From the NCBI GenBank assembly GCA_964016885.1, contig OZ024742.1, positions 217,248,001 through 217,312,000 of the forward strand: a stretch of 64,000 bases of DNA, given 5' to 3'. Below the pieces are notes generated by a model. It had not been told where the DNA came from. It was given only the letters and a program-made list of their open reading frames with translations, and searched no databases. Position 1 is the first letter of the stretch, and every line of letters starts with the position of its first letter. The stretch is from Eledone cirrhosa (lineage: Eukaryota). Shown in pieces: positions 1 to 64,000 of this stretch. The position numbers were made by a program, and so were the translations under genes.

Positions 1-331
1 ATACCCTAAAAAGATCATAGGTATTACACTTCTCTCCTTGAATAAACAGCAACAAAAGAAAAATTACCTTTGTCATTGCTCTCTCACTCTTCTATTCACC
101 TACTTTGTCACATTAGCCTTGAACAAACGGAGAACAAAATAGAGAAGATTCCTTAGTCTTGCAGAGTACAGGGTAACCTCTCTGGTGCTGGTGATATGAT
201 AAAATGTACACAGTACATTCTATAAAGTGGTCAGTATCCAACAACCTTCTGATTGATAGTCCCCTAACCTGTAGGTGACATACCTTCACATTACATATAA
301 TAATATAATATATGTATATGTATATATATAT

Positions 332-3300
332 ATGTAAGTATGCATGTATACGTACATACATATATGTATACAGACGTACAGTAGCATGCACATATATATA
401 TATATATACATATATATATACATATGCATACAGGTACACATACATATATGCACGTATCAGTTTAGCGGCGCTAACGTCGCTTTGTTCGTTTGTAAACAAA
501 CTGAACAGCCTGAATTTATGCCATACGGTGTTAAGGCAACCACGTCACCTTTTTGTTCAACACTGACACAGGAACGATGTACTAGTTTCAAGCTTGTTAG
601 CTATCATCAGCACCGTTTACCCATCTGCCAGATAGTTGAACGTTCGAAAGTATATACTTTCCTTATGAAAATTAACGGCTGAGCAGCCTAATTTGCATAT
701 TGAGTGAGTTAAATCGGTCAGGCATACCGAAAACGATAAATTGAAACAAAATGAAAACGAAATTTCATTTCTCACTCTTAGTATGGCACTTACTTAAATG
801 TAAGTATGCATGTATACGTACATACATATATGTATACAGACGTACAGTAGCATGCACATATATATATATATATACATATATATATACATATGCATACAGG
901 TACACATACATATATGCACGTATCAGTTTAGCGGCGCTAACGTCGCTTTGTTCGTTTGTAAACAAACTGAACAGCCTGAATTTATGCCATACGGTGTTAA
1001 GGCAACCACGTCACCTTTTTGTTCAACACTGACACAGGAACGATGTACTAGTTTCAAGCTTGTTAGCTATCATCAGCACCGTTTACCCATCTGCCAGATA
1101 GTTGAACGTTCGAAAGTATATACTTTCCTTATGAAAATTAACGGCTGAGCAGCCTAATTTGCATATTGAGTGAGTTAAATCGGTCAGGCATACCGAAAAC
1201 GATAAATTGAAACAAAATGAAAACGAAATTTCATTTCTCACTCTTAGTATGGCACTTACTTAAATGTAAGTATGCATGTATACGTACATACATATATGTA
1301 TACAGACGTACAGTAGCATGCACATATATATATATATATACATATATATATACATATGCATACAGGTACACATACATATATGCACGTATCAGTTTAGCGG
1401 CGCTAACGTCGCTTTGTTCGTTTGTAAACAAACTGAACAGCCTGAATTTATGCCATACGGTGTTAAGGCAACCACGTCACCTTTTTGTTCAACACTGACA
1501 CAGGAACGATGTACTAGTTTCAAGCTTGTTAGCTATCATCAGCACCGTTTACCCATCTGCCAGATAGTTGAACGTTCGAAAGTATATACTTTCCTTATGA
1601 AAATTAACGGCTGAGCAGCCTAATTTGCATATTGAGTGAGTTAAATCGGTCAGGCATACCGAAAACGATAAATTGAAACAAAATGAAAACGAAATTTCAT
1701 TTCTCACTCTTAGTATGGCACTTACTTAAATGTAAGTATGCATGTATACGTACATACATATATGTATACAGACGTACAGTAGCATGCACATATATATATA
1801 TATATACATATATATATACATATGCATACAGGTACACATACATATATGCACGTATCAGTTTAGCGGCGCTAACGTCGCTTTGTTCGTTTGTAAACAAACT
1901 GAACAGCCTGAATTTATGCCATACGGTGTTAAGGCAACCACGTCACCTTTTTGTTCAACACTGACACAGGAACGATGTACTAGTTTCAAGCTTGTTAGCT
2001 ATCATCAGCACCGTTTACCCATCTGCCAGATAGTTGAACGTTCGAAAGTATATACTTTCCTTATGAAAATTAACGGCTGAGCAGCCTAATTTGCATATTG
2101 AGTGAGTTAAATCGGTCAGGCATACCGAAAACGATAAATTGAAACAAAATGAAAACGAAATTTCATTTCTCACTCTTAGTATGGCACTTACTTAAATGTA
2201 AGTATGCATGTATACGTACATACATATATGTATACAGACGTACAGTAGCATGCACATATATATATATATATACATATATATATACATATGCATACAGGTA
2301 CACATACATATATGCACGTATCAGTTTAGCGGCGCTAACGTCGCTTTGTTCGTTTGTAAACAAACTGAACAGCCTGAATTTATGCCATACGGTGTTAAGG
2401 CAACCACGTCACCTTTTTGTTCAACACTGACACAGGAACGATGTACTAGTTTCAAGCTTGTTAGCTATCATCAGCACCGTTTACCCATCTGCCAGATAGT
2501 TGAACGTTCGAAAGTATATACTTTCCTTATGAAAATTAACGGCTGAGCAGCCTAATTTGCATATTGAGTGAGTTAAATCGGTCAGGCATACCGAAAACGA
2601 TAAATTGAAACAAAATGAAAACGAAATTTCATTTCTCACTCTTAGTATGGCACTTACTTAAATGTAAGTATGCATGTATACGTACATACATATATGTATA
2701 CAGACGTACAGTAGCATGCACATATATATATATATATACATATATATATACATATGCATACAGGTACACATACATATATGCACGTATCAGTTTAGCGGCG
2801 CTAACGTCGCTTTGTTCGTTTGTAAACAAACTGAACAGCCTGAATTTATGCCATACGGTGTTAAGGCAACCACGTCACCTTTTTGTTCAACACTGACACA
2901 GGAACGATGTACTAGTTTCAAGCTTGTTAGCTATCATCAGCACCGTTTACCCATCTGCCAGATAGTTGAACGTTCGAAAGTATATACTTTCCTTATGAAA
3001 ATTAACGGCTGAGCAGCCTAATTTGCATATTGAGTGAGTTAAATCGGTCAGGCATACCGAAAACGATAAATTGAAACAAAATGAAAACGAAATTTCATTT
3101 CTCACTCTTAGTATGGCACTTACTTAAATGTAAGTATGCATGTATACGTACATACATATATGTATACAGACGTACAGTAGCATGCACATATATATATATA
3201 TATACATATATATATACATATGCATACAGGTACACATACATATATGCACGTATCAGTTTAGCGGCGCTAACGTCGCTTTGTTCGTTTGTAAACAAACTGA

Positions 3301-6300
3301 ACAGCCTGAATTTATGCCATACGGTGTTAAGGCAACCACGTCACCTTTTTGTTCAACACTGACACAGGAACGATGTACTAGTTTCAAGCTTGTTAGCTAT
3401 CATCAGCACCGTTTACCCATCTGCCAGATAGTTGAACGTTCGAAAGTATATACTTTCCTTATGAAAATTAACGGCTGAGCAGCCTAATTTGCATATTGAG
3501 TGAGTTAAATCGGTCAGGCATACCGAAAACGATAAATTGAAACAAAATGAAAACGAAATTTCATTTCTCACTCTTAGTATGGCACTTACTTAAATGTAAG
3601 TATGCATGTATACGTACATACATATATGTATACAGACGTACAGTAGCATGCACATATATATATATATATACATATATATATACATATGCATACAGGTACA
3701 CATACATATATGCACGTATCAGTTTAGCGGCGCTAACGTCGCTTTGTTCGTTTGTAAACAAACTGAACAGCCTGAATTTATGCCATACGGTGTTAAGGCA
3801 ACCACGTCACCTTTTTGTTCAACACTGACACAGGAACGATGTACTAGTTTCAAGCTTGTTAGCTATCATCAGCACCGTTTACCCATCTGCCAGATAGTTG
3901 AACGTTCGAAAGTATATACTTTCCTTATGAAAATTAACGGCTGAGCAGCCTAATTTGCATATTGAGTGAGTTAAATCGGTCAGGCATACCGAAAACGATA
4001 AATTGAAACAAAATGAAAACGAAATTTCATTTCTCACTCTTAGTATGGCACTTACTTAAATGTAAGTATGCATGTATACGTACATACATATATGTATACA
4101 GACGTACAGTAGCATGCACATATATATATATATATACATATATATATACATATGCATACAGGTACACATACATATATGCACGTATCAGTTTAGCGGCGCT
4201 AACGTCGCTTTGTTCGTTTGTAAACAAACTGAACAGCCTGAATTTATGCCATACGGTGTTAAGGCAACCACGTCACCTTTTTGTTCAACACTGACACAGG
4301 AACGATGTACTAGTTTCAAGCTTGTTAGCTATCATCAGCACCGTTTACCCATCTGCCAGATAGTTGAACGTTCGAAAGTATATACTTTCCTTATGAAAAT
4401 TAACGGCTGAGCAGCCTAATTTGCATATTGAGTGAGTTAAATCGGTCAGGCATACCGAAAACGATAAATTGAAACAAAATGAAAACGAAATTTCATTTCT
4501 CACTCTTAGTATGGCACTTACTTAAATGTAAGTATGCATGTATACGTACATACATATATGTATACAGACGTACAGTAGCATGCACATATATATATATATA
4601 TACATATATATATACATATGCATACAGGTACACATACATATATGCACGTATCAGTTTAGCGGCGCTAACGTCGCTTTGTTCGTTTGTAAACAAACTGAAC
4701 AGCCTGAATTTATGCCATACGGTGTTAAGGCAACCACGTCACCTTTTTGTTCAACACTGACACAGGAACGATGTACTAGTTTCAAGCTTGTTAGCTATCA
4801 TCAGCACCGTTTACCCATCTGCCAGATAGTTGAACGTTCGAAAGTATATACTTTCCTTATGAAAATTAACGGCTGAGCAGCCTAATTTGCATATTGAGTG
4901 AGTTAAATCGGTCAGGCATACCGAAAACGATAAATTGAAACAAAATGAAAACGAAATTTCATTTCTCACTCTTAGTATGGCACTTACTTAAATGTAAGTA
5001 TGCATGTATACGTACATACATATATGTATACAGACGTACAGTAGCATGCACATATATATATATATATACATATATATATACATATGCATACAGGTACACA
5101 TACATATATGCACGTATCAGTTTAGCGGCGCTAACGTCGCTTTGTTCGTTTGTAAACAAACTGAACAGCCTGAATTTATGCCATACGGTGTTAAGGCAAC
5201 CACGTCACCTTTTTGTTCAACACTGACACAGGAACGATGTACTAGTTTCAAGCTTGTTAGCTATCATCAGCACCGTTTACCCATCTGCCAGATAGTTGAA
5301 CGTTCGAAAGTATATACTTTCCTTATGAAAATTAACGGCTGAGCAGCCTAATTTGCATATTGAGTGAGTTAAATCGGTCAGGCATACCGAAAACGATAAA
5401 TTGAAACAAAATGAAAACGAAATTTCATTTCTCACTCTTAGTATGGCACTTACTTAAATGTAAGTATGCATGTATACGTACATACATATATGTATACAGA
5501 CGTACAGTAGCATGCACATATATATATATATATACATATATATATACATATGCATACAGGTACACATACATATATGCACGTATCAGTTTAGCGGCGCTAA
5601 CGTCGCTTTGTTCGTTTGTAAACAAACTGAACAGCCTGAATTTATGCCATACGGTGTTAAGGCAACCACGTCACCTTTTTGTTCAACACTGACACAGGAA
5701 CGATGTACTAGTTTCAAGCTTGTTAGCTATCATCAGCACCGTTTACCCATCTGCCAGATAGTTGAACGTTCGAAAGTATATACTTTCCTTATGAAAATTA
5801 ACGGCTGAGCAGCCTAATTTGCATATTGAGTGAGTTAAATCGGTCAGGCATACCGAAAACGATAAATTGAAACAAAATGAAAACGAAATTTCATTTCTCA
5901 CTCTTAGTATGGCACTTACTTAAATGTAAGTATGCATGTATACGTACATACATATATGTATACAGACGTACAGTAGCATGCACATATATATATATATATA
6001 CATATATATATACATATGCATACAGGTACACATACATATATGCACGTATCAGTTTAGCGGCGCTAACGTCGCTTTGTTCGTTTGTAAACAAACTGAACAG
6101 CCTGAATTTATGCCATACGGTGTTAAGGCAACCACGTCACCTTTTTGTTCAACACTGACACAGGAACGATGTACTAGTTTCAAGCTTGTTAGCTATCATC
6201 AGCACCGTTTACCCATCTGCCAGATAGTTGAACGTTCGAAAGTATATACTTTCCTTATGAAAATTAACGGCTGAGCAGCCTAATTTGCATATTGAGTGAG

Positions 6301-6671
6301 TTAAATCGGTCAGGCATACCGAAAACGATAAATTGAAACAAAATGAAAACGAAATTTCATTTCTCACTCTTAGTATGGCACTTACTTAAATGTAAGTATG
6401 CATGTATACGTACATACATATATGTATACAGACGTACAGTAGCATGCACATATATATATATATATACATATATATATACATATGCATACAGGTACACATA
6501 CATATATGCACGTATCAGTTTAGCGGCGCTAACGTCGCTTTGTTCGTTTGTAAACAAACTGAACAGCCTGAATTTATGCCATACGGTGTTAAGGCAACCA
6601 CGTCACCTTTTTGTTCAACACTGACACAGGAACGATGTACTAGTTTCAAGCTTGTTAGCTATCATCAGCAC
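332..6671 (-). repeat. Left arm of the 466-bp tandem array (~13.6 copies); hammerhead sense is on the minus strand
   Basis: The ORF track and sequence repeat at an exact 466-bp period (751, 1217, 1683 ...). The array starts abruptly after a (TA)n tract at ~332. Confidence 0.98.
573..617 (-). ncRNA. Minimal type I hammerhead ribozyme, family A; representative of 13 minus-strand copies, 573-617 to 6165-6209
   Basis: Exact reverse complement of the 7120-7164 motif. Confidence 0.88.
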
Positions 6672-9600
6672 TAACAAGCTTGAAACTAGTACATCGTTCC
6701 TGTGTCAGTGTTGAACAAAAAGGTGACGTGGTTGCCTTAACACCGTATGGCATAAATTCAGGCTGTTCAGTTTGTTTACAAACGAACAAAGCGACGTTAG
6801 CGCCGCTAAACTGATACGTGCATATATGTATGTGTACCTGTATGCATATGTATATATATATGTATATATATATATATATGTGCATGCTACTGTACGTCTG
6901 TATACATATATGTATGTACGTATACATGCATACTTACATTTAAGTAAGTGCCATACTAAGAGTGAGAAATGAAATTTCGTTTTCATTTTGTTTCAATTTA
7001 TCGTTTTCGGTATGCCTGACCGATTTAACTCACTCAATGTGCAAATTAGGCTGCTCAGCCGTTAATTTTCATAAGGAAAGTATATACTTTCGAACGTTCA
7101 ACTATCTGGCAGATGGGTAAACGGTGCTGATGATAGCTAACAAGCTTGAAACTAGTACATCGTTCCTGTGTCAGTGTTGAACAAAAAGGTGACGTGGTTG
7201 CCTTAACACCGTATGGCATAAATTCAGGCTGTTCAGTTTGTTTACAAACGAACAAAGCGACGTTAGCGCCGCTAAACTGATACGTGCATATATGTATGTG
7301 TACCTGTATGCATATGTATATATATATGTATATATATATATATATGTGCATGCTACTGTACGTCTGTATACATATATGTATGTACGTATACATGCATACT
7401 TACATTTAAGTAAGTGCCATACTAAGAGAGAGAAATGAAATTTCGTTTTCATTTTGTTTCAATTTATCGTTTTCGGTATGCCTGACCGATTTAACTCACT
7501 CAATATGCAAATTAGGCTGCTCAGCCGTTAATTTTCATAAGGAAAGTATATACTTTCGAACGTTCAACTATCTGGCAGATGGGTAAACGGTGCTGATGAT
7601 AGCTAACAAGCTTGAAACTAGTACATCGTTCCTGTGTCAGTGTTGAACAAAAAGGTGACGTGGTTGCCTTAACACCGTATGGCATAAATTCAGGCTGTTC
7701 AGTTTGTTTACAAACGAACAAAGCGACGTTAGCGCCGCTAAACTGATACGTGCATATATGTATGTGTACCTGTATGCATATGTATATATATATGTATATA
7801 TATATATATATGTGCATGCTACTGTACGTCTGTATACATATATGTATGTACGTATACATGCATACTTACATTTAAGTAAGTGCCATACTAAGAGTGAGAA
7901 ATGAAATTTCGTTTTCATTTTGTTTCAATTTATCGTTTTCGGTATGCCTGACCGATTTAACTCACTCAATATGCAAATTAGGCTGCTCAGCCGTTAATTT
8001 TCATAAGGAAAGTATATACTTTCGAACGTTCAACTATCTGGCAGATGGGTAAACGGTGCTGATGATAGCTAACAAGCTTGAAACTAGTACATCGTTCCTG
8101 TGTCAGTGTTGAACAAAAAGGTGACGTGGTTGCCTTAACACCGTATGGCATAAATTCAGGCTGTTCAGTTTGTTTACAAACGAACAAAGCGACGTTAGCG
8201 CCGCTAAACTGATACGTGCATATATGTATGTGTACCTGTATGCATATGTATATATATATGTATATATATATATATATGTGCATGCTACTGTACGTCTGTA
8301 TACATATATGTATGTACGTATACATGCATACTTACATTTAAGTAAGTGCCATACTAAGAGTGAGAAATGAAATTTCGTTTTCATTTTGTTTCAATTTATC
8401 GTTTTCGGTATGCCTGACCGATTTAACTCACTCAATATGCAAATTAGGCTGCTCAGCCGTTAATTTTCATAAGGAAAGTATATACTTTCGAACGTTCAAC
8501 TATCTGGCAGATGGGTAAACGGTGCTGATGATAGCTAACAAGCTTGAAACTAGTACATCGTTCCTGTGTCAGTGTTGAACAAAAAGGTGACGTGGTTGCC
8601 TTAACACCGTATGGCATAAATTCAGGCTGTTCAGTTTGTTTACAAACGAACAAAGCGACGTTAGCGCCGCTAAACTGATACGTGCATATATGTATGTGTA
8701 CCTGTATGCATATGTATATATATATGTATATATATATATATATGTGCATGCTACTGTACGTCTGTATACATATATGTATGTACGTATACATGCATACTTA
8801 CATTTAAGTAAGTGCCATACTAAGAGTGAGAAATGAAATTTCGTTTTCATTTTGTTTCAATTTATCGTTTTCGGTATGCCTGACCGATTTAACTCACTCA
8901 ATATGCAAATTAGGCTGCTCAGCCGTTAATTTTCATAAGGAAAGTATATACTTTCGAACGTTCAACTATCTGGCAGATGGGTAAACGGTGCTGATGATAG
9001 CTAACAAGCTTGAAACTAGTACATCGTTCCTGTGTCAGTGTTGAACAAAAAGGTGACGTGGTTGCCTTAACACCGTATGGCATAAATTCAGGCTGTTCAG
9101 TTTGTTTACAAACGAACAAAGCGACGTTAGCGCCGCTAAACTGATACGTGCATATATGTATGTGTACCTGTATGCATATGTATATATATATGTATATATA
9201 TATATATATGTGCATGCTACTGTACGTCTGTATACATATATGTATGTACGTATACATGCATACTTACATTTAAGTAAGTGCCATACTAAGAGTGAGAAAT
9301 GAAATTTCGTTTTCATTTTGTTTCAATTTATCGTTTTCGGTATGCCTGACCGATTTAACTCACTCAATATGCAAATTAGGCTGCTCAGCCGTTAATTTTC
9401 ATAAGGAAAGTATATACTTTCGAACGTTCAACTATCTGGCAGATGGGTAAACGGTGCTGATGATAGCTAACAAGCTTGAAACTAGTACATCGTTCCTGTG
9501 TCAGTGTTGAACAAAAAGGTGACGTGGTTGCCTTAACACCGTATGGCATAAATTCAGGCTGTTCAGTTTGTTTACAAACGAACAAAGCGACGTTAGCGCC

Positions 9601-12600
9601 GCTAAACTGATACGTGCATATATGTATGTGTACCTGTATGCATATGTATATATATATGTATATATATATATATATGTGCATGCTACTGTACGTCTGTATA
9701 CATATATGTATGTACGTATACATGCATACTTACATTTAAGTAAGTGCCATACTAAGAGTGAGAAATGAAATTTCGTTTTCATTTTGTTTCAATTTATCGT
9801 TTTCGGTATGCCTGACCGATTTAACTCACTCAATATGCAAATTAGGCTGCTCAGCCGTTAATTTTCATAAGGAAAGTATATACTTTCGAACGTTCAACTA
9901 TCTGGCAGATGGGTAAACGGTGCTGATGATAGCTAACAAGCTTGAAACTAGTACATCGTTCCTGTGTCAGTGTTGAACAAAAAGGTGACGTGGTTGCCTT
10001 AACACCGTATGGCATAAATTCAGGCTGTTCAGTTTGTTTACAAACGAACAAAGCGACGTTAGCGCCGCTAAACTGATACGTGCATATATGTATGTGTACC
10101 TGTATGCATATGTATATATATATGTATATATATATATATATGTGCATGCTACTGTACGTCTGTATACATATATGTATGTACGTATACATGCATACTTACA
10201 TTTAAGTAAGTGCCATACTAAGAGTGAGAAATGAAATTTCGTTTTCATTTTGTTTCAATTTATCGTTTTCGGTATGCCTGACCGATTTAACTCACTCAAT
10301 ATGCAAATTAGGCTGCTCAGCCGTTAATTTTCATAAGGAAAGTATATACTTTCGAACGTTCAACTATCTGGCAGATGGGTAAACGGTGCTGATGATAGCT
10401 AACAAGCTTGAAACTAGTACATCGTTCCTGTGTCAGTGTTGAACAAAAAGGTGACGTGGTTGCCTTAACACCGTATGGCATAAATTCAGGCTGTTCAGTT
10501 TGTTTACAAACGAACAAAGCGACGTTAGCGCCGCTAAACTGATACGTGCATATATGTATGTGTACCTGTATGCATATGTATATATATATGTATATATATA
10601 TATATATGTGCATGCTACTGTACGTCTGTATACATATATGTATGTACGTATACATGCATACTTACATTTAAGTAAGTGCCATACTAAGAGTGAGAAATGA
10701 AATTTCGTTTTCATTTTGTTTCAATTTATCGTTTTCGGTATGCCTGACCGATTTAACTCACTCAATATGCAAATTAGGCTGCTCAGCCGTTAATTTTCAT
10801 AAGGAAAGTATATACTTTCGAACGTTCAACTATCTGGCAGATGGGTAAACGGTGCTGATGATAGCTAACAAGCTTGAAACTAGTACATCGTTCCTGTGTC
10901 AGTGTTGAACAAAAAGGTGACGTGGTTGCCTTAACACCGTATGGCATAAATTCAGGCTGTTCAGTTTGTTTACAAACGAACAAAGCGACGTTAGCGCCGC
11001 TAAACTGATACGTGCATATATGTATGTGTACCTGTATGCATATGTATATATATATGTATATATATATATATATGTGCATGCTACTGTACGTCTGTATACA
11101 TATATGTATGTACGTATACATGCATACTTACATTTAAGTAAGTGCCATACTAAGAGTGAGAAATGAAATTTCGTTTTCATTTTGTTTCAATTTATCGTTT
11201 TCGGTATGCCTGACCGATTTAACTCACTCAATATGCAAATTAGGCTGCTCAGCCGTTAATTTTCATAAGGAAAGTATATACTTTCGAACGTTCAACTATC
11301 TGGCAGATGGGTAAACGGTGCTGATGATAGCTAACAAGCTTGAAACTAGTACATCGTTCCTGTGTCAGTGTTGAACAAAAAGGTGACGTGGTTGCCTTAA
11401 CACCGTATGGCATAAATTCAGGCTGTTCAGTTTGTTTACAAACGAACAAAGCGACGTTAGCGCCGCTAAACTGATACGTGCATATATGTATGTGTACCTG
11501 TATGCATATGTATATATATATGTATATATATATATATATGTGCATGCTACTGTACGTCTGTATACATATATGTATGTACGTATACATGCATACTTACATT
11601 TAAGTAAGTGCCATACTAAGAGTGAGAAATGAAATTTCGTTTTCATTTTGTTTCAATTTATCGTTTTCGGTATGCCTGACCGATTTAACTCACTCAATAT
11701 GCAAATTAGGCTGCTCAGCCGTTAATTTTCATAAGGAAAGTATATACTTTCGAACGTTCAACTATCTGGCAGATGGGTAAACGGTGCTGATGATAGCTAA
11801 CAAGCTTGAAACTAGTACATCGTTCCTGTGTCAGTGTTGAACAAAAAGGTGACGTGGTTGCCTTAACACCGTATGGCATAAATTCAGGCTGTTCAGTTTG
11901 TTTACAAACGAACAAAGCGACGTTAGCGCCGCTAAACTGATACGTGCATATATGTATGTGTACCTGTATGCATATGTATATATATATGTATATATATATA
12001 TATATGTGCATGCTACTGTACGTCTGTATACATATATGTATGTACGTATACATGCATACTTACATTTAAGTAAGTGCCATACTAAGAGTGAGAAATGAAA
12101 TTTCGTTTTCATTTTGTTTCAATTTATCGTTTTCGGTATGCCTGACCGATTTAACTCACTCAATATGCAAATTAGGCTGCTCAGCCGTTAATTTTCATAA
12201 GGAAAGTATATACTTTCGAACGTTCAACTATCTGGCAGATGGGTAAACGGTGCTGATGATAGCTAACAAGCTTGAAACTAGTACATCGTTCCTGTGTCAG
12301 TGTTGAACAAAAAGGTGACGTGGTTGCCTTAACACCGTATGGCATAAATTCAGGCTGTTCAGTTTGTTTACAAACGAACAAAGCGACGTTAGCGCCGCTA
12401 AACTGATACGTGCATATATGTATGTGTACCTGTATGCATATGTATATATATATGTATATATATATATATATGTGCATGCTACTGTACGTCTGTATACATA
12501 TATGTATGTACGTATACATGCATACTTACATTTAAGTAAGTGCCATACTAAGAGTGAGAAATGAAATTTCGTTTTCATTTTGTTTCAATTTATCGTTTTC

Positions 12601-13053
12601 GGTATGCCTGACCGATTTAACTCACTCAATATGCAAATTAGGCTGCTCAGCCGTTAATTTTCATAAGGAAAGTATATACTTTCGAACGTTCAACTATCTG
12701 GCAGATGGGTAAACGGTGCTGATGATAGCTAACAAGCTTGAAACTAGTACATCGTTCCTGTGTCAGTGTTGAACAAAAAGGTGACGTGGTTGCCTTAACA
12801 CCGTATGGCATAAATTCAGGCTGTTCAGTTTGTTTACAAACGAACAAAGCGACGTTAGCGCCGCTAAACTGATACGTGCATATATGTATGTGTACCTGTA
12901 TGCATATGTATATATATATGTATATATATATATATATGTGCATGCTACTGTACGTCTGTATACATATATGTATGTACGTATACATGCATACTTACATTTA
13001 AGTAAGTGCCATACTAAGAGTGAGAAATGAAATTTCGTTTTCATTTTGTTTCA

Positions 13054-13059
<6 letters not shown>
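6671..13059 (+). repeat. Right, inverted arm of the 466-bp tandem array (~13.7 copies); hammerhead sense is on the plus strand
   Basis: Reverse complement of the left arm (mirror coordinates sum to 13329), with a 12-nt spacer at 6659-6670. Ends in (TA)n at ~13059. Confidence 0.98.
7120..7164 (+). ncRNA. Minimal type I hammerhead ribozyme, family A; representative of 13 plus-strand copies every 466 bp, last at 12712-12756
   Basis: AACGGUG-CUGAUGA-U-AGCU-aaca-AGCU-U-GAAA-CUAG-UA^CAUCGUU. 7-bp stem I, intact core boxes, 4-bp stem II, palindromic ACUAGU stem III, GUA cleavage triplet after 7157. Position 10.1-11.1 is U.U rather than G-C. Confidence 0.88.
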
Positions 13060-13084
<25 letters not shown>

Positions 13085-13096
<12 letters not shown>

Positions 13097-14017
13097 AATG
13101 AAGTAATTCTGTCGGAAATGTCCAGGAAAAAAAGAGTGCTCTATGTAGGTAACAGAGCTTAATAGTTATGTAATAAACAACATAAGGCAATTATTCCATT
13201 TACCAGTGGTTTCTTAAAAGCAAAAAAATTTGCTTTCAATCATCAGAATGAAAAAATCCTGGTGTATTTATTGATATTGGATTCTAAAAACAAAAATGCA
13301 GTCTATATGAAAGTGAGGCTGGAGAAGGAAGAAGGAAAGGAGAAATAAAATAAAAACACATCCAAACACACACACACACAATTATATACATACACACACA
13401 CATATATATATATATATACATACACACACACATATACACATATGTGTATATATATACATACACATACATATACACATACATACATACATGCATAAATATC
13501 AACATATCCATACATATATACAACCACACATATATATACACATATATATATATAGAGAGAAATGTAAATATACATATATATATATATATATATGCATACA
13601 CATACACAGCTATACACACATACATATACATACATACATACACACAATCATACGTATATACACACGTACATACATACACATACATACACACATATATACA
13701 TGCATACATATGCATACACAAAATTAGAAAAATATACACACACCTCTACATATTCACACACGCAAATAAATATAAGAAAAAATATAAAAGACAAAAAAGA
13801 AAAGGACTATTATAAAGTTGACACCGATACAGGCAACAAATAAATGAAAAAACACACGTGGTAATCAATACACACAAATGCACGTACACATACATACGTA
13901 AAAATAAATACATACACACTCTCACACATAAATATACAAATACATAAACACATACATACGCAACCACAAATACATACACACACACACACACATATACATA
14001 TATGCACACACATATAC

Positions 14018-14066
<49 letters not shown>

Positions 14067-14232
14067 CATATATATATATACACACACATACATACATAGC
14101 CATACAATTATACACATACAAATACGTACATATCACAAACACGCACAACCAAATACAAACACACACATATATATATATATGTGTGTAAAACTCATTCTTA
14201 GATAATTCATATGAACCTTATTTAACTCTAAA

Positions 14233-14234
<2 letters not shown>
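13085..14234 (-). mobile_element. Left arm of a diverged inverted repeat (hammerhead-bearing, PLE pLTR/retrozyme-like)
   Basis: ~13169-14234 is the reverse complement of 17091-18097, with substitutions and microsatellite slippage. Confidence 0.75.
13194..13253 (-). ncRNA. Type I hammerhead ribozyme, family B
   Basis: UUUCAUU-CUGAUGA-UUGAAAGC..GCUUUUAA-GAAA-CCACUGG-UA^AAUGGAA on the minus strand. Confidence 0.85.
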
Positions 14235-14275
<41 letters not shown>

Positions 14276-14548
14276 CATACACATATATACCTACACACAC
14301 ACATATATACCTACACACACACATATACAACTCAATATATATATATATTCAACTATCTATCTAAGGCGGGTAAAATTCCCGAGATCCATAGACGAGTTCT
14401 CTCCAGCGGTCTCTGTCCCTCATTATCGCTGCCATGTCCTACATGGAGACACTAGAAGAGGAAGACCAAGGTTAACGTATGTTGATGCCCTAAGGACAGA
14501 CACTGGTCTGTTGGAGACGCAGGATATATATATATATATATATATATA

Positions 14549-15462
14549 TGAGAAAGAACATAAATATTATAAAATAAATATTTTATATATAAAAAAAATT
14601 TTGGAATACGACAAATAATAAATAAAAATATATATATATTTAGAAAAGGGTATAAATGCCCATAGCAGACCTAGAGCCCTCAACAAGTTCATGGAGCAAA
14701 AGATCAATGAAAATAATCATCCGAGAACAAATCCAGGATGCAGTTGCAGGAAGCCGGATGAATGCCCATTGCAGGGCAAATGTAACACCAAATCTGTTGT
14801 TTATGAGGCTAAAATAACACCTTTAATCAACAACCAGCCAGCCAGGAGTGAGCGATATGTCGGCATGACCCAGGACAGGTTTAAAACCAGGTTTTACTCA
14901 CATGTCGCTTCTTTTAAGCACTCCGATAAACGAACAACAACGGCCCTTGCAAGCAAGGTGTGGGAATTCAAGGATAAAAACATCCCGTACTCTATCGATT
15001 GGTCTATTTTAGACCATTCGAGGGAGTACCAAAGGGGCACAAAGAATTGTTCTTTGTGTACCACAGAAAAATATAGGATTTTGCTAAATTTGAAAGCCAC
15101 TTCTGCTTGCCTGAACTCAAAGACCGAGATCTTCAGATGTTGTCCTCATCTGAAATCACATCTGATCTGTAACTGGATTGACATTCCTATGATAACTCAA
15201 CCGCCTTGAACTCCTTCTCTGCTCTTTACTTTTACTACGGTTTTTTTACCTGCTGAATCCACGTTCTGTACTCTTGTATTCTCTTTCTCCCTTATCTCCC
15301 CTTATATTTAAACCTTTTCCCCCCTATTTTTTTGCCTTACGCTTCACATACCAAACATTTTTTTATTTTTAGATATTAAATTTTATATAATGGTTTTGTG
15401 TGTTTTTATATAATAGCCTCAGAAAAGGCTTGAGCTCTGCCGTAGGGGCAGGCTTCTTCCTA

Positions 15463-15530
<68 letters not shown>

Positions 15531-15850
15531 CGTTTTTGTATGTGTGTTTGCATTTCTGTGGTTCCCCAACCACAGAAATTGTTTGTGTGTGTGTATGTAT
15601 ATATATTTATGTGTGCGTGTGTGTGTGTGTGTGTGTATGTATAAGGGTGTATGTATGTGCATCATTATATATAGTGATTTGATAATTCTTTTCATTGATC
15701 TTTTACTCCATGAACTTGTTGAGTGCTCTAGGTCTGCTATGGGCATTTATACCCTTTTCTAAATATATATATATTTTTATTTATTATTTGTCGTATTCCA
15801 AATTTCTTTTTATATATAAAATATTTATTTTATAATATTTGTTCTTTCTC
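14549..15850 (+). mobile_element. 5'-truncated Penelope-like retroelement with inverted pseudo-LTR
   Basis: ~14549-14717 is the reverse complement of ~15685-15850. It encloses a GIY-YIG coding fragment and is flanked by (TA)n on both sides. Confidence 0.8.
14691..15209 (+). pseudogene. C-terminal GIY-YIG endonuclease domain of a Penelope-like element (possibly Naiad clade)
   Basis: CSCRKPDECPLQGKC..SVVYEA..RYVGMT..FKTRFYSH..CSLCTTEK..LNSKTE..CPH: VVY/YVG strands, catalytic R, H, E, N and Cys-rich flanks. The ATG comes from the inverted pLTR; no RT is present. Confidence 0.8.
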
Positions 15851-15991
15851 ATATATATATATATATTGAGTTATATATGTATATGTATGTGTGTGTGTGT
15901 GTACGTATGCATACGTATGTGTATGTATATATGTGTGTGGAGGTATATATGTGTATGTTAGTAAGTATGTATGTGTATGTATGTGTATGCG

Positions 15992-16034
<43 letters not shown>

Positions 16035-16036
<2 letters not shown>

Positions 16037-17090
16037 TATAGTCCTCCAAGCCATAACAGAGGAGTTTAAGACTGGCTGTCCATGGGAACTTCTCTATGCT
16101 GACGATCTGGTTCTTATAGCAGAATCAGTAGAGAAGCTAGAGAAGCTAGAGAATAAATTCTGGCTATGGAAACAGCAGTTGGAAGCAAGAGGACTGAGAG
16201 TGAATCTAGCTAAGACAAAAGTGTTGATGAGTAGAAAAGAGGACAAAACCTTGATTTCGTCAGGGAAATGGCCATGTTTGATATGCAGAACTGGCATAAA
16301 TTCTATAAAATGCACATAATGCAGATCCTGGGTACACAAGAGATGTAGCGGGATAGCAGGCAAACTAACAGGTAGGGAGAAATATGTATGCAGTAGATGT
16401 ACAGGGAAATTAGACAGTAGAAGTCGCATTGATAGACACATTTTTCAAATGCAGGAGGGCGCTATAGAAGTGGTGGATAGCTTCTGGTACCTAGGAGATC
16501 AGATTAGCATGGGAGGAGGGTGTTCCAAGGCCATAGTATCTAGAGGACGGGTTGGAAGAAGTTTAGGGAGCTGCTTCATCTGTTGACGAAGAAGGGTTTC
16601 TCCCTGCGTACGAAAGGCCAGTTGTATGATGCCTGTGTGAGGAGTGCGATGTTGCATGGTAGTGAGACATGGGCAGCAATTGCAGAGGATATGCGACGGC
16701 TGGAGAGAAATGAGGCAAGCATGCTCCGTTGGATGTGCAGTGTAAATGTGCGTGAACGACCCAGCATAAATGTGTTGAGAGAGAAACTGTGTCTGAGAGG
16801 GATAGAATGTAGTGTACGGGAGAGGAGACTGATGTGGTATGGACATGTGATGCGCATGGAGGATGACCGATGGGTGAAGAAGTGCCAGGAAATGCCAGTT
16901 GAAGGAAGACGTGGTAGAGGTAGACAACGAAAAACATGGGCGGAGGTGGTGAGAACAGACCTCAGATCATTGAAGCTCACGGTGGCGATGACGAAGGACC
17001 GTGACAAGTGGAGAGATGCTGTGCTGAATAAGACCCGTCCCACCCTTGCAAGCAGGGAAAAGCGGACGTAAAATGATGATGATGATGATG
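16035..17090 (+). mobile_element. 5'-truncated RTE-clade LINE
   Basis: [14 protein letters not shown] motif, Cys-rich insert, RRLMWYGHVMR..GRPRKTW-like C-terminus, stops and frameshifts, (GAT)n tail. Confidence 0.9.
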
Positions 17091-17138
17091 ATTTTAGAGT
17101 TAAATAAGGTTCATATGAATTATCTAAGAATGAGTTTT

Positions 17139-17182
<44 letters not shown>

Positions 17183-17248
17183 TTGTATTTGGTTGTGCGT
17201 GTTTGTGATATGTACGTAGTTGTATGTGTATAATTGTATGGCTATGTA

Positions 17249-17319
<71 letters not shown>

Positions 17320-17831
17320 ATATGTGTGTGTATATATGTATATATGTGTGTGTGTGTGTGTGTATGTATGTGTTTATGTATTTGTATATGTATATTTATG
17401 TGTGAGAGTGAGTATGTATTTATTTTTACGTATGTATGTGTACGTGCATTCGTGTGTTTTTTCATTTATTTGTTGCCTGTATCGCTGTCAACTTTATAAT
17501 AGTCTTTATTTTCTTTTTTGTCTTTTATATTTTTTCTTATATTTATTTGCGTGTGTGAATATGTAGAGGTGTGTGTATATACGTATGATTGTGTGTATGT
17601 ATGTATGTATATGTATGTGTGTATAGCTGTGTATGTGTATGCATATATATATATATATATATATATTTATATTTCTATATATATATATGTGTGTATATAT
17701 ATGTGTGTGGTTGTATATATGTATGTGTATGCATGGATATGTTGATATTTATGCGTGTATGTATGTATATGTATGTGTATGTATATATATACACATATAT
17801 ATATGTATATGTGTGTGTGTATGTATGTGTG

Positions 17832-17872
<41 letters not shown>

Positions 17873-18092
17873 ATATAATTGTGTGTGTGTGTGTTTGCAT
17901 GTGTGTTTTTATTTTATTTTTCCTTTCCTTCTTCCTTCTCCAGCCTCTTTCATATAGATTGCATTTTTGTTTTTAGAATCCAATATCAATAAATACACCA
18001 GGATTTTTTTCATTCTGATGATTGAAAGCCACACTTTTTTGCTTTTAAGAAACCACTGGTAAATGGAATAATTGCCTTATGTTGTTTATTAC

Positions 18093-18097
<5 letters not shown>
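17091..18097 (+). mobile_element. Right arm of the diverged inverted repeat (hammerhead-bearing)
   Basis: Reverse complement of ~13169-14234; ends in (TA)n. Confidence 0.75.
18008..18068 (+). ncRNA. Type I hammerhead ribozyme, family B
   Basis: Stem I 18008-18014/18062-18068, CTGATGA 18015-18021, 8-bp stem II, GAAA 18049-18052, stem III ACC-act-GGT, cleavage after A18061. Confidence 0.85.
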
Positions 18098-18184
<87 letters not shown>

Positions 18185-18258
18185 ATATATATATATGCGT
18201 CTGTGTGTATATATATGTTTTTACGTGTGTGTGTGCGTGTGTGTATATATATATATAT

Positions 18259-18768
18259 GTATCTTACTAAACAAATCTTGTATTTTTGTTTACGTTCGTT
18301 AAATACTAGGATCTAACTTAAAAATATTCTATTCTTCTCATATACAAATATTTTAAAGATATTTGATACTTCAAACACTTAACAATATTTTAAATATATT
18401 TGTTATTATTTCAAACCCTTAATTCCCGCTCCCTAATATCTTCTCCACCACACTCTACAACATGCGGTCAACCCCCCCCCCCCCTCTCTCTCTATCCATA
18501 TACATATATAAGATAAAGTAATTCACTTTCGCCAATTTGTGGCAGATTCTCTTTCATGGTAAAATGTAATGTACTCATTTTTCTAGCTTTCTAACATCCG
18601 CTTATTCCATAGTCCTTCCAAACCTATTTCCTCCTGTATTTTCCAAAACAAATCTCTTGTATTTTGTCCTGATTGTAAAATACGAAAGTTTTTGGCGTAT
18701 CTTACTAAACAAATCTTGTATTTTTGTTTACGTTCGTTAAATACTAGGATCTAACTTAAAAATATTCT
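18259..18768. repeat. 72-bp direct repeat pair (18259-18330 and 18697-18768)
   Basis: gtatcttactaaacaaatc...aaaaatattct occurs twice, identical by eye. Confidence 0.85.
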
Positions 18769-18779
18769 TCTCGCTAACA

Positions 18780-21290
18780 ACTCAACACCCCTCCCTCCCC
18801 CACGCACCACCATTATTATCACGTGGACCAATCATAAGCCAGAGGCCTATACTATCGCTTACCTGGTCGCCTTCGGTATGTAGGTTGGAAGGACTACGGA
18901 GTTCCGGAGAGTTGAAGAGAGAAAAATCTGGACGCTCAGCGACAATGCCAAAGTTAAAGACAAACACACCTCATGGACGAGAATGCGAACATGCCTCTTT
19001 GTTTCGGCCACGGATGGCAAACACAACCCCATCTCCCCCCGCTCCACACATTTCCCACCCCCCAAACGCAATCCAAAACTTCAGATTTGGTACCTTGAAT
19101 GTAGGCACCTTAAAGGGTCGCTCTAACGAGGTTGTAGAAATGCTTGAACGTAAGGAGGTCGATGTTTGTTGTATTCAAGAGACCAGGTGGAGGGGTGGAT
19201 CTGCTAGATTCATTGTGGGTAGAAAACGATGTTATAAGCTTTTCTGGGTGGGAAATGAAAATGGGCTGGGTGGGGTAGGAATCATGGTAGCAGAAAAGTG
19301 GGCAGATAAGATAATAGACGTAAATAGAGTGAACGACAGAATAATTAAAATAAGACTTGTGCTCAATAGAACCATGGTGACAGTAATATCCGCGTACGCA
19401 CCCCAATCCGGACTGCCCAGCACTATAAAAGACAGATTCTATGAGACACTGATGCTCACTACCTCCCAAATAACCGACAGTGACTATATAATTATTGCAG
19501 GCGACCTAAACGGTCACGTTGGACAACATTGTGACGGCTACGACGAAATCCATGGAGGCTATGGGTTTGGTACTAGAAATGAGGAAGGCTCCAGAATCCT
19601 GGAATTCTGTGACGCAAATAACCTAACTATCTGCAACACTAACTTCAAAAAACGAGACAATCACTTGATCACCTAGAGATCAGGGGAACATACCAGCCAG
19701 GTAGATTATATCCTTACCAGAAGACGTGACAAAGTGACTGTTGTAAACACTAAATCCCTCCCCCATGAAGAATGCACCTCCCAACATAGACTGATAATTA
19801 GCGACCTAATAGTCAGGACGAGACGTACTAGGCAACAGAAGAGGACTACCCTCAGGAGAAAAATATGGAAGCTAAAGGACCCCACAGCCAAAAATAAATT
19901 CCAAAGCATATTACTTGATGCTTTCGACAGTAAGGAAGAGCAAATAGAGTCGTACAAGGTAGAGGAACAGTGGGAATTCCTGAAAGCAAACCTGCTGACG
20001 GCGACAGACGAAGTCTGTGGCTGGAGCAGGCCTGTAGGCAGGAGGAGAGTAACATGGTGGTGGAACAGTAAGTTGGAGGGGTCAATTAAGGCCAAAAAGC
20101 AGGCTTGGAAAGTATGGCGGGATGGGGGAAGCAGAGAAGACTATCAAGTGGCCAGGAGGGAAGCTAGGAGACAAGTGTACTTCGCAAGAAGGGAAGCAGA
20201 GGAAAGAAAGTTCAAGCATGTTCTACAGCGTGAGGACCAAAAACGTGAGGTGTTCAGGATTGCTAGGCAATGTGTCAAGGAAAACAGTGATATTGTCGGG
20301 GAGAAGTGTGTACTTAACGATGACGGCGTACTTGCCATCACCGACGCCGATAAGAAGGTAGCTTGGAAGTGTCACTATGAAAGGTCACTATGAAAGGCTA
20401 CTAAATGAGGAGAATAAATGGGAGAAAGACAGTCTCCCCCACATCGACCCAATAGAGGGACCAGCAGTGTTAGTCGAGGGTAGTATAATAAGTAAGGCAA
20501 TCAAAGATATGAAGACAGGCAAGGCGGCTGGGCCTTCGGAAATAGTTGCCGAGATGCTGAAGGCATCTGGTACGGTGGGACACACCATGGTCACCCGGAT
20601 AGTCAACCAAGTCATACAGAATGGGGTTGTTCCGAAGGACTGGCGTAGCAGCATTATCGTTAACTGTTATAAGGGTAAAGGAGATGCCCTAGATAGGAGT
20701 AACTATAGAGGCATTAAATTAATCGACCAGGTCATGAAGGTCACGGAAAAAGTAATAGCGCAACTAATCAGAGAGCGAATTGACCTAGATGAAATGCAGT
20801 TCGGGTTTGTGTGAGGAAAAAGTACCACAGACGCTCTTTTCATTGTACGACAACTACAGGAGAAGTACCTAGCTAAAAGTAAACCCCTATACTTAGCTTT
20901 CGTCGACTTGGAGAAGGCCTTCGACAGAGTCCCCCGTTCCATTATCTGGTGGGCTCTTAGAAAACTAGGTGTTGATGAATGGCTTGTGAGAGCTATACAA
21001 GCCATGTATAAAGAAACAGTCAGCAAGGTTAGAATTAACAACGAATATAGTGAAGAGTTTAGTGTAAAAGTTGGTGTTCATCAGGGCTCTGTTCTTAGCC
21101 CCCTACTATTTATTATTGCCCTCCAGGCTATAACAGTGGAGTTCAAGACCGGCTGCCCATGGGAACTCCTATACGCAGATGATCTAACGCTCATAGCTGA
21201 ATCAATGGCCGAGCTAGAGAAGAAATTCCAAACATGGAAGCACGGCCTAGAATCAAAAGGCCTTAAAATTAACCTGGCTAAGACTAAAGT
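18780..21290 (+). mobile_element. RTE-clade LINE, APE endonuclease plus RT, 3'-truncated and disrupted
   Basis: GTLNVGTL..CCIQETRW..SAYAPQ..GDLNGHVG (APE); NYRGIKL, QGSVLSPLLF, YADD (RT). Stops at ~19675 and ~20813 and a 13-bp duplication frameshift near 20371-20396. Confidence 0.92.
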
Positions 21291-22369
21291 TTCCACAAAC
21301 ATTTCTTGTAGCTTCTGTCTGTTTAGTACACAATATACATATTATATATGCATATATACATGTACACAGACACATACAAATGCCCATACATAATATATAT
21401 ATATATTTGCCACTCCACCTACACTGAGCCTCCAGACTCATACCTTCAAAGAGAACAGCACCTCATCTTCTCTCTCCAAACTTTTACCCCTATCAGCCTA
21501 GTGGTACCACTCCTTCTCCAGTCTTCTCCTTCCCCACACCCGCTTGCCATCTACTTGCACATCAACACACATGCACTATCCCCAGCACCATATGACAACT
21601 TTCACCAACACACCCACTCCAACATGCACATAAATACATTAGCATACTTCTAAACATGCACATAGACACAAACACACGAGCACACACACACTGATGACAC
21701 ACAGATATTAATAAAACAGATACTCACCCAAACTACTACATACACAAACACACACATCACAACACCAGCACAGATGAGCACACACACTGGTATCACACAT
21801 ACAGGACAAACTGTACACACTCACAAGTAAACATATACACATCAGAACAGGCAGACATGCATACATACTCACACATGAAGTTACCCCCAACACACATAGG
21901 CTCCAGCAATGCACAACAAATACACTAAAACACATGCATAGGTAAAAACCACACACACATGAATTAGCTGTGATCATAAACACACACTCAGACTGAACAA
22001 ACACCCAGTATTATAGTTATAGTTTGTAAACACATTACAGCTATAGTAAACAGTATTGCAGTTATAGTATATATACAGTATTAGTTATTGGAACAGTATT
22101 ATGTTATTGTTATAGTTACAGTAAACAGTTTCTGCTATAGTTTTAATAAACACTATTACTGTTATAGATACATTACAAAGCTTTACAGTTATAATAATAG
22201 TATACTGTATTATCATTTTAGCATTAGGAAACTGTATTACAGTCTTAGTTATAATATACTGTTACAGTTATAATAAACAGTATTACATTTATTGTATTAC
22301 AGTTTTGGGTATATCTATTAACAAGTTGATATAACACAATTATTCAATTGATACCACATGATTAATTAG

Positions 22370-22640
22370 TTTAACTAACATGACTAATTGATTAAACTAA
22401 CACTACTAATTAATTAAACTAACACTACTAATTAATTAAAGTAACACAACCAATTCATTAAACTGATACAACCAATTCATTAAGCTAACACAACCAGTTC
22501 ATTAAACTAACACTAGTAATTAATTAAACTAACATTACTAATTAATTAAACTAACATGATTAATAGATTTAAACTAATGCCATTAATCAGTTGAGCTAAT
22601 GTGATTAATCAATTGAAATGTAAACTTGACAATTAATTAA
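22370..22640. repeat. Degenerate ~23-bp AT-rich minisatellite
   Basis: Repeated aattaattaaactaacactact-like units. Confidence 0.7.
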
Positions 22641-23049
22641 ACAAACACAATAGTTAATTGATTTAACTTAAATATTAACTTGAATAATTATTTGGACCAT
22701 CTTAATTTATTAGAGCAACATTACTAATTAGTAGAATTAATATGTCTAATTAATTGAACTAATATGATTGTTCAAATTTTTCTAAAGATTATTAGACTGT
22801 TGTCATGCTGGGGCACCACAATATGGACCCCAACACTTAATTCTTCTAGTCTGTTACCCAACAAGTACACATCCATACAACGATACCCTACCCGTTTGGC
22901 AATATACACCACCACAAACTGAACCACATACACACAACACCACCACCACTACCACCACCACCATCATCATCATCAACAAAATATACACCTTTCCAACACA
23001 AACACAAACAAAACATTTTATAGTGACCCATAAAAACAACTCTGAATTT

Positions 23050-23500
23050 CCCAGGTCTTTTATATTCTTGTCCAATCTTTTGAATTCTGTCAGTTTTTAT
23101 CACCTCGTCCCATGTTTTTCTTGGTCTACCCACTCCGTAGCTTCCATCAATTTTCATTGCCCTGCACTGTTTTATACAGCTATCGTCCTTCATACGCAAC
23201 ACATGTCCACACCAACGCAATCTCCTCTCCAGAACACAACATTTGATACCTCTTATGCTCAGTCTTTCTCTCAATTCGCTTATGCTTCGCCGTTCGCATA
23301 CATTACTATTACACATCCACCAGAACATGCAAGCTTCATTTCTTTCTAATCTACGTAATTCTTCAGCAACACAATGCCCAGGTCTCACTACTATGTAATA
23401 TCGCCATTCATATACAAGCATCATACAATCTGCCTTTCACTTTTAGAGAAAAACCCCTTGTGGCCAACATCGGTGTTAGCTCTCTGAACTTTTTCTACCC
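23050..23500 (-). mobile_element. RTE LINE 3' ORF remnant
   Basis: RRLERNEACM..ERRLRWCGHVLR..GRPRKTWDEV on the minus strand. Confidence 0.8.
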
Positions 23501-23940
23501 CGTTCTATATATACATATATATCTTCTCATTTGGTATAAACACACACGGATACAAACAGTCATACAAGCTTATACACACACACAAACACACTCACATATA
23601 CACACTCAAACACACACTGATAACAATCATAAACACACATAAATCACAGACACACACACTCCCGTTGACAATACACAAAACACATACAGATACACACACA
23701 CAAAGGAAAAATAACATCAATGGCACACATACTCATGAAATGCACTCCATCTGCACAAACATAATTACCAATGAGAGACTCGGACTCTCCGCCTCATCCC
23801 CCACATCAGACCTGCCCATCTCACCCATGCTAATACAACTTTGCTTTTCTCGATGAAAGACAAATGTTCGATATGTTGAAACATTCATTTTCCTTTTCTA
23901 ACAAGTGTGAAACTAATAAAACTTATTGTATCTCTGTGTT

Positions 23941-23988
<48 letters not shown>

Positions 23989-23990
<2 letters not shown>

Positions 23991-24224
23991 AGTAAGTATG
24001 TTTTGAAACAGTGAGCAGGTTTGAAATTAGAAAATAGAATAGCTTTCACCGTATTTTTGACTAAAGGAATTTTAGCCTGATAATGGGGTTTAGAACCCTC
24101 AGATAAATGGAAAAAGATGAGTATTAACGTACATGGGAGTCGAACCCACATCTTTTTCCATTTATCTGAGGGTTCTAAACCCCATTATCAGGCTAAAATT
24201 CCTTTAGTCAAAAATACGGTGAAA
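23989..24224. repeat. Fold-back insertion in (TA)n: 76-bp arms at 24044-24119 and 24149-24224
   Basis: Perfect reverse-complement arms; the spacer contains a B-box-like GGTTCGACTCCC on the minus strand. Confidence 0.85.
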
Positions 24225-24829
24225 TATATATATATATATATTGCTCCAGTTTACTCAGCTGTAGAAATGAGAAGATAGGGACTGAGGTCCCAGTCCCTGT
24301 CATTCCACTGCCATGTAGTCGTGTAGGTGCCACGGAAAAAAGCACCCAGCACTCACTGTAAATGAGGTTGGTGTTAGGAAAGGCATCCAGATGTAGAAAT
24401 CAAGCCAGAATCAGTTCCCGTCCCACCCTTGCAAGCAGGGAAAAGTGGACGTAAAATGATGATGATGATTATATATATATATATATATCATCATCATCAT
24501 CATCGATTTATGTCCATTCTTCCACGCTAGCCTGGGTTAGGCGAGTTGTCCTGTTGTGGGTAATGCTAGGTCAGGTGACCATGTCTTGCTCATACAGAAC
24601 TAATTCTGGCTTGGTTTCTACAGCAGGATGACCTTCCTAACACCAGCCTCATTTACAGTGAGTACTGGGTGCTTTTTGTTGTGATGCCTACACAACCACT
24701 TTATAAATATATTGAGAGAGAAAGACACACTCACATAGATACATATATATAACCTATGCTGGCATGGAAAAATGGATGTAAAACAATGATGATGATACAT
24801 ACATAGTATTGTAACTACAAAGTTACTGA

Positions 24830-25375
24830 AAGAGTCATAGCAAAACTGATAAGATATAGAATTAACTTAGATACGATACAGCTTGGCATTGTACCAGAAA
24901 AAAGTACTACTGATGCCAGCTTCCTTGTGAAGTAAACTTTTCAACCTAGAATTCATTGACTTGAAAGAAAGGTTCTGAGAGGATGCCTCACTCCATAATC
25001 TGGTGGGCTCTTCAGAAATTAGGGTTAGATGGCGTGTGAATGGCTTGAATAGAGGTGTAGTCCACAAGGTTGGAGTTAAAAATGAATACAGCAATAAATG
25101 GGAGTCCACCAAGATACAGCCCTAAGTCTTAGTTCTCAGCCTCTATATGAATTTGTGGCAGAATTAGAGAAGAAATTTCAGGCAGGAAGCAAAGCCTGGA
25201 TTTGAAAGTCAGAATAAACTTAGTAAAGATTAAAATCCTAATAATAAAGAAAGAAAAGGGCTTGACCCCATCAAGGAAATAGCCATGCTCTATATGCAGA
25301 CAAAAAGTTAGTGAAAATTCCATACTGTGTACAAAATGTAAATTATGCGTACACAAGATATATAGCAATATCACA
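24830..25375 (+). mobile_element. Highly degenerate RTE LINE RT remnant
   Basis: Recognisable decay of the QFGFVPGKSTTDA...KWPCSIC...WVHKRC region seen in the other copies. Confidence 0.55.
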
Positions 25376-27855
25376 TAAAGAGGAGTACCGTAACCTTGTA
25401 AGTACCCACCAATTTTACAGATCTACACCACCACCATTCTCAGTTAACAGTCGTAACTCCCGCACTTCAAGGCCATCCCCAATATTTGCATCATCATCGT
25501 CGTTTAACGTCCATCTTCAACGCTATCATGGATTAGACGGGTTTGTTCCATTTGATGCAGGGATGGTCGGGAGACCATGCCTCACACGCACGGAAGCGTC
25601 TCTGGCAGGTTTTTTTACAGCTGGATGCCCTTCCTAACACCAACCACATTTACAGTGTGGACTGGGAGCCTTTTCACCATGTCTCCTACACGGCCACCTT
25701 ACAGTGTGGACTGTTGTGTTATCGACACAGTGGATGGAATGGGAGAGGGGGGATGAGGTAGAGGGGTGGGGGGTGGGGTGTACATTGGGTTAAGAGGTGC
25801 ATATATATATATATATAATGTCGGGTCACTCTTGAGTGCTACAGGTAACACGTAACCCAGTACAGCCTGTCGCATGGTCGGGTCGTCGGCAACTAAACTG
25901 GCAACCCCACCAAGTTTACTTGGTGAGGAGGGTGATTTTGGACACCCTGCAGGTCAAAAAACAAAACCTGACACAGGGCGGAAGAACTCATAAGAGTCAA
26001 CGGCCATCCGAAAGTGTGTAAATATGTATATACTCATGTACTACATGGTTAAACCACTGGGAGTGAAGAACCCCTAGCCTTTGTCAGGGCATTCTTCTAG
26101 GAAAAGGCAACTCAGGAAACTGGGATAACTCCGATATAAAACCTGTGGCTCAGTAGTTACCGATGATGTTGATCTTTTCTTCTTTTCAAGTTATAGCTAC
26201 TGTCACTCAGAGAGTGGGATTGGCTCAGTGCACAGTTTTTCCTCACTTTAAAAAATATCTTCACGCACAGGCATTGCACGATAGAATTAATTAATAATTA
26301 TTAATAATGGTATATCGTACAATGGCCATACTCGATAACAAGGGGGCAGCCATCATATATCAACATCATTTTACGTCTGCTTTTCCCTGCTTGCACACGC
26401 ACACCAACACATGTATATTTGGAGTAAACACCTATGTGCTGAAGGTACTGCTGTACAAAATTAACTAAGTTTAATATTGTGACTAGGAACCAGATATTTC
26501 TCAAAAGTTAATCACATTTGAAGACACTCCTCTCTATATTTTACGTACCATTAGTCTTTGATCATGAGCCAAATTTAATGGTTTACTTTCTTGGCGGCTT
26601 CTGATAACTTTCTCAAAAGATGTTTTCTAGCCTTTGTGGTTTGTCCAAGTCTGCTGAGCAGTGAGTCAACTCTGCTTCAAACAAATATTGACACCTGAAG
26701 ACATGATGCCTTCTATCTATTGTTTTTACAACCAGCTCTCTGTATTTTTTTACTTTCCTATCAAATCTGTCACTGATATTTGCTTCCCAAATGACTCTGC
26801 TCTACCATCTTTACAATAACCTTTTCCTTGCACCATATGATGAAGTTAGGTTTTTTTTATGGTTAAAAGAAGGAAGTGATATTTATTGTCAAGGTCAACT
26901 GAGACATCTTAAATCCACACTTATTTTGAATTATTTTTCTTCCTCCCAGTGGCTGGCTTGCAATGTTCCTCCCTTTTCCACTACTTGTGGTCTTTCACCA
27001 TTGTTAATTCTCTTTACCTCCTCTTCCACTGCAACACACACACAAATATATGACAGGCCTGCTCAGTTTCCACATCTTAAATTCACTAACAAGACAGTGA
27101 TCAAAGAAACCTGCCCAAAAATACTTGTCTAGAAGACACTTACCCAAGGTGGTGCACAATGGGATTGACGTAGAGATTATGAACAGATAAAAAAATTATA
27201 CAGCATTTGACAGACATGTGCATCTTAATTATTGAACCACATCTATAGTCTGTAAAAACAAAGCCTTTTATAAGAACTGAATTTTATGTGCTTGCCAGAT
27301 GGCCTCAAATATTCTATCTACTGACCAAAATTTCTCTTTCTCATACAAACAACAGGTGTATCCTGTGTGGTTAAGATGTTCACTTTGTTATACCATCGTT
27401 CCAGATTTTATTACACTGCAGCACCTTCAGCAAGTATATTCTACCATAGTCTCTAATAAACCCAAGTCTTGTGAGGCAAATTAAGTAGACAAAATTATGC
27501 AAAAGCCTGTTGAATGTATTGTAACTACTTTTGGATGGTAGACTAAATCCATTGTCCATTTTAACACTACTAACTGCATCTCATGCGAGTTTAGTGGAGT
27601 ACACTCACAAATTCAGACCAACTCTCAGGTCTAATGATAACACATGCAAATGTCAGTACTTCCTTCCATTTCCCTACTAATATCAGGGGCCTTACAAAAC
27701 ATATATTGGCACTGCTCTTCGTCTAAATGAGCAATAAAAAAAAACATTGAAATACTATTTAATAGGTTAGATTCATCTTGTGTAGTATTAATCTTTTGTG
27801 TACAACTGTTATACTGTTATAAGAGATCAAGAAATATGAGAAAACTTGTCCTCAC

Positions 27856-27999
27856 CTTTGAGCATGTGGCTATTATCCAAACAATTAGAATCTCCAAAGA
27901 TTGCAACACGACCAGATCCAGGTTTGCCAACTGTTTGATGTAAGCCTAAAACTGGAACATGTTCTATAGTTCGAGAACGGCTTTGAAGAACTTCATAGC
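27856..27999 (-). CDS. MBTPS1: Site-1 protease exon (GYEVLQ...GRVAIFGDSNCLDNSHMLK)
   Basis: 144 bp, AG/GT boundaries, phase 1-1; matches the vertebrate S1P motif GRIVLYGDSNCLDDSH. Confidence 0.92.
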
Positions 28000-28548
28000 C
28001 TTTAAAGAGAACGAAAATTATTTAATGAAAACATTTTCAAAAGAATAAATTGAAAAATATTTTGAAATAAAAATAATAATAATGATGATTTCTTTATTGG
28101 CCACTAATAATAATAATTGGAGAAAATGTGTACTGGGTTGATATTATCGATTAAATCCCATGATTGCAGAGTGTGTGTGTATCATCATTTAATGTCCATT
28201 AGGACAAACAGACACCAAACTGTGAAGATCATATATATATATATAGTTTAGGGATTGTAATGTCAAATCACTGTTAGTTCACCAAAGTGAACAGTTGATG
28301 TATTTCATATATATACATATATATATATCTTGCAAGCAGGGAAAAAGCGGACGTAAAATGAAATGATATATATATATATATATTATTATTACTATTAGCA
28401 CAGATTAAAAGCTCAAGCTGCTCTATGGGTTTGTATATACTTTTATATATATAACCCATGCTAGCATGGAAGATGGACGTTAAACGATGATGATATATAT
28501 ATACAACCCTTATCGAGTACTTTCTGAATTTTGGTCTGGATTTATTAC

Positions 28549-28592
<44 letters not shown>

Positions 28593-28597
<5 letters not shown>

Positions 28598-30318
28598 GAG
28601 AGAATTGATCTAGATGAAATGCAGTTCGGGTTTGTGTCAGGCAAAAGCACCACAGACGCTCTTTTCATAGTACGACAACTACAGAAGTACCTAGCTAAAG
28701 GTAAACCCCTCTACTTAGCTTTTGTCGACCTGGAGAAAGCCTTCGACAGAGTCCCCCGCTCCATTATCTGGTGGGCTCTTAGAAAACTAGGCGTTGACGA
28801 ATGGCTTGTGAGGGCTATACAAGCCATGTATAAAGAAACAGTCAGCAAGGTTAGAATTAACAACAAATATAGTGAAGAGTTTAGCGTAAAAGTTGGCGTC
28901 CATCAGGGCTCTGTTCTCAGCCCCCTACTATTTATTATTGCCCTTCAGGCTATAACAGAGGAGTTCAAGACAGGCTGCCCATGGGAACTCCTATACGCAG
29001 ACGACCTGACACTCATAGCGGAATCAATGGCCGAGCTAGAGAAGAAATTCCAAACATGGAAGCACGGCCTAGAGTCAAAAGGACTTAAAATTAACCTGGC
29101 AAAGAGCAAAGTTCTAGTTTGTAGGAAAGAAAACAAGGCGGCGGTCCCTTCTGGGAAATGGTCGTGCTCGGTATGTAGGAAAGGCGTAGGTAGAAACTCC
29201 ATCTTATGTCCTAAATGCAAAGTATGGGTGCATAAAAGATGTAGTGGGATCACAGGTAAGCTAACTAAGAACATAGACTTTACATGTGGCCGGTGTTCTG
29301 GTGCAATAAGTAGCAGCAAGTGCCCACAAAATACTAGCTCTTTCAATTGCGCAGAGGGTTCTATAGAAATAGTGGACAGCTTCCGTTACCTGGGCGATAA
29401 AATCAGCAGTGGGGGAGGGTGCTCTGAAAGTACTGTAGCTAGAGTCAGAACTGGTTGGAAAAAGTTCAGAGAGCTTATACCACTATTAGCTGCTAAAGGG
29501 TTCTCCCTAAAAATGAAAGGCAGGTTGTACGATGCCTGCATACGAACAGCAATGTTGCATGGTAGGGAGACCTGGGCATTGTGTGCAGAGGATATACGCA
29601 GACTAGAGAGGAACGAAGCTTGCATGCTCCGCTGGATGTGTAACAGTAATATACGTGAACGGCAAAGCATAAACGAACTAAGGAAAAAATTAGAGATAAG
29701 AGGGATCAGATGTTGTTTACTCGAGAGAAGGCTGCGTTGGTATGGACACGTGATGCGCATGAAAGTCGATAGCTGTATTACAAAGTGCAGGGCAATAAAG
29801 ATAGACGGTAGCCACGGAATAGGCAGACCTAGAAAAACATGGGATGAGCTGATAAACTCCGACCTCACACACTTACACCTCTCCAAGACAATGTCACTGG
29901 ACCGTGACCTTTGGCGGTACTCAGTAACAGAGAAGACCCGCCTTGCCAGTAGGCATCTCTAACAAACTACACCCCGTCCCGCCACCACCCCCACCCCATC
30001 CACACCACCCCGTTCTATGTAAAGTTATGTTGGTGCCGCGCCATCCAGGCCGAAACAAATGAGATCGTGTAGGTGTCACGACAAAAAAACACACAGTCCA
30101 CGCTGTAATGTGGCCGTGTAGGCAACACGGTAAAAACCTCCCAGACCCACACTGTAAATGTGGTTGGTGTTAGGAAGGGCATCCAACTGTAGAAAACCTG
30201 CCAGACAGTCCTATGCGAGCAAGACAATCACTCTTGCCTCAAGTGGGACTACCCCCGTCCAAACCCATGCAAGCGTGGAACACGGACGTTAAACGTTGAT
30301 GATGATGATGATGATGAT
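28593..30318 (+). mobile_element. 5'-truncated RTE LINE with an open RT 3' half
   Basis: ORF 28487-29962 (QFGFV..DLEKAFDRV..YADD..YLG..RLRWYGHV), 3' UTR and (GAT)n tail. Very similar to 20770-21290. Confidence 0.92.
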
Positions 30319-30633
30319 ACAACCTTTATTGAGTCTTTTCTGGATTTTGGTCTGGATTTATTATTACTACTATATATATATATACAACCCTTATCGAGTC
30401 CTCCCTGGATTTTGGTCTGGATTTATTATTACTACTATATATATATATATGACAGGCTTTCACATAGTTTCCACCAAAATCCAAATTTCACTCACAAGAC
30501 ACTTGCCTAAGATACCACCATATAGTGGGACTGAACCCAAAACTATGTGCCTGCAAGATGAATTCAACTACACAACCATGCCCTTATATAAATATATATA
30601 ATATTCTTAATTATGGCTATGTGGTGAATCTGG

Positions 30634-30882
30634 ATACTCAAGACTCATCATTTAGCCATAATAAAATCATTAAACTCATTAAATACTCATTCTCGCATCT
30701 GTCAACATCACATGAATATCTATATCTGCTTCTTCTTTGCCCACTTATTCCTGGGAAGGCCGTAGGAATAAGTGGGCAAAGAAGAAGCAGATATAGATAT
30801 TCATGTGATGTTGACAGATGCGAGAATGAGTATTTAATGAGTTTAATGATTTTATTATGGCTAAATGATGAGTCTTGAGTAT
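30634..30882. repeat. Perfect palindrome with 119-bp arms and an 11-nt spacer
   Basis: 30634-30752 is the reverse complement of 30764-30882. Confidence 0.92.
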
Positions 30883-31771
30883 TATAACAGAACCCTAAAC
30901 ATGGCTATACCAAAAAATATAAAATGTTTATCTCTATTTTCATAATACCGAGTGCTCTTCTTTTTGTAGTAACTTTTTTTCTGACACATACGCACATATT
31001 TCTATAAATTATATGTTCCGTAAGATAAAAATTCTTAAGAGTTACGACCCTTTACAAAATAAAAAAAAGAATCGAAGTTGTTTCCCTTGATATTACATGT
31101 TGACGTGGTTCGATTCGAATTGTTAATGGCTGAATCCACAAAGAATTAACTGATCATATCTCATAAGCACTATTGCTATCAAACGTTCAGCCCACTGAGC
31201 TGTACACGAATAGCATACCGAAGTATAAAATCACTGCTGAAAAGCTACAAGAACTCGACTATATGGGGGGGGGGGGGGGGGTAACAATCTCAATGTTGAG
31301 GTCAAAACTTTAGCATATTTGTTTTTGCTAATAGTTTAAGCCAGTGTGATTAAGGCTATGCTGGAACATCATACTTAGACAAGGGGTTAGTAATCCAGTC
31401 ATCAATTAACTTCCCAAATCCCCCCTCGAATCATACACACACCAATGTTTTAAAAATAAGGAGAAGACAAAAAACACTAGAGGATCATGATTGGAAAGCC
31501 TTTTATTATGTTTGCACGATCATATCTGACCTGGGGCTCAACAATTATACGAGATATAGCTTACACTACAATTGAAACAGGGACAGAATTATGCATTTCT
31601 AAATAAATTTACTCTGGTTGGTTATAGGAAGGGCATCCAGCCAAAGAAACCAAGCCAGACACAGTCACTGATATGACTTGTCTCACAATGAGACAACTTG
31701 CATAACTCATGCTAGCATGGAAAATAAACATTATACTGCAGTGGCAGTGATGATTGATATATATATATATA

Positions 31772-32203
31772 TAACGGAGGAAATGTGGTAAGAAACCAGG
31801 TGGACCATAACGCACCAAAGTACTCAATACTTAGGGTAGTAGAGTGGGTAATAGGAACGAGTAGGACCCCGACGGCTGAGCTCAAACCGTTTCGACGGCT
31901 AATTCTGGACTAAATGAAAATTTTTATCCTGGTATTTGAATAGCCGAGCTTCTCAAGGGGTAATTCCATATATGGTAAAAGTGATTGTCACAAGGATTGG
32001 TCAAAAGTTTGTTGTTGAGACATACAACAAACTTTCTCAACAACAAACTTTTGACCAATCCTTGTGACAATCACTTTTACCATATATGGAATTACCCCTT
32101 AGAAGCTCGGCTATTCAAATACCAGGATAAAAATGTTCATTTAGTCCAGAATTAGCCGTCGAAACGACTTGAGCTCAGCCGTCGGGGTCCTACTCGTTCC
32201 TAT
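31772..32203. mobile_element. Fold-back pLTR-like insertion in (TA)n, arms 31851-32020 and 32035-32203
   Basis: Near-perfect inverted repeat; the left arm extends further; (TA)n on both sides. Confidence 0.85.
31866..31961 (-). ncRNA. Type I hammerhead ribozyme, family D, U3-A8 variant core
   Basis: ACCCC-UUGAGAA-G..CGGCUA...UAGCCG.C-GAAA-CGGU-uUGAGCUCA-GCCG-UC^GGGGU. The mirrored plus-strand copy has lost a G in the core. Confidence 0.68.
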
Positions 32204-32227
32204 ATATATATATATATATATATATAT

Positions 32228-32423
32228 TATGAAAAGATCCAGGACAACAATGGCTGAGCTCCGGCCGTTTTGACAGCTAGTTGTTTGGATGATCTAGCTG
32301 TTGAAACAGCCAGAGCTCAGCCGTCGGGGTCCTGGATCTTTTCATATTAACCACTCTGCTACTCCAAGTATCAAGTACTCTGGTGCGTTATGGTCCACCT
32401 GGTATCTTACCACACCCTCTTTG

Positions 32424-32425
<2 letters not shown>
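32228..32425. mobile_element. Second, diverged fold-back copy of the same family (arms 32228-32280 and 32294-32346)
   Basis: Contains GAAAC..GAGCTCAGCCGTCGGGG. Its tail is a diverged reverse complement of 31772-31850; flanked by (TA)n. Confidence 0.75.
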
Positions 32426-32474
<49 letters not shown>

Positions 32475-32875
32475 ACTTGTAACTCCTACCCACTTACAAC
32501 ACCATACCTCCAGCCACCCTGACTTGTATCGGCAGCTGCTAGCTTCTTAAAGTAAACCAGTTAGATAAAATTTATACTCACGCCACCAAAGTTAATTTAT
32601 TACCTTTCAATCATATCTGGTCACTCTGCCCTGAGTTCCTTCCCTTCTACTTCTCTCTCTTCTCATCTTCTTCCTCAAACCCCCTCCTCCCCTATCCACA
32701 ATACATATATTAAGCAGGTTTTGACCAGCAGTAATCCCTCCACTTTCTAAACTCCACTCACAAATAAAACTTTTCTCATTGATCATTTAGATTATGATCT
32801 CCCCTCTCACTTACAAACATGTTATACTTATAGTAATTCAACTTTTATTCAGTTCCTTATTCCTTTCTTTATATA

Positions 32876-33793
32876 CGAGGGTAATCCCAAAAGTAAGGTC
32901 TCCAAAGCGATGGGGACGCAGAGAAACTGTTCGTACAGCTGTTGGCAACACTGTTGTGATTGGTGCTTCCTTCACTCCCAAACAAACATGCGCGCGCTTT
33001 GCTGCGATGCTCAATCTTGGCTTGGCAGCCGTTGAGAATGGAGGTCCATTGAACGCTACTGCCAAGTGCAAAGTTCATGCAGTTATTCGGTTTTTTAACG
33101 CAAAAGGTGTTGAACCGATTGAAATTCAACGGCAATTGACGGAAGTGTATGGACAGTCGTGCATGGATGTCAAAAACGTTTGCAAGTGGTGTAGAGAGTT
33201 TACAGCCGGTAGTACTGAAATTCACGACGAACAAAGGAGCGGGAGACCATCAATTTCCGACGAGACAGTCGCAAAGGTTGAGGAAAACATGCGTAAAGAT
33301 CGGCGGATCAGTCTGGATGCTCTCTGCATTTTGGTTCCTGAGGTTTCCCGAAGCACCATCCACAAGATTTTAACGGAATAGTTGCAATATCGGAAGGTGT
33401 GCGCAAGATGGGTGCCACGAATGCTGACAGAAGACCACAAACGCAAACGAGTTGATTCTTCCCGCGAATTTCACGCACCCACCCTATAGTTCGGACTTGG
33501 CACCCAGTGACTACCACCTGTTCCCCGAAAGAACATTTGGCCGGAAGGGGATTCTGCTCCGACGAAGAGGTGAAAGATGAGGTTCAACGCTTCCTGGAGG
33601 ACATGGCGGCGAGCTGGTATGACATGGGCATACAAAAACTGCCACGGCGTCTACAAAAATGCATCGACCGAAATGGTGATTATGTAGAAAAATAAAGAAT
33701 TGTTCAACCTTTAAAATGATGTAAATATTATAGAAAATAAACGGTTGTTTGTATTTCTAAAAAAAAGAGGAGACCTTACTTTTGGGATTGCCC
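32876..33793 (+). mobile_element. Internally deleted mariner DNA transposon
   Basis: TIRs GGGTAATCCCAAAAGTAAGGTCTCC / GGAGACCTTACTTTTGGGATTGCCC, TA at the left end. HTH region, WVPRML and HPPYSSDLAPSDY motifs; catalytic middle missing. Confidence 0.9.
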
Positions 33794-34521
33794 ACATGGC
33801 TTAGTGGTTAGAGCATTGGCCTTGCAATCGAAAGGTTGTGAGTTCAATTCTCAGACCGGGTGATGTGTTGTTTCCTTAAGCAAGACACTTTATTTCACAT
33901 TGCTCCAGTTTACTCAGCTGTAGAAATGAGGTGATAGGGACTGGGGTCCTTATCATTCCACTGCAAAAAGTGGACGTGCAGGTGCCACGCAAAAAAGCAC
34001 CCAGCACTCACTGTAAATGAGGTTGGTGTTAGGAAGGGCATCCAGCTGTAGAAATCAAGCCAGAATCAGTTCCCGTTCCACCCTTGCAAGCAGGGAAAAT
34101 CGGACATAAAATGAAATGAATGAAATGATATAATGGAGGTACATGGTTTAGTGGTTAGAGCATTGGGCTTGCAATCGAAAGGTTGTGAGTTCAATTCTCA
34201 GACCGGGTGATGTGTTGTTTCCTTGAGCAAGACACTTTATTTCACATTGCTCCAGTTTACTCAGCTGTAGAAATGAGATGATAGGACTGGGGTCCCTATC
34301 ATTCCACTGCAAAGTGGTCGTGGAGGTGCCACTGCAAGAAAAAAAAAGCACCCAGCCCACACTGTAAAGTGGACGTGTAGGCGCCATGGAAAAAAGCACC
34401 CAGCACTCACTGAAATTGAGGTTGGTGTTAGGAAGAGCATTCAGCTGTAGAAATCAAGCCAGAATCAGTTCCCGTCCCACCCTTGCAAGCAAGGAAAAGC
34501 GGACATAAAATGATGATGATG
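33794..34521 (+). mobile_element. Two tandem tRNA-headed SINEs with RTE-derived 3' tails
   Basis: A-box TGGCTTAGTGG, B-box GTTCAATTC; 3' end matches the LINE end at 17035-17090. Another copy lies at 43939-44282. Confidence 0.8.
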
Positions 34522-35089
34522 AGATATATATATATATATATATACCATTTTTTTATTATTATCATTGATTATTATTGCTTATTTTCGATTATTGCCATGC
34601 TTTCCAGCATAGTTACGTCCCTTTACGATCCGAGTTCAAATACCGCCGAGGTTGACTTTGCCTTTCATCCTTACGGGGGTCGATAAAATAAAGTACCAGT
34701 AATGCACTGGGTAATTGCTGGCCTTGTGCCTAAAGTAGAAACAATTATTATTAGCTTACTATTTTCCCCCAACCACTTCTGTTACATTTCGATTCTGAAT
34801 TTCTCTATGTGGTTTGTACCCCAGATCAGATAGCAGTAAGTAATAATTATTGCAAAAATGTGACGACCTTGCCTTGAACTATAGCAATTTTTCTCTTTCT
34901 GATGAAGTGCAATAATTTATTATGTAATGCATACAATTGAGCATGGGATTTTGCAGTCAGTGCATGTAGATGGTTATTTTATAGAAACATGTTAAATGAA
35001 CTCTCAATAAATTTCTCCTTCTGACCAATTCTACCTGCCAAGCTATTCCTGTTTTTCCTGGTACCATATATATATATATATATATATAT

Positions 35090-35660
35090 CTTTAGGTTTG
35101 TTGGTTCACCACTGGATAGAATTGGTCATTCTGTATGGTCAATCTTGGTGTAATATTGTGGAGAGTATTCAACGTAGTGCAGTTCACCCGTCTTCGTTTG
35201 TGTAGTTGGTGGTGAGAATACGGAGTTAATTATAAATAAAATAACAGGAGGCTGGACTGGTGTAAATCCTTGAAAGGTTTATTATACTATGATCATTTCA
35301 ATGACCGTGTTCCATATGAATCCGGTGATATCATCAGGTATTGGAATATAACAAAGGAATATGTAAAAAACCATGGTTCCGAAAAATCAGAGACAGAGAC
35401 AAAGAGGACGACTGACCAACTAGCTGCTTTCACCTCGGCTAGAGGGCGACTGGCCGAAGTGAAAGCAGCTAGTTGGTCAGTCGTCCTCTTTGTCTCTGTC
35501 TCTGATTTTTCGGAACCATGGTTTTTTACACATTCCTTTGTTATATTCCAATACCTGATGATATCACCGGATTCATATGGAACCCGGTCATTGAAATGAT
35601 CATAGTATAATAAACCTTTCAAGGATTTACACCAGTCCAACCTCCTGTTATTTTATTTAT
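35090..35660. mobile_element. Fold-back pLTR-like insertion in (TA)n, arms 35232-35442 and 35450-35660
   Basis: 211-bp near-perfect arms, 7-nt spacer, left arm extended, (TA)n on both sides. Confidence 0.88.
35551..35608 (+). ncRNA. Type I hammerhead ribozyme, family C (mirror copy at 35284-35341 on the minus strand)
   Basis: AUAC-CUGAUGA-UAUCACCGG..CCGGUCAUU-GAAA-UGAUCA-UA^GUAU. Palindromic stem III AUGAUCAU and a short 4-bp stem I. Confidence 0.75.
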
Positions 35661-36369
35661 TTATATATATATATATATATGGCTGACTAAACACACGTGC
35701 TTTCCTATAGTGAAAATAAATTTTTCCATTTCTTCCTCTTATTCTTGTCTATCTTTCTATTTCGTCTTCTATCTCTCATTCTATCTTCTATTGAAGGACT
35801 AATATCCGAAACATTAAGACTCTTTTCCTATTATATCAAATGGTAAACTAATATATATCATTATTGTACTGTATTGTTCACTCGTGTCAATTTTTCTTGT
35901 TGACTTTTTGCATGTATATATTTGCTATATGTATCCCAGTTTTTAGCATAGGCACATCATATCTCTGCATATCCTAAGAAGCAACTAAAAGAGTTGGCAT
36001 CAGGAAGGGCATCCAGCTGTAAATATACTGTCACAAAACATCCAGTCCAAACCATTCCAACATGGAAAAGTAGGTATAACGACAATGAACCCACAAACAG
36101 AAATAGACATTCTCAATTTTAATATTATATAGATTTGATTTATATAATTTTCATTTATATAATTTTCATCTACTAATGTATCTGTTCATTTTTTTGTTTT
36201 GTCTTCCTTTTTATTTTATGTAAAAACCCTACTGTTTTAGCAACACATCTTTGTTATATCCCCATTTGTTGCCCTTGAGAAGAAAAGACCAAAAGAGACA
36301 GGAACCACACGCACACCCCTGCAAAAATCGACCCCTCCCCACGAATGTTGACAAATGCCCAAAACTCTG

Positions 36370-39300
36370 AGTTGGTACCATCAATGTAAGCACAATGAAA
36401 GGAAGAGCAGGAGAAATCGTAGAGATGCTACAGCGAAAGGAAATTGATGTATGCTGTGTGCAAGAGACTAGATGGAGAGGAGAGTCTGCTAGAGTCCTTG
36501 TAGGAAAAAGTCAGTGCTACAAATTTTTCTGGGTGGGAAATGACGATGGGATGGGTGGTGTAGGTATTCTACTAGCTGACAAGTGGGTAGATAAAGTAAT
36601 CTCAGTGAACAGGGTAAATGCAAGAATCATTAAACTCAGACTAGTCCTGAATAAAACAATTACCACAATAATACCAGCTTACGCACCCCAATCGGGGTTG
36701 CCAGACGAACTTAAGGATAGGTTTTACGAGTCCCACACTACTGCTCTAACAAACGACAATGACTTCCTAATCATCGCAGGAGATTTTAACGGACACGTAG
36801 GTCAACACTGTGACGGCTTCAATAGAGTCCATGGAGGCCATGGGGTTGGCACAAGAAATGAAGAAGGATTCAGACTTCTAGAATTCTGCGACGCCAATGA
36901 CATATCGATATGTAACACAAACTTCAGAAAACCACGACAACCACCTGATCAACTATAGATCAGGGGACCATTCTAGTCAGATAGATTTTATCCTCATCAG
37001 AGGACGCGACAGATGGACGGTCGTAAACACTAAAGCCTACCCTAGTGAGGAATGTACCTCCCAACATAGCTTAGTTGTCAGAACTAGACGAACCTGGTAA
37101 AAGGCCAACCTGGAGAAGAAAGATCTGGAAGCTGAAAGACCCCTCAGCCAGTAAGCGATTTAAAGATATTTTACTCAATGCCTACGACAGTAAAGAAGAA
37201 CAGATAAAGACATTCAATGTAGAAGAGCACTAGGAGTTCCTAAAAAATAACTTACTAGAGGCGACGGATGTAAGACCACAAGCAGGAGGAGAGTGACTTG
37301 GTGGTGGAACAATAAGGTAGATGAGGCAGTTAAGGCCAAGAGACAGGCATGGAAAGAATGGAAGAACGGGGGAAGCAGAGTACATTACATAGAGACCAAG
37401 AGGGAAGCTAGGCGACAAGTATACTTAGCTAGGAAGGAAGCAGAGGACAGAAAATTCAAGCATGTTTCGCAACGTGAGGACAAGAAACAGGAGGTGTTCA
37501 AGATTGCGAGGCAGTGTGTCAGAGAGAATTGTGATGTCATTGGAGAGAAGTGTATCCGGAATGATAAAGGTGAGCTCACAAGTGCTGAGAAGAAAGATGC
37601 ATGGAAGAGCCATTATGATAGATTACTAAATGAGGAGAATGCATGGGAAGAAGAGATCCTACCCCAAGTAGACCCTATAGAGGGGCCAGCAGTACAAGTC
37701 AGCGTAGTAAGTAAGGCAATCAAAGATATGAAGATGGGGAAGGCAACCGGTCCATCGGGTATAGCTGCCAAGATGCTGAAGGCATCTGGGTCTGTAGGTC
37801 ACACTATAACCACACGTATTGTTAACCAGGTAATACTAGAAGTTGTCATACCAAAAGATTGGTACAGTAGCATCATTGTCAACTGCTACAAAGGTAAAGG
37901 TGATGCACTAGATAGAGGAAACTATAGAGGTATAAAGCTGATGGACCAGGTCATGAAAGTAACATAAAGACTTATAGCACAGCTGATTAGGGACCGGGTG
38001 AAACTAGATGAGATGCAATTTGGGTTTGTACCAGGAAGATGCACCACTGATGCCCTCTTCCTTGTGAGGCAGTTACAGGAAAAGTACCTAGCTAAAGGTA
38101 AGCCACTCTACCTGGCATTCGTCGATCTCGAGAAAGCCTTTGACAGAGTTCCACGTGCTATAATCTGGTGGGCTCTTAGAAAACTAGGAGTAGAGGAATG
38201 GCTTGTGAAAGCTATACAAGCCATGTATAGGGGAGCAGTCAGCAAAGTTAGGATTAGCAATGAGTATAGTGAGGAATTTAGCGTACAGGTTGGTGTCCAC
38301 CAGGGCTCTGTTCTTAGCCCTCTCCTGTTCATCATAGTCCTGCAGGCAATAACGGAGGAGTTTAAGACCGGATACCCATGGGAACTCCTGTATGTAGATG
38401 ACTTCGCACTTATAACTGAATCTATGGTAGAACTAGAGAAGAAATACCAAACTTGGAAGCAGGGACTAGAAAGAAAGGGTCTCAAAGTCAACCTGACAAA
38501 GACTAAGGTCCTTGTAAATAGACGAGAAAACAGGGCCCAGATACCCTCAAGGAAATGGCCTTGCTCAGTATGTAGGAAAGGTGTAGGTAGGAACTCTATT
38601 CTCTGCCCCAAATGCAAACAATGGGTACACAAGAAATGTAGCGGGATCTCAGGAAGCTTAATTAAGAATGTAGGCTTCACATGTAGCAGCTGTGCTGCGA
38701 CAGCAAGCAGCAAACAGCTACAGGAAACAAGTACCACCAATCTCTGGGAGGGCTCTGTAGAAACAGTAGACAGCTTCTGCTACCTAGATGACCGAATTAG
38801 CAGCGGTGGTGGCTGTTCAGAAAGTACAATAACTAGGGTAAGAACGGGATGGAAGAAGTTCAGGGAACTACTGCCACTGCTAGCTGCAAAAGGCTTCTCC
38901 CTCAAAATGAAAGGCAGACTGTATGATGTGTGTATACAAACAGCAATGTTACATGGTAGTGAGACCTGGGCGCTGAAGGTGGAAGACTTACGTAGATTAG
39001 AAAGAAACGAAGCCTGCATGCTCCGATGGATGTGTAATAGTAATATATGCGAACAGCAAAGCATAAATGAATTGAGAGAGAGACTGAGCATAAGAGGAAT
39101 CAAATGCTGTGTGCAGGAAAGGCAGTTGCGTTGGTATGGACATGTGATGCGTATGAAGGATGACAGCTGCATAAAAAGGTGCAGAGCACTAGAACTCAAT
39201 GGAAACCGCGGAGTGGGGAGACACAAGAAGATCTGGGATGAGGTGATAAAAGCCAACCTTACCCAATTACACATCTCAAAGGCGATGACACACGACCGTG

Positions 39301-39650
39301 ACCTCTGGCGTCACGCAGTAATACAGAGTACCCGACCTCCCATGGGTACAAGCTGAAGCATATAGACAATATGCCCCCACACCCTCCCACTGCGAAGTGG
39401 TCGTGGAGGTGCCACGGCAAAAAAGCACCCAGCCCACACTGTAAAGTGGATGTGTAGGCACCACGAAAAAGCACCCAGCACTCACTGTAAATGAGGTTGG
39501 TGTTAGGAAGGGCATCCATCTCTAGAAATCAAGCCGAAATCAGTTCCTGTATGAGCAAGGCATGGTCAGCCGACCAGACACTGCCCACAACAAGACAACC
39601 CGTCTAACCCATGCTAGCATGGTAAAACGGTGATGATGATGATGATGCTG
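36370..39650 (+). mobile_element. Near full-length degraded RTE LINE
   Basis: APE fragment 36395-36958, linker 37293-37967, RT 37998-39356, 3' UTR and (GAT)n tail. Confidence 0.92.
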
Positions 39651-39821
39651 ATTATTTTTAGGTATATATTTCTGTTCAATGATGCAAGAGTCAATAAGTC
39701 ATATATATCTTCATAACTGGTTTTAGGTCTGGCTTTCCATCTTGGCATGGACAATATAATAATAAAAACATGAAACAATAATACAAAAACAGAAACAAGA
39801 AGGCCGACTGAAATAGCTTAC

Positions 39822-39899
39822 CTTGATCCTTGAGTTTATGTGAAATAACTATTCCATCTTGAGGAAATTTTGTTATACTTGTGCCAGATGCATAATACA
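39822..39899 (-). CDS. MBTPS1: Site-1 protease exon (LYYASGTSITKFPQDGIVISHKLKDQG)
   Basis: 78 bp, AG/GT boundaries; matches S1P MYYASGCSIAKFPEDG. Confidence 0.92.
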
Positions 39900-39938
39900 C
39901 TAAAAATATGGAAATACATTTAAGATATTAAACAACTT

Positions 39939-39990
<52 letters not shown>

Positions 39991-40055
39991 GTTAATAAAT
40001 GAAACAAACAAAATACAGGAAATTTTACACAGTTATATTAGGTTCACGCTAGGTG

Positions 40056-40089
<34 letters not shown>

Positions 40090-40094
<5 letters not shown>

Positions 40095-40560
40095 GTGATG
40101 GTTCTGGGAGTAGTGAGCAATGAGGGTGATGTTATGCCTCCTCACCTTTTTTCCTCAGGGCTTAAGGATCAATACCTGACTATAAAGAGTTGTTGGAGAG
40201 GGTTGTGAGGCCATGGATGGAAAGTGTAGGCAAAGGAAGACCATACACCTACTGACAAGATTCTGCACCATCTCATCAGAGGAAGATAACACAAGAATGA
40301 ATGAGTTACAATCACCACATTCACATCACCCTAAACATATGGCCTCCTAGCTCTCCAGACCTGAATCCATTAGACTACTACATATGGGGCAGGGTCAAAA
40401 ACAAAGTCAATCAATGCCCCCATAACACTACAAAATCTCTGGTTCGCCATAATTAGCACAATGTCCAAAAGAGATAAAAATCATCTGATTTAGGCATATC
40501 AATGTTTCAGACCTCGTACTGGAGCAGACCTCTATGCTAACAGTGGATTCATTGAGTAGA
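40090..40560 (+). mobile_element. Degenerate Tc1/mariner-superfamily transposase remnant
   Basis: QDSAPSH ... WPPSSPDLNPLDYYIWG motifs readable on the plus strand, with stops. Confidence 0.7.
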
Positions 40561-41271
40561 TGCTTCAAGAAGAGTTTCAAGATTATTCATGCCAATTTTT
40601 TTCTTAAAGAACTGAGCAACTGTTGTTTGCTTCTAACCCTACCAAAGAAAATTTTACCAATATTTCTAGCAAGTGAGTTGAAAAATATTCCTCTCAATCT
40701 CCTCAGACTGGAAATGCCTTCCAAAAGTTATAGGCACTGTCCCTTTTCAGATTAAATATATATTTCTAAATATAGGTACAAAATTTGAGGGAGATATAGA
40801 AAGGGTTGGAGACAGGTAGAGCATCAGGCTGTAAAATACTGACTCAAAAAAGGACCACATGATGAATATGAAGTCTATCATGGGGCCCATGACAGTAACA
40901 GGGAAAATAACCTTAAAATGCATGGTGTTGTATAGTACTAAACTGATATTTATTTTATCAACCCGAAAAAGATGAAAAGCAGGATTTACACTTAGAGTAT
41001 AAAGGGACATCACTAAATACTGCACACATTTTGGGGGGGGGGGGGGGGGGGGGCTCTACTGATTTTGCGATCCTCAGATTAAATAATAAAGAAATATATC
41101 AACACATATCGACTAAGGAAACAAGAAATACAAACATATCCCAACTATGTTTTAAAAAATAAAATTTAGAACCAGCATGATACAGAAACAAAATATTCTG
41201 CTACAAAGGCTTTTGGAACTCAATGGCAGGGGGGGGGGGGACTAAAAATAGAAGATATAATGGTTTCTTAC

Positions 41272-41315
41272 ATTCATGGCCTCCAAGGAAAAGTTCTCCT
41301 TCAAAAACTTGATCA
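41272..41315 (-). CDS. MBTPS1: Site-1 protease exon (DQVFEGELFLGGHE)
   Basis: 44 bp, AG/GT boundaries, phases fit both neighbours; matches S1P DGLYEGEFTLANHD. Confidence 0.88.
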
Positions 41316-41534
41316 CTATAAATGAAGAAAAAAAAAAAAGAAAAAATAACAATTTGTTTCTTTACCAATGATATAAATTTTATATAACTTGAGAAAGAAT
41401 ACTCAAAACATTACTACCCAATGATATGAGCCAAGACAGTGTGGAAGACTCTCTGGCATATCGAACCCCAAACCACCACATGGTCCCAGCGGACAAATTG
41501 AAGGAAGCGTTACCCGAGAGGATAGTGTAGGAGA

Positions 41535-41938
41535 TGCACTGAAATAATAATTGTTTCTACTATTGGCACAAGGCCAGCAATTACCAGTACATTACTGGTA
41601 CTTTATTTTATCGACCCCCGTAAGGATGAAAAGCAAAGTTAATCTCGGCGGGAGTTGAACTCAGAATGGGAAGGGCCGTAACTCTATGCGTCAAAGCATG
41701 CCGTCCAACCCTCTACCGATACTGCCAATTCACCACCCATGCACTGAAATAATAATTGTTTCTACTTTTGGCACAAGGCCAGCAAATATCCCAGTGTATT
41801 ACTGGTACTTTATTTTATCGACCCCGTAAGGATGAAAGGCAAAGTTAACTTCGGCGGGATTTGAACTCAGACCATAAAGGGCCGTAACTCTTTGCTGCAA
41901 AGCATGGCGTCCGACCCTCTACCGATACTGCCAATCCA
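41535..41938 (-). mobile_element. Tandem dimer of a tRNA-derived SINE
   Basis: Two ~200-bp diverged direct copies with a B-box GAGTTCAA on the minus strand; a related copy lies at 34610-34750 (+). Confidence 0.7.
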
Positions 41939-43101
41939 AATTTCAGGGGTAAAGAAACACAGCTTACTAATACAGTGTTGCTTTATACAAAACAAATTCT
42001 TTGGGTAAAGAGACACAGTTTGCTGACAGTGTTGTTATTGTTCCTGGCTTTGGCTCTTATTTATATTTAAAAACTTCTTATTGGAAGTAATATGGGAAAA
42101 AACTGTCCATTTTTGCACTAGCAATTTCACATGACAAAGCATATGTGTGAGAATGCTACTACTGTTGTTGTTGCAAACAAAGTCCTTATTATTTTCTTTT
42201 GAAAGATATATCTGTGTGATATACCTGCATCCATGTTCTTTTTATATTGTACAGTTTTTACAAAGATATTTCAGTTTTACTTAGAAAGGGTAAATCTTTG
42301 TGTTGCCACCATGTTAAAAATATGACATAAATTAAACCATGTCAAACTAAAGAACAATTTTAATAAAATGACCTATTGCTCTAAAGAGGCAAAAACAAAT
42401 ATCAACAATCTAAACTATAATAAAGTAAGAAGCGCGGGATTGCGTACGGTTTATAATTTTTTTATCCCCTTAGTAAAATAAGTTGGATTACTTTGAATAA
42501 ATAATGAATATTACATAATTCATCTACTAAATTTTGTGGCTGTTCATTAAATATATTTTATTACTTATTTAAAGATTCACTTCTTTAAAATTTTCAAATG
42601 TCAACACTTCCGGTTAGTGATGGTTTAAATAAATATTCATATATTTCTGTCACTAATTTTCTCCTAATGCAGTTTATATATAATATCGTCTTTTTTTAAT
42701 GTATCATGGATTACGTTACTGATTACATAAGACAGTGTAACGCAGTCTTCGTTCAATTTCTGTTTATATTGTCAATTACGATTTTATTTGATCATATCTA
42801 CATGCATATATACTTGCGTATAATATCAATATACACACTACACATGATAGCAGAAAACCGCCGAAAGGGTGGTTTTTCTGCTAGTTAATATAAATATTCC
42901 TTAACTCTGCAATGGTACACAAAATGTTAAATACATAGAGCTTGGTTTCTACAGCTGGTTGGCATTAGGAAGGGCATCCAGCTGCAGAAAGTAAGCCAAA
43001 ATCAGTTCTGTATGAGCAAGACATGGTCACCTGACCTGGCATTGCCCACAACAGGACAACTCCTGTCTAACCCATGCTAGCGTGGAAGATAGACGTTAAA
43101 C

Positions 43102-43135
<34 letters not shown>

Positions 43136-43938
43136 CCTCCAAGGAGGAATATAACACAGCCTTGTATTATTATAGTTTTGTACATCATATTTTATGTCAA
43201 TTATTACCTCAGAAATATGTCCTTTATTACACAAATCGCATAGAGGCATGGAAAAGTCCTCTCTAACATTCTCCAAGGTTCCCAATAGTGGAAACGTGTG
43301 GCCTAGTGGTAAGGATGTTGAACTTATAATCATGATATTGTGGGTTTGATTCCTGGGCTGGGTTGCATGTTGTGTTCTTGAGCAAAATACTTCATTTCAC
43401 GTTGTTCCAGTATACTCAGCTGAAAATGAGTACCAGCAATAGCTAGGGGTTTAACCTTGCAATGGACTGTCCAGGGGAAGTCTTATACTCTCAGTTGCAT
43501 CACACCATGAAACCGGGATAAGCACCGGTCTACCGAGCATTAAATGGCTTAAGACAGACTTTAGACTTGCATTGTACCAGTTTCCAAGACATAACACTTT
43601 TTCATTATTGTATTAAAGTGGTATATTCCATCATAATTTGTATCCTTAACAAAATCCTCAAGCAGAATCAGCATGACATATTTTGTGTGAAACAAAGCTG
43701 CACCTTTGAATTACAGGTACAATCCAACTGATGGGTTTCCACAGAATTTCTATTTACAGTTTCATTCACAAAGCTTGGGCCAAACCAAATTGTCATGCAG
43801 TGTCCCACCCTTGCAAGCAGGGAAAAGCGGATGTAAAATGATGATGATGATGGGATTGACTCTGCAACCTTATCATTGAATAGTGCTCTTCTTAACTACT
43901 CAGCCATGCACCCACATTTAAAATACACACATATGAAG

Positions 43939-44282
43939 GCACATGGCTTAGTGGTTAGAGCATTGGCCTTGCAATCAAAAGGTTGTGAGTTCAATTCTCA
44001 GACCGGGTGATGTGTTGTTTCCTTGAGCAAGACAGTTTATTTCACATTGCTCCAGTTTACTCAGCTGTAGAAATGAGATGATAGGGACTGGGGTCCATAT
44101 CATTCCACTGCAAAGTGGTCGTGGAGGTGCCATGGCAAAAAAGCACCCAGCACTCACTGTAAATGAGGTTGGTGTTAGGAAGGGCATCCAGCTGTAGAAA
44201 TCAAGCCAGAATCAGTTCCCGTCCCACCCTTGCAAGCAGGGAAAAAGCGAACGTAAAATGAAATGATGATGATGAAATGATG
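43939..44282 (+). mobile_element. tRNA-headed SINE with RTE-derived tail
   Basis: Near-identical to 33794-34110; ends ~20 bp from an MBTPS1 splice donor. Confidence 0.8.
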
Positions 44283-44300
44283 ACATAAGCATTTTCTTAC

Positions 44301-44381
44301 CTAAACATCATTCCTAATGGGGCTAATAAATCATTAATGGCTGGAATATTTGCACCACCTGTGTCAGGCATCCACCATTGT
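44301..44381 (-). CDS. MBTPS1: Site-1 protease exon ([26 protein letters not shown])
   Basis: 81 bp, AG/GT boundaries, diagnostic [14 protein letters not shown]. Confidence 0.95.
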
Positions 44382-46699
44382 CTGCAATATAAACATTCCC
44401 AGAATGAGAAATGAAATTGTAAAAAATTAGTCAAGTTAAAAACATTGAATTAACATGATTTTAAAAATGCAACAAATGTGTAGAAATGTTACATATATAT
44501 ATATATATGTATACATACACAAACACACACATATGTATATGTCAAATAGTGTCTTTTGTTTTCTGAGGTAATTTGGTCAAGTGAAAAAAGTTTCAAGTGT
44601 TTTAAGCTAGCTAGCAATATTTAGGTTAACTGATTAACTTTTAACATCCTGTACTGCAGGAAACCACATTAGCAGGTCATTCTTGATAAGTACAAAGCAG
44701 CATTATGACTGCATCAGCAAACTTTCACAATCTCTCCACAAGTAAAGATACTATAAACATTTGAATTAACAAATCTGTCTTCAGACATTTTGAGCTGAAC
44801 AATTGTTAAGAATTAAGTTTACAAGTAGCATAGAAAAACATGGAATCAGATAGTTTAACCCTTTGGGTAGCAATCCATTTGAGACTGTCCCTTGCTTTCA
44901 TGTTATCAGCCTGGTTGAAATCACTCTTATAAAAGTCTTCATATTGAAATTAAAATCTCCACGAAATTCAATATTACATGAATGGTATATATGAACTTGA
45001 GGGAAAAATTACATACAAGATCATTTTGTTAATTTGTATTCCAAACACCAATATTTTTTTTCTCTTTTTAAGGCAGACTTAGTGGTTAGAGAGTTAGATT
45101 CACAATTATAAGGTTTTTTAGTTCAATTCCTAGGCTGGGCAATGTGTTATGTCCTTGAGCAAGACACTTTATTTTATGTTGCCCATTCTACCAGGAATTG
45201 TAACCAGTAGATAATATCAACAATTGGAAAGGCCAATGGAAACGTTGTTTCTTAAGTTTGATCGGATGAGTTCCACCCTGCTCAGTAAGCGAATGAGGTC
45301 TGGGATCTTGTTGATTCGGATCATTTAAGTTACTACTATTTTACTAAACTCCAATTCCAATTTATAAAATGGATGAAAACACATAGGCAGTTTATTCTAG
45401 CTAGAAAAATAATCTCAGAAGGTTTATACTGTAATATATAAACATGCCACTACCCAAGAATGTGAATTCAGTCTGCTACATGAGAAGTATTGCTATAGGT
45501 CTTAAATGTTATATAGTGAAAGAATTCAGGTATGAAATTAGTGTTAAGCAGGTGAGAGAGAACTTTATCCCTGAATGAAATACCCGTCTATCACAGGTAA
45601 TATTTCCAGATGACCTTATAGTTCTTATACACAAAAAAATATAAGAGATTTGTGGAGAATTAGTCAGGAATGATTGTAGCTTAGAGTGTCTCAGGATATG
45701 TGTATTAACAAAACAGCAAAAATAGTATTAATTCAAACCAAATATCAATGAGGTATTATTTCTTGATGATTACAGTAATATGTTTCAAATAATTGTCTTA
45801 AAAGTAAATCTAGCATAATGGTTTTATTGTTAAATAATGATTTCTAATATAAGCAGAAGGCCAACAATTTGTGGGGAAAGGAAAATCAATTACATCGATC
45901 CTGGAAGGATTAAAGGCAAAGATGACCTCTGTGAGATTTGAACCTAGAATGTAAAAGGCTGTAACTACTGTATATATTCGAATATAAGTCGATCTGAATA
46001 TATGATGACCCCACCCCCATTTTATGTCTTACAAATAAGCAAAAATCCAAACACCATTTATAAGCCAAGGCAACTAATCAACACATTATGCTTAGATGGT
46101 GTGGTTTTGAAATTCTCATGAATGGAGAATATATTTATGACATTTTAATATTTTGATATATAAATGTTTTAAGTGTCGTTTAGAATATAGTTTGTTTCAC
46201 AAATCCATTACGTAATGATTTTTACAAACTTCTGACTGTTTTGAAGGCCGTATTCATTGAGAACATATAAAAAAACAATATGAAATATGAATTTCACCCC
46301 GAAAGTGAAACTGACATAATATTCACATTTATATAGAATTTTTAAAGTTGGTGAAAATCAGCAAAATATTGACCTCAAACATAAGCTGAACCCTCCCCCT
46401 CCCCATTTTAACATTTTTTTGTCATATTTCTTGGCGTATATACTAGTATATATGGTAAATGCTGCAAAGCATTTTGTCCAATGCCCTAAGGATTCTACCA
46501 ATCCAGAAGCCATTGTTTTTTTGTTAAATATTTAACAATGGTGAAATAGATATCTTGTAACATTGATACATTAGCATTTCTGTTAACAATAGCACAGAAA
46601 AAAGGAGAGAAAAACAAGAGGGAAAAGAAAGACAAAAAATACAAATGGAAATATACATGCCAAATTTGAAAATACTTCGTCATTTTAAACTAACAAGGA

Positions 46700-47410
46700 C
46701 ATAGTCAGAAAGTGATCTCCAAATTACACTGGATAGGTTTGATGCCAAGTGCTGCATAACTGGAATGAAAATCAGTGCTGCAAAAACACTCGTCCTCTTA
46801 AGGAAGCCTGCACAGTGCACGCTACATGTGAATGGAGTTCCACTGAAGCAGGTAGAGAAGTTCAAGTATCTCGAGACCGTGTTCATGAGTGATAGAAGAC
46901 AGGAGGCTGAATTAAGTGCAAGAATTGCAGGAGTTGGTGCAATAATGAGCATTCAATTCGGTATTTGTGCCAACCCTTACCTATGGTCATGAATCTTGGG
47001 TAATGACCGAAAGAATATGATCGCGAATAGAAGTGGCGGAAATGAGGTTCCTCCGAAGGATCTTTGGAGTAACGTTACCCAGAATGCGTGGCTCAGAGAT
47101 CAGAGAGCGACTCCAGGTAGAGCCGCTACTTCTCCGAATTGAGAGATCACAGCTCCGATACTATGGGCATGTGGTTAGAAATGTCTCAGGAAAGTATCGC
47201 TGGACAGATTTTATGGGCAAAACCAACCTGCAGGAGACCCAGAGGTAGACCCCAAGCAAGATGGTTGGATAACATACATAAACTTGGCTGGTCTCGCTTG
47301 GGAATCCAGCCAGATCTGTTGGAGATGGTTGCGTCTGACAGGACCTGTTAGAAGATGCGTTTGAGGACTGCCTCCATGACCCTCTCAAAAATAATTGGAC
47401 GAAGGATGAA
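46700..47410 (+). mobile_element. 3' remnant of a second LINE family (RTE-like)
   Basis: VEKFKYL..EMRFLRRI..QLRYYGHV..GRP motifs. Related pieces at ~52380-52950 (-) and ~57960-58190 (+). Confidence 0.75.
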
Positions 47411-47790
47411 AAAAAAGCCCTCAGACTCTGACAATATTTTTCTTCTATTACCCTAGAACAATGCACCTCAGTACTAAACCCTTACCCTCAACATCAACAA
47501 AGCTTTTGACCATGTATACCAAACAAATCTATAATAATAGATGCTCTGGCAATGATAAAAAAAACACATATATATAACTAAAACAAAAGACTTACAAATA
47601 TATACAGCTTACAGTAAAAAAACACTACTAGGCACTGCACACACAATATGAAAAGTACTATCAATACAATAGAAACATCAGTAAAAACTACACTGCTCAT
47701 ACCCAAGGCATACAGAGCTGTGCTCGGTAAAGCAGTAATGATTCACAATAAAAATAATAATAATATAATATTAATAATAATAATAATCAC

Positions 47791-47947
47791 CGAGTATTTT
47801 CATCATAGAATTTCACTTTCCTCATCACAGATACATTATACCAATCAGCAAAAACAATGAGAGATAAACCATTATCAATGTCTCGTTTCAATTTTGTGAC
47901 TTCTCCTGGAAAATATTCTTCTTCAGCATCCACCACAAGAAGAGTTC
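47791..47947 (-). CDS. MBTPS1: Site-1 protease exon ([17 protein letters not shown]...VKFYDENTR)
   Basis: 157 bp, AG/GT boundaries; matches S1[30 protein letters not shown]. Confidence 0.96.
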
Positions 47948-50442
47948 CTAAAACACATAGGGTTATATATTTATAAATATGATACTTCTTGCTCATGCTT
48001 TCTCTCCCTATGTCCCGATACATACTTCCCATTCCCCACTCTCCTCCACAACATGCCCCATGCACAAATTTATCCCCCAATTCTGCTTTATGCCCACCTA
48101 TGCCAGCATGGAAAGTCTTGCTCACCCCACTCGAGAATACAGCCAGACGTCACTCACTTACCCTAAAGACACCACACCCCTCCCTCTAGTAACAGGAAAC
48201 CTGAATCATGTGCTCATTCCCAACCTCCTTCAACTACATCCTATCACTATCCTCCTAGCCTAGCCAATGTCATGGGTGCACTAGTATTGAAATGTGGTGG
48301 TACTGGTACCACAATAAAATGCACTCAGTATTCAGCTCTTACTGGAAGGTGGAAGTGCTGGTGTCATGATAAAATGTACCCAGCCTACTCTACAAAATGG
48401 TAGATCTGATGCCACGAAAAAAAGCACCCAGTCCACTTTGACAGTGGATGTACCATGAAAAAATAAACCCAATGAACACTATGAAGTGGTTGGCATTAGG
48501 AAGGACATCCAACCAAAAAAACCATACCAAAATGGAATATATGAGAAAGATATAGTCGTCTGACCAGCCTATCAAGCCTTTGAGCATGACAGTTTTCTCT
48601 CTGGCACACTACATCAGATTACTTTTAATGCCAGATTTTCTCTCAGCTCGTCTAGGTGCTAAATTTCTTTCCCGCTGTGATACATTGTCCACCTTCAATG
48701 CCCATAACAAAAACTAACAAAAATCGATCTAAGTGACCAATTATCGATTACCAACTATGAAATGGTACCATAAGGAAAATAAGAATCACCTTAGAGTATG
48801 TATTTTTCCTAAATATTATATGCTTTATATATTTATGTACAAAATACTGTGTGTTTCTCAAACGATATATGGCTCTTTCTCTCTCTCTATATATATCTTT
48901 TAATTTGAATTGTCGTTGTTCTGGACAAACATCCATTGAACTTTTCTACTGAGAAACATAATCATACATATCATATATGTTATGATACCTTAAATTAATA
49001 TATTAACAACTCCTTTAGTGTAGAGTTGATTTAAACGTTTTTTTGGTTGCTATTTCAAGTGTCATTATAAGCTTGTCACATTGTCCTAATATATAGAGAG
49101 AGATTTGTTCATTTAGTTGTTCAACAAAGCAACACGTTGAACAGCATGCAATTTTGACAATGAAATGGTATGTATACTTTATGATCAATATCTCCTCAGA
49201 AAAAAACGAATTCTTCCAGTATTGGTTATTCCAATGATTTGAAATACCTGGTACTGTTTCTATCATGTTTGAAACCATGGTAGGAAGGCGTTTATATGAG
49301 TTAGACAATCTTATTTTAGTCTGTCTGACTTATACTCCCCTAATAGAGTTTTTTGGCCTAAGTTTAATATGTTAAATTACTTCTCTGGGTGACATCTTAT
49401 CTGTATATTTTATCCATTCATTGACATGTCTAAGCATTAGAGACAAATAACCTTTTAATTAATATATATATACAGTGAAATAACTATAAAACCACTTGTT
49501 GCACGTTCAAATCTTACTTCAGCTATGGTGATGAAAAGCCTGGTATGAGTATATTTGATCTTGTTTGCCTGGCTGACAAAGGAAAAGTTTTAATTCCATT
49601 TTAATTGTTGTTTAGCCTGAAACCAACTGTGACTATATATCATTACTCAGACACAGTGCACTCAAGACCACAAAATCATGTGTATCTTTTCTTAGGTGGT
49701 AGAATGTGATTTGAGGGAAATTTTGTTCTTAATTCTAGTAAATCAAGCAATCATATTGAGGTTCTCTCCTTAACTCAATTGGAGGCGATAGAGTAAAATG
49801 AATTACTACAATATGAAACAATGAAATAGCTTGCAAAAAATTGCATCCCAAACTTCCTCAAATAACACACTACCATCTTAAAAAGGGAAAGACATACTAC
49901 AAGAATTGGACAGGTTTCATGGCAAATCATGGGTTAGGTGGGTTTCGCAGCATCATGCCCCTTGTCATTGTACTTTGTCTGGTACATACAACAAAGAAAA
50001 CCACTAATCTCCATTATTGTTAGTGTCCTTTTGGCATGGCTTTTACAACTAGATGACCTTTCTATCACCATACATTTTACAGCATACACTATGTGCATTA
50101 TATTGTGCCACCAGGATTAGAGAGTTTGTTTGTGACAGACTAAAGAGTCCCCTCTAGTCCCTATCAGTTTTTATTCAGATTCACTGCTCTCCCTATCGTT
50201 TTTGTTTGTTCTTCCCTTTATTTCTGTTATTTTTTGCAGCCGGATGCTCTTGCTTATTACGAATTACTTAACAGCATGGACTGGATGCATACCACCTGCA
50301 GTAAAGAGTTCCTACAGCAGACTAGGAGTTCCCTCTACTCTGTATTAGTTTATATAGGATCATATATTTGTAATAAGTATTTTATATGCAATCTATATAC
50401 TGTAAAGTTTGCTTGAGCACAAATATTTCTATAAACACTCAC

Positions 50443-50478
50443 CATATTGACTGGCATCAAAACAAGTATACGGTGATC
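50443..50478 (-). CDS. MBTPS1: Site-1 protease micro-exon (GSPYTCFDASQYG)
   Basis: 36 bp, AG/GT boundaries, phase 1-1; matches S1P GAPFTCFDASQYG. Confidence 0.92.
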
Positions 50479-52034
50479 CTGTGTGAGGAAAAAATAGAAA
50501 ATGAAACAAGAAACTATATTTACACATACTTGTTTATACAATTTTTTTTAAAGTGGCATTAGCATGAATTTCCCATGAAATTTCCAAATCAAATAATATC
50601 CTAAATTTAATATTTAAATTAATTCAAAATAAGTTCTTTTTAAATCAGCTATTGATAGAATTTAACATAGCAGGCTAAACTTTAATGGTCTAATATAGGG
50701 ACGTGCAACAGGCGGACCACGGGCCACAATCCAGCCTGCCAGACCAGTCAGAGTGACCCGGGATGACCGTTTTTAATTTTTACCTTGTGGGCTTATTTAG
50801 AATTTTTTTCCGTAACCATAATACAATTTTCTGTTAGTTGACCTATACCAAATACCAAGTCTCACATTAATAAAACTAAATTATATTTTATTGGTCTTTA
50901 TTGTTTAAAAATGTATTTACAATGTATTTATGACTCAATTCACTGGTTTTCATTAGATTCCATATTTTTGACAGTGACTGGCCCTAATAGTTGTTCCAAT
51001 GTTCAAAAGTGGCCCGCCAATGGAATATGTTGCACACGAAAGAAAGAAAAAAATACAGTCCATGCTATAATGTGGTCGTGTAGGTAACACGGTAAAAAGC
51101 TCCCAGTCCACACTGTAAATGTGGTTGGTGTTTGGAAGGGCATCCAACCGTAGAAAACCTGCCAGATAGTCCTATATGAGTGAGACACGGTCACCTTACC
51201 AATCTTGCTTCAAATGGGACAACTCCCGTCTAACCCATGCTAGCGTGGAAAATGGACGTTAAACAATGATGATGATGACCCCTGGTCTAATATAATCACT
51301 GAGTGAAAATGAATTAGGTACCTGTTATATATTTTACCAACCTACTTGTGCTTGGACTATTCACAAATCAATATGATTTCTATACTGAAGTTTAGTAACT
51401 GGATAAATTTTATAACCAACTCTGCTTGCTACTTTTTTTTACCAATACTAACAATTATTACTAATTATTAGTGATAATGCTTTTAATTAAAATATTTATG
51501 ACTGAATAATATTTGCATAATATTGTGACCAACTAACAAGACAAGGAACCATAACCTTCCACTAAAATGTAAGAAAACACTGTCATTGAGGGCAAGTATA
51601 CAGTATACATAGGAAAAAACATTTAAATATACATTATGAGAAACTCAGTGTTTATCACTCATAACTTACCACAAAAGATAATCTATCTTATCTTCATCAT
51701 TTAACATCTTATCTTCCTGATAGCAAAGGACTTTAATATGAAATGAAATTTACAGCACCCACCTATGCAAACTTAGCTAACCTTCTAGGTTACATCCTAT
51801 AGGAGGTTTCTCAAGTGTTTTAATGATAGGGACTGCAGATCTATCATGCAAAGCAACATGAAATGAAGTGTCTAGCTCATGAACAGAACAAGTCTAAAAC
51901 TAACTACTAGACTATTCAGCTTCACAATTTTAATATGGACTGCTTTTGATAATTTATTCCATAAAACAGTGTTACTATTAAACAGACACAAAAGAGAACA
52001 AAAGACAATATTGAAAAGAAAAAAAATATCTCAC

Positions 52035-52114
52035 CTAATACTTCTACAAAATACCCATTATTTCTTAAGTGTTGGTACATATCTTTGAAGTTGGTGTGTA
52101 TGTGGTCCCCATTC
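52035..52114 (-). CDS. MBTPS1: Site-1 protease exon ([27 protein letters not shown])
   Basis: 80 bp, AG/GT boundaries, conserved S1P motif. Confidence 0.95.
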
Positions 52115-53161
52115 CTTGAAAAATAAAAACATAAGAGGATAAAATTAATAAATGACAAGGAATAGTATTTTAATGTATGCCATTTCAATCATTTTACATA
52201 AACTGAGTGTACAAAAGCATGTTTCATTACTTAGAAAACAACTAGTCTTGAATTTAGTCTTTATTCCTGATTGCCATTAAAGAAACAAAACAGAAGATAA
52301 TAAAAGTGGCACAAGAACACTAAGAACACTGATATGATACTGTCAACCAAACTTAGTACTACTTCTCTTTTTCTTCACCAACTTATTCTTGGGAGGGCTG
52401 TTGGGGCAGAATCCCCAGACACCTTCCAGAGGGTCCTGTCAGAAGCAACCATTTCCAAATGATCTGGCTGATCAAACAAGCTCATGAATATTATGCAACT
52501 ATTTTGCTCATGGTTTACCTCTAGGTCTCCTGCCAGTTAGCTTCATCCGCAAAATCTGTCCAGTGATTCTTTCTTTAGACATTCTAACTACATGTCCATA
52601 ATATCACTGCTGTGATCTTTTGATGCAGAGAAGTAGCAGGTCTACCTGGAGCGACTTTGAGATCTCCAAGCTACACACCCTATCAAGTAACATTTCTCCA
52701 AAATCCTTCAGAGAAATCCCATTTCAGCCTTGTGTTTTTAGGATCAAATTCTTTGGTCATTACCCAAGATTCATGACTATAGGTAAGAGTAGGCATGGAT
52801 ACCAAATTGAAGACAGCGAATTAGGTTTTTAATCCCACCCCCCTTCTACTGATGACCAAGTGCTGAAGCTCCAGCAATTTTTGCATTTAATTCAACATCT
52901 TGGTTTCTATCACTTTTGAAAATGGTCCTTAGATACTTGAACTTCTGCTTTAGAGTAACTTCTACTTGCTTGTTAAAATGTATCATTACAAAACATTTTG
53001 GAGGTTGGATCTTTTATAAAATTATAAAGACATCATTTAGTCTTAACTCGCAAGGTTACCCAACTGTGACCATCTTATCTTTTCTCTCAAATGCAGTGTA
53101 TCCAGGACATTATCCAATGTTTCCTTTTTTAAGAGAGAAGGGTGTGATTCAGGGTAGATTT

Positions 53162-56100
53162 TGTAGCGCTCTCTAGACAAAGGGAAGTAGCTAGAGTTAC
53201 TTCCTGTAGAATTTCTAGAACATTCCTTGAACTTCCGTTCCAGGTATTATAAAAGAAAGAGAAAAAGGCAATCTGTTTTTTTTTCAGTCAGCGTTGCGGA
53301 TCAGGAGTAGCGCGGAATGCAGCTTTCAACTGTCTGTGAAACCTCTCCACCATTCCGTTGGAGGCTGGGTGATAGCTGGTCGTATGAATGTGATGAGCAC
53401 CCAACAGTCGTGATATTTCACGAAATAAGGAAGCCTCGAACTGGCGTCCCCAATCCGTGGTTATTTTAGAAGGAACACCAAAGCGAGCAACCCAACTGGA
53501 AATGAAAGCTCGGGCAACGGACTCGACTGTTATGTCCACTAGGGGTATGGCTTCAGGCCACCGAGAGAAACGATCGATACAGGTCAATATATATGTGAAC
53601 CCACGACTAACGGGCCAAGGATCAACAATATCCATGTGAATGTGACGGAAACGAGCGTCCAGCGGGCTGAATTTACCAAGAGGAGCGCAAACATGCCGAT
53701 GAACCTTAGAGCGCTAACACTGCAAACAAGAACATGCCCAACCGGTGATTAAATGACGCATGTTAGGCCAGAAGACTCGGGCCGTGATGAGCTTCACCGT
53801 GGCAGCTATGCCAGGGTGCGACAAGGAATGAAGTGCATCAAAAATGGTACGCTGATGACAATCTGGAACAAGTGGTCTGGGTGAGCCGGTAGAAATGTTG
53901 CAAAGAATTTTCCCTTCAGCAGAGGAAAGAGGTAGATATTCAAAGAAGGTTGGTTAGTCGCAATGGCAACCAAATCAATATGTTCAGGAGACGCAAGGGA
54001 GCACACAGTGAGTCGAGACAGTGCGTCCGCGGGTACGTTGGCAGCTCCAGCTATATGACGAATGTCACTGGTGTACTGGGAGATGAAATCCAAATGTCTG
54101 TATGCCCTTGGAGAGTGTCTGTCGGACTTGGATTGAAGAGCGAATGTGAGTGGTTTATGATCTGTGAATACCGTGAACTCCCGACCTTCAAGAAGATGGT
54201 GGAAGTGTCTCACAGCAAGATAAACTGCTAAAAGCTCTCTGTCAAAAGTACTGTAACGTTGCTCTGCTGGTTTTAGTTGGCGTGAGAAAAACGCCAGTGG
54301 TTGAAACTGGTGGTTGATTGTATGTTGCAAGACTGCTCCGACAGCATGGTCGGATGGATCGACAGTTAAGGATAGCCTCGCGTTCGCAAAAGAACGAGCC
54401 AGAAAGGAAACACGAAATCCAATCCACGCATGACTTCATCGACAAAACATTGGAACGTACTAGAGGCATTCCGCAAACCAAAAGGCATGGACAGGAATTC
54501 AAATGAACCAAAGGGGTGGTCACAGCTGTCTTTGGTATATCCTCTGGATTCGTGGGTATCTGGTGGTATGCGTGTATTAGATCTATTTTGGAAAATATCG
54601 TGCATCCATGAAGAACGGATGAAAAATCCTGTCGGTTGGGTAAAGGATAACAATCAGGTGTGGTGATAGCGTTAAGTCTTCAGTAATTTCCTACCGGTCT
54701 AAAATCCGCCTCACCCTTTCGAGCTAAGTGCAGTGGAGATGCCCATGGGCTGGTGGAAGGTCGTATTAGACCGAGTTGGAGCATGTGCTCGAACTCGTCT
54801 CAGACTTTTTTTAGTCTATCCGGAGCCAACCTTCGTGGACGAGAGAAAACAGGTGGGCCAGTCATTGTAATGAAGTGTTGAGTCGTGTGTACTGCCTGGG
54901 TAGGTTTAAATGAAATATCCGTTAACTCGGGAAACGAAGTAAGGAGTGCATGAAACTGGTTTCCAGCGGCAGCCACAAAAAATGACGGACTGACAGCAGC
55001 AGCAGTAGATTTACGAGTAGGCATAGATAAGGATGTGGTATTATCCACAAGTATGTTTCCTGACATCTACCAAAAGTGAATAGTACTGTAAGAAATCCGC
55101 ACCGAGAATAGGATGAGGTAGGTCGGCAATGACGAAAATCCATTTAAAATCTCGACGCAAAGCTAGGTCCAATGATAAAGATATCTGTCCATAGGTTTTT
55201 ATAGGAGACTGGTTCACTGCATACAAAGAAATGCCAGAAAAAGTTGGCTTGGTAGAGCTGAACCGTAAGGGCCAAATACTGCAACTTGATCCTGTGTCGA
55301 CCATGAATGACTTGTTTGAGACACGGTCTCTGATGAAGAAAGCACGATAAGGCGAAATGTTAAGGGAGATGTCTGCCGTGTCCAGACTCTCCAAACTTAG
55401 TTTTCCGATACCCCAAAAGAGCAGGGCTTGATACAATGATGTGCCTTATCACTGAAACGCGTATGGTACCAACACAAAGAAGAACTGTTGGCTGGGGAGT
55501 TGGTACGTTGGTGAGAAGAAAAAGACACTAGGTGGCGCTCGATCAGGACACAGTTTAGCTACTTGACGTGTTAACCCGTCAATAGCTCTTAACATGGCTT
55601 CCTCACTAGGTGAGGCAGGCTGTTTTTTAAGAATAGAAGAAGCAATGACCGAATCAGCCGAGGTAGGTCCCCTAGAAAATTCCATAATCCTGTCTGCAGT
55701 GGCAGCAATTTGTTCTATAGAACTGGTGTCAACCATATTCGCCAACATGGTTTGCACATTGGTTGGCAATCGGGAGAAGAATAACTTCTTTACAAAGGAA
55801 CTGTCTTCGGGCGCAGCATCGCTGAGTTCTCGGATACACCGTAAAAACTGTCCCCCAGATTTTCATCTTCCAATAATGAACGAAATCTACTCTCAGACGA
55901 CCCACTGTTCCTACGCAGTACCTCTGTCTTCAGAGACTCGTAGGAGGCGCCTTGTGGAGGGTCTGTTATGATGTCCTTTACTGTAGTTGCCAGCGAAGCA
56001 GGAATTCCACTAATCAGCACGTGTAGTTTTTGCTGTGCAAAACACGCATCTAGCTGGGCAAACCACAATTTAGCATCGCCAGAATACACCGGTAACGATG

Positions 56101-56677
56101 TGTTGCTCATAATTGTGACACGGTGGATGCTGAGCGAGGAATGCTCATAGACAAAACTTGGTCAGATAAACAGAAGCGAGAGAGATGATTTTCAGGAGAA
56201 ATTTTATGTTCAAACGTCGGGTCACCACTTTAGTGGATTGGTCATTGGGTTATTTACTCCAGTAAATACCACTGCATGCCAACCACTAATTTAATTTGAA
56301 AGAAGATATAGAAGAACTTTTATGTAATTTTCCTTGGTTAGAATTATCTCTCTGCATTCGAAGTAGTAAAATGAAGCATGACCAATATCTCAAAACGAGT
56401 ATCAATAAGAATTTGTGTTTATTGTAGTGCGTGTATTACAATTTGGTAACAAAACGTACCTTGTGACATGATAGAAGTGTAATCCTGAAATACAAGATAG
56501 GATTAGAAAAAGCTTAACATTTGTGCTCGGTGTGGTCAGTTCGAGAGCCTGTTGTCAAAAAAAGAGATTGCCCTTTTCTCTTTCTTTTATAATACCTGGA
56601 ACGGAAGTTCAAGGAATGTTCTAGAAATTCTACGGGAAGTAACTCTAGCTACTTCCCTTTGTTTAGAGAGCGCTACA
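53162..56677 (-). mobile_element. Degraded Ty3/Gypsy LTR retrotransposon with inverted termini
   Basis: LTR ~56230-56677; PBS TGGTGACCCGACGT (56214-56227, tRNA-Trp-like); gag; protease VDTGSS; RT MPFGLRNA; RNase H FDRELLAVY; integrase IDRFSRW..SNGMVERFH. Confidence 0.9.
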
Positions 56678-57209
56678 ATTTCACTGCTATTTTTATCAGT
56701 TCAAAGAACTACATAGAGGCTCACCATTGTTACTTTCCCAGTTATAAAGTTTTGCCATGATGAAACGTGCCCTATTGACACTGTAAAGTGGTCGTGTTGG
56801 TGTCACAACAAAAAGCGCCCAGTCCACAGTGTAGTCATTTTGGTGCCATGACAAAAAGCACCCAGTCAACACTGTAAATCTGGTTGGCATTAAGGACATC
56901 CAACCATAGAAACCAAGCTAGAACAGTTCTGTGTGAGCAAGACACAATCATCTAATCTAACTTGTCTCCCGAGACAACTCATCTAACCCATTCTATTGTG
57001 GAAAAAGGGACATTAAACAGTGATTATGATGATGATGATCATCATATATATATATATATATCAGGACCAAGATCTATGGTGTTACGCAGCAATACAGAAG
57101 ACCTAACTTCCCATGGGCAGAGGCCGAAGATGAAGCATAATAAGCACCAACCCACCCACTCACATACATCTTCCATGAGGACAAGCTGAAGTATACATCC
57201 AGTGAAGCT

Positions 57210-57760
57210 TCCAGCCTACACTGTAAAGTGATCATGATGGCGACACGGCAAAAAGCGCCCAGCCCACACTGTAAAGTGATCATGATGGCGACACGGCAAA
57301 AAGCGCCCAGCCCACACTGTAAAGTGATCATGATGGCGACACGGCAAAAAGCGCCCAGCCCACACTGTAAAGTGATCATGATGGCGACACGGCAAAAAGC
57401 GCCCAGCCCACACTGTAAAGTGATCATGATGGCGGACACGGCAAAAAGCGCCCAGCCCACACTGTAAAGTGATCATGATGGCGGACACGGCAAAAAGCGC
57501 CCAGCCCACACTGTAAAGTGGTCATGAATGGCAAAAAGCACCCAGCCCACACTGTAAAGTGGTCGTGGTGACGACACGGCAAAAAGCGCCCAGCCCACAC
57601 AGTAAAGTAATCATGATGGAGACACGGCAAAAAGCGCCCAGCCCACACTGTAAAGGTATCATGGTGACGACACGGCAAAAAGCGCCCAGCCCACACTGTA
57701 AAGTGGTCGTGAATGGCAAAAAGCACCCAGCTCACACTGTAAAATGGTCATGTAAGCGTT
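57210..57760 (+). repeat. ~49-bp minisatellite expanded from the RTE/SINE 3' UTR (~11 units)
   Basis: Repeated aaaaagcgcccagcccacactgtaaagtgatcatgatggcgacacggc, lying between a LINE ORF end and its tail. Confidence 0.9.
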
Positions 57761-58206
57761 ACGACAAAAAGCACCCAGTACTCACTGTAACAGGTTAGCA
57801 CTAGGAAGGGCATCCAGTTGTAGAAACCAAGCCAAAATCGGTTCTGTATAAGCATGACATAGTTACCTGACCTAGCATTGCTCACAACAGGATAACTTGT
57901 CTAACCCATGCCAGCATGGAAAAATGGATGTTAAACAGTGATGATGATGATGATGAACTGAAAATCGCTGGACAGATTTTACAGGCAAAACCAACCAGTA
58001 GGAGACCCAGGGGTAAAGCCTGAGCAAGATGGTTGGATAACATCCATGAGCTTGGCTGGTCTCACTTATTGATCCAGCCTGATAAGTTGGAGATAGTTGC
58101 TTCTGACTGGACCTGCTGAAGGGAATGTTTGAGGACTCTTCTCCCATGACCCTCTCAGGAATAAGTGGGCGAAGAAGATGATGATGATAATATATACACT
58201 GACTCA

Positions 58207-58332
<126 letters not shown>

Positions 58333-59534
58333 TTACTGGTTGTAGCCATTTTGACAGTAGCCATGCTGGGGGACACATTTTTGAACAAAACGATCTTAAT
58401 TATATTAGTAATATAATAATGATTTCTGATAGTAAGACTAATTAAATATAATAGTAAGACTAATTAAATATAATAGTAAAAAAAGGAAGTAAAACTTTTC
58501 ATAGAAGTCAAAATTGTGGTAATGGATTATCAAAATTATTAGAGCATCAGCCAAAATGCCTGTTGTATTTAGCTACAGCCAATTATGGTTGTATTGCCCA
58601 TGATAAACTGACATGGGTTCAGTAAAGTTTTGCAAAATCATATAAGGGTCTGGCAACAAAATAAGTTTAGGAACCACTAATATAAATCAATAAAATAAAC
58701 TAGCTGCTGTAGAAATTTCAACGAGAAGAGCTTATTGGGTTGCCAAGGGAAACAAATCAGATTTTTTGAAGAGTGAATTATTTTATATTGTAAAATTCCT
58801 ATATTTGTTTCAGTACACACTGGAGTGGTGATCTTAGAAATGAAAACAGGACTGCCATGGGAAGGCTTTTATTATCAGTTCTAATATCCATTTTTGTATG
58901 CTAGCATGGGATGGATGAGACTTTTTGAGGCAGAATTCTATGGTCAAATGCAGAGAAGAGACAAACACACACATGTACACACACACACAAGACAGACTTC
59001 ATACAATTGGCATCTAAGAAATGCATTAAGCCATTGGTTGGCCTAAGGCTACAGTAGAAGACATTTACCCAAGGTGCTGCACAGTGAGTAGAAGCCAAGA
59101 AAATGTGGTTGCAAAAAAAACTTCTTACCCACACAGCAATGTTTGTACCTATAGCCATAACTACACCACATTAAACAAGGTCAAGACTCAGTTCTATAAA
59201 TTAACAAAAGAACATCAACTCTACAGTGTTTCAATTTATAACAATGAGCCACTCCAATGTGTGGTACTTACAGCAAAATGGATCGGATCAGTTGAAAGCT
59301 AAGTATTTTGGCCATGAACACAATATATTGCAAAATTAGCAATAAGTAAAAATATCATTTCCATTAAAATATTATTTTCATTAAGTTGTGCCTGATGCAA
59401 AACAATGGCTTCAGTAAAGCTTGAATTCATGACCCTGTGGTCAGTATTCAAGCAGCTAATCCTCAATATACTTTCTCTTGTTAACTAGAATACATTAGAA
59501 TATGAGAGAACAAAAGATTGAGCAATGTTTATAC

Positions 59535-59611
59535 CTTCGTACAGGAGTAGGAATAATTTTGACGCGAACTGGTAATTTAGCTGTGGATACACGTGGACTA
59601 TCTTCCCCTTC
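59535..59611 (-). CDS. MBTPS1: Site-1 protease exon (EGEDSPRVSTAKLPVRVKIIPTPVR)
   Basis: 77 bp, AG/GT boundaries; matches S1P STVKLPIKVKIIPTP. Confidence 0.92.
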
Positions 59612-59790
59612 CTGTAACAAAGAGAAAGAAAATTTGATAAATTGTCAATTAATATAACTCCCAATTTAGTAGACAGAGTGAGTGCATTGAGATTGCTAGG
59701 ACAGTACAGTATGAAAACAATTTATGAAAAAGTGAAATCATTTAATTTTGCTAACAGATTATTAGTTTTTCTGAATGTATCTCTTAGCAT

Positions 59791-61885
59791 TGTAGCAAGC
59801 TACTTTCCTTTGGCGCATTGATACCCTGTCCGTATGTGATTTGGCTAAGTTAAGCCAATCGTGAACCGCGCACGGATATGTATTTTCAGCTTCCGCCCAA
59901 ACCGAGAAATTCCTGCTTCTTTTAATAAACTAATTCTCTTTGCGCTTCGACTGCAGTAAGGTAAACACCAATTCTTATTTTGATTTGCAAACATTAACTA
60001 ATATGTAACACAACAATGTAACCACGGCCTGGCTAACACTTCAGCCAGTAGACCGTGTCTTCTAAAACCTTAATTTTGTTCGTTTCATTTATTTTGGCAT
60101 GCCAGCACAACTCACTTCAACCTCCGTTAATTAATTACATTTATTGTTACAACAAACTACAAATTGTTGTCGACTTCATTTTACATATTGATATTATTAT
60201 TTCATGGCTTGATGTTATCTTACTTCTAAACTGGTTACTATTACTTGCTGCTATATTGGTGACTTCTGTTGATACACATTACAAAATACAAACAATACAA
60301 TGCTAAATATTATCATTCTCGTTAATATCATTCTAAATATTTCTAAAATGGTGACCCGCCATTGGAAAATTTCTGGACGAAATATTCCCCAAATAAAAAA
60401 AAAATTTTTAGCAGTATTTAAAAAAAAACAACACTCAACCTTTCTTGTATTGTGTCAACACACCAATTAAAAACTTTCTTGTTGATAACATGGCATGATG
60501 TTTTCCTTATGAACTCGCCACAGAAAACTTTCCTTTGAAGAAAAATTAGCAGTATTTGAAAAAATTACAGCACAAAAAAATGTTTTTTTCAACATGGCTT
60601 CGATTAACAACATCAACAACTTCAACAGCAGCAGCGTCAACATCAACATGATGGCAGTATTAGAGTTATACTGCTGTACCCACCACAGCTACAATTATGT
60701 CACCAACGACCCAACAACAGATTCAACATCTTGCTTTCTTTTCGAACTATTAGCCATTTCCCTGGCTGTCAAACACTTTCGGCATTCACTGGGAGGCCGA
60801 CAATTTTTGCCTACCCATCAATTCCTTGCCAGCGCCTGAAAATATTGACTCACATTTTATGGCTGCAGAACAGCCACCCTAGAGTCGTTTGATCTCCCTT
60901 CACCGGAATTAACAACTGGCAAACGCAATTACCTGCCTGCACCCACTACGGACTCTCAGATTCTCTCTGATACTGCAACAGATTCACCTCGCCGTCTGGT
61001 CCCACAGACTCATCGTCGAATAGTTTTCGATTCTCTACACAGCTACTGGTAAACTACCATAACAGCTTCAGCTACACAGCTCTGGTAAAACGATTACCAT
61101 AACAGCTTCAGCTACACAGCACTGGTAAAATGATTACCATAATAGCTACAACTACACAGCTCTGGTACAATGATTACCATAACAGCTACACAGCGCTGGT
61201 AGAACACTATGAAGAGCTAGTCATTTAACACAGTGGCTTACAATTTTCTTCTTGCATGCATTCATTCATTCATTCATTCAATTTTTTTTTCATTGATGTG
61301 CTCTTTTTCAGAGTTTTCCTACTGGATCAATGCAAATTCAATCTTTTCTTATTTATCACCCTTCCGGTCTAAACAGGGTGCATTGGCTGTCCGTACGTGA
61401 TTTGGCTAAGTTAAGCCAATCGTGATCTGCGCACAGATATGTATTTTCAACTTCCACCCAAACTGAGAAATTCCAGCTTCTTTTAATAAACTAATCCTCT
61501 TTGTGCGTCGACTGTGTTAAGATAAACACCAATTCTTCTTTTGCTCCGCAAACATTAAGCCAATATGTAACAACAATGTAACCACGGTCTGGCTAACACT
61601 TCAGCCAGTAGCCGTGCCTTTTGCAATCTTAATTCGTTTGTTCATTTCTTTTGGCATGCCAGCCCAGCTTAATTCAGCTCTTAACCTTTGTTAATAAATG
61701 ACATTTATTGTTACAACAAAGTAAATGTTGTCGTTAACATTATTCAACAGAAAACTTGGTTACTATTACATGCTGCTATATTGATGACATAATACATCAT
61801 TTTAGTTTATAAACTGCTTCACCAGTGACCTCTGTTGATACACAAAACACAATACACATTCAATACAAATAACAATTATCATTAT
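59791..61885 (+). mobile_element. Internally deleted Gypsy remnant with diverged direct LTR-like repeats
   Basis: ~59810-60320 resembles ~61377-61885. PBS-like TGGTGACCCG at ~60349; RNase H fragment ELLAISLAVKHFRHSL at ~60743-60790. Confidence 0.65.
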
Positions 61886-62927
61886 TCTTTTTAACTGCTT
61901 CAGCTTGCTTGAGACTATCACTCCAAATTGCCATTGCATTGGTGCTTTTCCAGGGATCAAGACCACATGCCACACACAGGTCAGCCAGAACATACTTTCT
62001 CTATTTAAGACTTTTAATATCTCAAGCCAGTTTCATTCCCTACAATAACCTTGCCACATTTGAATGCTCTGGTGACCTCAACCTCTGAAAGGTTAGTCAA
62101 CCCTTGGTATACTTCTTGTACATTAGATGCTGTAGTGATCAAATTTAGGAGATTAGCAAAATATTCTCTCCATCTTGTAAGGATGCAACTCTCTCCAGAA
62201 AGAACTCCAGACGAGTTCATGATAGCAGGTGTGGAGGAAGACTTATTATGAAGTTTGTGGATGGTCAACAAGAATACTTTATTTGCTGATCTACACCCAA
62301 CGTTTCATTATTGTCTAAATATTTTTTGTCAAATACATTTTAAAGTTTTTATTGTTGACAGTGTTCTAGATATATAGCACCACCTAGTGTCACACAGCAT
62401 TGGACTGCTGATATTAAAGATTCTTTTCCTCTATGTACTTGAAGATATGTTACCAATCAATCTGTTCATTTCATATCTGATTTGAGACAAAGTAACTAAC
62501 TATTTTAGTTTTCAGTAGAGGAGCAGGTCAGCCTAGTTTAATAATTTCTCACTTTTCAGCAATATTCCTCTGCTGAAATGATTTTTCTCTTAGATCCAGC
62601 CTCTTATCCTAATTTAAATTCATTTCATCAACAATCTAGGTAATTTTTTGATGGGGAATGTGTTCATAAAAAATGCACAAAACATTTAAATCATTAATTT
62701 AATATCTTAAAGAAAATTGACTGACTAAAAAAAATCATTGAATAACAAATCATTTTACTGGTTTGAGAGCTGATGAGGGTGAAGATGTGTGTGTTTAATC
62801 GAAATTTTATTTTGGGGTTTTTTTGTTTTTTAAGGATTAATGCAAAATAGAATATAGAACGTATTTGTTGATATTTGAAAAATGTCAGATTCCTAAATGC
62901 AGAAAATAATTGTAATAACAGTTGATT

Positions 62928-63117
62928 ACTATAGATAATATTTGAGAAAATGGATAAATTACCTCTAGAGATGGAAAAAGTGAACAGAGATGCCTACAAG
63001 GAATTGAACCCCCATATCTCTTGAATACAGGGTTTGATTCCACATAAGCACCACTATCCACTTTTTTCCATCTCTAAGAGTAATTTACACCCATTTTTCT
63101 TAAATATTATCTATAGT
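62928..63117. repeat. Old diverged inverted repeat (~55-bp arms)
   Basis: actatagataatatttgagaaaatgg..gatggaaaaagtg versus cacttttttccatc..ttaaatattatctatagt. Confidence 0.6.
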
Positions 63118-63391
63118 GATCAGCAGTTATAAAAATTATTTTATGTATCACAGATTTTCAAATTTCAAATATTCCCAGGGCTTTGATAATTCATAAGGTT
63201 TATTTGATTATATTTTTCATCTCTGTACAGTTATAGATATTGCGATAACATGAAAGGTGAAAAAGTGAGTATCTATTTAATACTTTCAAGTGTCCTATGC
63301 ATCTGTACCTGTACTCACTTTAAAGAATTCAAAAATTTACAAAAACGTAAATATAAAGTAGAAAATAAATAATTTTATAAAGTCTACTAAC

Positions 63392-63574
63392 CTCAGGAGC
63401 AGATTCAACAGTAACAGTAACTAGTCCTTGTGCAATCCCTTGCCAATTAGCAGCACTCTTTCCAACAGCTATAGCAATAGCTAAGTAACCTGACCAGGGC
63501 CACAAGGTTTGAGAATATGAAAATGCCACATCAATGTAGTTTCCAAACTGAGGAGCATAGGGTTGCCAAAGTGG
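63392..63574 (-). CDS. MBTPS1: Site-1 protease exon ([33 protein letters not shown]...SAPE)
   Basis: 183 bp, AG/GT boundaries, phase 0; matches S1[16 protein letters not shown]. Confidence 0.95.
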
Positions 63575-64000
63575 CTGGAAAGAGAAATATGAAACAAGCA
63601 AAATAACAAAAGGTTAACTGCATAAGAAAGAATGAATATCAGCAGTAACATCATAGTAAAGTTATTAAAAGGTAAATAATATTCAATTAGTGTTATATCT
63701 CTGGTTAGTCTTGAGTAAAGCTCAGAACCTCTCTTTCTTCATACTTGCTTCACGATACACCATTATTCAGGTTTTCATGCGATTGAGTTTTACAATTTAA
63801 ACTCTTAACTGTAGAATGATACCATGCATCATTGAACTATTTAACATAATGAATCAAATTTGGGTGTTATACTTTAAACAGCCTTAATTATGGAAGAAAA
63901 TTGAAGAGCATCAACATTTTTAACAAGGTTGATTTCATCAAAATAGATATAAAAACACTTATAAAATGTTGAACATTTATAAATTTTCACAGGTCCAGCT

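What the first reader, a model, noticed from the sequence alone, without database searches (positions are those of the whole stretch)
332..35660. A recurrent insertion architecture: fold-back, unequal arms, (TA)n at both ends, ribozyme reading outward
Seen at seven places: 332-13059, 13085-18097, 14549-15850, 23989-24224, 31772-32203, 32228-32425 and 35090-35660. Four carry complete hammerheads of different sequence families, all oriented away from the centre, and one carries a PLE GIY-YIG domain. Known: Penelope-like elements often have inverted pLTRs and hammerheads. Inferred: one TA-targeting PLE machinery mobilises several non-autonomous ribozyme RNAs and routinely deposits them as palindromes, with the giant array as the extreme and youngest case.
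Basis: partly seen in the sequence, partly recalled or inferred. Interest (0 to 1): 0.8.

Follow-up and report, generated by a model that had tools for sequence, protein, structure and literature searches.

The report
Penelope-made fold-back ribozyme insertions
This animal genome is littered with mirror-image insertions in TA repeats that carry outward-facing hammerhead ribozyme motifs and one long plus one short end, a pattern likely made by Penelope-type jumping genes starting two copies at once, which probably also carry along small non-coding RNAs, in at least one case apparently copied round and round from an edited circle.

Summary
The architecture is real and genome-wide, but it is the published insertion signature of Penelope-like elements (PLEs). 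The seven places are six insertions: 13086-18096 is one fold-back of a Hydra-type PLE. Its inner 'locus' is bounded by the element's own TA repeats. The insertions at 31774-32203 and 32228-32425 are 3' ends of a second coding PLE family. Only three lack coding sequence: the 466-bp array, a 1.95-kb hammerhead unit and a tRNA-headed unit without a hammerhead. In 800 kb taken at round coordinates, 19 of 19 nearest hammerhead pairs face outward and 85 of 136 inverted repeats abut (TA)n. There are many PLE families, not one machinery, and no sequence partner was found for the three passengers. Three points were not found in print. Fold-backs pair one long with one short 3' end (59 versus 4 long-long), which favours twin priming at two start sites. 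The non-coding passengers share this signature. A sister array repeats an edited-looking dimer four times, with all 20 changes A>G, which favours rolling-circle copying of an edited circular RNA.

The parts
332..6671 (-). Family A array, left arm: 13.6 monomers of 466 bp, each with a minimal type I hammerhead motif; outer end about 250 nt after the predicted cut (short end)
6671..13059 (+). Family A array, right arm: 13.7 monomers; outer end 310 nt after the predicted cut (long end, 59-nt tail). The fold-back junction lies inside a hammerhead, 13 nt offset between arms
13057..13085 (.). (TA)n shared between the array and the next insertion; 321-333 is the TA run at the array's left end
13086..14721 (-). 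Inverted arm of a Hydra-type PLE (family C): 3' UTR with long end (tail 13090-13165) and hammerhead at 13246; interrupted by an unrelated piece at 14351-14523
14722..18096 (+). Sense arm of the same PLE insertion: endonuclease end of the ORF, microsatellite-rich 3' UTR (including 15675-15850 and its TA runs), hammerhead at 18015, short end
14715..15188 (+). C-terminal GIY-YIG-like domain with CxCX5C linker, CxxC and CxH; 95-98.6% identical in DNA to 29 of 29 other copies checked; full-length frames of 711-715 aa elsewhere
16040..17090 (+). Secondary insertion: decayed 3' part of a LINE (a YADD motif and a (GAT)n tail are readable in the sequence; the RTE label is recalled, not tested)
23989..24224 (.). 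Family D fold-back (long arm -, short arm +) of a 260-bp tandem unit with a tRNA-like head; no hammerhead found
31774..32203 (.). Family E fold-back: 3' end of a second coding PLE; long arm 31774-32030 (-) with U3-A8 hammerhead motif at 31956, short arm 32035-32203 (+) with a 1-nt deletion in the core; 77-nt tail
32228..32425 (.). Older, diverged family E-like mini fold-back (short arm -, long arm +), truncated inside the ribozyme
35090..35661 (.). Family F fold-back: 3' end of a 1.95-kb non-coding unit; long arm (-) with hammerhead at 35337, short arm (+) with hammerhead at 35555; tail 141-144 nt

Best explanation
These six fold-backs sit in (TA)n with one long and one short 3' end, and were most likely made by Hydra-type Penelope-like retrotransposon proteins that nick both strands of the TA repeat and start two cDNAs at two fixed sites on the RNA. 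The two cDNAs would grow towards each other and be joined head to head through a few matching bases. That puts both 3' ends, and so the hammerheads near them, facing outward, and leaves a family-specific tail on one arm only. Three insertions are truncated ends of coding PLE families (shown). Three are non-coding passengers with the same signature (shown) that would borrow a PLE protein in trans (inferred; partner not found). The tandem arrays are probably made when the reverse transcriptase runs repeatedly round a circular ribozyme RNA (inferred, chiefly from one array elsewhere in the genome).
For: Shown: (a) Full-length frames of family C carry RWK, DKT, YRDDG, CxCX5C, YVG, CxxC and CxH, the Hydra features listed in PMC8557442 section 11. 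(b) Each family has a long and a short 3' end abutting TA: tails of 59 (A), 77 (E) and 141-144 (F) nt; in D the short end is a broad zone about 35-65 nt before the long end. (c) Of 101 adjacent head-to-head pairs, 59 are long+short, 4 long+long, 0 short+short and 38 have an unclassified end; 12 of those 38 are D long ends whose alignment ran 9 nt on. In the unselected 800 kb alone the count is 10 long+short, 0 long+long, 0 short+short and 1 unclassified, read from the rows. (d) The arm that reaches further 5' is the long one in 22 and the short one in 22, equal in 15, so often neither arm contains the other. Short ends also occur with no partner arm (19-hammerhead array on C6; many F copies). 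(e) Arms of one fold-back share variants private to that locus: 7 in 3.1 kb (E) and 2 in 2.0 kb (F), against 0.013 and 0 per kb across loci. (f) The array at G000:C2:69.558-69.562 Mb alternates two monomers X and Y through 4 turns; all 20 differences of the X-Y unit from the common monomer are A>G on the ribozyme strand, with one extra G>A in one monomer. 10 of the 17 sites are G in none of 115-154 other monomer sequences, and the X stretch is 100% identical only at these four places among 40 scored of 1,245 candidates. From papers: a purified PLE cuts and extends both strands, starts at two adjacent sites that bound the tail, and is predicted to be a dimer (PMC11167929).
Against: Nothing was tested biochemically. 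Perfect palindromes can lose their centre asymmetrically after insertion (recalled), which would also scatter the spacer between arms, so (d) does not exclude hairpin copying. The E and D queries held the long end and the F query ended at the short end, so short+short pairs and spacer sides are under ascertainment bias outside the 800-kb sample. Shared private variants could come from gene conversion. No PLE sharing sequence with A, D or F was found. The clear A>G array is a single locus: 4 flagged hits, all from it, among 341 hits of six references, with no overall A>G excess. None appeared in the 20 further stretches; one weak second case has 5 of 6 (L311). The lack of a 5' G beside edited sites (0 of 20) is not significant (p=0.08). 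The window array itself has no marker that separates rolling-circle copying from a long tandem transcript or later DNA amplification.
Confidence: 0.68

Rival explanations
1. Same PLE proteins, but the second arm is a hairpin (self-primed) copy of the first, as proposed for rotifer PLEs; later deletions at the unstable centre randomise the spacer.
For: PMC3846280 interprets head-to-head palindromes as self-priming (passages). Arms share private variants. 15 of 59 long+short pairs have equal 5' reach. The two arms of the window array are nearly equal in length.
Against: In 22 of 44 pairs with a spacer the tail-less arm reaches further 5', sometimes by 400-1,700 nt, and by about 950 nt in the window's PLE. 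Short ends occur without a partner. Both tail boundaries are RT start sites in vitro.
Confidence: 0.2
2. The arrays grew at the DNA level (unequal exchange or slippage) after a short PLE-type insertion, or were copied from a long linear tandem transcript; no rolling circle is needed.
For: The 2026 preprint favours local tandem amplification. Several arrays are heterogeneous in microsatellite length or show higher-order patterns (C6, C8, L314).
Against: The C2 array's two partial end monomers carry the same four A>G marks over their overlap and lack X's three there, which a circular dimer gives directly. A linear template for one arm of the window array would have to stay uncut at 13-14 ribozymes, although minimal PLE hammerheads cut poorly. 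Array ends keep the exact family start sites.
Confidence: 0.3
3. One reading: one TA-targeting PLE mobilises all these families as non-autonomous ribozyme RNAs.
For: Common architecture across families.
Against: Families C and E are coding PLEs, 47% and 35% identical in their two domains. There are 22 endonuclease groups, tails differ by family, and D has no hammerhead.
Confidence: 0.05
4. The 12.7-kb palindrome is an assembly or library fold-back artefact.
For: 99.9% arm identity and near-equal arm lengths. A gap-adjacent 18-kb palindrome of a short repeat occurs in the sample.
Against: Its two outer ends are exactly the family's short and long start sites, as in 12 other family A fold-backs, and the centre is asymmetric by 13 nt. 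The monomer count may still be off.
Confidence: 0.07

Closest known systems
Hydra-clade Penelope-like elements (Craig et al. 2021, PMC8557442)
   Same: RWK, DKT, CxCX5C linker, C-terminal GIY-YIG-like domain with CxxC and CxH, hammerhead near the 3' end, (TA)n targets; inverted 5'-truncated copy and a tail at one end.
   Different: Longer than the <3 kb stated (2.1-kb ORF plus about 2.2-2.4 kb of microsatellite-rich UTR); tails of about 45-144 nt rather than 30-40; many young families at high density; some hammerheads have a U3-A8 core.
Poseidon PLE of Anolis, in vitro (Frangieh et al. 2024, PMC11167929)
   Same: Two 3' start sites bounding a tail; AT-rich target; template apparently uncut at the hammerhead (arms run through the predicted cut site).
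   Different: That paper saw no difference in start site between strands and, in the main text read, does not model inverted insertions; here the two sites pair one per arm.
Non-LTR retrozymes (Cervera and de la Pena 2020, PMC7229834; Li et al. 2026, 10.64898/2026.07.22.740005)
   Same: Family A is a non-coding, low-GC tandem repeat with a type I hammerhead motif in each monomer; PLEs were proposed as the mobiliser.
   Different: Inverted arrays, TA targeting and a two-site tail were not seen in the parts read. The link to PLEs there rests on co-occurrence and pLTR homology, here on the insertion signature. No pLTR homologue was found for A.
Rotifer Penelope elements (Arkhipova et al. 2013, PMC3846280)
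   Same: Head-to-head inverted repeats, tail on one arm, mobilisation of unrelated sequence in trans.
   Different: Explained there by self-priming; passengers there are flanked by the PLE's own pLTRs.
tRNA-derived SINEs; L1 twin priming (both recalled, no call)
   Same: Family D has a tRNA-like head; two primings from one target give an inversion in L1.
   Different: D ends in the PLE two-site signature rather than a LINE-type tail and forms tandem and fold-back arrays; L1 twin priming gives non-overlapping inverted pieces, not palindromes.

Membership tests
Hydra-clade PLE (family C) | N-terminal RWK and DKT motifs | tested here: met
   RWK at 41, DKT at 118 of the 714-aa frame in L133
Hydra-clade PLE (families C, E) | CxCX5C linker, C-terminal GIY-YIG-like domain with CxxC and CxH | tested here: met
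   motifs located in both; Pfam gave 0 families for 4 of 4 proteins, so the domain names rest on motifs and the paper
Hydra-clade PLE (family E) | RWK and DKT motifs | not tested
   no copy with the N-terminus was fetched
Hydra-clade PLE | Hammerhead near the 3' end, sense to the ORF | tested here: met
   C: 18015(+); E: U3-A8 core motif; activity untested
Hydra-clade PLE | Insertion into (TA)n | tested here: met
Hydra-clade PLE | Generally short (<3 kb) | tested here: not met
   ORF 2.1 kb plus about 2.2-2.4 kb downstream in L128 and L133; a tendency in the paper, not a strict criterion
Hydra-clade PLE | Phylogenetic placement with reference Hydra RTs | not tested
   no reference sequences fetched, no tree built
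PLE insertion signature (all families) | Inverted 5'-truncated copy adjacent to the 5' end; optional tail at one end | tested here: met
   59 long+short of 63 fully classified pairs in A, D, E, F; C by mapping the window copy
PLE insertion signature (all families) | Target-site duplication | not testable with these tools
   cannot be discerned inside (TA)n
Non-LTR retrozyme (family A) | Non-coding tandem monomers, each with a type I hammerhead motif | tested here: met
   no PLE ORF remnant at E<=1; 466-474 bp is above the 170-400 nt of PMC7229834 and within the 51-972 bp of the preprint
Non-LTR retrozyme (family A) | Expressed, self-cleaving, circular RNA | not testable with these tools
   needs RNA reads and a cleavage assay; the C2 A>G array is indirect evidence only
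Non-LTR retrozyme (family A) | Homology to the pLTR of an autonomous PLE | tested here: inconclusive
   none among 101 endonuclease hits and 53 upstream flanks; the one candidate family has its own 3' end, with A downstream in only 2 of 25 copies; the genome was not searched exhaustively
tRNA-derived SINE (family D) | tRNA-like head | tested here: met
   Rfam tRNA 30-41 bits (gathering 29) in 7 places of L142 and L157; ARAGORN at relaxed threshold
tRNA-derived SINE (family D) | LINE-type 3' tail, dispersed monomers | tested here: not met
   long and short 3' ends in (TA)n, tandem and fold-back copies
Non-LTR retrozyme (family D) | Hammerhead in each monomer | tested here: not met
   relaxed descriptor and Rfam found none

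The most novel reading that the evidence does not exclude
Hydra-type PLE proteins work as a pair that primes one cDNA from each strand of a TA repeat at two fixed sites on one RNA. They roll round circular ribozyme RNAs to write multi-kilobase palindromic arrays in one step, can fix A-to-I RNA edits into the germ-line genome while doing so, and also carry a tRNA-headed, ribozyme-free passenger, a SINE-like class for PLEs.
Probability: 0.4. Interest if true: 0.82.

Novelty: new variant of a known kind. Interest (0 to 1): 0.63.

Why it matters
How PLEs make their tandem and inverted insertions is called unresolved in PMC8557442, and which element moves animal retrozymes is still a hypothesis in PMC7229834 and the 2026 preprint. 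This genome holds roughly one hammerhead motif per 8-9 kb (95 in 800 kb; about 350,000 if extrapolated, a rough figure), intact-looking 711-715 aa frames and very young passengers. Both questions become countable here and testable with one purified protein. The strict long+short pairing gives a concrete model. The A>G-marked dimer repeated four times looks like a natural record of an RNA circle being copied, and of RNA editing entering the genome. Many fold-backs would also be a large source of double-stranded RNA if transcribed (inferred).

Tried and rejected
Rfam on the whole window gave only sub-threshold microRNA-like hits among the 150 rows shown of 294, so hammerheads were found with my own descriptor plus shuffles. 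My first descriptors missed the family E ribozyme; it emerged from aligned copies and a U3-A8 descriptor. Pfam found nothing for four PLE proteins. A third PLE family seen beside family A arrays was tested as partner and rejected. The upstream DNA of further family F copies was not obtained, so an autonomous parent of F stays open. A general A>G excess across families was sought and not found. Sequencing runs: no RNA holder listed. Contigs of four runs laid on the array junction did not bridge it; this says nothing either way. Earlier scan notes: none. Literature searches for twin priming in PLEs, tRNA-derived PLE passengers, edited retroelement copies in genomes, hammerheads with PLEs in octopus and the U3-A8 core listed no paper whose title or abstract start makes these points. 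The library lacks most subscription papers, and no supplements were read; those of PMC8557442 and the preprint may list these families.
Full report
Setting. The window is G000:C3:217248001-217312000 in a 3.0-Gb genome of 1,796 contigs. It resembles a cephalopod genome to me; that is recalled and untested.

Observation. Self-comparison finds the stated inverted repeats. The first is 13.6 + 13.7 monomers of 466 bp; 24 of 26 full monomers are identical and two differ by one base. All six insertions are bounded by (TA)n. Type I hammerhead motifs with helices I-III were found in the array, at 13246(-)/18015(+) and at 35337(-)/35555(+). A fourth, at 31956(-), has U at position 3 and A at position 8 instead of C and G. 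That this pair is compensatory is recalled; the nearest support read is the partial C3G/G8C rescue in PMC11167929. The same variant occurs 14 times in 800 kb against 0 in a shuffle. All face away from the centre. Cleavage was not tested.

What each place is. The 183-codon frame at 14640 matched 150 of 150 scored places among 59,637 first-look candidates. Five of six loci fetched for long frames gave 711-715 aa ORFs in my script with RWK, DKT, YRDDG, CxCX5C, CxxC and CxH, the Hydra-clade features of PMC8557442 section 11. Mapping window segments onto 29 other copies shows ORF end, 15200-15460, 15675-15850, 17091 onward and the hammerhead in that order on one strand. So 13086-18096 is a single fold-back joined at 14721/14722, with two later insertions. 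Family E (31774-32203) continues upstream in other copies into a different endonuclease and RT frame, 47% and 35% identical to family C; 32228-32425 is a diverged relative of the same 3' end. Family F continues into a 1.95-kb tandem unit with no PLE ORF remnant. Family D is a 260-bp tandem unit with a tRNA-like head above Rfam's gathering score and no hammerhead. The family A hammerhead 44-mer occurs exactly 10,001 times in the genome, against 0 for the reversed control.

Genome-wide test. Four 200-kb blocks at round coordinates hold 81 canonical-core hammerhead motifs against 4 in a shuffle. Opposite-strand, same-family pairs within 5 kb are 20 outward and 1 inward. Two of these 21 are cross pairs between neighbouring duplicates, which leaves 19 of 19 nearest pairs outward (p=4e-6). 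In the first 100 listed sites I count by eye 12 outward neighbours within 1.3 kb and one inward at 2.3 kb. Of 136 inverted-repeat clusters (a few are repeat rows of one element), 85 have (TA)n within 10 nt of one boundary (random 12.6%). 56 have the other TA run 40-210 nt further out (random 2.8%), and only 8 have it directly at both boundaries; the gap is the tail. The blocks hold 36 PLE ORF pieces. Over all DNA fetched by then, 101 endonuclease hits form 22 groups at 70% linkage. One machinery is therefore not tenable as a description of the genome.

Mechanism of the fold-back. Each family has a long and a short 3' end. Of 101 adjacent head-to-head pairs, 59 join a long with a short end, 4 are long+long, none short+short and 38 have an unclassified end (per family long+short E 31 of 46, F 8 of 11, D 7 of 23, A 13 of 21). 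The queries bias which ends are present. The 11 pairs from the unselected blocks give 10 long+short and 1 unclassified. The further-reaching arm is long in 22, short in 22 and equal in 15. Arms share locus-private variants far above the cross-locus control. PMC11167929 (parts 1-2 of 4 read) shows a PLE protein cutting and extending both strands from two start sites that bound the tail, with a predicted dimer. I infer twin priming: one start per strand, both cDNAs probably from the same RNA, joined head to head by short matches (alignment overlaps of mostly 1-5 nt). The rival is self-priming (PMC3846280, passages) followed by central deletion. It is not excluded, but it needs large one-sided deletions and does not readily explain solo short ends.

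Mechanism of the arrays. A sister array at C2:69.558-69.562 Mb runs partial Y, X, Y, X, Y, X, Y, X, partial Y. X differs from the common 474-bp monomer at 14 sites and Y at 6 (17 positions); all are A>G on the ribozyme strand, and one monomer has one extra G>A. A>G is 10 of 110 singleton changes in this family. Ten positions are G in none of 115-154 other monomer sequences, while four (167, 169, 329, 356) are common variants. The X stretch is identical only at these four places among 40 scored candidates. This reads most simply as A-to-I editing of a circular dimer that was then reverse-transcribed about four times round. DNA-level amplification of an edited dimer after insertion remains possible. 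It is one locus: no general A>G excess exists, 20 further stretches gave no like case, and one monomer has 5 of 6. In the C4 array, 4 of 4 full monomers share four substitutions. The window array has no such marker, so rolling-circle origin is inferred for it by analogy.

Comparison with print. PMC8557442 (passages and section 11) already describes the inverted 5'-truncated copy, the tail at one end, hammerheads near 3' ends and (TA)n targets, so the architecture is known. PMC7229834 (passages) proposes circular templates, tandem cDNA and PLEs as likely mobiliser. The preprint 10.64898/2026.07.22.740005 (parts 1-3 of 5) argues PLE origin from co-occurrence and homology. PMC4209133 (passages) reports minimal, poorly cutting PLE hammerheads. 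Searches (listings only) showed no paper on paired start sites, on the signature in non-coding passengers, on a tRNA-headed PLE passenger or on an edit-marked rolling-circle array. The library is incomplete and no supplements were seen.

Verdict. Real, pervasive, and at base the known PLE signature. The added value is mechanistic: strict long+short pairing, non-coding passengers with the same signature, and an A>G-marked repeated dimer. My odds: PLE origin about 0.9, twin priming about 0.65-0.7, rolling circle for arrays about 0.6. Interest 0.63.

Noticed in passing
G000:C2:69558000-69562500 (L136): Family A array alternating two monomers four times; all 20 differences of the dimer from the common monomer are A>G on the ribozyme strand.
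   Followed up: yes
   Followed up: partly
window 30317-30449: Two 65-bp copies, each ending in (TA)n, resembling by eye the 3' tip of a third PLE family seen in L321 and L323.
   Followed up: no
window 62897-63148: Old inverted repeat (76% arms) without TA flanks.
   Followed up: no
L144, L145, L147, L150, L153, L159, L160, L165, L166, L170: Ten of 30 family D loci fold back at nearly the same place, the 3' side of the tRNA-like T arm, suggesting a fixed reverse-transcription stop or RNA end.
   Followed up: partly
family E mini copies (rows): Many mini fold-backs start within about 15 nt of each other inside helix II of the ribozyme, upstream of the predicted cut site.
   Followed up: partly
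800-kb sample: Numerous hammerhead sequence families (a dozen or more by eye), including several with a U3-A8 core and many with U-U next to the core.
   Followed up: partly
G000:C4:100051995-100070288: 18-kb, 99.6% palindrome of a short (about 12-bp) repeat starting at an assembly gap; possibly an artefact.
   Followed up: no
L075-L080 (C20:3.99-4.89 Mb and C27:13.10 Mb): The same truncated family E insertion and its flanks recur at six places, about 99-100% identical, indicating a segmental duplication; an LTR-retrotransposon-like pol frame and a LINE lie beside it in L126 and L127.
   Followed up: no
L298 and L139-L140: Other family A arrays show alternating or higher-order monomer patterns without an A>G bias.
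   Followed up: partly
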